Source of the DNA: a virus
Direction: 5' to 3' (one strand)
IMG/VR virus record: IMGVR_UViG_3300048134_000198
Length of the DNA: 44,377 nucleotides
Shown: piece after piece, positions 1-44,377 of the stretch
How positions within the stretch are numbered: position 1 is the first letter of the stretch
Layout of the letters: every line of letters begins with the position of its first letter
The notes under the pieces: model-generated
What the model was told of the DNA's origin: nothing
Seen by the model: the letters and a program-made list of their open reading frames with translations, nothing else
Database searches by the model: none
Made by a program: the position numbers and the translations under genes

Positions 1-52
1 GTCGGGGTTCGCAACACTCATAAGCCACAATCGCCTTCTACCGTGTGCGAGC

Positions 53-125
53 AGTCCATTGGGGTAGCGGCCAATCCTGAAGCCTTCTGGGGGCTTCGAC
101 CCTGGTTCGAATCCAGGATGGACTA
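53..125 (+). tRNA. host tRNA-Gln(CTG), integration target
   Basis: Acceptor stem AGTCCAT/ATGGACT, anticodon arm GAAGCC-TTCTGGG-GGCTTC (CTG), T-loop GGTTCGAATCC; CCA not encoded, as is usual in archaea. Confidence 0.95.
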
Positions 126-127
126 CT
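112..127 (+). repeat. attL core TCCAGGATGGACTACT
   Basis: Identical to 44251-44266; overlaps tRNA 3' end. Confidence 0.93.
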
Positions 128-148
128 CAATCTTCTTACATAGTCCAA

Positions 149-164
149 GCGGGCAGCAGCCCGC
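149..164 (+). terminator. GC hairpin downstream of tRNA (GCGGGC-AGCA-GCCCGC), possible terminator/insulator
   Basis: Perfect 6-bp stem, follows a T-rich stretch at 131-137. Confidence 0.3.
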
Positions 165-261
165 CTGGAACCCCGTATTCGCACTCCCAACCCCGGGTTC
201 GTGAAGCGCATTCTGCAATACAAACTCCTGCAGCGACCGCGCCGAACGGAGGTGTCGCGAC

Positions 262-420
262 GTGAGTGTCTACCTCCCCGACCACATCTGCGGCGCGATG
301 GGCTGCACCACCGACAGCACCGACGACGACCTCGTCGTCATCCAGCACCCCACGCACGGCGAACGCGTCGTCTGCCCCAAGCACGCCCGCGGATACGAGG
401 TGGTCCGGAATGTCGAGTAA
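262..420 (+). CDS. 52-aa Zn-binding microprotein (C-x4-C...CxxH)
   Basis: GTG start after GGAGGTG; MSVYLPDHICGAMGC...VVCPKH; overlaps next start; below the ORF-track cutoff. Confidence 0.65.
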   Translation: MSVYLPDHICGAMGCTTDSTDDDLVVIQHPTHGERVVCPKHARGYEVVRNVE

Positions 421-982
421 CGACGACCTCGACGACATCGCGGAATCCGCGGACGCCGCGCTCGGCATCGCCCGCCGCGCCCTCGACAAAATCAACGACC
501 TCGAAGACGACGTCGACCGCCTCGAGGACGAACTCGAGGACGCGGAAGCCGAACTGGACGCCTTACGTGAGCGCACGGACCTCGTGCAAGCCGTCCAGAA
601 AGCCTCGAACCTGAAGCCCGAGGAACGCGCCGTCGTCTGCATCCAGACGCTCTACAACCGCGCGAACGCCCGCCAAGATGTCGGCGAGCCACCCCTCGCC
701 GAGATGACCGCGCGCCAAGCGATCACCGCGCTCGGCGGGAGCATCAACCGCACCGCCGTCTACCGGACATTCGAGACCGCCGACGACCTCCTCAGCGACA
801 TCCCGGACGACGTCTTCGAGTACCGCACCGAAGACCGCAGTAGTGCCGAGAAGTCCCGCCTCCGGCTGAATCTGGATGCGGGAGACTTGCCGAGTGTCGT
901 TGCCGGTCACGACATCGTTGTCGGTGGGAGTGAGGTTGCTGGGCAGCCGGTTGACTCGGCGGTGCTTGGAGGGGAGCGGTAG
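410..982 (+). CDS. coiled-coil plus putative DNA-binding protein, 190 aa
   Basis: ATG at 410; acidic heptad N-terminus (LEDDVDRLEDELEDAEAELDAL); halophile-like composition; upstream of MCM. Confidence 0.8.
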   Translation: MSSNDDLDDIAESADAALGIARRALDKINDLEDDVDRLEDELEDAEAELDALRERTDLVQAVQKASNLKPEERAVVCIQTLYNRANARQDVGEPPLAEMTARQAITALGGSINRTAVYRTFETADDLLSDIPDDVFEYRTEDRSSAEKSRLRLNLDAGDLPSVVAGHDIVVGGSEVAGQPVDSAVLGGER

Positions 983-1004
983 GATGGCGAACACCGATCG
1001 TGGG

Positions 1005-1213
1005 GGTGTTCGATTCGTACAACACCGGGAGGGGGGGAAGCCCCCGCCAGGCGAGCGATATCCCGGTGGTTCCACAAGTTGCGTTGAACGAGGCCGCAAC
1101 CCTCGTTGTGTAAATGAGGTTTCCGTAGTCATGAGTACGCTTACAAATCGCTCGCATCGCTCGCATCGCTCGCCCCAAACACACCAAGATCGGTGTTGTA
1201 CGAATCGAACACC
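1005..1213. repeat. perfect 23-bp inverted repeat (1005-1027 / 1191-1213) enclosing 3x ATCGCTCGC (1147-1173); candidate origin
   Basis: GGTGTTCGATTCGTACAACACCG and its exact reverse complement; directly upstream of MCM. Confidence 0.7.
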
Positions 1214-1253
1214 GATCCGAACACCACGCCCATCGACGAGGTGGTCGCGGTGA
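1131..1253 (+). CDS. possible 40-aa basic uORF coupled to MCM
   Basis: MSTLTNRSHRSHRSP...; its TGA overlaps the MCM GTG (GTGA at 1250-1253); composition atypical for a halophile. Confidence 0.3.
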   Translation: MSTLTNRSHRSHRSPQTHQDRCCTNRTPIRTPRPSTRWSR

Positions 1254-3310
1254 CCCGGAACGCGGAACTCCTCGACCAGTGTGAGGCGTTCCTCCGGGAG
1301 TACTACCGCGACGAGGTCCACGAGCTCGCCCGCCAGTACCCACGAGACCAGCGCAGTCTCTACGTCGACTGGCACGACCTCCTCGCGGCCAACCCCGACC
1401 TCGCCGACGACGCCCTCACCAACCCCCGAGATATCACGGACCACTTTGAGGAGGCGCTCCGGCAGTTCGACCTCCCCATCGACGTCAGTCTGGGCCGGGC
1501 GCACGTCCGGTTCTACAACCTCAACGAGGAGGACACCTACGAGATCGGGGCGTACTCCCCAGCCCGCGTGCAGGGGACGCGGCTCGCCATCGACGCGCAA
1601 GTCGTGCGCGTGGGCGACGTCCTGCCGAAGCCCGAGCGGATGGTGTTTGTCTGCCAGCGCTGCGGCCACGAGACCGAGGTCCCCCAGAACGGCCCGGGTG
1701 TCCAGGAGCCCTATCAGTGTGAATCCTGCGAGCGCCAGGGGCCGTTCAAGGCTGACGACGACCGCAGTGACTTCGTCGACGCGCAGCTCGTCCGCCTGCA
1801 GCAGACGCCCGCGCAAGCTGACGGTGGCACCGGGCGGAGCATCGACGTCCGCATCGAGGACGACCTGACGAACGCCGTCTCCCCGGGGGACCGCGTGACC
1901 GTGACGGGCATCCTCGAGTTCGAGCGAGACGGCGGTGACAGCTACCCCGAGCCGTATCTCTCGGGGGAGGCGGTCGAGCACCAGGAGTCGGACTACGAGG
2001 AAATCGAGATCAGCGCGGCGGACGAACAGCGAATCGAGGCGCTCGCGGGTGGCGCGGAGGGTGATCCGGTCGAGTTGCTTGTCGAGGAGCTCGCCACCTC
2101 GATCCGCGGCCACGAGACCATCAAGGAGGCGCTTATCCTGCAGGCGTTCGGCGGCGTGCGCGTCACCCACGCCGACGGCACGTCAACCCGCGGGGAGAGT
2201 CACGTGCTTTTGTTGGGTGATCCGTCGACGGCGAAGTCGAGTCTCCTCCGGACGGTGGCGAACCTTACGCCGCGGTCGGTGTATGCCAGTGGGAAGGGTG
2301 CGAGTGCGGCGGGGATGACGGCCGCGGCGGACCGGACAGACTTCGGGCAGGGCGAGCAGTGGGTCGTCGAGGGTGGCGCGCTCGTGAAAGCCCACAAGGG
2401 CACCGCGTGCGTCGACGAGATCGACAAAGTCCAGGAGGACGCCGTCTCCTCGATGCACGACGTCCTCTCCAGTGGCGAGGTCCACGTCAACAAGGCCAGT
2501 ATTAATGCGACGCTGCATGCGCACACGAGTTTGTTGGCGGCGGGGAATCCGAAGTACGGCCGCTTCGACCCCTACAAATCGATCAAGGACCAGGTTGAGC
2601 TCGGGCCGACGCTCCTCAGTCGGTTTGACTTGATTTTCCTCGTGCGGGACGAGCCCGACGAGCATGAGGATAAGCTGACCGGCCGCCACATTCTCGAGAG
2701 CAAAGAACAGGCGAAACAGCAACCCACCCACGGCAGTGAGGAGGACGAATCGGGGTTGGGGCAGGATCTCATTCGGAAGTGGATTGCGTACGCGAAACAG
2801 CAACCGAGCCCCGAGTTCGCGAGTGAAGCGGTTCGCGAGCACGCGAATGATGCGTTCGCGGAGTTCCGCGGTGTGAATGGGTATGATCCGGATGATCCGG
2901 TGCCGGTGACGTTCCGGAAGCTGGAGGGCATCCATCGGCTGGCTGAAGCGTCGGCGAAGGTCCGGCTGTCGGACACTATCGAGAAGCGGGACGTTGATCG
3001 CGCGCTGGCGTTGGTTGGTGAGTCCCTGCGGCAGTTCGGGAAGGGTGAGGACGGCGAGTATGATGCGGATGTCGTCGAGGCGAATGCGACGTCCTCGCAG
3101 CGTGATCGGATTACGAGTGTGCGGTCGATTATCGAGGAGTTGCAGGCGGAGGTCGATGGCGGCGTGCCGTTGGAGGATGTTGTGGAGGTGTGTTCGGAGG
3201 AGGCTGGGTTGTCGGCGGAGCGGGTGGAGGAGACGGTTGAGCGGTTGTTGGATGAGGGGGAGGCGTATCGGCCGGCGAAGGGTGAGCAGGATGGGGTGCG
3301 GGTAATCTGA
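1250..3310 (+). CDS. mcm: MCM replicative helicase
   Basis: Zn finger CQRC/CESC, Walker A GDPSTAKS, Walker B VDEIDK, LAAGNP, Arg finger SRFDL, C-terminal wH-like region; GTG start after GAGGTG. Confidence 0.96.
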   Translation: MTRNAELLDQCEAFLREYYRDEVHELARQYPRDQRSLYVDWHDLLAANPDLADDALTNPRDITDHFEEALRQFDLPIDVSLGRAHVRFYNLNEEDTYEIGAYSPARVQGTRLAIDAQVVRVGDVLPKPERMVFVCQRCGHETEVPQNGPGVQEPYQCESCERQGPFKADDDRSDFVDAQLVRLQQTPAQADGGTGRSIDVRIEDDLTNAVSPGDRVTVTGILEFERDGGDSYPEPYLSGEAVEHQESDYEEIEISAADEQRIEALAGGAEGDPVELLVEELATSIRGHETIKEALILQAFGGVRVTHADGTSTRGESHVLLLGDPSTAKSSLLRTVANLTPRSVYASGKGASAAGMTAAADRTDFGQGEQWVVEGGALVKAHKGTACVDEIDKVQEDAVSSMHDVLSSGEVHVNKASINATLHAHTSLLAAGNPKYGRFDPYKSIKDQVELGPTLLSRFDLIFLVRDEPDEHEDKLTGRHILESKEQAKQQPTHGSEEDESGLGQDLIRKWIAYAKQQPSPEFASEAVREHANDAFAEFRGVNGYDPDDPVPVTFRKLEGIHRLAEASAKVRLSDTIEKRDVDRALALVGESLRQFGKGEDGEYDADVVEANATSSQRDRITSVRSIIEELQAEVDGGVPLEDVVEVCSEEAGLSAERVEETVERLLDEGEAYRPAKGEQDGVRVI

Positions 3311-3320
3311 GGGATTCAGT

Positions 3321-3665
3321 ATGAGTGACAACACTACTAAGGACGGTGCGGAGGACGGACGGGCAACCACTCACTGGGACCTGCACTGTAGCCGGTGCGG
3401 CGATGAGTACCCAGCCGACCGCGAGAACGCGCTCTGCGAGTCCTGCGTCAAGAGCATCCAGATGTCAAAGCTCATGGACGGCGTGCTCTGCGAGCGGTGC
3501 GACGGCGAGGGCTGGATATACGGGACGTGGTGCGACCTGGAGCGCGCGATGAACGGCCGCGACACTCGCTGTCCAGAGTGCCACGGCACGGGTCGCGTCG
3601 AGTGGGAGCCAGACCCCGACGACGTCCACCCCGACCTTCGAGCGGAGGTGAAGGCCCGTGCCTGA
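3321..3665 (+). CDS. Zn-finger protein (two CxxC pairs plus DnaJ-like CxxCxGxG x2)
   Basis: CSRC, CESC, CERCDGEG, CPECHGTG. Confidence 0.8.
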   Translation: MSDNTTKDGAEDGRATTHWDLHCSRCGDEYPADRENALCESCVKSIQMSKLMDGVLCERCDGEGWIYGTWCDLERAMNGRDTRCPECHGTGRVEWEPDPDDVHPDLRAEVKARA

Positions 3666-3915
3666 AGACCGCGAGACGGTTTTCGTCGCCGGTCGGCAGA
3701 ACGGCGGTGGCGGAACGCGGAAGAAACACACCGCGGAGGACTGCCCGGCACTGGAGAAAGCACAGACCGTCATCCAGCGCCCACGAGACGTCTACCCGGA
3801 CGACATCGAGTGGTGCCGGTATTGCACGGACGATATCGAACGGTCTGGGCCACAGGACCACTCGCACTACAACGCACTCGCAGCTGCCGCGGACACGGAG
3901 GGCGATAGCGCATGA
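3658..3915 (+). CDS. small Zn-binding protein
   Basis: H-x4-C...CRYC; starts and stops overlap neighbours. Confidence 0.75.
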   Translation: MPEDRETVFVAGRQNGGGGTRKKHTAEDCPALEKAQTVIQRPRDVYPDDIEWCRYCTDDIERSGPQDHSHYNALAAAADTEGDSA

Positions 3916-4586
3916 GAGTTCAAACACGCGAGAAGGCGCTCACCGAACGGGAGTTCGAGCGGTTGCTCATCGGGGCGATGCGCATCGAGGACGCCGAGAA
4001 GAGCATGGAAACCCGCGCGATGCTGCTTATCGGCGGCCGCATGGGACTCCGGCCTGGTGAGGTAACTCACATCGATGCATCGTGGGTGAATCACCGCCGC
4101 GAGATGCTGTCGATCCCCGACCACGACCCGTGTTCGAAGGGTCAGGGCGGCGTGCCGTGTGGGTACTGTCGGCAGGCTGCTGAGCAGCAGGCTGACCGCG
4201 ACGATGACAAGAGCTTCGAGAGCGTCGTCGAGGAGTACTGGAACCCGAAGACTGAGGCCGCCGTCCGGGACGTGCCGTTCGGCTGGGATCAACGCATCTC
4301 GGTTGCTATCGAGTGGCTCATCGAGAATCACGGTGGCTGGCCGTACTCGTTCTCGACACTGCAGCGTCGCCTCAATACCGCGTTGGAGCTGGCCGACGGA
4401 CTTGACGAGGATAGTACGACGCTGCATGGGCTTCGCGCGACAGCGGCGTCCTATCATGCCGGCCGTGGTCTCGACGCGGGGCCGCTCCAGTCGATGTTTG
4501 GCTGGCGGGACCTCTCGACGGCACGGAACTACATCGCCGTCGACGGTGAGATGACTGCTCGCGCACTCGGGGAGGTGCACGGCTGA
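3912..4586 (+). CDS. short tyrosine recombinase (catalytic domain with Cys-rich insertion)
   Basis: GLRPGE (R), PKT (K), HGLR (HxxR), FGW, RNY (Y); insertion HDPC...CGYC. Confidence 0.9.
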   Translation: MRVQTREKALTEREFERLLIGAMRIEDAEKSMETRAMLLIGGRMGLRPGEVTHIDASWVNHRREMLSIPDHDPCSKGQGGVPCGYCRQAAEQQADRDDDKSFESVVEEYWNPKTEAAVRDVPFGWDQRISVAIEWLIENHGGWPYSFSTLQRRLNTALELADGLDEDSTTLHGLRATAASYHAGRGLDAGPLQSMFGWRDLSTARNYIAVDGEMTARALGEVHG

Positions 4587-5497
4587 TGTCCGGCAACGAC
4601 GAGAGTACTGCGGGACACGGCCGTGCAACCTATCAGGGGTGGTCGCGGTCCACGATGATGGCCTTCCCTTACTTCGGCGGCAAGGTCCAGTACGCCAGTC
4701 AGATTATCGACCGTATTCCGGCCCACGACCGCTACCTGGAGCCGTTCGCGGGCGCCGCGTCGGTGCTGCTCAACAAGCCCGAGTCCCACGTCGAGATTCT
4801 GAACGACCGCAACGAGAACGTGGTCACGTTCTTCCGGGTTCTACGGACTCGTCGCGACGAACTCCTGGAGTTTCTGAAGGCGACGCCGTACAGTCGTGCC
4901 GTCTGCGAGCGCTGGGAGTCGCAGTTCTACGGCGACGCCTCGATGCCCGATCTCGACGACGTCCAGCTGGCCGGCCGCTGGTTCGCGCTCCGACACATGC
5001 GGTTCGGCGCGCGGATGAACCGCCACGGCGGGTTCAGTGCGCCCGGGGAGAAGAACGAGGCGCGGGACCTCCGGAAGAACATCGCGGCCCTCGACGCCGT
5101 CCGGGACCGCCTGGAGAACGTCGTTCTGGAGTGCGGCGACTACGCGGAAGTCCTGGACCGCTACGCGAATCCCTCCGACTTCGCGTACGTTGACCCGCCG
5201 TACGTCGGCAACGAGACGAGTTACGGCTTCGACGGCTTCGACCACGAGCGCCTGATCGCGACACTCGACGACTGGCCCGGCCGGTGGATGCTCTCGTATC
5301 GCGAGCTGCCCGACGCTCTCGACCGCGCGGACTACGTCGTCGAAGAGTTCGGAGCGACCAACCGGGCGCAGACGACCGGCGACCGCGCGACGACCGAGCG
5401 GCTCGTGATGAACTTCGACCCGTCGCGAGTCAGTTCGTTCGTCGATCGATCAACAGAGCAGCGGACGCTCGTCGAGGTGAACGACCGTGCCCAGTGA
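4586..5497 (+). CDS. D12-class N6-adenine DNA methyltransferase (Dam-like), orphan
   Basis: FPYFGGK, EPFAGAASV, ND, DPPY motifs. Confidence 0.93.
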   Translation: MSGNDESTAGHGRATYQGWSRSTMMAFPYFGGKVQYASQIIDRIPAHDRYLEPFAGAASVLLNKPESHVEILNDRNENVVTFFRVLRTRRDELLEFLKATPYSRAVCERWESQFYGDASMPDLDDVQLAGRWFALRHMRFGARMNRHGGFSAPGEKNEARDLRKNIAALDAVRDRLENVVLECGDYAEVLDRYANPSDFAYVDPPYVGNETSYGFDGFDHERLIATLDDWPGRWMLSYRELPDALDRADYVVEEFGATNRAQTTGDRATTERLVMNFDPSRVSSFVDRSTEQRTLVEVNDRAQ

Positions 5498-5621
5498 TGG
5501 ATTCGACCGCGGAGCCCATCGCGACGACGCACTGTGGCCGCTCGCCATCCTCGGGCTTGTCCTCGCGCTGGTCGCGGTGACGAGTCTCCTCGCCCTGCTA
5601 ACGCTCGGGTGGTGGCCATGA
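5487..5621 (+). CDS. 44-aa single-TM microprotein
   Basis: GTG after GAGGTGA; hydrophobic LWPLAILGLVLALVAVTSLLALLTLGWW; ATGA overlap with next gene. Confidence 0.6.
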   Translation: MPSDGFDRGAHRDDALWPLAILGLVLALVAVTSLLALLTLGWWP

Positions 5622-5890
5622 CGCCGGCGACGCACAACGTCCCCGACAGCCTCGAGTTCCAGCCCGGCGAAGGCAGCTTCCAGAATACGGTCTACGAGTG
5701 CGTGGTGTGTGGCGACCGAATCACGGGCACGGAGAACGCGATCGCGCACACCAGCTGTCCGGTCCCCGGGACGTGCCCGGTCTGTGACTCCCCACGTGGC
5801 CGCGTTGACGTTGCGACGACCGGTGGGCGGGTGGATGTCTGTGAGTGTGGTATTCCATACAGGGAACACTTCGATGGAGGGGTGGTCTGA
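5618..5890 (+). CDS. 90-aa Zn-finger protein
   Basis: CVVC...H-x2-C, CPVC, CEC. Confidence 0.75.
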   Translation: MTPATHNVPDSLEFQPGEGSFQNTVYECVVCGDRITGTENAIAHTSCPVPGTCPVCDSPRGRVDVATTGGRVDVCECGIPYREHFDGGVV

Positions 5891-5892
5891 GC

Positions 5893-6144
5893 GTGCAGAT
5901 GCCGGAGGAGCTGGTGGACGAGCGGCCGACGACGAAGCTCGTGTACTGCTGTCTCGATGACGCCGACCAACGACTGAGTCAGGATGAGTTGGTGCGACGC
6001 ACGGGGCTTGCGCGGCGTGCGATTCGGACGGGGCTTCAGGATCTCATCGAGGACGATGTTGTGATTGAGGAGCCCTATTTTGGGGATCTTCGGGAGAAGC
6101 GGTATCGGTTGCGGGCGCGCTGGCGCTCCGAGGGCGGGGGTTAG
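5893..6144 (+). CDS. winged-HTH transcription regulator
   Basis: LSQDELVRRTGLARRAIRTGLQDL helix-turn-helix plus wing DLREKRYRL. Confidence 0.8.
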   Translation: MQMPEELVDERPTTKLVYCCLDDADQRLSQDELVRRTGLARRAIRTGLQDLIEDDVVIEEPYFGDLREKRYRLRARWRSEGGG

Positions 6145-6275
6145 CGGCGCGTCGTACCGCGGTATGCGTGGTTTACAAGCTCGCAGCCCCGTGGTTGCAC
6201 GTAAGCACGCGCCCGAGTGCGCGACCCCACGAGTTCTTCCCCGGTCCTCGTTGACACGAGGGCTATCCAGTAGTC

Positions 6276-6881
6276 ATGTCCATCACCACCCACCACTCAG
6301 ACACTCGTCCACGCAGCCAGACGTACACCTGCAAGCGGGACGCCTGCAGGGGCGTCGTCACCCCTGGGGCTGCAATCGAGGGGTACTGTAGCCACGAGTG
6401 CCAGCTCCGCGCCCAGGGCCAACGCCTGCTGAACCTCGTGAAGCACGACCACCGGTTCTGCTACACGTGCTTCCGCCAGCTCAAAGAGGTGCATGACGTC
6501 CCGGCGTGGCGCCGCCGCCGCCTCGACCCGGTCACCGAGTCCGTCGTCACCGGCTATCAGTCCCGTACCGAGCACGCCCAGCTCGGGGAGCGCCGCGAGC
6601 AACGCCCCGGGACGCTCCCGGACGACACGCGCCGCGGGACGATCTGTGAGTGCGGGCAGACGAGTCACCGGGACCGCGAGGGGTTGATTCAGTCGTCGAA
6701 CATCAAGACGGTGGCGCGGAACCTGTACGCGACGCTGGAGACGCTCGGCGAGGAAGGCCAACACTCCAGTTGCGTCGAGTACCTGCCGCTGGTGCGGGTG
6801 TTGTACGCGCAGTACCAGCACGACCCAGGGTACGACTTCCCAACGGCCGTCGCACTCGCTACCACGGACGGTGAGTCGTGA
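6276..6881 (+). CDS. Cys-rich protein, possible late transcription regulator
   Basis: C-x4-C...CSHEC, CYTC, CEC motifs; own TATA-like element (TTTACAAG ~6171) and structured leader. Confidence 0.75.
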   Translation: MSITTHHSDTRPRSQTYTCKRDACRGVVTPGAAIEGYCSHECQLRAQGQRLLNLVKHDHRFCYTCFRQLKEVHDVPAWRRRRLDPVTESVVTGYQSRTEHAQLGERREQRPGTLPDDTRRGTICECGQTSHRDREGLIQSSNIKTVARNLYATLETLGEEGQHSSCVEYLPLVRVLYAQYQHDPGYDFPTAVALATTDGES

Positions 6882-7045
6882 TGGATACCGTTGAGGAGCC
6901 CGCGATGAGCTCGGTGCTCGCCCAGCAGGAGGGCGACTACTGTACGGTCTGCCACTCGCCGGCGACCGGGTCGTACAACGGCGAGGACTACTGCGACACG
7001 CACCTCCAGGAACGCATGGCGCGCGAAACCGGGGTGGGATACTGA
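6881..7045 (+). CDS. 54-aa Zn-finger microprotein (CxxC...CxxH)
   Basis: CTVC...CDTH; TGATG couplings at both ends. Confidence 0.65.
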   Translation: MDTVEEPAMSSVLAQQEGDYCTVCHSPATGSYNGEDYCDTHLQERMARETGVGY

Positions 7046-7233
7046 TGCCTGAGTTCTCCGAGGAGACGATCGTCACCGCGGAGATCGCCGGCCAAGAGGT
7101 CGCCGGACAGGTCGTCGACACGGCAGGCACCGAAGCCACGTACGGACGCGGTCCGGAGGACGTCCTTGTTGTTGAGGTGCCGGGTGCGGGGACGTGGCGG
7201 GTTCCGGAGTCGGACATCACGGCACCAGTGTAA
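7045..7233 (+). CDS. 62-aa beta-rich (SH3-like) protein
   Basis: Acidic, beta-strand pattern, coupled start. Confidence 0.65.
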   Translation: MPEFSEETIVTAEIAGQEVAGQVVDTAGTEATYGRGPEDVLVVEVPGAGTWRVPESDITAPV

Positions 7234-7239
7234 CCCCCT

Positions 7240-7290
7240 GTCCCGATGACCCGGTTTGGACAGCCCCCTCGGGGGCTGGAGGCGAGGGCC
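7240..7290 (+). ncRNA. K-turn-like element K1
   Basis: CCC-GAT-GA-C-CC...GG-C-GA-GGG enclosing the perfect hairpin CAGCCCC-CTCG-GGGGCTG. Confidence 0.5.
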
Positions 7291-7357
7291 TGTACCGCAC
7301 GCGAACTGAATCCTGTACGTCTTCCAGGGCGTCGAGCCAGGGACCGATCCATAACTG

Positions 7358-7439
7358 GGGTGGCAGCAAGGCCCGAGTGGACTACCCGCGGGATAACCGC
7401 GGTCCCACGCGTCGGGCGCGGTGCGACTCCGGCCACCCA
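7358..7439 (+). ncRNA. tRNA-like structured RNA
   Basis: GGGTGGC/GCCACCC acceptor-like stem plus A, T-loop-like TGCGACT on a short stem, long internal hairpin in place of D/anticodon arms, followed by CTCTTTT. Confidence 0.5.
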
Positions 7440-7462
7440 ACCCTCTTTTCCATACCACAACA

Positions 7463-7508
7463 GCCTCGCCCCCACTTGGTGGGCGTCGACGTCACGGTCG
7501 AGCGAGGC
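7463..7508 (+). ncRNA. three-way-junction structure
   Basis: GCCTCGC/GCGAGGC closing CCCAC-TTG-GTGGG and TCGAC-GTCACG-GTCGA. Confidence 0.35.
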
Positions 7509-7567
7509 CCTCCGATGACTCCGCACCGATTCACCAGCCAGCACGCCGCCTGGCTGATGCATGCATC

Positions 7568-7900
7568 ATGAGCACCGACCACGCAGACCGGCCGTGGTAC
7601 TGCCGGGACGACGTCGTCGACGAGTACCGCAGTACGCTGACCACTGGCGGTGAGAGGTTGCCGATGCTCAAAGCCCTGAAAATCCTGCGCGCCATCGTCG
7701 TCAACCTCGGCCTGCTCGCACTCACTGGGTACTCGATTCGCCGGGGCGGCGACCCAACCCTGCTTGGGTTCACTGCGCTGGCGGTGATCGGCGCGTACAA
7801 CGGCCTCGAGCTCGGCGACTACCTCGCACTCGTTCAGGCGTACAAGGAAGTCCAGCAGACCACCGCCGACTCCAACGACAGCAACGGCGACAACTCATGA
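7568..7900 (+). CDS. 2-TM membrane protein, holin-like
   Basis: Two hydrophobic segments, charged termini, 110 aa. Confidence 0.6.
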   Translation: MSTDHADRPWYCRDDVVDEYRSTLTTGGERLPMLKALKILRAIVVNLGLLALTGYSIRRGGDPTLLGFTALAVIGAYNGLELGDYLALVQAYKEVQQTTADSNDSNGDNS

Positions 7901-8505
7901 CGCCCGAACGCCTCCTCACCCGACTCCTCGCGCTCGCGATGGATCGCCCCGAACAAACCGCAGCCGCTGCGACCGCGCTCGCCACCGTCCTCGTGCACTA
8001 CCGGCAGACTGGACGGGTCCCGCTCGGGCGGCTGCCGTGGCGCATCATCAAGCAGAACGTTCGCGAGCTCGGCAACCAGTACTTCCGCCGCCCCCGCCCA
8101 CGGGGCGTCCCCGCACTCGTCGTCGACGCGAAGCCCGATGATCTCGAAGACACGCTTCGCAACGAGTTCTTCGAGAGCGTGGACCTCTACTCCTACGAGT
8201 ACGCGGATGAGGCGTGGAACCTCCGCCGCCCACAGGGAACTCGTTCGCATCCGGAGACCGGTGCGCCGGTGCCGATGGAACTCCACCCACGTGGGTTCCT
8301 GACGTCGGATGGGCGGACGCTGGTCTCGGCGCATGACGAAGCCAGTCGGTTCGAGGCGTACGGCCCCCACCTCAACGAAGTCCTCCTCTCCTGGAAGCGC
8401 GGCCGCGACGGAATGACTGAGGTACTCGACCAGCTGGACGTCGAGTACGAAGAGGTCGAGAGCGAACGCGCAGCGGACATCACCGTCGAACCACCAGCAA
8501 ACTGA
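7897..8505 (+). CDS. hypothetical protein, 202 aa
   Basis: ATGA-coupled to the holin-like gene; halophile-like composition. Confidence 0.75.
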   Translation: MTPERLLTRLLALAMDRPEQTAAAATALATVLVHYRQTGRVPLGRLPWRIIKQNVRELGNQYFRRPRPRGVPALVVDAKPDDLEDTLRNEFFESVDLYSYEYADEAWNLRRPQGTRSHPETGAPVPMELHPRGFLTSDGRTLVSAHDEASRFEAYGPHLNEVLLSWKRGRDGMTEVLDQLDVEYEEVESERAADITVEPPAN

Positions 8506-8553
8506 CACAGGCAACTCGTTCCTCCCCACCGGACAGCCGACGTCCACCCGCCC

Positions 8554-8570
8554 TACTTAAAGTATATATC
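8554..8570 (+). promoter_or_regulatory. archaeal TATA promoter of the packaging/head operon
   Basis: TACTTAAAGTATATATC, an AT island ~35-45 nt upstream of terS. Confidence 0.6.
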
Positions 8571-8602
8571 CCGCCAGAACGCTGCAGAACACTCCACCAC
8601 CC

Positions 8603-9325
8603 ATGAGCAACCGCGACCGCCGCGTCAACCTCGCGTTGAAGTGGCACTATCTCGACAACCTCTCCCCACGGGAGGTACGCGACCGCTTCGAAGCCGAGGG
8701 TATCGGCGACTTCGCACTCTCGACGATTAGGGGCTACCTCAACGAGGAGCCGAAGGAGGAGGTCCTTGAGATGATCGAGGCCGAGCACGCCGACGTCCGG
8801 CTGCAGGCCGCCGAACGCTTCGAACGCCTGTACCAGCAGGCACGGGAGGACCACGATGAGCTGGCGGTTGAGGATGAGCCGGTGCGTCGTGTGAAGCCGA
8901 AGATGACGCGCCTGCCGAAGAATCAGGACGCGTTCCAGATGCCGGCCTGGGAGGTCATCGAGCCCGGCGATAAGGACTGGCCCGAGCACGCCAACGAGCG
9001 CGACCTCTACATTCGATTCACGGACGAGCGCGTGTTCATCGAGCCGGGCGACAAGTACCCGGTGCGGAACGAGATCGACGACCAGCCGGTGTACACGACC
9101 GAGATGATCGGGCTCGAGCGCGACGTCCCGGAGCTCTCGCAGCGCCAGGCTGCTCGAGGAGAGATGAGCCAGCACCTGCGGCAGAAGGCCGACGTCATGG
9201 GCGTCTACAGCACGGACATCAACCTCGACGTCGACGGCGAGCTGGAGACGTCGGTGTCGCTCGACGAGGAGGCGGCCGCAGTCATCCGGGAAGCAACGAG
9301 CCCTACGGGTGAGGGCGATGAGTAG
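8603..9325 (+). CDS. terS: terminase small subunit (HTH)
   Basis: N-terminal HTH-like region, position directly before terL with overlap. Confidence 0.75.
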   Translation: MSNRDRRVNLALKWHYLDNLSPREVRDRFEAEGIGDFALSTIRGYLNEEPKEEVLEMIEAEHADVRLQAAERFERLYQQAREDHDELAVEDEPVRRVKPKMTRLPKNQDAFQMPAWEVIEPGDKDWPEHANERDLYIRFTDERVFIEPGDKYPVRNEIDDQPVYTTEMIGLERDVPELSQRQAARGEMSQHLRQKADVMGVYSTDINLDVDGELETSVSLDEEAAAVIREATSPTGEGDE

Positions 9326-10916
9326 TACTCAGGATAGCGCCGGCGATGGCGTCGAGGTGGATCTCTCCCGGTCGGAGATTCGTGCCGCGTACAATCCCTT
9401 CGAGCATGGGTGCTGGCTGGAGTTCGCGAACAAGCTCACCGAGGGCTACATGCAGGCCGAACCCGACCCGTGGAGCCCGCTCGGCGACCACCACGCGCAG
9501 TGGCTCCGCCACATCGCCGGCGAAGCAGACGTCTCTGGGGACCTCGCACTCCTCTGCCACCGGGACGGCCTCAAGACGACAATTGTCACGACGTACCTGA
9601 TCGCGTGCCTGGAGTACAAGCCGGGGTTCCGCGCGATCTGGTGCATGAACACCCAGGAGCAGGCCTACGAGAAGGCCGACCGCGAGCTCAACAAGTTCAT
9701 CGAGCGCAACCCGTGGCTGATCAACCTGAACAAGCCGCGGAAGACGGACTCGAAGAAGGTCAAGGAGTTCCACCACGACGCCTCCCTGACGACGGCGTGG
9801 CTGTTCGGGGCGGTCGAGGGCGCTCGCGCACACGTCCTCATCCACGACGACATCATCAAGGAGCGCGGTGACGGCGCGACGTCGGAGGTCGTCAACTGGG
9901 TGGACGGCGTCGCGCAGCCGATGGTGAAAGACGACGGCCGCACCGTGATGGTCGGCACCCGCAAGCGCCCGGACGACATCTGGTCGCACTACCGCGACTA
10001 CGAAGGCTACGCGCTCCGAGAGTTCCCGGCCATCCTCGACATCTGGGATCAGGAGTTCCGTGAGGACGACGACTGGCAGGACCGACGCCCCGACGAGGAC
10101 CTCTACGCGGACGTCCAGAATCCGTGGGGTTCGGGGACGCTGCAGGTGCTGTGGCCGGACGCGCGTGGCCCCGACTGGCTCGCAGACAAGCGCTCGAAGA
10201 TGGCGGACTACCTCTTCTGGCGCGAGTACACGCTCACCATCCGCGGCGCCAGCGGGAACCTCATCGAAGAGGCGGACGTCAACCAGCTCGTCGACGACGG
10301 CGGCTGCTCGATTCGCGGCCAGTCGCCGCCCCGGGAACTCACGCCCGGCCAAGGGGAGGCGACGATCGTCGCGCACGACCCAGCGCAGTCCGACACTGGC
10401 GACAACGCGGCGTTCGTCGCGTTCCGCGTTGGCTCGGATGGACGTCGTCGCCTCCTGGAGGCGAAGGCCGAGCAGGGGATGCAGCCCTCGCAGGTGAAGG
10501 CGACGCTGGCGGACCTCGATGACCGCTACGACCCGGCCGTCGTCGTCATCGAGAATAATGGAATGCAGCAGTACGTTGCGAACGACGCCGTCGAGTTCTC
10601 GGCGTCACTGCGTGCGAAGGTCACGGGCATCCCGACGACCGGCAAGAAACACAGCTGGGAGAACGGCATCCCGCGGCTGCGGCGGCTCGTCGAGAATGGC
10701 GGCATCCAGTTCTACCGAGGGCACTCGGGGACCGAGGAGTTCGTGCAGGCGGCGATGAGCCTCACGCTCCAGGACGGGAAGCTGCAGGGGCACACGCCGG
10801 ACCTCATCGCGGCGTGGTACATGGCCGAGCAGGGCATCCGCCACCTCGAAGGCATCGGCGCGCTCGACGAGGACAGCGATGACGACGACAGTGGAGGCGC
10901 GGTCACCCATCTATGA
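9318..10916 (+). CDS. terL: terminase large subunit
   Basis: Walker A-like HRDGLKTT, Walker B LIHDD, GT coupling motif, RNase H-like nuclease HDPA...D, IENN. Confidence 0.9.
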   Translation: MSSTQDSAGDGVEVDLSRSEIRAAYNPFEHGCWLEFANKLTEGYMQAEPDPWSPLGDHHAQWLRHIAGEADVSGDLALLCHRDGLKTTIVTTYLIACLEYKPGFRAIWCMNTQEQAYEKADRELNKFIERNPWLINLNKPRKTDSKKVKEFHHDASLTTAWLFGAVEGARAHVLIHDDIIKERGDGATSEVVNWVDGVAQPMVKDDGRTVMVGTRKRPDDIWSHYRDYEGYALREFPAILDIWDQEFREDDDWQDRRPDEDLYADVQNPWGSGTLQVLWPDARGPDWLADKRSKMADYLFWREYTLTIRGASGNLIEEADVNQLVDDGGCSIRGQSPPRELTPGQGEATIVAHDPAQSDTGDNAAFVAFRVGSDGRRRLLEAKAEQGMQPSQVKATLADLDDRYDPAVVVIENNGMQQYVANDAVEFSASLRAKVTGIPTTGKKHSWENGIPRLRRLVENGGIQFYRGHSGTEEFVQAAMSLTLQDGKLQGHTPDLIAAWYMAEQGIRHLEGIGALDEDSDDDDSGGAVTHL

Positions 10917-11023
10917 CTCAGGATACTCAGGACGACTCCCGCGAGAAGCACGGCATCAAGGGCGGCACCGAGACCGTCGACAAACTCCGAGACGCACTCG
11001 AGGAGGACGATAGCGATGAGTGA
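10913..11023 (+). CDS. 36-aa microprotein
   Basis: ATGA coupling to terL; acidic. Confidence 0.45.
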   Translation: MTQDTQDDSREKHGIKGGTETVDKLRDALEEDDSDE

Positions 11024-11198
11024 GGACGCCCCGAAGATCTGGATCGAGCACTACGACCTCAACGTCGGCGTCGTCGGCGGCGACAGCGACACCCTCGAAG
11101 ACGTCCAAGAGGTCTTCGACGAAGAGCTCAAGAAAGCCCTCGAGAACGATCCGAAGGTCGGTGAGGGGGACGTCGACGACACCCGGGGGGTGCAGTAA
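11016..11198 (+). CDS. 60-aa acidic protein
   Basis: Coupled between terL region and portal. Confidence 0.65.
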   Translation: MSEDAPKIWIEHYDLNVGVVGGDSDTLEDVQEVFDEELKKALENDPKVGEGDVDDTRGVQ

Positions 11199-13054
11199 TG
11201 AGCGCCGACGACGACGGGAACGTCTCCGTCTCCGTCTCGAAGCTCGGCGACGGCAGCGGCGCCATGTCGAAAGCCCGCGAGACCACCCAGCTCGACGAGC
11301 GCCACATCCCCACCGGCCGCGGCTGGGGCATCCGCCCCCCGTACCCGCCAGAGACCCTCGCTGCGTTCACCGAACTGAACGAAACGCACGCCGCGTCCAT
11401 CCGCAAGAAGGCACGCTGGGAAGCCGGCTACGGCTTCAACATCACCCCGCACATGTCGGTCGACCCCGAGGACGCTGACGATGGCGAACGCGATGACGTC
11501 GAGGAGTTCTGGTACGGTAGCCGGTCGAAATGGCAGACTGGTCCTGAGCATACGCCGGCGACCACGCCGACGGAAGTCCTCGAGCTCGCGCGGATGGACT
11601 ACCACATGATCGGCTGGTGCGCGCTCGAAATCCTCGTCGCCCCCGACGGCACACCCACCGGGCTGGCGCACGTCCCGGCGACGACCGTCCGCGTGCGGAA
11701 GACCGAGACAGAGACCGAGGACGGTGAGACAATCGTGACGTCGGGCCACGGCTACGTGCAGCGTCGCCACGGCCAGCGCCGGTTCTTCGGCGAGGCCGGC
11801 GACCGCTACGTCAACGAAGACAACTCCAACGACGAGCGCGTGTTCGTCGACAAGGAAACCGGAGACGTCGCCACTGGGAGCGCCGAACGCCTGGATAACG
11901 ACCCGGCGAACGAACTCATCTTCATCCCCAACCCGAGCCCGATCGCGACCTACTACGGGATTCCGGACTGGATCTCGGCGATGGAGACGATGTCGATGGA
12001 CCAGGCGGCGAAGCGCTACAACCGGGACAAGCTCGAGCACTTCGGCATCAGTCACTTCGCGGTCATCGTCAAGGGCGGCACCCTCACCGAGGAGTCCAAG
12101 GAGGAACTCCGGGAGATGCTTGAGGACCTCGAAGACAACCCCCACCGCGCGTCCGTGCTCGAAGTGGAGAAGCTCCAGGAGGACGCGAACGACCTCGGAC
12201 TCGAAGGTGAGGGCGGCAGTGATATCGAGGTGGAGTTGCGGCCGCTCGCCGGCGACAACGCCGGCCAGATGGACTACGAAACGCTTCGGAAGGAGGCCGA
12301 GCAGGACATCGCGAAAGTCCACGAGGTCCCCCCGATCCTCTACAATCGTCCCGGGCAGTCGAATCGGTCGAACTCGAAAGAACAGGTGCGTGAGTTCGCC
12401 GAGGAAGTCATCGCGCCCGAACAGGCGAAGTTCGAGGCGCGGCTCTACGAGATCCTCCACAAGACGGCGCTCGACGTCACCGACTGGACGATTGAGTTCA
12501 AGCTGAAGGGCGCCGATCAGCCCGACCGCGATGCGACGATCGCCCAGAAGCGCATCGGCGCGTCGAACGGCACGCTCACCGTCGATGAGGCGCGCGCCGA
12601 ACTCGACAAGGACCCGCTGCCTGACGAGCACGACGTCGACGGCGACACGCTACTCGCGAACCTCGACCAGTCTGCAGCCGACGTCGTCGGCGACGAAGAT
12701 CGGCCGGAGGACGCACCGCCGACCGAGAACATGGTCGGCACACGGAACAGTATCGATGTCGACCGGCAGGCCGCCAAGGACGAAGACAACGACGAGGTCC
12801 AGATGCAGGAGTTCGACTCCTCGAATATCCACTCGGCGCTCTACCAGAGCGTGACCGAGGACCTCTACGTCCGCTTCCACGGCCACGATGGTGGCACGGA
12901 CCGGATTTACGTCTATCTCGGCGTCCAAGAGGACGAGTGGGAGTCCTGGCTGGACGCCAGCTCCGCGGGCTCCTATCACTACGAGAACATCCGGATGTCG
13001 TACCCGTACGAGGAGCTGACGAACACGACTGGCTGGCCGCAGATCGGACAGTAA
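11198..13054 (+). CDS. portal protein with C-terminal KTSC domain
   Basis: Position after terL; portal-like HMIGWCALE, YYGIPDW, IAKVHEVPP, TVDEARAELD; C-terminal DSSNIHSALY...LYVRF...YVY...SAGSY matches the KTSC pattern. Confidence 0.88.
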   Translation: MSADDDGNVSVSVSKLGDGSGAMSKARETTQLDERHIPTGRGWGIRPPYPPETLAAFTELNETHAASIRKKARWEAGYGFNITPHMSVDPEDADDGERDDVEEFWYGSRSKWQTGPEHTPATTPTEVLELARMDYHMIGWCALEILVAPDGTPTGLAHVPATTVRVRKTETETEDGETIVTSGHGYVQRRHGQRRFFGEAGDRYVNEDNSNDERVFVDKETGDVATGSAERLDNDPANELIFIPNPSPIATYYGIPDWISAMETMSMDQAAKRYNRDKLEHFGISHFAVIVKGGTLTEESKEELREMLEDLEDNPHRASVLEVEKLQEDANDLGLEGEGGSDIEVELRPLAGDNAGQMDYETLRKEAEQDIAKVHEVPPILYNRPGQSNRSNSKEQVREFAEEVIAPEQAKFEARLYEILHKTALDVTDWTIEFKLKGADQPDRDATIAQKRIGASNGTLTVDEARAELDKDPLPDEHDVDGDTLLANLDQSAADVVGDEDRPEDAPPTENMVGTRNSIDVDRQAAKDEDNDEVQMQEFDSSNIHSALYQSVTEDLYVRFHGHDGGTDRIYVYLGVQEDEWESWLDASSAGSYHYENIRMSYPYEELTNTTGWPQIGQ

Positions 13055-13058
13055 CACC

Positions 13059-13102
13059 AGCCCTGATGACCGCGGGCGCGCCCGACGACCCGCGCGAGGA
13101 CT
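13059..13102 (+). ncRNA. K-turn-like element K2
   Basis: CC-TGAT-GA-C-CGCGGG...CCCGCG-C-GA-GG. Confidence 0.55.
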
Positions 13103-13123
13103 ACCGGGACGACGGTTCTTACG

Positions 13124-14848
13124 ATGACAGACTACGAGAGTCGCCAGTTCACCAAGCAGGTCGCAATCAAGGCGACCGACGACGCCGAGCAGATAGCCAC
13201 GGGGCTCGCGCTCACCGCCGGCGAAGTCGACCACCAGCTCGACTTCTTCCGCCCGGATGGGGTCGAAGCGATGTACAACCCCAGTCCGGACCACGGCGTG
13301 ATGCACGGCCGCTTCCCGGACGACGACGCTGAGCTCGTCCGGAACGAGGTCCTCGACGAGCCCGAGGAGATCGACGGCGCCGCGTTCGAGGCTGGCGACT
13401 GGGTCGTCCAGCGCCAGTACCACAACGACGACCTCTGGGAGTTCGTCGAGCGCGGTGTCCTCAACGGCTACAGCATCGGCGGCCAGGTCACCGAGGCTAT
13501 CGAGTACGAATCGGTTGAGGACCTGCCGGACGACGTCGACATCCCCGACGTGGTCGACCCCGAGGCGGTCGACGACAAGTACCACCCACCGACAGAGGTG
13601 ACGAACGGGTTCGTCAGCGAGGTATCTGACGTCGACATCCCGGCTGTCGTCTCCGCTCAGTTCGCGACCACGAAGGCGGACAAGTCGATTGTCGATGACG
13701 TCGCCGGCGAAGACGAGTTCGTCGACGTCATGACCAGCCGTGGTCACGACGAGGCGGACGTCCGCGACCTCTGGACCTACCTCGAGTCGATTGACGCTGG
13801 CGACGACAAACATGCAATGAGCAAGTCACAGACAGACCCCGACGCCGACGCGCCCGACCTCGACGAGGAGGACGTCGGCTTCCTGAAGCGCCTCCGACAA
13901 GCGGTCACCAAGAGCGACGGCGACGCGGAGCCCGATGACGACGACACCCCCACGCCGGGGCAGTCCGAGGTCTCCGACGTCACGCTCGCGAAAGCCCTCG
14001 CTGCATCGAAGGAGGGCCGGCCGCTGAACGCCGACAACCGGGAGGCGCTGATGGCGGCCCACGACGCGGTCGAAGCCGCGCTGGCGTCGGACATGAACCT
14101 CGAGACGAATCGGTTTACAGACGACCCCGAGTCGGACTTCGACCTCACCGCGTACGCCGACGAGTTCGGCAGCGACGACGGCGACGAGGATGGCGAGAAG
14201 GCCGCGCCGGTTGAGAAGCTGACCGAGGAGCAAGGCGACCTCGTCGTCAACGCGCTCCAACGCTTCATCGACAACCAAGGCGAGGCGCCATTCGCGGATT
14301 TCTCCTCGTGGATCTGGCAGACGGACGTCCTCGACGACGACACCGCATTCGCGGCCGACGAGGCTGTCTGGCAGTACCGCGAGTACGTTCGCGAGCAGCG
14401 CGACGAGACGCCGGTCACCGAGGACTTCGCAGACTGGGTGGCCGAGGAGTCCGACACCGACACCGACCTCACCATGAGCAAGAACGACAACAGCGGCGAC
14501 GACGGTGGCGATCCGTTCGCTGACGCCCCGGAGTGGGCGAAGGCACTCAAGGAACAGCAGGAACAGAACAGCAGCCGCATCGACGACGCCCTCGACAAAT
14601 CGGGCGACACCGACGACGATGGTGACGATGACGGCGACAAGGCGTTCGAGGATGCCCCGGAGTGGGCGAAGGCGCTGAAAGAAGAGCAGGAGAAGAACGC
14701 TGAGCAGATCGAGACGATCTCGAAGCAGACTGGCGCGAGCCAGCAGGTCGACGGCATGGAAAAGACTGGCGAGGACGGCGACCTGTCCGAGGATTCGACG
14801 GAGTTCAAGAAGGCGCTCGGCGGCGGCGTCGGCGGAGGTGCCAACTGA
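13124..14848 (+). CDS. XkdF-like prohead protease fused to acidic scaffold
   Basis: VDHQLDF, GVMH, GDWVV, GVLNGYSIGG; acidic C-terminus with duplicated motif. Confidence 0.85.
   Translation: MTDYESRQFTKQVAIKATDDAEQIATGLALTAGEVDHQLDFFRPDGVEAMYNPSPDHGVMHGRFPDDDAELVRNEVLDEPEEIDGAAFEAGDWVVQRQYHNDDLWEFVERGVLNGYSIGGQVTEAIEYESVEDLPDDVDIPDVVDPEAVDDKYHPPTEVTNGFVSEVSDVDIPAVVSAQFATTKADKSIVDDVAGEDEFVDVMTSRGHDEADVRDLWTYLESIDAGDDKHAMSKSQTDPDADAPDLDEEDVGFLKRLRQAVTKSDGDAEPDDDDTPTPGQSEVSDVTLAKALAASKEGRPLNADNREALMAAHDAVEAALASDMNLETNRFTDDPESDFDLTAYADEFGSDDGDEDGEKAAPVEKLTEEQGDLVVNALQRFIDNQGEAPFADFSSWIWQTDVLDDDTAFAADEAVWQYREYVREQRDETPVTEDFADWVAEESDTDTDLTMSKNDNSGDDGGDPFADAPEWAKALKEQQEQNSSRIDDALDKSGDTDDDGDDDGDKAFEDAPEWAKALKEEQEKNAEQIETISKQTGASQQVDGMEKTGEDGDLSEDSTEFKKALGGGVGGGAN
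14514..14698 (+). repeat. duplicated scaffold motif F-x-DAPEWAKALKE-x-QE-x-N
   Basis: Copies at ~14514-14569 and ~14643-14698. Confidence 0.8.
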
Positions 14849-14849
14849 C

Positions 14850-15890
14850 ATGACTGACATCCAAGACGCACGCGACGCGAACACGCAGGCCGTACAGAAG
14901 CAGACCATCGACACCTCGCAGCTGAACGGCGCACAGCTCCCGCGAGATCTCTTCGAGCGGTTCATCGAACGCCAGCAGCGCGAAGCCACGCTGCTGTCGG
15001 ACGTCCGCGTCGAGACGCTGCCGCGCCTCGAGATGGGCGTCCCGAAGCTCGGCGTCCCCGAGCTCTCCGGGAGCGTCCGCAGCGAGGGCGGCGAGGACGC
15101 CACCGGGACCGACAACGCCGACGCAGAAACGGGGTCGGTGGAGTTCAACGCGACCGACCAGTCGTACTACATCCAATACGACCTGAAGCGGGACGCGGTG
15201 AAGAACGTCATCACCAGCGAGGACGCTGTCGCGGACGTCATTCTCTCGCACTTCGAGCGTGCGTGGGGCAACGACGTCCAGAACATCGGCATCAACGCTG
15301 GCCGGAGTGGGAGCGGGCTGCCGGCGCAGTTCAACGACACGTTCGACGGCTGGATCGCCATCGCCGAAGGCAACGACACCGCCTCCGACCGGATCGGCAC
15401 GGGCGAGGAGGCGGACGCCTCGACGATGCCGACCTACAACCACTCGGACAGCAACGGGAATGCGCAGCCGGTGAACACTGCGCTGTTCAACGCGATGATT
15501 CAGACGGTGCCCGAGCGGTACCGCGACCCGGACACGCTGCAGTTCCACACCTCGAAGAGCCAGGTGCAGGACTACCTCTACCGGCTCACCGAGCGCGAGG
15601 ACGCGCTGGGCGCGGCGGCCGTGATGGGTGACAGCGACATCACGCCGTTCGAGTACGACGTCATCGGGCGGTCGTACTGGCCGGACGATGTCATGATGCT
15701 GGTCGACCCGCAGAACCTCGTGTACGGGCTCTTCGAGGAGGTCGAGATCACGCAGCTCGTGCAGACTGACCAGACGATGGAGCGCCGCCTCCACTCCCGG
15801 AACCTCCTGGAGGGACAGTTCGACTTCCAGATTGAGGAGCTGCAGGCGGGCGCGCTCGGGACGAACATCGCGGCGCCGAACGCGGTCTAA
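14850..15890 (+). CDS. major capsid protein (HK97 fold)
   Basis: Size ~346 aa, position after protease/scaffold, G-x-L-P, FDGW and DPQNL motifs. Confidence 0.88.
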   Translation: MTDIQDARDANTQAVQKQTIDTSQLNGAQLPRDLFERFIERQQREATLLSDVRVETLPRLEMGVPKLGVPELSGSVRSEGGEDATGTDNADAETGSVEFNATDQSYYIQYDLKRDAVKNVITSEDAVADVILSHFERAWGNDVQNIGINAGRSGSGLPAQFNDTFDGWIAIAEGNDTASDRIGTGEEADASTMPTYNHSDSNGNAQPVNTALFNAMIQTVPERYRDPDTLQFHTSKSQVQDYLYRLTEREDALGAAAVMGDSDITPFEYDVIGRSYWPDDVMMLVDPQNLVYGLFEEVEITQLVQTDQTMERRLHSRNLLEGQFDFQIEELQAGALGTNIAAPNAV

Positions 15891-15903
15891 GAGGTGACTT
15901 AGC

Positions 15904-16104
15904 GTGACTACTACTCAGAACGAGCTTCGGCGGCGCTACGAGGATGGCTACGCCCTCAACGACGCCGTCGAACTGCCGTTCAGCGACGCCGAGCCCGACA
16001 CACCGGATGATGGTCCCGTGCTCTACGCGGAGGACAACACCAACGAGGAACTGAAGGTCAAGTTCACTGACGGCACGACGAAGGTCGTGACCGACAACGC
16101 CTGA
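15904..16104 (+). CDS. 66-aa virion (possible decoration) protein
   Basis: Directly after MCP with GAGGTGA SD. Confidence 0.6.
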   Translation: MTTTQNELRRRYEDGYALNDAVELPFSDAEPDTPDDGPVLYAEDNTNEELKVKFTDGTTKVVTDNA

Positions 16105-16115
16105 GGTGACCTAAG

Positions 16116-16481
16116 TTGGTTACCATCCGCCACGAACGCGGCCCCGGTCGGTTCGCACACGCCGCCCTCGACGGTATCTCCGGGTATGGCGACATCCACG
16201 ACGTCTCCGAGGCTGCGGCGGAGTACCTCTGCGATGAGGTGGGGTACTTCGACCGCGCGAACGTAACCGACGTCGAGTACGAAGAAGTCGAGAAGGACGA
16301 CGACACTCCTGGGTCGGACGCCGGTCTCGAGTACGAGGAGGTGTCCGCCATCGAGGATCGCATCGACGCCGGCGAGTGCCCCTGGTGCGACGACTACGAG
16401 GGCGACGGCGTCCCCCAGCACGCCGCTAGCGCACACGCCGACGAGTGGGCGGCGTACAAGGCCGAAGTCGAGGAGGAGTAA
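16116..16481 (+). CDS. acidic protein with C2H2-type Zn finger
   Basis: CPWC...HAASAH; GAGGTGA SD. Confidence 0.7.
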   Translation: MVTIRHERGPGRFAHAALDGISGYGDIHDVSEAAAEYLCDEVGYFDRANVTDVEYEEVEKDDDTPGSDAGLEYEEVSAIEDRIDAGECPWCDDYEGDGVPQHAASAHADEWAAYKAEVEEE

Positions 16482-16487
16482 CTCGCT

Positions 16488-17234
16488 ATGCCTGAGGGGT
16501 ACTGCACCTTAGTGGACGTCCGGAAAGCACTCCGGCAAGCCGACCTCCCGGGTGACGTCAGCCAAGACCCAGCAATCGCGGTGAAGGCAATCGTCGCGCA
16601 GACGGAGCCGCTGGAGAAGGAACTGAAGCGGCACTGGTACGCCCAAGAAGGCGACCAGATCGTCACCGAGGCCACCGAGGTCGACATCCCGCAGTCGCCG
16701 AAGACGCGGGACGACGAGTACGACATCCCGACCGGCGCCGCCTGGACGGTCGACGACTCGGGCCCGACGCCGAAGACGTCGCAGGGCGACTACGCGAAAA
16801 TCGAACTTGCGCGGCGGGATGCCGAGTCTCTCTCGGCGTTGCACGTCCGGACTGAGGATGGCACCTATGAGGATTGGGCGGCGAGCGCGGACTACTCGGA
16901 GGGCTCGTGGCCGCCATCGGGGGAGGACTACTACCTCCGCGTGAACAACGGCGGCTGGAGTCGACTCTATCTCGACACGACGAACTTCCTCAAGGACGGC
17001 GAGGACGACGAGTACGTCCTCGACTCCTGGGCGAACGCAATCTACCTCGAGTGGGACTATGGACATTCCGGAATTCCGGAGAACGTCCGGCGTGCGGTCG
17101 CCTTCAGGGCGGCCGCGGACCTCGTCGAAGAGCCTGCGTATTCTATACCCGATAATTCGGAGGTGTACGGCGCCGAATCGAAAGCCAGCGAGTTGCGCGA
17201 CCAGGCGAACGATCTCCTCGAGGTGTACAAATGA
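16488..17234 (+). CDS. head-tail adaptor protein
   Basis: N-terminal YCTLVDV and C-terminal GIPENVRRAVA adaptor-like pattern; position. Confidence 0.7.
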   Translation: MPEGYCTLVDVRKALRQADLPGDVSQDPAIAVKAIVAQTEPLEKELKRHWYAQEGDQIVTEATEVDIPQSPKTRDDEYDIPTGAAWTVDDSGPTPKTSQGDYAKIELARRDAESLSALHVRTEDGTYEDWAASADYSEGSWPPSGEDYYLRVNNGGWSRLYLDTTNFLKDGEDDEYVLDSWANAIYLEWDYGHSGIPENVRRAVAFRAAADLVEEPAYSIPDNSEVYGAESKASELRDQANDLLEVYK

Positions 17235-17395
17235 CGTCACTCGTCGACGTCCTGGCCACGGCTATCGGCGTCATCACTGGGACGTGGCTGTACCATGCGT
17301 GGCGGGACCGCAGCGCCGACGGCGATCCTCGGTGGCTGTACCGCTCTCGTGTTTCGGAGACGTCGGACGAGGATCCGCGCACGGAGGAACAGTGA
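17231..17395 (+). CDS. 54-aa single-TM microprotein
   Basis: ATGA overlap; hydrophobic N-terminus LVDVLATAIGVITGTWLY. Confidence 0.55.
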   Translation: MTSLVDVLATAIGVITGTWLYHAWRDRSADGDPRWLYRSRVSETSDEDPRTEEQ

Positions 17396-17402
17396 CCCCA
17401 CG

Positions 17403-17945
17403 ATGCCAGATGAGAATCCTGCGGCGACGGTCACCCTCGACTTCACCCTCGACCTGCAGACCGACCCCTTGGGCGCCGTCCTGGAGGTCTCGGTGCCCGA
17501 TGCGTCCAGTCAGGGAGCGCGGGAGGCGTTCCTCGACTCCGCCGAAGCGGCGCTCGTCGGCCAACGAGGGAACCTCGTCGCCCAAGCAGTCTCGGAGGCA
17601 CACGGCCAACTCGCATCCTACGCCTCGGCACAAGGCGGGTACGCGTACGATCCCGTCGAGGAGTCCTTCCAGGGCGTCACTGTTGAGCGCGGCCAACGCG
17701 GCCTCACCATCGAGTGGTCGTGGGACTCCGAAGTGGCAGAAATATGGGAGTTCGGCTGTCCGCCCTATACTATAAATGGGTCGCCGTTAGCGTTTGAGTT
17801 TGATTCTGCGGAGTATCCGGGGCTTGCGGAAGCGTTCCCGAAGGGAACTGCGTTTCTTCAGGAAGTCGAGCATCCGGGGTTTCCGGAAGCTCGCTGGGTT
17901 AGAGATAGCCTCCACTGGTTGCGGCGAGAGGTGGCTCAGACATGA
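17403..17945 (+). CDS. HK97 gp10-like neck/tail completion protein
   Basis: WEFG...HPG-x-P-x-R-W-x-RDS pattern; position. Confidence 0.7.
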   Translation: MPDENPAATVTLDFTLDLQTDPLGAVLEVSVPDASSQGAREAFLDSAEAALVGQRGNLVAQAVSEAHGQLASYASAQGGYAYDPVEESFQGVTVERGQRGLTIEWSWDSEVAEIWEFGCPPYTINGSPLAFEFDSAEYPGLAEAFPKGTAFLQEVEHPGFPEARWVRDSLHWLRREVAQT

Positions 17946-17983
17946 TAAAAGAATCGACGATGGGGAAGTTCCCTGGTAGGGGG

Positions 17984-18316
17984 TTAGTCGTCGTTAGTTG
18001 TCCACTGGATGGGGTTGCCGTTTTCGGTGGTCCACTGGACGTCGAAGGTGACGTGGTTGAAGAGGAGTTCGTCCATGTCGGGGTCGTAGCCGAGTGCTTG
18101 CTGGTCCTGGTATTTCAGCATGGCGCGCTCAAGAAGTGGCTGCGGCAGTTCGACGGTGGCTTCCCGCGCCTCCATGCGGGGGAGTTTGACGTCGAGGTGC
18201 AGGCGAATCGCACGCTCGATGTAGTCCGAGACGGTTTCGTCGTCGCGGGCTTCGAGTTCGATCCAGTCGGCGAGCGGTTCGGTGACCTCGATCTCGATAA
18301 TCCGCGTCCCTGTCAT
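17984..18316 (-). CDS. A1: 110-aa ribbon-helix-helix-like protein
   Basis: IEIEV-helix-ETVSDYIERAIRLHL pattern; paralog of B1. Confidence 0.75.
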   Translation of the reverse strand: MTGTRIIEIEVTEPLADWIELEARDDETVSDYIERAIRLHLDVKLPRMEAREATVELPQPLLERAMLKYQDQQALGYDPDMDELLFNHVTFDVQWTTENGNPIQWTTNDD

Positions 18317-18429
18317 AGGCTGTCGAGGAAGGCTTGGCAGTCGTGGTCGTCGATGCGTTCGGGCAGCCCGACAGCACCACACACCATGCACTCCTGTAAT
18401 TCGGGGCCAACGCAAGTGTCGTCGGTCAT
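18313..18429 (-). CDS. A2: 38-aa Zn-finger microprotein
   Basis: MTDDTCVGPELQECMVCGAVGLPERIDDHDCQAFLDSL; 36/38 identical to B2. Confidence 0.75.
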   Translation of the reverse strand: MTDDTCVGPELQECMVCGAVGLPERIDDHDCQAFLDSL

Positions 18430-18431
18430 GG

Positions 18432-18611
18432 TTAGGTGTGCTGGCAGCCGGGGGCGTGGTCGAAGTTCTGGACGCCGTCGGCGAGGACTTCCCGATTACA
18501 GTCGGGGCAGCGGTAGTAGCGTCGGCCGCCTTGGGCGAGTGGTTCGATGTACGGTCCGTCTAGGTGGGTCGTGGGGTCAGTCTTACATGACCTGGAAGCG
18601 TTCGTACTCAT
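18432..18611 (-). CDS. A3: 59-aa CxxC...HxxxC microprotein
   Basis: MSTNASRSCKTDPTT...YRCPDC...HAPGC; shares its N-terminus with B3. Confidence 0.65.
   Translation of the reverse strand: MSTNASRSCKTDPTTHLDGPYIEPLAQGGRRYYRCPDCNREVLADGVQNFDHAPGCQHT
18567..18605. repeat. 39-bp direct repeat copy 1 (38/39 identical to 21632-21670), contains GGTCA-N8-TGACC
   Basis: Direct comparison. Confidence 0.85.
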
Positions 18612-18631
18612 GGGTTCTTGGCTACTCGTTG

Positions 18632-18687
18632 GGAACCCGGGTCCGGTGTTCTAGCACCGGGCCGCTTTCTGCGGCACCCCGCGTTCC
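18632..18687 (-). promoter_or_regulatory. conserved three-way-junction 5' leader, copy A
   Basis: Outer stem, GCCGC-AGAAA-GCGGC, CCGGTG-CTAGAA-CACCGG; begins ~26 nt downstream of TTTTATA. Confidence 0.65.
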
Positions 18688-18690
18688 TAC

Positions 18691-18749
18691 TTGGTTGTAT
18701 GTGCCCAGCCAGTATAAAACTTGGCCTATACAACCAACCTTGGTTGTAT
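18691..18749. promoter_or_regulatory. divergent promoter with operator: TTGGTTGTAT...ATACAACCAA-CC-TTGGTTGTAT
   Basis: Perfect 10-bp palindrome arms plus a third half-site flanking the TATA. Confidence 0.65.
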
Positions 18750-18788
18750 CGGCCCATTTATGGGCCTACGTCACCAACACCGAATTGT

Positions 18789-19013
18789 ATGAGCACCACA
18801 AACCAGACGTCCATGGGAACTGGACGCGGCATCCTCACCGACTACGAACGCGACTGCCTCGCCGGCGAACACGAAAAACAGCGCGAATACGAAGCCCGCT
18901 CCCGAATCCGCGCGCGCCTCGACGGCCCGCTCGCAGAGGACATCCAGCACCTCAAAGAACACGACCCCGACCTGCTCGAAGAACTCCGCGACGTCGTCTG
19001 CCAGGAGGACTAA
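18789..19013 (+). CDS. A0: 74-aa small putative regulator
   Basis: GRGILTDYER...HDPDLLEELRDVVC; paralog of B0. Confidence 0.8.
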   Translation: MSTTNQTSMGTGRGILTDYERDCLAGEHEKQREYEARSRIRARLDGPLAEDIQHLKEHDPDLLEELRDVVCQED

Positions 19014-19015
19014 CC

Positions 19016-20224
19016 ATGCCCAAAACCCGCGACGACGTCGAACCCTGGCAGGACAAGGAAACTCTCGAATGGGCGTACCACGAGAAAGACAAATCCCGCA
19101 GAGAAGTTGGCGACTTGTTGGGCTGCTCTGGCGGGGCTATACGATACCGGATGGACAAGTACGGTATCGAAGCTGACCCAGGCCCCAACCGGGAAGGGCC
19201 GTGGCGAGACAAAGAGACTCTCAAACGCGAGTACATCGAGAAGGAACGCCCGATGAGCGAACTCGCCGACGCCTGGGACACCGGCATCGCAACTATCTCT
19301 CGGTGGTGCGATGAGCACGACCTCGAAACTCGCGACCGTTCCCAGTCTGGCGAGGATCACTGGAACTGGAAAGGGGGGCGGTCATACCATGGGGCGGCCG
19401 GTGAACCCCGCGACTGTCCGGTCTGCGGCGAAGAGTTCAAGCCGACCGATTCCCGGCAGATAACCTGCTCACGGTCTTGTGCGGCTGAACGCCTCAAAGA
19501 CCGCGTGACGAAAACCTGTGAGACGTGCGGCGAGGACTTCGAAGTCCTCAACTGCCGGGAGGAGACCGCACGGTACTGTTCCCGTGACTGTAAGCCCATC
19601 CCGGAGGACTTCCCGGGGCGGGAGATCGACGGGCTGGTCACACTCGAATGCGAGTGGTGCGGCGACAGCTTCGAGGTCTATCCATCGAAGACTCATCGGC
19701 GGTTCTGCGGGCAGGAGTGCATGGAAGAGTGGTCCAGTTCACGGACGGGCCCCGATCATCCAAACTGGGAAGAAAAGAGTGTGGTAGACTGCCATACATG
19801 CGGCGAGGAAATTGAACTCGCTCCCTGGCAGATAGGCCGGGCAGAACGTAGATTCTGCTCACTTGAGTGCCGGAAAGAATGGCTGTCGGAACACTACAGC
19901 GACCGCTGGACTGGGTCCGACCATCCGAATTGGAAAGGTGGTGTCAAGCCGTACGGCGAAGGCTGGAATGACACCAAGCGAAAGAAGGTCCGCGTTCGTG
20001 ACCAGGCCCGGTGCCAGGATTGTGGGATGACCGAAGCCGACCACGTCGAAGAGCACGGGGAAAAACCACATGTGCATCACGTGGTGCCGGCTCGGGAGTT
20101 CGACGAACCCGAGGAGCGGAACGCGATGGCGAACCTGATTACGCTCTGCCGGAGCTGCCACCTCGGGAAGTGGGAGTCGATGCCCGGACTCCGGCCGGAT
20201 ACCCGCGAACAGACTGCCGACTAA
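19016..20224 (+). CDS. HNH endonuclease A (HTH repeats, CxxC...CSxxC repeats, NWKGG motifs, C-terminal HNH)
   Basis: CQDCG...HVHHVVP...NAMANLITLCRSCH. Confidence 0.9.
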   Translation: MPKTRDDVEPWQDKETLEWAYHEKDKSRREVGDLLGCSGGAIRYRMDKYGIEADPGPNREGPWRDKETLKREYIEKERPMSELADAWDTGIATISRWCDEHDLETRDRSQSGEDHWNWKGGRSYHGAAGEPRDCPVCGEEFKPTDSRQITCSRSCAAERLKDRVTKTCETCGEDFEVLNCREETARYCSRDCKPIPEDFPGREIDGLVTLECEWCGDSFEVYPSKTHRRFCGQECMEEWSSSRTGPDHPNWEEKSVVDCHTCGEEIELAPWQIGRAERRFCSLECRKEWLSEHYSDRWTGSDHPNWKGGVKPYGEGWNDTKRKKVRVRDQARCQDCGMTEADHVEEHGEKPHVHHVVPAREFDEPEERNAMANLITLCRSCHLGKWESMPGLRPDTREQTAD

Positions 20225-20232
20225 CACGCCCG

Positions 20233-20258
20233 CCGATGACCCCCGGAGGGGGCGAGGA
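20233..20258 (+). ncRNA. K-turn-like element K3
   Basis: CC-GAT-GA-C-CCC-GGAGG-GGG-C-GA-GG; canonical stem only 2 bp. Confidence 0.45.
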
Positions 20259-20314
20259 CCTGCAGCGAGATTTCTCACGACGATGAACACCACCCTACAG
20301 AGAGCTACCGCCAC

Positions 20315-20839
20315 ATGACCGCAGAAACCGCCTGGGTCCTCGAGCAGTTCGCGAGCGTCGCAACAGACGTCGCCAACGAGTACACGCTCGAGAGTGGCGA
20401 CCCCGTCGAGTTGGAGCGCGTGAACCGGGACGAGTCCCGACTCCTCGAGCAGGACGTCCAATCCATCAGGGGCGACCTGGAGCAGGCGGCGTTCGTCGGC
20501 GCTACCCACGTCGACACTGTGGAGGAGCCGATGGGCAGCCAGTATGATCTCCAGCGGGAGGTCGTCGTCGGCGTCCGCGTCACGGGGCTTACCGCCCAGG
20601 GCTCGTACGGCCACATCGACCCCAGCGGCGAGGACGGCATCCCGTTCACTGGCGACGGCGGCCTCGTCCAGCGCTGCAAGGACGCACTCCTCTCGGAGCG
20701 CAAGTGGCCGGACGCCGGCCCCGCGGACGTCTCCTACCCGCACTTGGAGTTGCAGAATGAGGTGAACACCAGCCAGCAGTGGGCGGATTTCTACCGCTGG
20801 GACGCGGACGTAGTATTTAAAGGACACCGGGATTTGTAA
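20315..20839 (+). CDS. tail terminator/minor tail protein, 174 aa
   Basis: Acidic; position between gp10-like gene and tail tube once the cassettes are removed. Confidence 0.65.
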   Translation: MTAETAWVLEQFASVATDVANEYTLESGDPVELERVNRDESRLLEQDVQSIRGDLEQAAFVGATHVDTVEEPMGSQYDLQREVVVGVRVTGLTAQGSYGHIDPSGEDGIPFTGDGGLVQRCKDALLSERKWPDAGPADVSYPHLELQNEVNTSQQWADFYRWDADVVFKGHRDL

Positions 20840-20863
20840 CGATGTCTACGCCAACGACGCCAC

Positions 20864-20888
20864 AAGAAAAACCCCGGGCTACGGGGTT
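20864..20888 (-). terminator. terminator of cassette B minus-strand operon
   Basis: AACCCCG-TAGCC-CGGGGTT followed by a T-run on the minus strand. Confidence 0.6.
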
Positions 20889-21267
20889 AGTCGTCGTTAG
20901 TTGCCCATTCGATGGGGTTGCCGTGTTCGGTGATCCAGTTGACGTCGAAGTGGACGTAGTTGAAGAGGAAGTCGTCGGGGTTGACGTCGATGCCGCGGGC
21001 TTGGCAGTCTCGGTATTTGTAGGTGGCGCGTTCGAGGATTTCGTGGGGGATGGCGACGTCGACTTCGCCGGCGGTCATGGTGCCGTGGAGGTCTTCCTCA
21101 AGGCGGAGTTGGACTGTCTCGGCGATCCACTCTGGGACGCTGTAGTGGTCGCGTTTTTCGAGGAGGAGCCACTTGAGCATGGGCTGGGTGAGTTCGAGTT
21201 CGATGGTTGCCCAGTCGTCGCCGCGTGGTTCGATGTCGTCGAGGTTGTCGAAGTCGAGTTCGGTCAT
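20887..21267 (-). CDS. B1: 126-aa RHH-like protein
   Basis: Paralog of A1; both end in W-x-TNDD. Confidence 0.75.
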   Translation of the reverse strand: MTELDFDNLDDIEPRGDDWATIELELTQPMLKWLLLEKRDHYSVPEWIAETVQLRLEEDLHGTMTAGEVDVAIPHEILERATYKYRDCQARGIDVNPDDFLFNYVHFDVNWITEHGNPIEWATNDD

Positions 21268-21380
21268 AGGCTGTCGAGGAATCGCTGGCAGTCGTGGTCG
21301 TCGATGCGTTCGGGGAGGCCGACCGCGCCACACACGGGGCATTCCTGTAGTTCGGGGCCGACGCAAGTGTCGTCGGTCAT
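21264..21380 (-). CDS. B2: 38-aa CPxCG Zn-finger microprotein
   Basis: MTDDTCVGPELQECPVCGAVGLPERIDDHDCQRFLDSL. Confidence 0.78.
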   Translation of the reverse strand: MTDDTCVGPELQECPVCGAVGLPERIDDHDCQRFLDSL

Positions 21381-21676
21381 GGGTCGAGGGTGGCGGCGAT
21401 GGCGTTGCCGGGGGAGTCGAACATGTACTGGGTCGTCCAGCCGCGCTCCGTTCGGACGTAGTCCATCCATTCGTGGACGCTGCGGCCGTCGAGGGCTTCG
21501 ACGTGCTCGCGGTTGCCGTCCGCGTCGACGACGTGGATGGTTTCGTCGGTCGTGCGGTAGACGTGCGAAGCGTGCTCGGTGTCTACGCCGAGGCGGATGT
21601 AGGTTGGTCGCGGGTCGGTACGCCGGTTCGCGGTCGTGGGGTCAGTCTTACATGACCCGGAAGCGTTCGTTGACAT
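21377..21676 (-). CDS. B3: 99-aa hypothetical protein
   Basis: MSTNASGSCKTDPTT... then a body unrelated to A3. Confidence 0.7.
   Translation of the reverse strand: MSTNASGSCKTDPTTANRRTDPRPTYIRLGVDTEHASHVYRTTDETIHVVDADGNREHVEALDGRSVHEWMDYVRTERGWTTQYMFDSPGNAIAATLDP
21632..21670. repeat. 39-bp direct repeat copy 2 (GGGTCA-GTCTTACA-TGACCC)
   Basis: Direct comparison with 18567-18605. Confidence 0.85.
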
Positions 21677-21691
21677 GCTTCGGTGGTTGCC

Positions 21692-21748
21692 GAAGCGCGG
21701 GCGGGCGTCCAAGCGCCCGTCCACTTTCCTGTGGCAGTCCCGCGCTTC
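21692..21748 (-). promoter_or_regulatory. conserved three-way-junction 5' leader, copy B
   Basis: GAAGCGCGGG/CCCGCGCTTC closing CCAC-AGGAAA-GTGG and CGGGCG-CTTGGA-CGCCCG; ~26 nt downstream of TTAAGT. Confidence 0.65.
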
Positions 21749-21809
21749 TTACTGTATACAATAAGCCCCAGCCACTTAACCTTACCGAATACAGAAAGGC
21801 TTACTGTAT
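21748..21809. promoter_or_regulatory. divergent promoter with operator CTTACTGTAT...ATACAGAAAG-G-CTTACTGTAT
   Basis: Same layout as the cassette A operator, different half-site. Confidence 0.55.
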
Positions 21810-21853
21810 TGGGAAAGGTACAAGGTGGTGGGGAGAGTATTACCGAATGAAGT

Positions 21854-22084
21854 ATGAAAGCACCCACCGAACACGAGGCCATGTCCCAAGGACGCGGCCT
21901 CCTCACCGAACGCGAACGCGAGGCAATCGCCGGCGAGACCTCCGACTCGTACCGCTACAAGACTCGGTCGTTCTTCCGCGACCGGCTGGAGGCTCTTGAG
22001 GACGACGTCGACGTCCTCGAAGAACACGACCCCGAACTGCTCGAAGAACTCCGCGACGTCGTCTGCCGAGAGGAGGAGGACTAA
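21854..22084 (+). CDS. B0: 76-aa small putative regulator
   Basis: GRGLLTERER...HDPELLEELRDVVC. Confidence 0.8.
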   Translation: MKAPTEHEAMSQGRGLLTEREREAIAGETSDSYRYKTRSFFRDRLEALEDDVDVLEEHDPELLEELRDVVCREEED

Positions 22085-22089
22085 CACCT

Positions 22090-23271
22090 ATGCCCAAAAC
22101 CCGGCGCGACGTCAAACCCTGGCAAGACGAGGAAACCCTTCGGTGGGCATACCACGAAAAACACCTCTCGCAAGATGAGGCCGGACATCTCCTTGGCTGT
22201 TCAGGCAGAACAGTCGGAAATTGGATGTTTAGAAATGATATTGAGGCGCGCTTTGATGGCGGGCATGGGCAAAAGCGAGACATCTCCAAGGAGAAAGTTG
22301 AAGAATTATTTGTTGACCAAGAGATGTCTCCGTCCGAGGTTGCCGAAGCGTTGGATCGTTCGGAGAGTAACATTCAGGAATATATTCACGCATGGGGGTT
22401 GAAGGCGGAAGTGGACGGACCTTACGATTGTCCACAATGCCAGTTCTCATTTAACTCAGAAAAGGCGAAAAACACCCACTGTGCGAATGTACATGGGGAA
22501 TATACGGCACAACAAGCAGTTCCATGTGACAACTGCGGAGAGCAAACAACTAAATATAAATCTGAGATGGGCCGGTATGACTACCACTATTGTTCCCCTG
22601 AATGCCGCGAGAATCACCAGTCGACTCTCCCTCCTGAAGAACAACCCGCATGGAACGGTGGCAAAGTCACCGTCGAATGCGCCTACTGTGGTACTGAAAA
22701 GAAAGTCACTCCCTCCCGCGTTGAACAAACAGATAACTTCTTCTGTGATGGGGAATGCTACGGGAATTACAAATCGAGTGAAAATAGCCACCCAGAACCC
22801 AATACTTACACAGGCCCAAACCACCCGCAGTGGAACAGTATTGAGATTGAGTGTGATTGGTGTGGCGGAACTGACTACAAGCCCCCCGCAAGAATTGAAA
22901 GGAGTGAACAGGACTTCTGTTCGCCCGAATGCCACAATAAGTGGATGGCTGAAAACCAGGTTGGCCCAGCCCATCATCAGTGGGAGGGGGGAAGATTGGA
23001 CTACGGGAAGGGTTGGACGCCCAAAAAACGCCGCAAAGTCCGCTCCCATGCCGACTTCCAATGCGAGGACTGTGGAATGCCCCAAGAAGACCACTTAGAC
23101 TGGTGTAACCGGAAGCTCCACGTTCATCATGTTATCCCGGCTAGACAGTTCGACGATCCAGAAAAGCGAAACGCGGTAAGCAACCTTGTAGCCCTTTGCA
23201 TCCCTTGCCACAGGAAATGGGAGTCGATGCCAGGCCTCCGCCCGGATACTCGCGAACAGCCCGCTGACTAA
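22090..23271 (+). CDS. HNH endonuclease B
   Basis: Same architecture as HNH A; CEDCG...HVHHVIP...NAVSNLVALCIPCH; visibly more AT-rich interior. Confidence 0.9.
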   Translation: MPKTRRDVKPWQDEETLRWAYHEKHLSQDEAGHLLGCSGRTVGNWMFRNDIEARFDGGHGQKRDISKEKVEELFVDQEMSPSEVAEALDRSESNIQEYIHAWGLKAEVDGPYDCPQCQFSFNSEKAKNTHCANVHGEYTAQQAVPCDNCGEQTTKYKSEMGRYDYHYCSPECRENHQSTLPPEEQPAWNGGKVTVECAYCGTEKKVTPSRVEQTDNFFCDGECYGNYKSSENSHPEPNTYTGPNHPQWNSIEIECDWCGGTDYKPPARIERSEQDFCSPECHNKWMAENQVGPAHHQWEGGRLDYGKGWTPKKRRKVRSHADFQCEDCGMPQEDHLDWCNRKLHVHHVIPARQFDDPEKRNAVSNLVALCIPCHRKWESMPGLRPDTREQPAD

Positions 23272-23274
23272 CAC

Positions 23275-23317
23275 GCGGTCCTGATGACGCCCTGAAGCCC
23301 GGAGGGTCGAGGACTGC
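23275..23317 (+). ncRNA. K-turn-like element K4
   Basis: GCGGTCC-TGAT-GA-C-GCCCT...AGGGT-C-GA-GGACTGC (7-bp canonical stem). Confidence 0.6.
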
Positions 23318-23389
23318 CGGCACGCGACACACACGTTTTCACGAACTCATGACCATGAGCGACACGCACACGAATAGAGGTGGAACCAC

Positions 23390-24337
23390 ATGACCGGAGC
23401 AGGCAGTGTCAGTCACTTCTGCTTCGCAAAAGAACAACCCACCGCCGACGGTGAAGACCTCCCTGGCGACCTCGTCGACTCCGACAGCGACGGCACACCA
23501 GAATACTACGGCTGGGGGCGGAACGCAACCATCGCCGACCTCACCCTCAACCGGCAAGCCGACCGCCTGAACGACCCAACAGAAGTCGAATCCGTCGAAT
23601 CCACTCCCGGCAAGCTCGAAGGCACCCTCACCGTCGAGGGCACCGTCTCCGACCTCCAAACCCACCTCCACGACATCATCTTCTCCGATGGCAGTGGCTT
23701 CACGTCGGGCCAGCCACCACTCTCGCGCGTGTTCCTGGGCGTCTCCCATATCGACGGGAGTGTCGGCCGAGAGCTGCGTGGCTGCGTGCCCCAGGAATAC
23801 TCGCTGTCCTTCGATGATGACACGTCGACGGTGACGTATTCGCTGACGCTCGGCTTCGCCATGGAACCGGATACACCATCGACTATCGACCCATCGAATA
23901 TCACCACTGCGTCGACGGGGGAGACGGCACCGTTCCACGGGTTCTCGTTCAGCCTGGATTCAGCAACAGTCTCGAAGCTGTCGACATGCGAGCTCACGAT
24001 CAGCAATATCTCGCGGTACCACTACGGCCCGAATCAAGAGCCGGTGGACGCGACGATTGCGAAGCCCGAGGTGGAGGTCTCCGCCACGGCGATCTTCACG
24101 AGCGGGTCCGCGGATCGGCTGGAGCTCGCGTACGGCGGCAGTGGGGCGTCGAGTCTCCAGTCGGATCTGTCGTCGGTCAACGGTGAGATCGACGTCCAGG
24201 GGCCGAGTGGGAGTCTCGCATCGTACACGCTGCCGAGCGTGGCGCTCAACGAACAATCCTGGGAGAACGTGATCAGCGAAGAAGACACGACCGACAGTGT
24301 GACAGGGCACGTCAACGGCGGCATCGAGGTGGCCTAA
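23390..24337 (+). CDS. major tail (tube) protein
   Basis: 315 aa, S/T-rich beta pattern, two-domain tube-like layout, GAGGTGG SD, position before chaperone and tape measure. Confidence 0.8.
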   Translation: MTGAGSVSHFCFAKEQPTADGEDLPGDLVDSDSDGTPEYYGWGRNATIADLTLNRQADRLNDPTEVESVESTPGKLEGTLTVEGTVSDLQTHLHDIIFSDGSGFTSGQPPLSRVFLGVSHIDGSVGRELRGCVPQEYSLSFDDDTSTVTYSLTLGFAMEPDTPSTIDPSNITTASTGETAPFHGFSFSLDSATVSKLSTCELTISNISRYHYGPNQEPVDATIAKPEVEVSATAIFTSGSADRLELAYGGSGASSLQSDLSSVNGEIDVQGPSGSLASYTLPSVALNEQSWENVISEEDTTDSVTGHVNGGIEVA

Positions 24338-24339
24338 CG

Positions 24340-24948
24340 ATGGCACTCCAGACTGAGACGTACGATCTTGAGGCGGAGGTACAGCGGCTCGAGGACAAGA
24401 TCAGCGAACTCGACGACATCCTCTCTGGGATGACCGCCGACCACGATGCGCGTGGCGGGCTCGTCGAGACGAAACAACAGCTATCCATGCAGGCGAACGG
24501 CGTCCGGTGGGCCGCCCGTGAGGCTGCCGACGCGGACTACCTGCCGGATGGCCTCTGGGACGAGGACGTCGATGAGATCACGCTTGCCGGGCTGACGTTC
24601 GGCGAACGGTCCAAAGTGACGGACAACATCCCGGCGGACGCGGGCCGGGAGGCCCGCCGCGGGGAGTTCGTCGCGGCGGGGTCAGTGCATCCACGAGATG
24701 AGAGTATCGTGGATGACGAGGTGGTTGAGGTGCCGGCGCCGGCGCCGTACGTTGACCCGAAGCCGAGCGAGCAAACCGGCGAGGAACGCCTTGGCGTGGT
24801 TGGTCGGCTGCCGGCGCCGTATGTGGAGTGGGCGTTCGCGCGTGTCGACGAGTTGACTACTGTAGGGGGAAACGGGAGGCTGAACTTCGAGGCGTTGCGC
24901 GCGGAGATCGAAGCGACGTCTCCCGGGGGGTCGAGCGAGATCTCTTGA
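24340..24948 (+). CDS. tail assembly chaperone (0-frame product)
   Basis: Between tube and tape measure; contains a slippery heptamer. Confidence 0.75.
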   Translation: MALQTETYDLEAEVQRLEDKISELDDILSGMTADHDARGGLVETKQQLSMQANGVRWAAREAADADYLPDGLWDEDVDEITLAGLTFGERSKVTDNIPADAGREARRGEFVAAGSVHPRDESIVDDEVVEVPAPAPYVDPKPSEQTGEERLGVVGRLPAPYVEWAFARVDELTTVGGNGRLNFEALRAEIEATSPGGSSEIS

Positions 24949-25070
24949 AGGGGTTGGCGATGCTGAATGGCCACGATCCTCGGGAGATCGATGAGTATGC
25001 GTACCGTGATTTGGAGGTGATGGTGATTGTCGCCGACGAGAAAGGGACCGTGCCTGACGACCTGGGTTAG
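24867..25070 (+). CDS. -1 frameshift extension of the tail assembly chaperone (G-T type)
   Basis: G GGA AAC at 24867-24873 in correct phase; -1 frame open to 25070 (...LLKGLAMLNGHDPREID...). Confidence 0.75.
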   Translation, partial: GKREAELRGVARGDRSDVSRGVERDLLKGLAMLNGHDPREIDEYAYRDLEVMVIVADEKGTVPDDLG

Positions 25071-25213
25071 GAGAGTTCGACGGCGCGAACGATGAGGATC
25101 ATCACGGCGGCACCGCCGAGTACGACGGCGAGGATGAATCGCTGCGGCCACATCCCGCCAGCAATCACGGCGAGCGCGAGTAGCAGACCGGCGAAGGGGA
25201 TTGCGTCGTCCAT
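25067..25213 (-). CDS. 48-aa two-TM antisense microprotein
   Basis: MDDAIPFAGLLLALAVIAGGMWPQRFILAVVLGGAAVMILIVRAVELS; TTAAGTA ~24 nt upstream. Confidence 0.65.
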   Translation of the reverse strand: MDDAIPFAGLLLALAVIAGGMWPQRFILAVVLGGAAVMILIVRAVELS

Positions 25214-25257
25214 ACGAGCACGTTCAGAGCCGATTTACTTAACAGTATACCCACACG

Positions 25258-34758: not shown

Positions 34759-35096
34759 TGTCCGACGACAAGCCCCAGCTGATGGTCGGGGACCACGTAC
34801 TCGACAAGGAGGACGACGACGCGACGCTGCTCGTCACCGCCGTTAGTCCCCAGACGGCCGAGGAGTACGACGTCGGCGACAAGACCGTCGCAGCGTATAA
34901 CGAGGACTACCCCCGCGATGATGACGTCATCGAGGTGCGGTACCCCCAGCGCACCACCCAGGACGTCGACCGCCTCGACGACTACGCGTTCCCACGGTCG
35001 CGGTTGGAGCTCGAGACGCCGCTACACGACCGCGACGACGGTGAGGACGAGGATGGGTTCGGGACGACCGTCATCGAGGGGGCGACCGATGAGTGA
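34758..35096 (+). CDS. 112-aa SH3-like acidic protein
   Basis: VGDHVLD...VIEVRYP...YAFPRSRL; coupled. Confidence 0.75.
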   Translation: MSDDKPQLMVGDHVLDKEDDDATLLVTAVSPQTAEEYDVGDKTVAAYNEDYPRDDDVIEVRYPQRTTQDVDRLDDYAFPRSRLELETPLHDRDDGEDEDGFGTTVIEGATDE

Positions 35097-35433
35097 CCAC
35101 GACACCGGCAGCCCAGCGAGCCGCCTCGAGGGCGCACGCAAGCAACTGCGGCTCGCCCTCCAACAAGTGGACGACCCCAGCGTCGCGGCCCGCATCCAGG
35201 ACGCCCGCCGGAGTGCTCGCCAAGCTAGCGACGCGCTGGTGTCGGCGCCGATCACGACCGACCCCATTCCCGAGGATACTGTCGGGCAGGCGCTCGTCGA
35301 ATGCACCTGCTGCGGCAAGACCGGGCTCGCCGAACGCATCCACTCGACCGCGTGCCCCCACGACAGCAGCAGTGAGGGCGACGAAGAGAGTCCGGGCATC
35401 AGCACGGTCGTCACCCAGGACGGTGATCAGTGA
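35089..35433 (+). CDS. 114-aa protein with A2/B2-type Zn finger
   Basis: ECTCCGKTGLAERI-x4-C aligns with ECPVCGAVGLPERI-x4-C. Confidence 0.75.
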   Translation: MSDHDTGSPASRLEGARKQLRLALQQVDDPSVAARIQDARRSARQASDALVSAPITTDPIPEDTVGQALVECTCCGKTGLAERIHSTACPHDSSSEGDEESPGISTVVTQDGDQ

Positions 35434-35765
35434 TGGCTGCCGTCCAAACCAGCGCGGATGTCCTCGACCGGCGTGACGCCGCCGCCCTCACAGAGTGTAT
35501 GTCCGTACTCGACGACATCGGCTGGGCGCGAGATAGTCCCGGCTTGTATCTCGTCGTCACCGAGTCCGGTGCCTGCTATCGCGTCGACGTTCGCGAAGGG
35601 CGCTGCAACTGCAGCGACCAGTTCTACCGCAACCCCACGGGCGGCTGCAAGCACGTGCGGCGGGTCCAATATGCTATCCAGGAGCGGGAGATCCCCGACT
35701 GGGTCAACGAGGATCGCGTCGACGACCAGCTCGGCGAGCACGTCCAGGGGGCCAGTGATGAATAA
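35430..35765 (+). CDS. SWIM Zn-finger protein
   Basis: YRVDVREGRCNCSD...CKH (CxC-xn-CxH). Confidence 0.85.
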   Translation: MMAAVQTSADVLDRRDAAALTECMSVLDDIGWARDSPGLYLVVTESGACYRVDVREGRCNCSDQFYRNPTGGCKHVRRVQYAIQEREIPDWVNEDRVDDQLGEHVQGASDE

Positions 35766-36159
35766 GCGGACTCGCGACGAGTACGGCGGCCGCAAAGACC
35801 TCCAAGACGCCGGCTGGCACGTCCAACAACAGGACGCAATCGCCTTCAACGGCGGGAGCGAATCCACCCAACACCTCGTCGCGAAAACCCTCGTCGCGAA
35901 AGTCCTCCGCGACCGCGGCTACCGCATCGACACAGAGGTCGAGAAGGACGGCGTCGGGGAGATCGACGTCGTCGCCTACGGGCTCGGCGAGCCGCCGTTC
36001 GCGGTCGAGGTCGAAACGAATCCGACGAAGGACATCGTCGCCGACAAGCTCAGCCGGTACTACCGCGACGAACCGTATTGTGAGTGTTTCGTGCTCGACG
36101 TTGACGAGCTGCCGGACTCGATTACGGACGCCCGCGAGTGGGTGGAGGACCAACTATGA
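35758..36159 (+). CDS. PD-(D/E)xK-like nuclease domain protein
   Basis: H-x3-K...TE...IDVV...AVEVET pattern. Confidence 0.6.
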   Translation: MNKRTRDEYGGRKDLQDAGWHVQQQDAIAFNGGSESTQHLVAKTLVAKVLRDRGYRIDTEVEKDGVGEIDVVAYGLGEPPFAVEVETNPTKDIVADKLSRYYRDEPYCECFVLDVDELPDSITDAREWVEDQL

Positions 36160-36401
36160 ACGACGACGTCCAGGAGCGTGACTTCACGGACCCCGAGACG
36201 CACTTCCGCCTGCTCCGCAGCCATACGCCGCGGACGGTAGACGGTTTCAAGCCTGGTGAGTTGACGGGCGAGGTGGAGTGCGAGGAGTGCGGCAGTAGTG
36301 CGGGGAATATTGATGCGATCAACCACGCGAAAACCTGCAGCCAGCAGAGCGTTCACTCGTCGTGGTGGCGGAACACGCACCCACGCAGCTACAAATCCTA
36401 A
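36156..36401 (+). CDS. 81-aa CxxC...HxxxC Zn-finger protein
   Basis: CEECG...HAKTC, same ligand pattern as A3. Confidence 0.7.
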   Translation: MNDDVQERDFTDPETHFRLLRSHTPRTVDGFKPGELTGEVECEECGSSAGNIDAINHAKTCSQQSVHSSWWRNTHPRSYKS

Positions 36402-36422
36402 CCCCGCTGGGGCCTGCTTTTT
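36402..36422 (+). terminator. hairpin plus oligo-T terminator
   Basis: CCCC-GCT-GGGG then TTTTT. Confidence 0.55.
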
Positions 36423-36431
36423 CTCCGTTCT

Positions 36432-36473
36432 TTAACCAACACTGGAGTGGATAGCGGCAGCAGTGTTGGTTAA
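36432..36473. repeat. perfect 13-bp inverted repeat TTAACCAACACTG-N16-CAGTGTTGGTTAA upstream of cdc6
   Basis: Direct reading. Confidence 0.8.
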
Positions 36474-36531
36474 GGCCGAGGGGTCGGAATTCACCCGGGG
36501 TGTTTTATCGCGAGGGCGTGCAGCCAGAACC

Positions 36532-37590
36532 ATGATCACTCGGCCTCGGGTCTTCGAGGACGACCACCTCCCCGACACCCTCCTCCACAGGCACACCGAA
36601 AAACGGGAGCTGGCGCGCGGGTTCGAACCGATCACGCGCGGCAATCCCAGCGAGTACGTCCTCCTCGCCGGCCCCTCAGGGGTCGGCAAGACCGCGCTCG
36701 CAAAGAGCGGCCTTGAGGACGTCAGCGACTTCGGGCAGGTGGACACCGGGTTCGTGCGCGCGATGGGGAAACGCACCGGGTCGATTCTCCGTGACATCAT
36801 CGACGAGCATCCCAGCGACGTGGGCGTGTCGCATTCGACGCCGGTCGAGGCGCTCCCCGAGCTGCTTGCGGACGCAACCCAGCGGCCGTACGTGGTCGTC
36901 CTCGACGAGGCCGACGACCTCCCCAGTACGGACGTGCTTGATGCACTGTCGCGGTGTCGGTGGGTGTCTGTCGTCGTGGTCACGCACGACCAAACCAGGT
37001 TCGAGTCCCGTACTGATGCGCCGTTCAGTATTCGGCTGCAGGTGGATCGCTTTACCAGCGCGGAGCTGGCGGACATCCTTGAGGCGCGCGCTCAGGAGGG
37101 ACTGCAGGCGGGGGTGGTGTCTCGCGGCCAATTAGAGTCCATCGCGGATACCGTCGCTGGCGTTGCCCGCTGGGGCATCCAGTCGTTGCGGGCGGCCGCC
37201 GAAATTGCTGATGAACGCGGGCATCCGACCATCGAACCCAGTGACGTCCAGGACTGCTACCAGCGCGCCCGCGGCCGGATCCGCGCATCGAATCTCGAGA
37301 GCCTGCCCGTGCATCACCACGTCCTGTACGAGATCGTCCGCGAGGCTGGAGCGTGCTCGGGTGGGGAGGTCCACGACCGGTATGAGCGTATTGCCGAGCG
37401 CGTCTACGAGGGGCTACCCGTCGCGCCAGTCGGGAAACGGAGTCGCCGAAATAAGCTCGCGAAACTCGGCGCGTACGACTTAATCGAGATCGTCGAGGAG
37501 AGGAACCAGCGCCAGTACCGTGTACTCGACGACGGATTGGAGTCTAAGCACGTGGACCTCAGCACACTGCCAGTCCGAGATTGTACGTAA
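36532..37590 (+). CDS. cdc6: Cdc6/Orc1-like AAA+ initiator
   Basis: Walker A GPSGVGKT, Walker B VVLDEAD, sensor-2 region GVARWGI, C-terminal wH; TTTTAT ~24 nt upstream. Confidence 0.9.
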   Translation: MITRPRVFEDDHLPDTLLHRHTEKRELARGFEPITRGNPSEYVLLAGPSGVGKTALAKSGLEDVSDFGQVDTGFVRAMGKRTGSILRDIIDEHPSDVGVSHSTPVEALPELLADATQRPYVVVLDEADDLPSTDVLDALSRCRWVSVVVVTHDQTRFESRTDAPFSIRLQVDRFTSAELADILEARAQEGLQAGVVSRGQLESIADTVAGVARWGIQSLRAAAEIADERGHPTIEPSDVQDCYQRARGRIRASNLESLPVHHHVLYEIVREAGACSGGEVHDRYERIAERVYEGLPVAPVGKRSRRNKLAKLGAYDLIEIVEERNQRQYRVLDDGLESKHVDLSTLPVRDCT

Positions 37591-37602
37591 TCGACGTGTG
37601 AC

Positions 37603-38616
37603 TTAACAGAGATGCTCCCAGGTTCCTTCTGCGTCGAACTTCGGACAATCTCCCTCATCGATTTCAGTAGCTGACATCCGCACTGAAGTAGAGATCTCTT
37701 CCGCCTCGGGTGTAATGCCATGTTCCTGTAACTCACAAATGATTCCCACTAAACAGCCAGAGACAAGAGGGGCAGCGAAGCTTGTCCCGATCTGTGGTTG
37801 AATCGAGTCTGTATCTGCACCGAGAATATAGATAACCGGGGCTAAGACGTTCGGGGCGGCATTATGATAGGAGACGTTTCCCGGCCACGGGACTTCTCGA
37901 CGGTTATCCAGACAGGCTTCCGTTGAACAGCACCCATTCTGTCCACAGAAGGGGCCGTTAATCTCATCGCCATCTAACCACCACTGGCCAGAATCCTCTC
38001 CCCGAATTAATGGCTCCGTACAGTGCGAGAGGTATCCACCAACACCGATGACAGCGTCGTTTGTAGCGGGACAATGAACCCCTATGCGAGTATTCGAGTT
38101 GTCCGAATTCCCCGTCGCGGCTACAATAGTCATATCGTCACCACGTACGGCGAGTTCGGCTTCTCGGCAGAGGCTACAGAAGCCGTAGCAGTCGTGGTAC
38201 GTACCTGCAGAGATATTGAGGACATCGACTCCTGCTTCAGCGGCGTCTACGATTGCCTGAATAGTATCGCTCCGGGAACCCGCCCACTTGGTTCCGTCTT
38301 CTGTCTCGTGTTCGTCGATTATCTGGAACGTGCTGAAGGTGGCGTTCGGGTTCTGGGTCGCAATTATGTCGAATACGTTACGTCCGTGACCGATCGGGTC
38401 CGTTTGATCGTGGTCGACGTAGTCATAGGTGTGGTCAAAGGAGAAAGTCTCAGCGAGATCTGAGTCCGGCTCTCCGAGAGAATCGATAACGCCGACGTGA
38501 ACTCCAGCACCGTGATCTTGGGATACACCGGCGTTCAAGCTCTTGAGCTGCGACCGATGAACGAATTGCGCAAAGTCAGCTACATGATCGAATCGGTCCG
38601 GTGCTCGAAATTTCCC
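37603..38616 (-). CDS. S8 (subtilisin-family) serine protease catalytic domain, probably reached by -1 frameshift
   Basis: VIDS (D), GHG (H), ATGN (oxyanion N), GTSFAAP (S); frame open from 38634 with no ATG before the catalytic Asp. Confidence 0.85.
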   Translation of the reverse strand, partial: GKFRAPDRFDHVADFAQFVHRSQLKSLNAGVSQDHGAGVHVGVIDSLGEPDSDLAETFSFDHTYDYVDHDQTDPIGHGRNVFDIIATQNPNATFSTFQIIDEHETEDGTKWAGSRSDTIQAIVDAAEAGVDVLNISAGTYHDCYGFCSLCREAELAVRGDDMTIVAATGNSDNSNTRIGVHCPATNDAVIGVGGYLSHCTEPLIRGEDSGQWWLDGDEINGPFCGQNGCCSTEACLDNRREVPWPGNVSYHNAAPNVLAPVIYILGADTDSIQPQIGTSFAAPLVSGCLVGIICELQEHGITPEAEEISTSVRMSATEIDEGDCPKFDAEGTWEHLC

Positions 38617-38876
38617 TGGTTGAGCTGCGTGACGTCAGCTTCATCAAGTTCTACAGAGAGCACACCGGAAAGGTCACAGACGGCATCGATTTTGGACTTA
38701 GGGAGTTGGGCCTTGACCGTCGTCCGACCGAGGTGGTCCTCAACGTCGCCGTCCAGTTCGGTGAGCGCCGTCGTGAGTTCATCGCGATCGCCGTCATACC
38801 CGATGAGCAGCGTGACGCGTTCGTCGCTCTCGCTGCCCTGTAGGTCGCGGACCTCTTGATCGATGAACTCGGGCAT
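38580..38876 (-). CDS. I9-like propeptide/protease-inhibitor domain, 98 aa
   Basis: beta-alpha-beta-beta-alpha-beta pattern ending GVLSVELD, as in subtilase propeptides; directly upstream of the S8 domain; TTTAAC ~25 nt upstream. Confidence 0.65.
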   Translation of the reverse strand: MPEFIDQEVRDLQGSESDERVTLLIGYDGDRDELTTALTELDGDVEDHLGRTTVKAQLPKSKIDAVCDLSGVLSVELDEADVTQLNQGNFEHRTDSIM

Positions 38877-39022
38877 ACCTGTTCGTGTGCTTGGTAGAGT
38901 GTTAAATGTACTTGTTACGTCAGACGTTATAAACAGAGTCTCACACCCGGCCGCTGTCTGGACCTGCCCCCTCGGAAAGCACCCGCCTTTTTACCGTCCT
39001 ACCCGCCCTCACCTCCGCGTGT

Positions 39023-39247
39023 ATGCCGACGCTCGAAACACGCACTGGCGAGGTCTCGATTACGAAGCTCCGGCCGGTCGAAGGCGGCGGCCGCGTCGCC
39101 GTCGAACTCGACTCACGGAAATGGCACGTCGACGTCCTCCAGGAGGACGGCGTGCAGGTCGTGGCGTCCTGGCGGGATGGGGAGCTTGCGGATGTCGAGT
39201 TGCCTGCAGAGGTGGAAGAACGCCTGCAGGAGTACGCGACCCAGTGA
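39023..39247 (+). CDS. 74-aa hypothetical protein
   Basis: Acidic, divergent from the propeptide gene. Confidence 0.65.
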   Translation: MPTLETRTGEVSITKLRPVEGGGRVAVELDSRKWHVDVLQEDGVQVVASWRDGELADVELPAEVEERLQEYATQ

Positions 39248-39255
39248 TGTCGAGG

Positions 39256-39492
39256 TTACTCGTCAGCTTCGCCGTCGGGTTGTTCGATAGTGATGGTGTC
39301 GCCAGACATGTTGGCGGTGATGGTGACGGTTTCGCCGGCTTCCATCCCTGCAGTTTCGAGCACCTGCTTTGGGATGGTGAGGACGACGCTGTTCCCGGAT
39401 TCGCGGAGCTTTCGAATCCCGGTCACGGTCCCGGTCTCTGGGTCGATGCTGACGCCGTTAGTCATGCTCGCACTTGCAGTTGGTACGGACAT
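39256..39492 (-). CDS. AbrB/MazE/SpoVT-family regulator
   Basis: RKLRESGNSVVLTIPKQVL-x-TAG-x3-G-x-TV. Confidence 0.88.
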   Translation of the reverse strand: MSVPTASASMTNGVSIDPETGTVTGIRKLRESGNSVVLTIPKQVLETAGMEAGETVTITANMSGDTITIEQPDGEADE

Positions 39493-39587
39493 AGGTCTTA
39501 CGTGAATCAGACAACGGCGACCACTGGTAAAAGAATAACCCCACGATTAGGGGAAGAAATAAGTCCCTACCAAAGTAAGACATAGGT
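39489..39587. promoter_or_regulatory. divergent promoter with inverted 13-bp sites (11/13) next to both start codons
   Basis: GTAAGACCTATGT on minus (39501-39489) vs GTAAGACATAGGT on plus (39575-39587). Confidence 0.55.
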
Positions 39588-39791
39588 ATGCCTGCCAGCG
39601 TAGACGTAGATAGTGAGACGATGGAAGACACGCGCTTGCTCCGGGAATCCGGAAACAGCGTTGTCGTCTCCATCCCGCCGGAAATACTGGATACGGCAGG
39701 CCTCGAAACCGGAGACACTGTTACCGTCTCCGCCCCCTTCGAGGGAGGTCAAATCAACGTGAAGGAAACCACCGGCGACGACGAGAAGTAG
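39588..39791 (+). CDS. AbrB/MazE/SpoVT-family regulator (paralog)
   Basis: RLLRESGNSVVVSIPPEILDTAGLETGDTV. Confidence 0.88.
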   Translation: MPASVDVDSETMEDTRLLRESGNSVVVSIPPEILDTAGLETGDTVTVSAPFEGGQINVKETTGDDEK

Positions 39792-39800
39792 ACCGCCTTT

Positions 39801-39846
39801 CGCACACCCGCGCTCAGTTCCTGGACAGATCGGAGCGCGGGCGTGC
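39801..39846 (+). promoter_or_regulatory. long GC hairpin between AbrB and the early operon
   Basis: CGCAC-A-CCCGCGCTC...GAGCGCGGG-C-GTGCG. Confidence 0.4.
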
Positions 39847-39897
39847 GGGGGTGGTCCCGGAATAGCCCAGTCAAACGAAGCCGATTCCGAGACCACG

Positions 39898-39987
39898 ATG
39901 CACTACGACACCACCCCGAAAGAATCCACCGACCCGGACGACGCACCGACGACCACCAGCAACCCGGCAACGGAGGCGAGTGCCTGA
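39898..39987 (+). CDS. 29-aa leader microprotein
   Basis: TGATG coupling to the next gene. Confidence 0.4.
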   Translation: MHYDTTPKESTDPDDAPTTTSNPATEASA

Positions 39988-40139
39988 TGTCGGCGCCCGT
40001 CTACGAGGTCGCCGGCGCGATCAACGCGAGTCTCGCCGACCAAGTCACCGGCGACGATGACACCATCCTCGTCGAGCAGGACGACGGGAGCGAGCTGCTC
40101 ATCGCCCAGCCGAAGCCCGACAACGGAGGCGATGCCTGA
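39987..40139 (+). CDS. 50-aa acidic microprotein
   Basis: GGAGG SD; coupled at both ends. Confidence 0.6.
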   Translation: MSAPVYEVAGAINASLADQVTGDDDTILVEQDDGSELLIAQPKPDNGGDA

Positions 40140-40951
40140 TGCGGTCCGCAATCCTCTACCAACTCACCGGCGACCCCGATGGGGAACTCCCCAACCAACT
40201 CGAAGGCGGCCTCCCCGCCGCAACCGCTGGCACCACGAAGTACCTCGACGGCCGCGAGATCACGTACGGCACCCTCGCCGGCCACATCACCACCACGCAG
40301 GACGCCCCCGTCGTCACCGACGACGGGATTTACACCGAACGCGAGGACACCGAAGAACCCGCGGTTGGGGAGTACCACGCCGACCTCGAGCTGGGGTGGG
40401 CCGGCATCACCACCCAGGACATCGAACCGCTCCTGGTGGACTACATCGCCCACCACACAGGAGTCGTCCCCGAAAATGCGGAACTGAACCTCGACGCCTT
40501 CGCCGAACGCCTCCCCGACGACGTCGACACGAACGGCGTCGTCTACAGTCAGAGTATCGAGGATGGCCAACAGCACGACGCCGCGGGCAGCCACTGGCAG
40601 CACGACGCCGACCGGTCGAAAATCCCTGCCGAAGGCACGAGCGTGCTGCACGTCCAGTACACGTGGGACGGCATCCTCGTCGACGCGATGCTCGCCCAAT
40701 CTGGGTACGTTGCGGTGTACAAGGACTGGACCGCGGAGACGTTCGCGCGCTGGATCGCCGCCGAAATCGAACCCTTCCTCTCGCTGGCCGCTCGCGACGA
40801 GCAGGCCACCCTCGACGACACCGGCGGCGACGAGTCGGAGGTCTGTGAGGTGTGTGGGCGCGAGCCCGACCGTGGTCTCGAGGAGGCGTCGGATGGTCGC
40901 GAGGTCTGTCTCGTGTGCAAGGACGACATCGACAACCGGGGTGAAGCCTGA
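40139..40951 (+). CDS. 270-aa hypothetical protein with C-terminal Zn ribbon
   Basis: CEVCG...CLVC. Confidence 0.8.
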   Translation: MRSAILYQLTGDPDGELPNQLEGGLPAATAGTTKYLDGREITYGTLAGHITTTQDAPVVTDDGIYTEREDTEEPAVGEYHADLELGWAGITTQDIEPLLVDYIAHHTGVVPENAELNLDAFAERLPDDVDTNGVVYSQSIEDGQQHDAAGSHWQHDADRSKIPAEGTSVLHVQYTWDGILVDAMLAQSGYVAVYKDWTAETFARWIAAEIEPFLSLAARDEQATLDDTGGDESEVCEVCGREPDRGLEEASDGREVCLVCKDDIDNRGEA

Positions 40952-41523
40952 TGGCGGCGAGGACTGCCTCACCGCCGACGATCTACGACGTCGTCGAACT
41001 GCCCGCGGCGGAGAAGGGTGGCGAGTGCCAGCTGCAGGTCGGGCCGAGCGATGCTCACCATCCGTGCGGGAACCGGGTCGAGTTCGTGTTCGTGTACGCG
41101 GCCAGCGAACGACCCTACGAGGACGACCGGCGGAACATGCTCGCCTGCGCGGAGTGCATCCCCAGCGTCTCCGAGTCGGTACAGGCCGAACTCCGCGAGC
41201 ACCCCGGCCAAGTGAACTACGGGACCGCCCCGGAAGCGCTGAGTACGGCGACACTCACGCAGGAGTACGCCGAGCTCAACGAACGCCGGTTCTCCCGCAC
41301 CATCACCGAAGCCGACCGGGAGCGTCGCATGGCGGTCTGGAACGAACTGCTCGAACGTAGTGACGTCGAGCAGCCGGAGTGCCCCGAGTGCGGCAGCCAG
41401 CGCTGGGGGTTCACGGACCACACCGAATGCATGAGTTGTGGCTACGGGCCGACCGACCCGGAGCTCCTCGGCGCGATTCAGTCCGCGTGGGAGCAGATCG
41501 GGGCTGCTGGAGGTGGCGCCTGA
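40951..41523 (+). CDS. 190-aa protein with two Zn-binding clusters
   Basis: C...HPC...CAEC and CPECG...CMSCG. Confidence 0.8.
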   Translation: MAARTASPPTIYDVVELPAAEKGGECQLQVGPSDAHHPCGNRVEFVFVYAASERPYEDDRRNMLACAECIPSVSESVQAELREHPGQVNYGTAPEALSTATLTQEYAELNERRFSRTITEADRERRMAVWNELLERSDVEQPECPECGSQRWGFTDHTECMSCGYGPTDPELLGAIQSAWEQIGAAGGGA

Positions 41524-41972
41524 TGGCAGACTCAGTCTCCCCCGAGATGAAAGAGCTAATCAAGAACAGCCCGCCGGCGTGGGCGCTGGCGAGCCACCTC
41601 AAGGACGCCTACCAGATTCCCGAGTCGGAGTGGGAGCAAGTCCTCAAATTCGAGTGGACCGACGAAGACGAAACGTGGACGGTTCGGTGCAACGGCAGCG
41701 GCACCACGAAAACGTGGACCGGCTCGCCGCTGTCCAACCAGTTCCCCAGCCCGGCAGCGATCCCCGTGCCCGCGGGCTGCCACCTAGTCACCGTCGACGG
41801 CGAGGCCGTGCTCCTCGCGAAGCCTGACGGCCACGAGTTCTTCTGCGACCGCGGCGCCACCAGGGTCTGGGAGGAGGCGGCGATCCGCGCGATGCACGCA
41901 CGGTGCCTCGAACAGGGCAGCGACCTCCCTCCTGTTGCGGCGTTCCTCGAGGAGAAGGAGGTGCTCGACTGA
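41523..41972 (+). CDS. 149-aa hypothetical protein
   Basis: Coupled; acidic. Confidence 0.7.
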   Translation: MADSVSPEMKELIKNSPPAWALASHLKDAYQIPESEWEQVLKFEWTDEDETWTVRCNGSGTTKTWTGSPLSNQFPSPAAIPVPAGCHLVTVDGEAVLLAKPDGHEFFCDRGATRVWEEAAIRAMHARCLEQGSDLPPVAAFLEEKEVLD

Positions 41973-42217
41973 TGGCGGACGCTGCCGAAGAGAGAGCGGG
42001 AGATGCTCAGTTGACCGGTGTCTGGATCGGTCCAGTCCGCGGTGTCACGATTCGTGAGCCCGGCCCCGACGCAGACGGTCCTGTGCTTGAAATTCGTGGC
42101 GAGGAAGGGATGGCCGCCATGGAGTTCGACGACGAGGCATTCGTCGACGGCCTGACCGAGATGGTTGCGGAGATGCAGATGGTCTTCGACCAGCAGGAGG
42201 TGACTGGCGGTGAGTAA
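41972..42217 (+). CDS. 81-aa hypothetical protein
   Basis: GGAGGTG SD; coupled. Confidence 0.7.
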   Translation: MADAAEERAGDAQLTGVWIGPVRGVTIREPGPDADGPVLEIRGEEGMAAMEFDDEAFVDGLTEMVAEMQMVFDQQEVTGGE

Positions 42218-42470
42218 CTCAGACGGTGAGGACCTCATCGAGGCCTGTCCTGAATGTGGTGAAGCCGCGGTCCGCGCTCGCCGCCCCGAGAAACCGTGCT
42301 CGCGAGCCACCGGGAGTGACGCTCGGTACCGCTGCAGTAGCTGTCAAGCACGCTTCGACGACCCCATCGAACGCCCCTCGCAGAGCAACACTGGCCCCGG
42401 TACCGGATCGGCGCTCACCGCGAAACTCGCCGCGATGGACCCCGAGGATGTCGGAGGTGAATCAGCGTGA
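42210..42470 (+). CDS. Zn-ribbon protein
   Basis: CPECG...YRCSSC. Confidence 0.78.
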   Translation: MSNSDGEDLIEACPECGEAAVRARRPEKPCSRATGSDARYRCSSCQARFDDPIERPSQSNTGPGTGSALTAKLAAMDPEDVGGESA

Positions 42471-42799
42471 GCGCGACCTACCAGCCCGGCATCAACGCCA
42501 GCCACCACCTCACCGAGGAACGCTGGCCCGGCCGCGCCACCCTCGACCGGGACGTCGACCCGGAGACCGCGTGGTACCGCGCCCACGACCTCGACCTCCC
42601 CGAAGGGCATACGACGGGCGCCTACCCTCGGCTCCCCGACCACGACGAAGTCCGCATCGACCCCCAGACGCGGACCGTCCTGTTCCGCCGCGACGACACC
42701 CTGGTGACGTGCTTCGACCTCGACGTCGTCGACTCGTATCACGGCCACGCGGTGCGTGCGGCGGTCCGCGAGCAGTACCCCGAGGTGCTATCAGAGTGA
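42467..42799 (+). CDS. 110-aa hypothetical protein
   Basis: GGAGGTGA SD; GTGA coupling. Confidence 0.7.
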   Translation: MSATYQPGINASHHLTEERWPGRATLDRDVDPETAWYRAHDLDLPEGHTTGAYPRLPDHDEVRIDPQTRTVLFRRDDTLVTCFDLDVVDSYHGHAVRAAVREQYPEVLSE

Positions 42800-42957
42800 G
42801 CCAAACCACCACCCCCAACGAGCGCGACGAGTCGACCACGGAGTACTACGAACGCCGCCAGCACTATGTCGACGAGCTCGCCGAACGCGACGACGAACTC
42901 GGCGCCCTCGCCCGCGCCATCCAAGCCGTCGCCACCAGCGGTGATACCGATGCCTGA
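42796..42957 (+). CDS. 53-aa helical protein, last early gene, convergent with int
   Basis: GTGA coupling; acidic helical pattern. Confidence 0.55.
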   Translation: MSQTTTPNERDESTTEYYERRQHYVDELAERDDELGALARAIQAVATSGDTDA

Positions 42958-42961
42958 GCCA

Positions 42962-44206
42962 CTACTCCCGTGCGGCGAGCTCCTCGATGAGGACCTCCGT
43001 CAGCTCCGCGTCCCCATCGACACGCTCGACCATCTCCTGGGCGACCGCACGCTTACTCCGGTCATCCTCCCGAATGAGGAACTCCCCCGCCGCATCCTCA
43101 ACAGCATCCAGGGCGTCTGCGGCCTGCGCGGACAACGTCAACCCACACCCCGGACAGTACGACTCAACACCACGCAGCGCAACCCCACACCGCGGACAGT
43201 TCTCCAGCGTCGGCGTCGACGCAGCACTCTCCGTGTGGTCGATGTCGTAGTGGTCGAGAATCTGGTCGTTGAGCTCCTCGTCGCGGACGGCCGCGTACTG
43301 CCCGATCATGTCGGAGTCGACGTCCCAGCTCGCGCGGTGCTTGATCGCCTGCTCGGTCAACCCGTCCCGAATCCAGTTCGAGATCGCGGTATGCCGGAAG
43401 TTATGCAGGTTCGTCTTCTCCCGCGGGACGCCTGCGCGGTCGGCGACGGTTTTCACGCGCCGGGAGAGGTACTGGTAGGCGAGCGCGCCATCATCACCGC
43501 CGTCGTAGTACCCCTGGTCTTTGTGGAAGACCGGGGCGTCGTCGACGCGCCGCCGCGGGTGGACGTTGAGGTAGCTGGAGAGATAGCCGTCACTCCACGT
43601 CAACGGGACGGTACCGGAGGCGTCCTTCACGTTCGCGTTCTCGTTGATCGTGACGAGCGTTGTTGCTTCGCCATGTGTGAGGTCGCGGATGCGGAGGCTC
43701 GCCAAGGCGCCGATGCGGAGGCCGGTGTCTGCGAGCATCGCGATCAGGGCTTGGTCGCGGGGCTTCTCGGCGGCCTCGAGCAACGCCTGGATCTCGTCGT
43801 CGGTGAGGAGGTCATTCGGGTCGACTTCCCGGCTCGGGCTCGCCCCGATCGTGAAGTCCTCAACCCACTCGTGGCCCTGCCAGCGATGGAACTGCTTGAG
43901 GGCTTTCCGGTAGTTCCGGCGGGTGCCCTCGCTGAGGCCGTGGTCGTGCTTCAGGTCGAAGAGGAGAGTGTCGACATCACTGCGGTCCATCTCGACCAGG
44001 GGTGTGTCGCTGCGTTCGGCGCTGAGGCGGATGCGGTTGAGGAGGCTGGTGATGGTGCCCTGGTTGCGGTCGCCGGAGGCGTCGAGGTACCGGACCCAGT
44101 CGTGGATGGTCTCGCGGTCGCGGTCGTCGATGGGCGCGGTGTCGACTTTCGCGAGTTGGTTCTGGAACTTCCTTGCGTAGTTCTGGACGTCGTTGAGGTC
44201 GGCCAT
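42962..44206 (-). CDS. int: tyrosine integrase with N-terminal SAM-like domain and C-terminal Zn ribbon
   Basis: GLRIG (R), HNFRH (HxxR), ASW, GQY (Y), CPRCG...CPGCG; ATG 45 bp from attR. Confidence 0.95.
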   Translation of the reverse strand: MADLNDVQNYARKFQNQLAKVDTAPIDDRDRETIHDWVRYLDASGDRNQGTITSLLNRIRLSAERSDTPLVEMDRSDVDTLLFDLKHDHGLSEGTRRNYRKALKQFHRWQGHEWVEDFTIGASPSREVDPNDLLTDDEIQALLEAAEKPRDQALIAMLADTGLRIGALASLRIRDLTHGEATTLVTINENANVKDASGTVPLTWSDGYLSSYLNVHPRRRVDDAPVFHKDQGYYDGGDDGALAYQYLSRRVKTVADRAGVPREKTNLHNFRHTAISNWIRDGLTEQAIKHRASWDVDSDMIGQYAAVRDEELNDQILDHYDIDHTESAASTPTLENCPRCGVALRGVESYCPGCGLTLSAQAADALDAVEDAAGEFLIREDDRSKRAVAQEMVERVDGDAELTEVLIEELAARE

Positions 44207-44250
44207 ACACCACTCGTTGGGTGGGTGGACTATGAAGGTTCTAGCGAGGG

Positions 44251-44266
44251 TCCAGGATGGACTACT
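44251..44266 (+). repeat. attR core TCCAGGATGGACTACT
   Basis: Identical to 112-127. Confidence 0.93.
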
Positions 44267-44377
44267 TTCCTTCACTCCTCGACTTCGTAGCGGCGCGTCT
44301 GCTTTACGTTCCAAGATTCCACCACCGAGTAGCCGAACGAATCCAACCACAACGCCACTAAACGAAGCGCCCCTTCG

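Follow-up and report, generated by a model that had tools for sequence, protein, structure and literature searches.

L7Ae-bound kink-turns have been described in rRNA, in guide RNAs, in RNase P RNA, and in the l7ae mRNA leader. The kink-turn in the 5′ UTR of archaeal l7ae mRNA is the L7Ae autoregulatory site (Daume et al. 2017, PMC5539422), and the l7ae leader hairpin of the Halobacteria belongs to this published class (PMC5539422). We find GAUGA in the l7ae leader of 31 of the 34 Halobacteria genomes examined, within a core that reads Y-GAU-GA-U ... C-GA-G; across 17 short-form leaders, 95.4% of the hairpin is paired, with a score of 0.497 vs 0.213 and the observed value reached in 0/500 shuffles. 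The published l7ae sites are predicted to require L7Ae for folding, every kink-turn tested folds with L7Ae, and C at 3b with C:G at −1b:−1n is reported to allow kink-turn folding in metal ions (Huang, Ashraf and Lilley 2019, PMC6298567).

We found no literature report of a kink-turn as a cis element of an archaeal virus, and post-transcriptional control in archaeal virus late operons is largely unexplored. The window, that is, the whole 44,377-nt stretch of DNA analyzed here (IMG/VR record IMGVR_UViG_3300048134_000198), is a haloarchaeal provirus related to phiH and phiCh1. A first-pass annotation had proposed four K-turn-like sites in it and had not recognized them as a described viral system; in agreement with this, the elements match no Rfam family, riboswitch and sRNA families included, carry no annotation in the phiH and phiCh1 records, and appear in no paper that we found.

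Four sites on the coding strand of the window

All four sites are present with the letters first reported. GATGAC and CGAGG lie at 7245 and 7283 (K1), 13065 and 13095 (K2), 20235 and 20253 (K3), and 23283 and 23308 (K4), in every case on the coding strand. As had been noted, each site follows a TAA and then C(A/C)C, here at a distance of 10−11 nt, and CCG(G)CACGCGA is common to the 3′ sides of K1 and K4. The features are as follows.

7231..7290, + strand: K1, degenerate member; TAA 7231-33, CCC 7242-44, GAUGAC 7245-50, CGAGGG 7283-88; two-tier hairpin 7251-82 with inner stem CAGCCCCC/GGGGGCTG.
13052..13126, + strand: K2, protease/scaffold leader element (letters read; model R2; orthologues with covarying helices); TAA 13052-54, C helix 5′ strand 13062-64, GAU bulge 13065-67, GA 13068-69, 3b C 13070; NC stem CGCGGG 13071-76 with CCCGCG 13089-94; 3n C 13095, GA 13096-97, C helix 3′ strand 13098-13100, ACCGGG box 13103-08, ATG 13124.
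13931..13970, + strand: candidate fifth copy, in the protease/scaffold gene, linker between two domains; CCC-GAUGA-C, stem GAC/GTC around CCCC..GGGG, then C-GA-GG.
17942..20224, + strand: HNH cassette A, one 760-aa open frame; HNH domain at residues 691-743 (Pfam match); 3′ end abuts K3.
20222..20259, + strand: K3 (letters read; strict descriptor; model R2); TAA 20222-24, C helix CC 20233-34 with GG 20256-57, GAU 20235-37, GA 20238-39, 3b C 20240; NC stem CCCC 20241-44 with GGGG 20249-52; 3n C 20253, GA 20254-55.
22090..23271, + strand: HNH endonuclease gene of cassette B, 393 aa; Pfam HNH and HTH matches; stop 11 nt before K4.
23269..23317, + strand: K4 (letters read; strict descriptor); TAA 23269-71; C helix GCGGTCC 23275-81 with GGACTGC 23311-17, 7 bp if the bulge is UGAU, 23282-85; GA 23286-87, 3b C 23288, NC hairpin 23289-23307, 3n C 23308, GA 23309-10.

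Both words recur often in the acidic coding sequence, GATGAC 32 times and CGAGG 52 times on the + strand, so that a stem must accompany them for a match to be informative. A strict descriptor calls for Y-GATGA-Y followed by a terminal stem (4 bp or longer) and Y-GAG. It gives four matches on the + strand of the window and none on the − strand, against a mean of 0.18 expected from dinucleotide shuffles of the window (at least three matches in 0/300), and none in 111 kb of host chromosomal DNA. K3 and K4 pass; K1 fails, its GA pairs being adjoined by 2 bp only, and the fourth match, at 14627, is weak and lies in coding sequence. RNAfold energies of K1−K4 are no better than those of shuffles. Model R2 assigns 46 bits to K2 (E 8e-8) and 22 bits to K3 (E 0.03), while K1 and K4 stay below noise.

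The low model scores of K1, K3, and K4, the frequency of the two words, and the altered orthologue of K1 could all be taken to mean that these three resemble K2 through chance or coding descent and have no function of their own. We consider this extremely unlikely, since only about 0.18 descriptor matches are expected per window on both strands, since K1−K4 all occupy intergenic gaps, which are few, and lie on the coding strand 10−11 nt after a TAA, and since K4-type copies recur at the same gene junction in two other genomes. The members of the proposed family of four are real, but they are not equivalent: K2 is an old leader, K3 and K4 go with HNH cassettes, and K1 is degenerate. Of the structural genes said to follow three of the copies, two stand: an XkdF protease/scaffold after K2 and, after K4, a "minor tail protein" PHROG. 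The genes after K1 and K3 have no known function.

K2 is an old and widely conserved leader. Its orthologues precede the prohead protease gene in phiH, phiCh1, and IMG/VR contigs, and model R2 finds a match in 23/30 protease loci, or 20 of the 27 haloarchaeal genomes with this protease among the 401 genomes sampled. In G402 (L055), the orthologue of K1 retains GAUGAC with a C helix of 5 bp; on the 3′ side, however, the canonical strand is lost, and GGGAAGGGAC stands in its place.

The copy inside the protease/scaffold gene, at 13934-13970, was absent from the first list. Weak matches to models R1 and R2 fall there and also at the corresponding place in L003, L005-L007, L012, phiH, and phiCh1, and the descriptor matches this place in proteases that are 40−47% identical (L017, L040, L036). 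Protein conservation (DD..SE) may explain the recurrence.

K3 and K4 lie at the 3′ edges of HNH cassettes A and B, respectively. Five relatives that lack cassette A have no element before the 174-aa gene. The stretch from the 3′ coding end of cassette A through its stop to K3 has a counterpart, at ∼80% in alignment, in the end of cassette B with K4; judged by their sequence, K3 and K4 are paralogues, duplicated along with the two HNH cassettes. K4-type copies precede the minor-tail-protein gene in G001 (L009:16140) and G204 (L041:13878), each 3′ of a different foreign insert, and they occur only where foreign inserts interrupt tail genes. This location at the boundaries of unrelated inserted cassettes, together with the joint duplication of K3 and K4 and the small tyrosine recombinase genes nearby in G204, would suit a site that acts as DNA, whether a folded single strand like the attC sites of integrons, a duplex recombination or insertion site moving with the cassettes, or the operator of a DNA-binding protein. 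Such a site is very unlikely in our view: the orientation always equals that of the transcribed strand, the G·U pairs become A·C mismatches on the opposite strand, the letters conserved in unpaired positions are just those of a kink-turn, and the protease-leader copy is fixed in position across distant proviruses without sign of cassette turnover.

Covariation and the predicted kink-turn

The kink-turn reading of the first-pass annotation holds up well, and the covariation in homologues that it had named as a check is seen: both helices covary in relatives, against shuffle controls in which phylogenetic relatedness is ignored. There is no variation in the bulge, in the GA pairs, or in the C:G at −1b:−1n. 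Within alignment A7, 80.6% of cells are paired vs 67.3% in shuffles (0/500 reach the observed value), the covariation score is 0.397 vs 0.194, and both-sided changes occur in 6/7 pairs, with slid controls at ≤47%. The model-fitted alignment A9 gives a similar picture (81.7% vs 67.0% paired; score 0.386 vs 0.134).

Position −1 of the C helix is C-G in 24/24 elements, −2 pairs in 22/24, and −3 pairs in 18/24 with five pair types. An anchor-based test on 28 elements yields the same C-helix picture, with no pairing beyond −3. The C helix is short: most members have 3 bp, and K3 has 2. The three-nucleotide bulge is GAU in all 28 distinct elements, although in K2, K4, and L003 it is readable as 4 nt too, and GA directly 3′ of the bulge is invariant on both strands in A7. 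The 3b·3n pair is C·C in most elements, U·U in L024 and L028, and C·U in phiCh1, and it is followed by an NC helix of 4−9 bp with compensatory changes. Frequent G·U pairs in the stems indicate that the fold belongs to the sense strand. We note that GAUGA contains two GA steps, a sequence compatible with another G·A pairing register. Taken together, the comparative counts support a predicted kink-turn hairpin, with bulge, tandem GA, C helix, and NC helix each as expected from sequence.

The same conservation might instead reflect a structured RNA leader that is not an L7Ae-bound kink-turn, in which GAUGA and CGAG form another tertiary core that binds a viral protein or small ligand; a pseudoknot between the loop and the ACCGGG box, or binding of the scaffold or capsid protein for autoregulation, would be examples. 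The hairpin loop does have a conserved complement, the ACCGGG(C)A box 3−5 nt past the 3′ strand, with some fitting lineage-specific changes (CCCGA with UCGGG in L020; CGCCGGGG with CCCCGGCG in L013). For four to five elements the loop−box pairing individually beats shuffles, and the invariant GAU letters exceed what a kink-turn requires. Overall, however, the pairing is weak (mean z −1.1), cognate and noncognate combinations differ by ∼1 kcal/mol, and K3, K4, and the G001 and G204 copies keep the core without the box. The core also equals the host L7Ae operator, GAU included, and Rfam offers no riboswitch or other family match. We regard another tertiary core as unlikely.

Probable L7Ae binding and proposed punctuation of the late mRNA

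The viral core, Y-GAU-GA-C ... C-GA-G, matches that of the host l7ae leader kink-turn, so that abundant host L7Ae most likely binds the viral elements as well. Such recruitment, as first suggested, may act on stoichiometry, RNA stability, processing, or antitermination. The setting differs. The host C helix, of 11 pairs with bulges, joins the 5′ end to GGAGG, whereas the viral C helix has 3 bp and is without a Shine−Dalgarno sequence; GGAGGU forms the 3′ strand only in the hp20 copy of phiH. Viral genomes have several copies each, placed in late structural operons or at the edges of cassettes, and the C·C at 3b·3n and C:G at −1 of these copies predict protein-free folding. Their position before protease/scaffold and tail genes rules them out as an l7ae-leader site proper. 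The next start codon lies ∼25 nt from K2 and ∼135 nt from K1, so simple occlusion of a ribosome-binding site, as in the l7ae type, cannot be the shared mechanism. The KTSC-domain protein, which had been suggested as a viral partner, is connected to the elements by nothing beyond synteny, and the phiCh1 and phiH elements follow genes without a KTSC domain.

The data directly support the motif and its conservation, the covariation of two helices, the specificity for one strand, and the agreement with the host operator. We propose that the sites are sense-strand kink-turn hairpins, presumably L7Ae-bound, that punctuate the late polycistronic mRNA, and we put the probability of this at roughly 0.6. 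Each hairpin would combine a 3-bp C helix closed by C-G, a GAU bulge, tandem G·A/A·G, a Y·Y 3b·3n, and a variable NC stem-loop. The sites lie in intercistronic gaps shortly past the upstream stop (9−14 nt between stop and GAUGA in 20/20 cases with a real upstream ORF). Their conserved place is ahead of scaffold/protease and capsid genes, and where foreign cassettes interrupt the tail genes, further copies mark the downstream cassette edge. L7Ae bound at the kink-turn would turn it into a punctuation mark separating high-copy downstream structural cistrons from low-copy or foreign upstream ones. It could do so in either of two ways, by setting or shielding an RNA end or by placing the next cistron's translation under independent control, and our certainty as to which is low. 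In two proviruses a tRNA-like minihelix takes the place of the hairpin, a replacement that fits the role of an RNA processing mark.

The constant spacing to the upstream stop codon would also be expected of a 3′ end signal, that is, a terminator or 3′-UTR stabilizer of the upstream gene or cassette that keeps the late genes free of cassette or early transcription, with the kink-turn likeness secondary. The copies that border HNH, HicA, and recombinase inserts on the 3′ side, and a pyrimidine-rich box (UUCUC or UUUUC) 10−25 nt downstream in most members, point the same way. However, the hairpin has no abutting U-tract, none of the sites appears in a terminator scan, the protease leader is within an operon whose downstream genes need high expression, and in G001, G310, and G235 the element comes after an AT-rich, promoter-like stretch without a long ORF. 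We think such a signal quite improbable.

A bolder version of the punctuation proposal is possible but doubtful. Here L7Ae-operator mimics, interchangeable with tRNA-like minihelices, would punctuate the late mRNA of haloarchaeal tailed viruses. L7Ae at marks one ribosome footprint past the upstream stop would define RNA ends or uncouple translation, and the high-copy scaffold, capsid, and tail-tube genes would thereby be expressed independently of upstream low-copy portal or foreign genes. If this is true, the amount of virion protein made would depend on the free L7Ae pool, and hence on host ribosome assembly, and mobile cassettes would bring their own copy, so that insertion spares downstream genes from silencing. 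The elements are short, have invariant anchors, and occur in the cultivable phiCh1 and phiH. Two questions thereby become accessible to direct test, namely how the ratio of portal to capsid protein is set in an archaeal virus and how mobile cassettes enter operons without polar effects. The elements would also be a new RNA family for Rfam.

Comparison with other RNA classes

Several known classes share single features with the viral elements. Box C/D sRNAs (C box RUGAUGA, D box CUGA) have L7Ae as the expected ligand, and the bulged strand of K2 and K4 reads YUGAUGA, but the viral G·A register is shifted by three nucleotides. This class is ruled out by a 3′ strand of CGAG rather than CUGA, with no C′/D′ pair, no guides, and no Rfam match. 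The hammerhead ribozyme (CUGAUGA, stem II, GAAA core, cleavage-site helix) is ruled out by a 3′ strand of GAG(G/A) instead of GAAA, by the Y·Y mismatch closing the stem, and again by Rfam. An intrinsic terminator, a GC-rich hairpin with a U-tract directly behind it, is ruled out as well, given the result of the terminator scan and a pyrimidine box that holds 2−4 U at its distance from the hairpin.

In the SAM-I riboswitch P2 and in T-box stem I, kink-turns position a hairpin loop for a pseudoknot. The viral kink-turn hairpin is likewise closely followed by a loop-complementary strand; its pseudoknot, in contrast, is weakly supported, and it has no ligand-binding core. Phage late mRNAs contain intercistronic processing hairpins, such as the T7 RNase III sites, and tRNA-like elements punctuate polycistronic RNAs. 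The viral motif and its presumed protein partner are not the same as in these systems, but all are small structured elements between the cistrons of long transcripts, and the minihelix that stands in the kink-turn hairpin's place in two proviruses extends the likeness to tRNA-like punctuation.

Kink-turn-like elements of the late region

The four intergenic kink-turn-like elements, K1-K4, have the sequences written for them in the first-pass annotation; all lie on the coding strand, each 10-11 nt downstream of a TAA. Gene order in the window was assigned with Pfam and PHROGs, and by blastn the head-gene region matches Halobacterium phage phiH and Natrialba phage phiCh1 at ~71% identity, with Halorubrum viruses as remoter matches.

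Features of the window, in order of position
left end: tRNA-Gln gene
7240-7290, coding strand: K1
9309-10916: large terminase
11198-13054: portal-KTSC fusion
13059-13102, coding strand: K2
13124-14848: XkdF-type prohead protease/scaffold
14838-15890: major capsid protein
between the major capsid protein and the 'minor tail protein': head-tail genes, then two HNH-containing cassettes (A upstream of K3, B upstream of K4)
20233-20258, coding strand: K3
23275-23317, coding strand: K4
23390-24337: 'minor tail protein'

The words GATGAC and CGAGG are common in the window because they encode Asp-Asp and Glu-Asp. The descriptor that we used joins Y-GATGA-Y, a hairpin with its stem abutting both boxes, and a following Y-GAG. 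It matches four times on the + strand of the window and never on the - strand, against 0.18 matches in dinucleotide shuffles (0/300 reach three), and gives no match in 111 kb of haloarchaeal chromosomal DNA. Three of the matches are K2, K3, and K4; the remaining one, at 14627, is a weak match in coding sequence. K1 does not pass the strict form because only 2 bp adjoin its GA pairs. Single-sequence folding z-scores run from -1.2 to +0.6, energies that favor neither side. Rfam returned no match in the window at gathering thresholds and noise only in E-value mode on four relatives.

The protease-leader element and its covariation

In phiH, phiCh1, and six IMG/VR contigs, the K2 motif likewise stands upstream of the prohead protease gene; it is annotated in neither the phiH nor the phiCh1 record. 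The phiCh1 leader lies at ~5749-5805 of its record. A protease-domain search of 401 Halobacteria genomes gave 30 loci in 27 genomes; a covariance-model search, as suggested in the first-pass annotation, places a K2-type element at 23 of these loci (20 genomes) using R2, a model built from 20 elements. Both R2 and R1, the latter built from five orthologues, miss K1, K4, and the host l7ae leaders, being dominated by protease-leader-specific features. A scan of genome contigs returned one locus only, and an IMG/VR pattern scan found the hairpin in 5/120 among the matches listed.

The gene upstream of the element, where present, is usually the portal-KTSC fusion; it is Mu F-like in phiCh1 and hp20 in phiH, and in three proviruses the element is preceded by an AT-rich stretch without a long ORF. 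The KTSC domain had been put forward as a binding partner, for which the sole support is this synteny, in part of the family, and we do not retain it. The more distant proviruses have a small gene of ~45 codons separating the element from the protease gene (loci L017, L018, L020, L021, L024-L026, L028, L030-L032, L035-L040). This ORF, directly 3' of the element, is conserved (M..ERGEKRGVL.TGRA.. plus an acidic tail) and has no counterpart in the window. A second copy in phiH, upstream of hp20, has GGAGGU as its 3' strand, and one IMG/VR contig (L103) carries two kink-turn hairpins 400 nt apart, at 11833-11893 and 12230-12290, with a T-arm-like piece, GGGTTCGAGTCCCGG, between them.

Pairing was scored over the 3-bp C helix and the outermost four pairs of the NC stem. 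In A7, a MAFFT alignment, 80.6% of cells are paired vs 67.3% in shuffles, and the covariation score is 0.397 vs 0.194, a value reached by 0/500 shuffles, which ignore kinship. Changes on both sides occur in six of the seven pairs, and when the partner is slid by 1-3 columns as a control, pairing is at most 47%. For the 24 distinct sequences of the model-fitted alignment, pairing is 81.7% vs 67.0% and the score 0.386 vs 0.134, again with shuffles that ignore kinship. The homologues, whose covariation the first-pass annotation had named as one of several checks, do covary, in the C helix and the NC stem and in both alignments.

The C-helix pair at the bulge (-1b:-1n) is C-G in 24/24 sequences of the model-fitted alignment, position -2 is paired in 22/24, and position -3 in 18/24 as G-C, A-U, C-G, G·U, or U-A; beyond -3, no pairing is seen when 28 elements are counted from their anchors. 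The GAU bulge, both GA steps, and the closing pair are invariant, and 3b·3n is C·C, with U·U in two elements and C·U in one. The frequent G·U pairs assign the fold to the sense strand. As judged from sequence, the bulge, GA steps, closing pair, and 3b·3n are the defining features of a standard kink-turn. A C at 3b and C:G at -1b:-1n favor kink-turn folding in metal ions, and all kink-turns tested fold on L7Ae (Huang, Ashraf and Lilley, PMC6298567). Under the first of these rules, the viral element would be predicted to fold even with no protein bound.

A further kink-turn-like motif lies within the protease/scaffold gene at a domain linker (window 13931-13970). It is found at the same place in phiH (L001 6532-6593), phiCh1 (L002 6749-6810), and the loci L017, L040, and L041, and is kept even in proteases just 40-47% identical. 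This motif could be an embedded RNA element, for example for a scaffold part expressed separately, or could be a by-product of a conserved DD...SE peptide.

Unequal copies, placement, and tRNA-like substitution

The four-copy family described in the first-pass annotation is real as a set of sites, but its members are not equivalent. The last 150 nt of both HNH genes, the following TAACACGC, and K3/K4 align at ~80%, with a common CCCGGAGGG in the hairpin; K3 and K4 are therefore paralogues duplicated with their cassettes. At the K3 position, five relatives that lack a cassette ahead of the 174-aa gene have no element; there, the 174-aa gene abuts its neighbor, with GGAGGTG inside the upstream gene end. 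At the K4 position, before the minor-tail-protein gene, an element occurs in the window and in the genomes G001 and G204, each after a different insert. In the window the insert consists of the HNH cassettes, in G001 of DUF7387 and HicA, and in G204 of a beta-helix protein with a small tyrosine recombinase. Three relatives in which the genes are adjacent lack the element. In the closest contig (L055), the K1 orthologue retains GAUGAC and has a C helix of 5 bp and an altered 3' strand, and on this sequence comparison K1 is counted as a degenerate member.

Several smaller observations attach to this region. The HNH protein of the window has no relatives found in IMG/VR. Across 17942-23271, the long open frames of the cassettes have third-position GC below that of neighboring genes and likely contain minus-strand genes, and the 760-aa frame of cassette A is probably not a single gene. 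Downstream of K3 (20236-20317), two short ORFs of 16 and 10 codons are joined by ATGA overlaps, the first starting at the AUG of GAUGA and the chain ending on the start of the 174-aa gene; this may be chance or a coupling relay. Before the minor-tail-protein gene (window 23350-23389; loci L056, L057, L059, L060), a conserved short leader reads ATG..CACAC..GGTGG or GGAGGT, then ATG. All relatives have it, whether or not they carry the kink-turn element, and it could be a tiny upstream ORF together with a Shine-Dalgarno sequence.

In all 20 cases with a real upstream ORF, the stop-to-GAUGA spacer is 9-14 nt, mostly 10-12 nt. Judging by ribosome footprints, a ribosome standing at the stop codon would have its edge roughly at the bulged strand; genome compaction is another possible source of such spacing. 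Upstream stops are TAA/TAG in 18/20 and TGA in 2/20, vs a background of ~50% TGA; this bias is no more than suggestive of a TAA/TAG stop belonging to the motif, since many of these upstream genes have homologous ends. The next start codon follows after ~25 nt in protease leaders and after ~60 (K3), ~80 (K4), and ~135 nt (K1).

Two proviruses, L022 and L029, are without the kink-turn hairpin at the protease-leader position and have a tRNA-like minihelix there instead, downstream of the portal-KTSC gene and ahead of the small gene that precedes the protease (L022 ~1330-1400, L029 ~1320-1390). Its acceptor-like stem has 6 bp and covaries (UCCUCG/CGAGGA in one provirus, UCCCCG/CGGGGA in the other); a short linker joins this stem to a canonical T arm whose loop reads UUCGACU. 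The CCGG(G)CAC box of kink-turn leaders also stands 3' of the minihelix in both loci, and ARAGORN reports no tRNA at this place. Among processing marks, tRNA-like structures are a classic kind, and the exchange of minihelix and kink-turn hairpin fits, indirectly, a punctuation role. A similar T-arm-bearing element lies ~75 nt downstream of K1 (window 7357-7445), with acceptor-like GGGUGGC/GCCACCC, T-arm-like GCGG-UGCGACU-CCG, A-ACC, and a CUCUUUUCC tract. Its conservation in L055 is good, and it likewise receives no ARAGORN call.

Other readings of the elements were tried and set aside. Small ORFs from the AUG in GAUGA would have 3, 16, 88, and 90 codons, and the stems covary while the codons do not. 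For stop-codon readthrough, the post-stop frame closes within 3-15 codons in K2, K3, K4, and phiCh1. A switch helix, in which the 3' strand (CGAGGNC) would pair with a pyrimidine box near the start codon, gives a mean z of +0.29, with none significant, and the defining features of hammerhead, box C/D, terminator, and sigma-70 promoter are lacking. Pairing of the loop with the ACCGGG box as a pseudoknot is kept as a weak possibility (mean z -1.1).

Host l7ae leaders and the viral element

The l7ae gene was taken from 34 Halobacteria genomes (loci L066-L099), and GAUGA is present in the leader of 31. Downstream of a TTTTAT-type promoter, the leader has the form ...GGGG-U-Y-GAU-GA-U-[stem-loop]-(G)C-GA-G-CCC...GGAGG...AUG. 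It is a kink-turn hairpin with strong covariation, and its long C helix pairs the 5' end of the transcript with the Shine-Dalgarno GGAGG. Across 17 short-form leaders, pairing in the hairpin amounts to 95.4% and the score is 0.497 vs 0.213, a value reached by 0/500 shuffles. The leaders are ~90-150 nt long, with extra hairpins inserted in the NC arm in some genera. L7Ae represses its own translation via this class of leader site (Daume et al., PMC5539422; Huang et al., PMC6298567), and an upstream bulged strand was noted in the Haloferax alignment by Daume et al. (PMC5539422).

The first-pass view that this is not a described viral system agrees with our searches: we found no Rfam family, no annotation in the phiH or phiCh1 record, and no published description of this element. 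The kink-turn reading is well supported at the level of sequence and covariation, together with the match to the host L7Ae operator; we give its kink-turn/L7Ae part a probability of about 0.6 and hold any specific effect of the element to be much less probable. In the reading that we favor, the element would be an L7Ae-bound boundary element of the late mRNA that sets off high-copy structural cistrons, and mobile cassettes would bring such a boundary along. The viral core, Y-GAU-GA-C ... C-GA-G, differs from the core of the host l7ae leader solely at 3b, and it is mainly because of this match that we infer that L7Ae would occupy the viral RNA.

Follow-up and report, generated by a model that had tools for sequence, protein, structure and literature searches.

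What are the two similar groups of genes, each ending in a large HNH nuclease gene, that lie within the head-tail/tail operon of a haloarchaeal (salt-loving) BJ1-like siphovirus, and how did they come to be there? The window, i.e., the whole stretch of viral DNA analyzed, is 44,377 nt in length. A sequence-only reading had described the groups as paired divergent cassettes on either side of one tail gene, and every element it named was found in its place. Cassette A is a 2369-bp insertion (17946-20314) at an ATGA where the stop codon of one late gene overlaps the start codon of the next (junction 1), and cassette B is an insertion of about 2.5 kb (~20864-23361) in a short spacer 5' of a 315-aa tail gene (junction 2). 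The late genes, all on the plus strand, are the upstream 216-aa gene on the left flank of junction 1 (17295..17945; phrog_18530 match), the 174-aa gene between the cassettes (20315-20839; phrog_25153, homologue of BJ1 gp59) and the 315-aa gene on the right flank of junction 2 (23390..24337; phrog_18409, "minor tail protein"). Both cassettes have, on the minus strand, an RHH-like gene, a 38-aa zinc-finger gene and a gene with an MSTNAS N-terminus; a 177-nt control region between the strands; and, on the plus strand, genes for a protein of about 75 aa and a multi-zinc HNH protein of roughly 400 aa, followed by a K-turn hairpin. Their DNA similarity is patchy, as had been claimed, with five patches that are 84-97% identical versus 35-50% elsewhere and 52% overall.

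A search for empty alleles revealed that the cassettes are insertions and that cassette-free alleles are the rule among relatives. Junction 1 is empty in all 29 IMG/VR relatives (gap 0-260 nt); at junction 2, 22 of 23 relatives have either no insert or cargo of another kind. The junction 2 gaps are 49-188 nt in 17 of the 23 relatives and 352-479 nt in four; larger gaps comprise two of ~1 kb, one of 3.3 kb containing A1 and HNH genes, and one of 4.6 kb. Two relatives, L003 and L004, contain neither cassette, and their flanking genes are 68-84% identical to those of the window. In both, homologues of the 216-aa gene (68% identity) directly adjoin the 174-aa gene, whose product is 74-77% identical to the L003 and L004 versions and 34% identical to that of BJ1. 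At junction 1 of L003, the flanking genes are joined directly by the ATGA overlap; at junction 2 of L004, the spacer can be aligned to 20842-20863 followed immediately by 23362-23389. Both cassettes are also absent from a Halobacterium provirus, BJ1 and CGphi46. These comparisons show that both cassettes were inserted precisely between genes of the head-tail/tail operon, and the many empty alleles contradict a strictly vertical inheritance at this locus.

Four other viruses have the same type of cassette in their tail modules: L009 between the tape-measure and hub genes, L008 and L157 at junction 2, and the cultured virus HJTV-4 5' of the tape-measure gene (gp33-gp38). In L017, a gene for a NUMOD3/endonuclease-I-like nuclease lies between a B1-like gene and a baseplate gene. 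L008 and L157 are near-identical viruses (flanks with 91-94.5% DNA identity), but the 2-kb interior has diverged save for two short internal patches of 127 and 99 nt, and the conserved right flank starts 38 nt ahead of the HNH stop codon. This shows that the ends of the cassette are conserved while its interior has been swapped in one virus relative to the other.

HNH-A (402 aa; 19016-20224, plus strand) consists of two HTH-like units, four zinc-ribbon repeats and a C-terminal HNH domain, and is 38% identical to HNH-B (393 aa; 22090-23271, plus strand; E 2e-77). With 31.4 and 31.6 bits against PF01844, respectively, both exceed the Pfam cut-off of 21.4 bits, and HNH-A also matches phrog_8446 (E 1.5e-51). 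The HNH motif is intact in sequence, with the CxxC, HH, N, N and CxxH columns conserved. The earlier description of similar ends around an AT-rich HNH-B interior was borne out: at the DNA level, the ends of HNH-B share 78-85% identity with HNH-A, and its GC content is 0.51 (GC3 0.54) versus 0.64 for the window. The low GC of the body indicates a foreign source. The DNA-binding bodies are variable and the ends conserved, the pattern expected of homing enzymes.

We consider it probable that the cassettes are self-contained nuclease units of haloarchaeal tailed viruses that spread horizontally; the core of each would be a free-standing HNH homing-type endonuclease with an early-type promoter module and a 3' RNA element. 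The HNH protein, through its two HTH units, four zinc ribbons and HNH domain, would cut cassette-free alleles near the junction in co-infecting or resident relatives, and recombinational repair would then copy the cassette into the cut allele. In tailed phages, free-standing HNH homing is represented by the T4-type intronless homing. Free-standing HNH homing endonuclease genes have been noted as abundant in HVTV-1 and HCTV-5 (PMC3950731). The cassettes resemble such genes in their modular DNA-binding repeats, their position between conserved genes of structural modules and their presence/absence polymorphism. Unlike them, the cassette nuclease gene comes second in a small operon that starts with a phrog_26393 gene; across a control region that has repeats of its own lies a divergent zinc-finger/RHH operon, and the cassette ends in a conserved K-turn. 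The sequences of junctions 1 and 2 share no obvious similarity, which counts against the proposal.

Unrelated cargo in L159, L164 and L166 marks junction 2 as a general hot spot, so insertion there could be ordinary recombination without help from a nuclease. The cassettes might then be ordinary accessory genes without mobility of their own, gained by illegitimate or homologous recombination at variable junctions, and the HNH protein would serve the virus's own DNA metabolism, e.g., packaging or host DNA breakdown. The small membrane ORF at junction 1 of L004 is in line with this view, as are the terminase-helping HNH genes well known in HK97-like phages. However, the cassette genes do not adjoin the terminase or portal gene, two diverged copies occur within one genome, and the DNA-binding bodies vary between conserved ends in the way expected of homing enzymes. 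Because the cassettes are absent from nearly all relatives, they cannot be essential. We regard this explanation as improbable.

The HNH genes are preceded by A1 (74 aa; 18789-19013, plus strand; phrog_26393, E 1e-22), the first gene of the rightward operon, and B1 (76 aa; 21854-22084, plus strand), a member of the same family that is 49% identical to A1. Proteins 75-81% identical to B1 occur in L017, L029 and L023. Both proteins are small, acidic and helical, and their genes end 2-5 nt ahead of the HNH start codon. The near-identity of the A1 and B1 3' ends, pointed out by the sequence-only reading, is real, but its recurrence across many unrelated loci shows that strong conservation of the peptide, together with codon bias, accounts for part of it. 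The structure model of B1 has three helices (pLDDT 83), and a fold search with it gave no specific match; a regulator role for B1 and its 49%-identical paralogue A1 is therefore a guess from position.

Control region A (18612-18788, 177 nt, divergent) contains a structured A3 leader on the minus strand (~18612-18690) and, at 18690-18777, three operator-like TTGGTTGTAT half-sites in direct and inverted orientation. Control region B (21677-21853, 177 nt, divergent) contains the B3 leader and CTTACTGTAT repeats; its 3' part together with B1 has 75-80% nucleotide identity to L023 (from 21733) and L017 (from 21800). The repeats differ between the cassettes and probably represent the operator of each. 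The A3 leader aligns with the leaders of B3, L008, L009 and the virus's own early gene at 34315. In the native early switch region (33643..35765), a minus-strand wHTH gene is followed by a plus-strand operon that has a leader and encodes an A2-like zinc finger.

The previous interpretation of a self-regulated mobile unit stood with respect to insertions with empty alleles, occurrence at other loci and the intact HNH motif, but the divergent operon, although present, is not a special property of HNH genes. The phrog_26393 homologues fall into at least 1131 protein clusters, and most modules of this type have no linked nuclease. A 75-aa gene facing small zinc-finger genes is very common where haloarchaeal mobile elements have divergent junctions; this gene and its divergent partners form a widespread module, the predicted function of which is an early switch. 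In Humcor1, the 75-aa homologue lies at the main divergent junction and is followed by an 87-aa hypothetical gene; in Halorubrum tailed virus DL1, the A1 homologue lies ahead of PCNA/TFB/primase genes, also at the main divergent junction. As in the cassettes, the A1 homologue comes first on one side of the junction and faces small genes, but in these viruses the module is at the main divergent region and not within a late operon, and the downstream genes in DL1 are not nucleases. The location in Humcor1 and DL1 suggests that the cassette nuclease, whose gene follows the small phrog_26393 gene on one side of a bidirectional control region, would be expressed early and independently of the surrounding late operon. 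Because phrog_26393 genes are mostly unlinked to nucleases, the pairing with HNH could be opportunistic. The homing endonuclease I-TevI represses its own promoter. The inferred cassette scheme is similar in that a homing nuclease gene has its own transcriptional control; in I-TevI, however, the nuclease itself is the repressor, whereas the cassettes have separate small proteins and a bidirectional module as putative regulators.

The last genes of the leftward operons are A0 (110 aa; 17984-18316, minus strand) and B0 (126 aa; 20887-21267, minus strand), which are 49% identical. Their designation as RHH-like is now backed by fold, since residues 17-66 of the B0 AlphaFold model (pLDDT 86) match RHH domains; these make up nearly all of the best ~40 matches by VIA-align (Z 4.0-5.6) and include antitoxins (TacA, CopA, MazE and ParD) as well as plain repressors (Arc, CopG, NikR and SvtR). 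A0 had no match in Pfam, PHROG or PADLOC. Because A0/B0 are missing from the cassettes of L008, L009 and L157 and their family has just 26 representatives among 1.84 billion proteins, they are optional cargo outside the conserved unit. A2 (18313-18429, minus strand), a 38-aa CxxC...HxC zinc finger, and its paralogue B2 (21264-21380, minus strand) are identical at 36 of 38 residues, as previously counted. A2 homologues sit opposite A1 homologues at many metagenome loci, and the A2-like motif of the native early operon lies at 35281-35355. A3 (59 aa, zinc-ribbon-like; 18432-18611, minus strand) has homologues in L009 (42%) and HJTV-4 (gp35; 44%, E 6e-11). B3 (99 aa; 21377-21676, minus strand) matches phrog_32485 (E 3e-13) and has homologues opposite A1 homologues in L015, L031, L072 and L075. 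The likeness of A3 and B3, both with the MSTNAS N-terminus, is confined to the first 15 residues, in agreement with the view that their bodies are unrelated.

The antitoxins that predominate among the RHH matches of the B0 N-terminal half, and the small, acidic A1/B1 proteins encoded immediately before the nuclease, would suit a toxin-antitoxin-like addiction module, with the HNH toxin curbed by A0/B0 or A1/B1 and the provirus stabilized. We consider this very improbable: A0/B0 are on the opposite strand and not constant members of the cassettes, A1-family genes mostly precede non-nuclease genes, and RHH domains are equally common in plain repressors. Inter-virus competition or superinfection exclusion, in which the HNH protein is kept for destroying the DNA of cassette-free rival viruses or proviruses, with the leftward genes as regulators or immunity factors and cassette spread as a side effect, is a somewhat better candidate, though still an unlikely one. 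Its enzyme and targets are the same as in homing, so all presence/absence data fit and sequence data cannot separate the two. Early-type expression would suit attack on incoming genomes, and two cassettes with different DNA-binding bodies and operator repeats would widen the target range. Nevertheless, known defence systems gave no match beyond the bare HNH domain, far below cut-offs, and no dedicated immunity gene is common to all cassettes, given the distribution of A0/B0. If the cassettes are homing units, the leftward small zinc-finger genes and the optional RHH gene would be co-travelling regulators or cargo.

The K-turn-like hairpins reported after both HNH genes (20233-20257, 8 nt 3' of the HNH-A stop codon, and 23280-23312, 3' of the HNH-B stop codon; plus strand) match the pattern CC-GAUGA-C-hairpin-C-GAGG. 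The motif also occurs 3' of the HNH genes in L008, L009 and L157, and with a shorter stem in HJTV-4. The hairpins had no match in Rfam, and in thermodynamic folding these short structures were no better than shuffled sequence, which counts against the proposed RNA element. The K-turn hairpin is also a native post-portal element of the virus family beyond the cassettes: a copy just 3' of the portal gene (13062-13099, plus strand) is kept in ~20 relatives, with 112 of 112 cells paired, compensatory changes at three pairs and none of 500 shuffles reaching the observed score. The cassette hairpin would be a copy of this element. It probably works at the RNA level, perhaps as a binding site for L7Ae, and would allow proper expression of the late gene that follows. 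Archaeal L7Ae binds K-turn RNA motifs, including those in mRNA leaders (PMC5539422, PMC6298567). Like these, the cassette hairpins have a C-stem, a 3-nt bulge, tandem G.A/A.G pairs and a loop-closed non-canonical stem; these predicted K-turns differ in lying directly 3' of stop codons in a viral late operon, at the 3' ends of mobile cassettes.

A literature search found no description of such a composite of HNH gene, divergent module and K-turn, and the cassette may represent a mobile self-contained nuclease unit of a kind not yet described. The closest counterpart is gp33-gp38 of HJTV-4 (OP374082.1), annotated merely as hypothetical proteins plus "HNH endonuclease". The architecture is alike, with gp35 corresponding to A3 (44%), gp36 to A1 (40%) and gp38 to HNH-A (38%). 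The C-terminal tail is shared as well, the stop codon is followed by a K-turn-like motif, and the control region contains a leader and palindromic repeats. However, HJTV-4 is an unrelated virus, its cassette occupies a different site and ends in the shorter K-turn stem, and it contains an extra ORF, gp37, which ends in a duplicated A1 C-terminal peptide.

The window has a GC content of 64% and represents a haloarchaeal tailed virus or provirus whose late genes are distant kin of those of the Halorubrum viruses BJ1 and CGphi46 (Graaviviridae); a megablast search of 15000-26000 against phages gave no match. The plus-strand late operon is broken twice within 17946-23361, on either side of a gene for a 174-aa protein (20315-20839). 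Cassette A (17946-20314) occupies junction 1, between the genes for a 216-aa protein and the 174-aa protein, and cassette B (~20864-23361) occupies junction 2, before the gene for a 315-aa tail protein (phrog_18409). The sequence-only reading had assigned one six-part layout to both cassettes, and each named part was located in both. Three tightly packed minus-strand genes, namely A3/B3 (N-terminus MSTNAS), A2/B2 (a 38-aa Zn finger) and A0/B0 (RHH-like, 110 and 126 aa, respectively), are separated by a divergent region of 177 nt in each cassette from the plus-strand genes A1/B1 (~75 aa, phrog_26393) and HNH-A/HNH-B (~400 aa), the latter starting 2-5 nt after A1/B1.

Cassette-free relatives, expected to define the empty sites, were found for both junctions. 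In an IMG/VR contig (L003) and a provirus of Halobacterium sp. CBA1126 (L004), the flanking genes are 68-84% identical to those of the window and both cassettes are absent. At junction 1 of L003 the two late genes overlap at ATGA, and this ATGA is present at each end of cassette A in the window. At junction 2 of L004 a short spacer aligns with 20842-20863 and 23362-23389, between which cassette B lies. A profile scan revealed 34 further relatives. Junction 1 is cassette-free in 29 of 29 relatives, with a gap of 0-260 nt. The gap at junction 2 is 49-188 nt in 17 of 23 relatives, 352-479 nt in four and about 1 kb in two; it reaches 3.3 kb in L157, the sole IMG/VR relative of the 23 with an A1 and HNH cassette there. 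Another virus with such a cassette at junction 2, L008, was found through the A1 search. The cassettes thus show a precise presence/absence polymorphism between conserved neighbor genes, as is characteristic of free-standing homing endonuclease genes. Both junctions also hold other material in some relatives. In L159 (10874-15479), a 4.6-kb unrelated, partly low-GC insert at junction 2 encodes a beta-helix-like protein and several membrane proteins on the minus strand. In L004 (6822-7001), a small ORF for a membrane-protein-like product of ~57 aa lies where the window has cassette A, suggesting that junction 1 takes small inserts too.

Both HNH proteins match Pfam PF01844 above its curated cut-off of 21.4 bits (31.4 and 31.6 bits for HNH-A and HNH-B, respectively) and the halovirus family phrog_8446, "HNH endonuclease" (E values 1.5e-51 and 1.2e-38). 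A single-protein scan of IMG/VR with HNH-B gave no match. The beta-beta-alpha-metal motif is intact, with a CxxC, an HH general-base pair, conserved Asn residues and a final CxxH. Residues C333, C336, H354, H355, N369, N373, C378 and H382 are invariant among the four cassette HNH proteins compared, and all catalytic and Zn-binding columns are kept in both HNH-A and HNH-B. N-terminal to the HNH domain, each protein has a pair of HTH-like units and four CxxC...CxxxC repeats. Each cassette lies between genes, and its neighbors are intact and collinear with their homologues, which excludes homing as an intron or intein. A packaging HNH associated with the terminase (HK97 gp74 type) was also rejected, as the genes sit in the head-tail and tail module rather than by the terminase or portal gene and are absent from 29/29 relatives at junction 1 and 22/23 at junction 2.

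A PADLOC search, which covers systems such as Zorya II with its ZorE protein, matched the HNH domain alone at 15-32 bits (the NCBIfam cut-off for ZorE is 600 bits), with no full-length match to a system protein. The remaining eight cassette proteins had zero defense-system matches. No known anti-phage defense system corresponds to the cassettes. The nucleases might instead act as a weapon in competition between viruses; the sequence by itself does not separate this reading from homing, and we regard it as rather unlikely.

A related unit had been anticipated at other loci, and it is present at other tail-module junctions in L009, the cultured virus HJTV-4 and L017. The locus L009 carries A2, A3, then A1, HNH and a K-turn hairpin between the tape-measure and baseplate-hub genes of a different virus. 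HJTV-4, which grows on Natrinema thermotolerans A29, has the full layout ahead of its tape-measure gene: gp35 begins with MSTNAS and is 44% identical to A3, gp36 is 40% identical to A1, and gp38 is an HNH protein that shares the C-terminal tail and is followed by a K-turn-like motif. The nuclease gene of L017, just 5' of a baseplate gene, is of another kind, with NUMOD3 repeats and an endonuclease-I-like domain, and it follows a gene whose product is 75% identical to B1. Related copies therefore exist at other sites and in other genomes, again as in homing genes. L008 and L157 carry A1, HNH and the K-turn at junction 2 with different leftward genes. The closest relatives of A1 itself are the proteins P0002 (97% identity) and P0035 (78%, on a 35-kb contig). 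The annotated gp37 of HJTV-4 (L167, 1935-2363) ends with a second A1-family C-terminal peptide (LEELQDVVCEEE) directly before the HNH start codon; this terminal repeat looks like a recombination scar at the A1/HNH joint.

A mobile cassette built around a homing-type nuclease fits these comparative data best and is, in our judgment, the probable explanation. That the cassettes are non-mobile accessory genes fits less well and is quite unlikely. Homing endonuclease genes are both numerous and variable among haloviruses (PMC3950731). Features already known are a nuclease whose DNA-binding repeats are modular, insertion precisely between genes and a patchy occurrence in relatives. The captured early-type bidirectional module, the conserved joints with exchangeable bodies and the K-turn element at the 3' end are new ones. 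To our knowledge, the expression and tolerance of homing nucleases within essential operons of haloarchaeal viruses have not been studied.

Cassettes A and B are paralogous but old. Their DNA is 52% identical overall, and the protein identities are 38% for the HNH proteins and 49% for both A0/B0 and A1/B1. The patchy similarity described in the sequence-only reading was recovered as five DNA patches of 84-97% identity: the 3' end of A0/B0 with the hairpin beyond it, A2/B2 (proteins identical at 36 of 38 positions), the first 15 codons of A3/B3, the 3' end of A1/B1 with the HNH start, and the HNH 3' end. The AT-richer interior of HNH-B was likewise evident (body GC 0.51, GC3 0.54), while the ends of the gene resemble the rest of the genome, indicating that the interior was derived from a lower-GC source. 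A similar pattern is seen between L008 and L157. Their flanks are 91-94.5% identical and the intervening 2 kb has diverged, leaving just two short conserved patches, at the leader and start of the leftward gene and at the A1/HNH-start junction; the conserved right flank starts 38 nt 5' of the HNH stop codon. Diverged interiors within near-identical flanks show that cassette interiors have been replaced between very close viruses. We considered whether all five A/B patches are recombination "handles" and rejected this for the 3' end of A1/B1, since its DNA is 82-94% identical across many unrelated loci. Rather than exchange in recent times, that patch mainly reflects preferred codon use in a highly conserved peptide.

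The divergent operon of the cassettes appears to be a borrowed module. For phrog_26393, the A1/B1 family, we know of no role; its clusters number at least 1131 across genomes of haloarchaea and metagenomes from hypersaline sites. In almost all of 68 distinct loci examined, the family gene lies at a divergent junction, often opposite an A2-like, A3-like or B3-like gene. Just three of the 68 loci have a nuclease gene behind the family gene; what lies downstream is diverse, with genes for integrases, a Doc-like protein and a J-domain protein among the examples. The A1 homologues of Humcor1 and Halorubrum tailed virus DL1 each open one arm of a divergent junction, and the one in DL1 lies upstream of the PCNA, TFB and primase genes. 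The DL1 record (L172, 3465-3716) annotates ORF40 on the opposite strand at this place, so the A1-family gene there seems to be unannotated. L023 (642-2060) has a nuclease-free operon whose first gene encodes a protein with 81% identity to B1; small Zn-ribbon proteins and a Fic/Doc-like protein (motif HLFEDGNKRTG) are encoded behind it, and an A3-like gene lies opposite. The 91.9-kb metagenome contig JGI12448J12851_1000034 carries four identical A1 loci (L070, L071, L073 and L076) spaced by ~22.6 kb, and is probably a circular element of that size assembled as a concatemer.

The virus has an early switch of its own at 33643-35765, where a minus-strand gene for a 167-aa winged-helix regulator-like protein faces a plus-strand operon with a leader, encoding a 147-aa protein, a 112-aa protein, an A2-like Zn finger and a SWIM-type Zn finger (phrog_17897). 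A3/B3 were tried as homologues of the 147-aa protein (34315-34758) and rejected, as the BLASTP match was weak for A3 and fell short of significance for B3. Although protein homology was rejected, the RNA leader of this native gene aligns with those of A3 and B3, and also with those of L008 and L009. The half-site repeats in the control regions differ by cassette, being TTGGTTGTAT in A and CTTACTGTAT in B, and other palindromes occur in the control regions of L008, L009 and HJTV-4. Such cassette-specific repeats fit a sequence-specific regulator encoded by each cassette. The B1 model, used as a stand-in for the A1 family, consists of three helices with no specific fold match, and a Foldseek search of the PDB with it returned nothing at E ≤ 0.001. 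A1 was rejected as an RHH or HTH protein, as a wide VIA-align search with the B1 model gave only unspecific helical matches (Z ≤ 4.3).

The earlier assignment of B0 as RHH-like is supported by its structural model, in which residues 17-66 match TacA1, PutA, CopA, NikR and others (Z 5.0-5.6, rmsd 1.4-3.0 Å, 43-50 residues aligned). The Z scores are modest because the domain is small, and an RHH domain in B0 is credible from the model. A Foldseek search of the PDB with this model found nothing at E ≤ 0.001, and a single-protein IMG/VR scan with B0 gave no match. Among 401 haloarchaeal genomes, two carry a member of the family, and neither has another cassette gene close to it. The family is tiny (26 representatives in 1.84 billion proteins) and missing from the other cassettes, so A0/B0 is optional. 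An RHH domain would suit the antitoxin of a type II toxin-antitoxin pair, but no conserved co-transcribed pair was found: A0/B0 lie on the strand opposite to HNH and are absent from the cassettes of L008, L009 and L157. The toxin-antitoxin reading thus fits less well than a homing cassette and is very improbable.

A hairpin with the pattern CC-GAUGA-C-stem-loop-stem-C-GAGG lies 3' of the HNH stop codon in A, B, L008, L009 and L157, and in all five the sequence follows the order of a K-turn (C-stem, 3-nt bulge, tandem G.A/A.G pairs, non-canonical stem). The corresponding motif in HJTV-4 has a 2-bp stem. A loose text pattern matched coding GAT-GAC runs by chance and was replaced by a structure-aware filter. 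A native copy at 13062-13099, directly after the TAA stop codon of the portal gene, is conserved in about 20 relatives: 112 of 112 cells pair, three pairs show compensatory changes, and none of 500 shuffles reaches the observed score. MAFFT misaligned the four short cassette hairpins, so this pair count covers native copies only. Rfam gave no match over the whole region at E values up to 1; plain energy folding ignores G.A pairs and is uninformative for such short GC-rich elements. These hairpins may bind L7Ae and might have some role in processing or translation.

We tentatively propose, as one possible synthesis, a family of composite mobile cassettes in haloarchaeal viruses. In each, a homing nuclease, either an HNH enzyme or one that joins NUMOD3 to an endonuclease-I-like domain, would have captured a portable bidirectional switch of early type, made up of small Zn-finger genes, a phrog_26393 gene and a structured leader, and the cassette would end in a K-turn. 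The K-turn would act as an RNA "punctuation mark", probably via L7Ae, sparing the downstream late genes, and cassettes could exchange nuclease bodies and regulators through the conserved joints. No description of such a cassette was found in the literature searched. The family offers a concrete architecture common to several viruses, including the cultured HJTV-4, and places phrog_26393, a small protein that is very common in haloarchaeal mobile elements, in a functional context for the first time. It raises the hypotheses that the cassettes are expressed early from the borrowed switch module, that their operators are cassette-specific, and that the K-turn also punctuates the virus's own late operon.

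Further hairpins of this type were noted. A longer K-turn variant lies at ~7244-7290, after a gene ending at 7234. A second GAUGA...GAGG hairpin-like motif, at 13934-13970, lies ~900 nt downstream of the post-portal copy within a 574-aa ORF, and recurs in many relatives with differing stem sequences (e.g., L133 at 6461 and L137 at 6545); it may be either another RNA element or an accident of the coding sequence. The unrelated junction-2 insert of L159 also ends in TAA and a K-turn hairpin (15380), just before the tail gene.

What the first reader, a model, noticed from the sequence alone, without database searches (positions are those of the whole stretch)
37603..38876. Propeptide/inhibitor gene joined to an S8 protease by a tandem -1 slippery site
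Seen: the 98-aa I9-like ORF ends ...CAG GGA AAT TTC, giving two overlapping in-phase heptamers, G GGA AAT (38616-38610) and A AAT TTC (38613-38607). The -1 frame is exactly the S8 frame. It opens only at 38634 after a TGA, has no stop through GKFRAPDRFDHV...LNAGVSQDHGAGVHVGVIDS, and has no ATG before the catalytic Asp; the ORF track's start is a TTG. The protease has an intact D-H-N-S set, no signal peptide and extra Cys clusters, and the locus is visibly more AT-rich than the virus core. Established: subtilase propeptides act as both chaperones and inhibitors. Inference: frameshifting makes a ~424-aa pro-protease at low frequency alongside excess free inhibitor. This would be a ratio-controlled protease switch, like a toxin-antitoxin or abortive-infection system, that fires when translation or inhibitor levels drop; alternatively it cleaves a repressor for induction.
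Basis: partly seen in the sequence, partly recalled or inferred. Interest (0 to 1): 0.86.

Follow-up and report, generated by a model that had tools for sequence, protein, structure and literature searches.

The report
Frameshift-joined prodomain and subtilase genes
A haloarchaeal virus carries a small propeptide-like gene and a subtilisin-type protease gene that can only be joined by a ribosome slipping back one base at a conserved GGGAAAY site; the layout recurs in about 17 related loci, which makes it a strong candidate for a rare conserved programmed frameshift in archaea.

Summary
ORF-A (38876-38580, minus strand, 98 aa) overlaps an S8 subtilase frame at -1, and G_GGA_AAT_TTC (38616-38607) lies in phase in the 52-nt overlap.

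It is neither a sequencing error nor a pseudogene.
- All 17 distinct close homologous loci (isolate genomes, plasmids, metagenomes; 35-52% identity) keep the ~98-aa ORF and the -1 offset. The catalytic Asp sits 44 codons after the site (48 in one).
- Fifteen of the 17 keep G_GGA_AAY in phase. Two equally invariant Gly-Asn dipeptides inside the protease use all four Gly codons.
- Stop codons in different loci confine the shift to about 10 nt containing the heptamer.
- Seven of 15 loci have no ATG, GTG or TTG before the catalytic Asp.
- Third-position variability switches frame at the site.
- An exhaustive profile search found one in-frame fused relative (449 aa) that is colinear with the predicted 424-aa product. 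A few distant relatives have separate genes.

ORF-A folds like a subtilisin propeptide.

No conserved downstream stimulatory RNA structure was found, and frameshift efficiency is unknown.

The toxin-antitoxin, abortive-infection or repressor-cleavage reading is untested. Only the gene neighbourhoods (restriction-modification, BREX, VapBC, integrases, plasmids, virus) hint at a conflict role.

No description of frameshifting in a subtilase gene was found.

The parts
38902..38907 (-). TATA-like box ATTTAA, 26-31 nt upstream of the ORF-A ATG. It is the probable promoter of a leaderless or short-leader mRNA.
   Evidence: Read from the sequence. A (A/T)TTTAA-type box lies at the same distance upstream of ORF-A in most homologous loci. 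Promoter function is inferred.
38580..38876 (-). ORF-A, the 0-frame product: a 98-aa acidic protein with a subtilisin-propeptide-like fold. Homologs carry the Pfam family PF26036 'Peptidase_inhib_put'.
   Evidence: Alignment A5. AlphaFold2 model with pLDDT 78 and a beta-alpha-beta-beta-alpha-beta fold; the tail from residue 86 is disordered. The top Foldseek matches are subtilisin, CspB and Tk-SP propeptides. PF26036 appears on homologs.
38607..38616 (-). Tandem -1 slippery sequence G_GGA_AAT_TTC. It holds two overlapping in-phase heptamers that give the same product, ...QGNF/RAPDRF...
   Evidence: G_GGA_AAY is conserved in phase in 15 of 17 distinct close loci.
38583..38634 (-). The overlap in which both frames are open in this window (52 nt).
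   Evidence: Across the family the stops narrow the possible shift region to about GGGAAAYNNN.
37603..38610 (-). The -1-frame part of the transframe product. A 44-codon linker and N-terminal helix is followed by a Cys-rich, apparently cytoplasmic S8 subtilase domain. The stop is TAA 37605-37603.
   Evidence: AlphaFold2 model with pLDDT 91 and pTM 0.93, linker included. It matches subtilisins. Purifying selection acts in the -1 frame from the site onward.
38482..38484 (-). Catalytic Asp codon (GAT), 44 codons after the GGG of the slip site.
   Evidence: The spacing is identical in 16 of the 17 close loci.
37780..37782 (-). Catalytic Ser codon (AGC) in the GTSF motif. The His codon is at 38386-38388 and the oxyanion Asn codon at 38107-38109.
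   Evidence: These columns are invariant in A1, A2 and A7.
38536..38538 (-). TTG, the only candidate internal start in the S8 frame before the catalytic Asp. It is the gene caller's start.
   Evidence: It is not conserved across the family: 7 of 15 loci have no start codon there at all.

Best explanation
This is one transcription and translation unit that is decoded in two ways.

Ribosomes start at the ORF-A ATG (38876). Most of them finish in frame and release a 98-aa protein with a subtilisin-propeptide fold. A fraction slip back one base on G_GGA_AAT_TTC (38616-38607). They continue in the -1 frame and make a 424-aa cytoplasmic pro-subtilase built of prodomain, 44-residue linker and Cys-rich S8 domain.

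What the comparative evidence shows:
- the two-frame layout, the position of the shift and the slippery heptamer are conserved;
- the linker is under protein-coding selection in the -1 frame;
- many relatives cannot make an active protease in any other way;
- a natural single-ORF relative has the same domain order.

What is inferred from established subtilase biology, where the I9 propeptide is both folding chaperone and tight inhibitor:
- the covalent prodomain folds the protease and is then cleaved off;
- the free ORF-A product adds inhibitor (or chaperone) in trans, so the frameshift efficiency sets a fixed ratio of inhibitor to enzyme.

What is only suggested:
- the module is an accessory conflict gene carried by viruses, plasmids and defence islands. 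This rests on gene neighbourhoods alone.
For: 1. Conserved architecture. All 17 distinct close loci have a ~90-100-aa ORF-A, the S8 frame at -1, and an overlap of 28-112 nt.
2. No fused forms among close relatives. The 33 S8 homologs found by search are all 215-356 aa. Their called starts are scattered, and some lie after the catalytic Asp.
3. Conserved heptamer. G_GGA_AAY is in phase in 15 of 17 loci. A more distant locus (29% identity) has G_GGT_TTT in phase.
4. Nucleotide-level constraint. The Gly codon is GGA in 15 of 15 loci, although GGA is 26% of Gly codons in these genes. The preceding codon ends in G in 15 of 15 while its amino acid varies (E, Q or S).
5. Internal control. At two equally invariant Gly-Asn dipeptides in the S8 domain all four Gly codons are used, and the full heptamer occurs in only 3 of 32 cases.
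6. Narrow shift window. The -1 frame opens 0-1 codon before GGG in L016 and L014. The 0-frame stops 3 codons after GGA in L011, L022 and L025. The shift is therefore confined to about 10 nt containing the heptamer.
7. No alternative start. The catalytic Asp is 44 codons after the site in 16 of 17 loci. Seven of 15 loci have no ATG, GTG or TTG in the -1 frame before it.
8. Coding signature switches frame. Upstream, the 0-frame wobble position is the most variable (0.70 against 0.44 and 0.40). In codons 12-44 downstream, the -1-frame wobble position is the most variable (0.66 against 0.44 and 0.35).
9. A natural fused relative. An exhaustive profile search with ORF-A returned 157 representatives, and the 150 listed are all 64-194 aa except P0161. 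P0161 is a 449-aa in-frame PF26036+S8 protein. It is 33% identical to the window's S8 (E 6e-41), and its N-terminus matches the ORF-A profile at 95.8% probability.
10. Prodomain fold. ORF-A folds like subtilisin propeptides.
11. Ordered linker. The linker is modelled with high confidence as part of the S8 domain.
12. Promoter position. A conserved TATA-like box precedes ORF-A.
13. From my own knowledge, not tested here: G_GGA_AAC is the proven -1 slip site of several plant luteoviruses and enamoviruses.
Against: - No transframe protein, reads or RNA data could be examined.
- No conserved downstream stimulatory structure was found. RNAalifold finds nothing in the window's subclade. In the other subclade it finds only an invariant long-range hairpin with no compensatory changes. 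The window's own hairpin is not better than shuffles (z about -1).
- Two close loci (L012, L023) have GAT TTT C in place of the heptamer. They keep only a U run.
- Six of seven loci in the window's subclade have a TTG 24-26 codons after the site. Additional internal initiation there cannot be excluded.
- Distant relatives (L026, L027, L031) encode the two proteins as separate genes with their own starts. A covalent link is therefore not obligatory for this protease family.
- Only one -1 frameshift has been demonstrated experimentally in archaea (PMC8211752), so the behaviour of haloarchaeal ribosomes on this heptamer is unknown.
Confidence: 0.85

Rival explanations
1. These are two independent genes. 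ORF-A is a free inhibitor or chaperone. The protease is started separately, at the internal TTG (38538) or by termination-reinitiation after the ORF-A stop, without any frameshift.
For: - Distant relatives really are organised this way. L031 has a stop followed by an ATG two codons later. L026 has a TTG overlapping the ORF-A stop. L027 has non-overlapping genes with their own ATG.
- Six of seven loci in the window's subclade have a TTG 24-26 codons after the site.
Against: - Seven of 15 loci have no ATG, GTG or TTG before the catalytic Asp.
- In L002 the first start codon lies after the Asp.
- The 24-44 codons upstream of any candidate start are conserved as protein in the -1 frame, with wobble-position periodicity.
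- This reading does not explain the frozen synonymous positions of G_GGA_AAY.
- It does not explain why the -1 frame is always open exactly from the heptamer.
Confidence: 0.08
2. The join is made at the RNA level, by transcriptional slippage or editing that adds or removes a base at GGGAAATTT, rather than by the ribosome.
For: The site consists of short homopolymer runs. No RNA data could be examined.
Against: The runs are only three bases long. Known transcriptional slippage needs runs of about seven or more A or T (established knowledge; reviewed in PMC5009743). The conserved feature is a phased X_XXY_YYZ pattern, which has meaning only for tRNA re-pairing.
Confidence: 0.03
3. It is a frameshift mutation or sequencing error in a formerly fused pro-protease gene, that is, a pseudogene.
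For: A fused relative exists (P0161). Homopolymer runs are prone to indels.
Against: - The same -1 offset at the same codon occurs in 17 independent loci of 35-52% identity from isolates, plasmids and metagenomes.
- Both parts remain under purifying selection, with the catalytic residues intact.
- A truly broken copy looks different: in L003 the S8 gene is cut by an insertion element.
Confidence: 0.02

Closest known systems
fucA1 alpha-L-fucosidase of Saccharolobus solfataricus, the only experimentally shown archaeal -1 programmed frameshift (PMC8211752)
   Same: Two ORFs overlap by about 40-50 nt at -1, with a canonical X_XXY_YYZ heptamer in the overlap. The full-length enzyme needs the shift.
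   Different: In fucA1 the split is confined to a few strains and other orthologs are full length. The short N-terminal ORF has no known role of its own. Here the split is the rule across a diverged haloarchaeal family, the heptamer differs (G_GGA_AAY), and the 0-frame product is a complete folded domain.
Tail assembly chaperone G/GT -1 frameshift of tailed phages, predicted also in haloarchaeal tailed viruses HVTV-1 and HCTV-1/2/5 (PMC8211752, PMC5009743)
   Same: A conserved -1 frameshift gives a short and a long protein that share an N-terminus, in a fixed ratio. It occurs in haloarchaeal viruses, so host ribosomes are expected to be able to shift.
   Different: The proteins and their function are unrelated. 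This module lies in the early or accessory region, not in the tail gene block, and it also occurs in chromosomes and plasmids.
IS3-family OrfA/OrfAB (for example IS911), cited from my own knowledge
   Same: The 0-frame product (OrfA) is a small regulator. The -1 transframe fusion (OrfAB) is the active enzyme and contains the OrfA domain. The frameshift efficiency sets the ratio of regulator to enzyme.
   Different: That system is a transposase, not a protease. It is bacterial, uses A_AAA_AAG-type sites and has defined stimulators.
Subtilisin I9 propeptide as intramolecular chaperone and inhibitor (pro-subtilisin E, BPN' prosegment, Tk-subtilisin, CspB)
   Same: The ORF-A model has the same beta-alpha-beta-beta-alpha-beta fold, and these are its best structural matches. 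It sits N-terminal to an S8 domain at the usual distance from the catalytic Asp.
   Different: There is no sequence-profile match to Pfam I9. It is encoded in a different reading frame from the protease and is also released as a free protein. The protease appears cytoplasmic and has seven invariant Cys.
Proteases with a separately encoded chaperone or prodomain (for example Aeromonas sobria ASP with ORF2, PDB 3wqb)
   Same: The distant family members L026, L027 and L031 encode the prodomain and the protease as adjacent separate genes.
   Different: In the window and its close relatives the protease part has no start of its own and depends on the frameshift.

Membership tests
Peptidase S8 (subtilase) | Asp-His-Ser catalytic triad in subtilase order, with an oxyanion-hole Asn, in a subtilisin fold | tested here: met
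   The Pfam PF00082 match has E 2.5e-15. Asp, His, Asn and Ser are present and conserved in the alignments. The model has pLDDT 91 and matches subtilisins with target-normalised TM-score about 0.7.
Inhibitor I9 / subtilisin propeptide (PF05922) | Sequence-profile match to the I9 family | tested here: not met
   No I9 hit at E<=1 in Pfam. The fused relative P0161 has only a weak CspB_prodomain hit (E 0.0023, below the cut-off).
Inhibitor I9 / subtilisin propeptide (PF05922) | Beta-alpha-beta-beta-alpha-beta open-sandwich fold placed N-terminal to an S8 domain | tested here: met
   The AlphaFold2 secondary-structure order fits. The top Foldseek PDB matches are subtilisin, CspB and Tk-SP propeptides, with rmsd 1.5-2.2 A over 62-66 columns, although the E-values are only 0.01-0.1.
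Inhibitor I9 / subtilisin propeptide (PF05922) | Binds and inhibits, or chaperones, the cognate protease | not testable with these tools
This needs biochemistry.
Pfam PF26036 (Peptidase_inhib_put) | Profile match to the family | tested here: inconclusive
   The local Pfam copy lacks this model. ORF-A homologs that are 39-48% identical to the window's ORF-A carry precomputed PF26036 hits.
Programmed -1 ribosomal frameshift | Two overlapping ORFs at -1 with an in-phase X_XXY_YYZ heptamer in the overlap | tested here: met
   Chance expectation is 0.027 for one heptamer and 0.002 for a tandem pair.
Programmed -1 ribosomal frameshift | Heptamer, phase and offset conserved among diverged homologs beyond what the protein sequence requires | tested here: met
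   Conserved in 15 of 17 loci. GGA is used 15 of 15 times and the preceding base is G 15 of 15 times, against free codon choice at two control Gly-Asn dipeptides.
Programmed -1 ribosomal frameshift | Stimulatory RNA structure (hairpin or pseudoknot) 5-9 nt downstream | tested here: not met
   There is no consensus structure in the window's subclade and no covariation in the other. The window's own hairpin has z about -1. There is no Rfam match. Only L022 and L005 have strong local hairpins.
Programmed -1 ribosomal frameshift | Transframe product colinear with single-ORF homologs | tested here: met
   P0161 (449 aa) has the same domain order and about the same spacing between the prodomain end and the catalytic Asp: 63 residues against 60.
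Programmed -1 ribosomal frameshift | Transframe protein observed, and dependent on the slippery site | not testable with these tools
   No proteomic or read data were accessible.
Toxin-antitoxin / abortive-infection system | A toxic effector held in check by a labile cognate inhibitor, and protection against virus infection | not testable with these tools
   Only context is available. The module lies between hsdR and hsdS (L007), next to BREX and an AriA/GajA-like ATPase (L028), next to VapBC (L029, L025), next to the PADLOC candidate families PDC-S02 and PDC-S70 (L006, L014), and between integrases (L006). The S8 domain has only weak partial PADLOC hits (IetS 1.2e-5 over 36 residues).

The most novel reading that the evidence does not exclude
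The module is a self-contained protease switch used in virus-host or mobile-element conflict. The frameshift fixes the ratio of free prodomain (inhibitor) to pro-protease. A disturbance of translation or of prodomain stability, for example during superinfection, would change that ratio and release an intracellular, Cys-rich, site-specific subtilase. This would be a protease-based analogue of a toxin-antitoxin pair, with its stoichiometry set by recoding.
Probability: 0.2. Interest if true: 0.88.

Novelty: new variant of a known kind. Interest (0 to 1): 0.75.

Why it matters
- A 2021 review (PMC8211752) states that only one -1 programmed frameshift has been shown experimentally in archaea, and that one is limited to a few strains. 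This finding is a whole gene family in which the frameshift appears to be the conserved, selected state. It occurs in cultured haloarchaea (Haloterrigena turkmenica, Halomicrobium katesii, Natrinema salsiterrestre, Halomontanus rarus) that could be studied directly, alongside the genetically tractable haloarchaeal model Haloferax.
- It offers a natural system for asking which slippery sequences and stimulators archaeal ribosomes use.
- It shows a new way of expressing a subtilase: the prodomain is made both free and fused from one start codon.
- Gene callers and annotation pipelines currently split or truncate these genes. Called starts are scattered, some lie after the catalytic Asp, and no CDS is listed for the Haloterrigena copy. 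The family is therefore systematically mis-annotated.
- If the conflict-module reading holds, it would add a recoding-controlled protease to the known archaeal defence and counter-defence systems.

Tried and rejected
- The genome search held no genome for this window.
- The search for related loci with the broad alignment A1 failed because it had no conserved stretch to search with. The narrower alignment A2 worked.
- The viral-contig scan gave only one distant, AT-rich, single-ORF S8 (L004). It is not a family member.
- Megablast of the window against phage records gave only short hits to Halorubrum viruses. The S8 half of the window gave none.
- A model of the whole pro-enzyme using P0161 was not attempted. 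MAFFT misplaced the short prodomain rows in the mixed alignment A6, and a joined transframe sequence cannot be submitted to the structure tool.
- The search for a downstream frameshift stimulator found no conserved structure and no Rfam family.
- A search for longer proteins containing ORF-A by word index found only a 226-aa protein with no S8 domain. The exhaustive search then found the fused P0161.
- Literature searches for frameshifting in subtilases or in haloarchaeal proteases found nothing relevant.
- I considered that conservation of GGA-AAY merely reflects a conserved Gly-Asn dipeptide, and rejected it on the internal controls.
- I considered that the -1-frame 'Gly-Lys' codons are themselves translated. 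I rejected this because in L016 and L014 a stop codon lies 0-1 codon before them and no start codon precedes them.
Full report
**What is in the window.**

All features are on the minus strand. ORF-A runs 38876-38580 and encodes a 98-aa acidic protein. The S8 subtilase frame is offset by -1. It opens at 38634, directly after a TGA, and runs to the stop at 37605-37603. The two frames overlap by 52 nt.

In that overlap the ORF-A frame reads CAG GGA AAT TTC. This gives two in-phase X_XXY_YYZ heptamers, at 38616-38610 and 38613-38607. A slip on either one gives the same 424-aa product, with the junction ...QGNF/RAPDRF.... The only ATG, GTG or TTG in the S8 frame before the catalytic Asp (38484-38482) is TTG 38538.

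In-phase heptamers are rare here. The expected number is 0.027 in the overlap, and 0.002 for a tandem pair. The locus has 55-59% GC against about 64-67% around it.

**Is it an error, a pseudogene or a programmed event?**

I collected homologous loci from four sources:
- plasmids (L001-L003);
- species genomes (L005-L009);
- metagenomes (L011-L018);
- contigs that encode individual protein hits (L022-L031).

Every one of the 17 distinct close loci (35-52% protein identity) shows the same layout. There is a ~90-100-aa ORF-A, the S8 frame lies at -1, and the overlap is short.

G_GGA_AAY sits in phase at the same codon in 15 of the 17. The window, L011, L013 and L024 have the tandem form G_GGA_AAT_TTN. 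L002 and L016 have G_GGA_AAC_CCN. A 29%-identical locus (L017, identical to L018) has G_GGT_TTT in phase. Two loci (L012, L023) carry GAT TTT C instead and keep only a U run.

**The conservation is at the nucleotide level.**

- The Gly codon at the site is GGA in 15 of 15 loci, although GGA is only 26% of Gly codons in these genes.
- The preceding codon ends in G in 15 of 15 loci while its amino acid varies between Glu, Gln and Ser.
- As an internal control I used two equally invariant Gly-Asn dipeptides inside the S8 domain: the oxyanion GN and the W.GN motif. There all four Gly codons occur, and the full heptamer appears in only 3 of 32 cases.

**The shift point is boxed in.**

The -1 frame opens 0 codons (L016) or 1 codon (L014) before GGG. 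The 0-frame ends three codons after GGA in L011, L022 and L025. Taken together, the family allows the change of frame only within about 10 nt that contain the heptamer.

**The protease cannot be made otherwise in many loci.**

The catalytic Asp lies exactly 44 codons after the site in 16 of 17 loci, and 48 codons after it in L025. Seven of 15 loci have no ATG, GTG or TTG in the -1 frame before it. Gene callers' starts for the 33 S8 homologs are scattered, and some lie after the Asp. None of those 33 proteins is a ~420-aa fusion.

**The coding signature changes frame at the site.**

Upstream of the site the most variable position is the 0-frame wobble position (0.70 against 0.44 and 0.40). In codons 12-44 downstream it is the -1-frame wobble position (0.66 against 0.44 and 0.35). 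The linker peptide is visibly conserved from the site onward.

**Fused and separate relatives.**

An exhaustive profile search with the ORF-A alignment over 1.84 billion representatives gave 157 hits. The 150 listed are all 64-194 aa except P0161.

P0161 is a 449-aa single-ORF protein with PF26036 and Peptidase_S8 domains.
- It is 33% identical to the window's S8 (E 6e-41).
- Its N-terminus matches the ORF-A profile at 95.8% probability.
- It has about the same spacing between the prodomain end and the catalytic Asp: 63 residues against 60.
- Its DNA has no heptamer at the homologous place.

More distant relatives have true two-gene layouts:
- L031 has a stop, then an ATG two codons later in the same frame.
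- L026 has a TTG start overlapping the ORF-A stop.
- L027 has non-overlapping genes.

The family therefore shows three architectures: fused, frameshift-linked and separate. The frameshift-linked form is dominant among the haloarchaeal members.

**What the parts are.**

ORF-A has no Pfam I9 hit, but its homologs carry PF26036 'Peptidase_inhib_put'. Its AlphaFold2 model (pLDDT 78) has a beta-alpha-beta-beta-alpha-beta fold, and the tail from residue 86, where the slip site lies, is disordered. Its best PDB matches are almost all subtilisin-type propeptides.

The -1-frame product models with pLDDT 91 and pTM 0.93. That includes the linker, which forms an N-terminal helix packed on the domain. The model matches subtilisins. 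By sequence it is nearest to processing-type S8 enzymes such as CylA, intracellular serine proteases and PatA/PagA.

Alignment to subtilisin BPN' places the slip site roughly 10-12 residues before the position equivalent to the mature N-terminus. That corresponds to the C-terminal tail of the propeptide. This placement is an inference from alignment coordinates.

A TATA-like box 26-31 nt upstream of the ORF-A ATG recurs in most loci. This fits a single leaderless or short-leader mRNA that ribosomes enter at ORF-A.

**What is missing.**

I found no conserved downstream stimulator. Frameshift efficiency, and therefore the ratio of the two products, is unknown.

**Function.**

The window is a haloarchaeal tailed-virus-like element (notes). 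The module lies next to an Orc1/Cdc6 gene, as it does in L013.

Elsewhere the module lies:
- between hsdR and hsdS of a type I restriction system (L007);
- beside BREX genes and an AriA/GajA-like ATPase (L028);
- beside VapBC pairs (L029 and L025);
- beside the PADLOC candidate families PDC-S02 and PDC-S70 (L006 and L014);
- between two integrases (L006);
- on plasmids (L001-L003).

No neighbouring gene is conserved, so the pair is a self-contained mobile module. This fits a conflict or accessory role but does not prove one. The toxin-antitoxin, abortive-infection and repressor-cleavage ideas remain speculation.

**Comparison with what is known.**

A 2021 review states that only fucA1 has been shown to use -1 frameshifting in archaea. 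It lists tail-chaperone genes of haloarchaeal viruses and a Mg-chelatase as predictions (PMC8211752). The large 2016 review of frameshifting mentions no subtilisin (PMC5009743). Full-text searches found no paper on frameshifting in subtilases.

The logic here, a small regulator in frame 0 and the active enzyme as the transframe fusion, is closest to IS3-family OrfA/OrfAB (from my own knowledge).

A first-reader note of this scan on another genome reports an S8 gene split at A_AAA_AAG (e1-3856299). I did not check it.

**Verdict.**

I judge it about 85% likely that this is a real, conserved, programmed -1 ribosomal frameshift joining a propeptide-like protein to a cytoplasmic subtilase. It is a new recoded gene family rather than a new mechanism. 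The regulatory or defence reading is open.

Noticed in passing
window 37876-37882 (-): A second in-phase G_GGA_AAC lies inside the S8 gene, at the invariant W.GN motif (CCG GGA AAC). The heptamer is not conserved there in homologs (2 of 16), so it is probably incidental. It served as an internal control.
   Followed up: partly
L003 4310-5977 and L008 (Natribaculum breve plasmid CP095391): This copy of the S8 gene is interrupted after about residue 250 by an insertion carrying a 446-aa transposase-like ORF on the opposite strand. The rest of the gene lies further on. It shows what a truly broken copy looks like.
   Followed up: partly
L007 1-6987 (Halomicrobium katesii NZ_KB905378): The ORF-A/S8 module sits between the hsdR gene (874 aa) and the hsdS gene of a type I restriction-modification locus.
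   Followed up: partly
L028 3001-12579: The module lies directly downstream of a 637-aa AriA/GajA/OLD-like ABC ATPase and upstream of the BREX genes brxA, brxC/pglY and brxB.
   Followed up: partly
L001-L016, about 13-20 nt after the heptamer: In the GGGAAAC subclade the octamer CTCCCGCC is almost invariant at the nucleotide level. The TCCC within it can pair with the GGGA of the slip site. It is not clear whether this reflects the Leu-Pro-Pro of the -1 frame or an RNA signal.
   Followed up: partly
L004 2485-3751 (IMG/VR viral contig): An AT-rich viral contig encodes a single-ORF 367-aa S8 with an N-terminal propeptide-like region. It is followed by a small ORF that also looks propeptide-like. 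It is not a member of the family studied here.
   Followed up: no
window 36463-37590 (+) and L013 611-1651: An Orc1/Cdc6-type AAA+ gene lies next to the module both in the window (convergent) and in the metagenomic contig L013 (same strand, upstream). This hints at related mobile-element backbones.
   Followed up: partly
S8 domain, alignment A2/A7: Seven Cys residues and a His are invariant (H.C.G.C; VHCPA; a single Cys; CG..GC.....C) in an apparently cytoplasmic protease. This suggests metal binding rather than disulfides. Not examined further.
   Followed up: no
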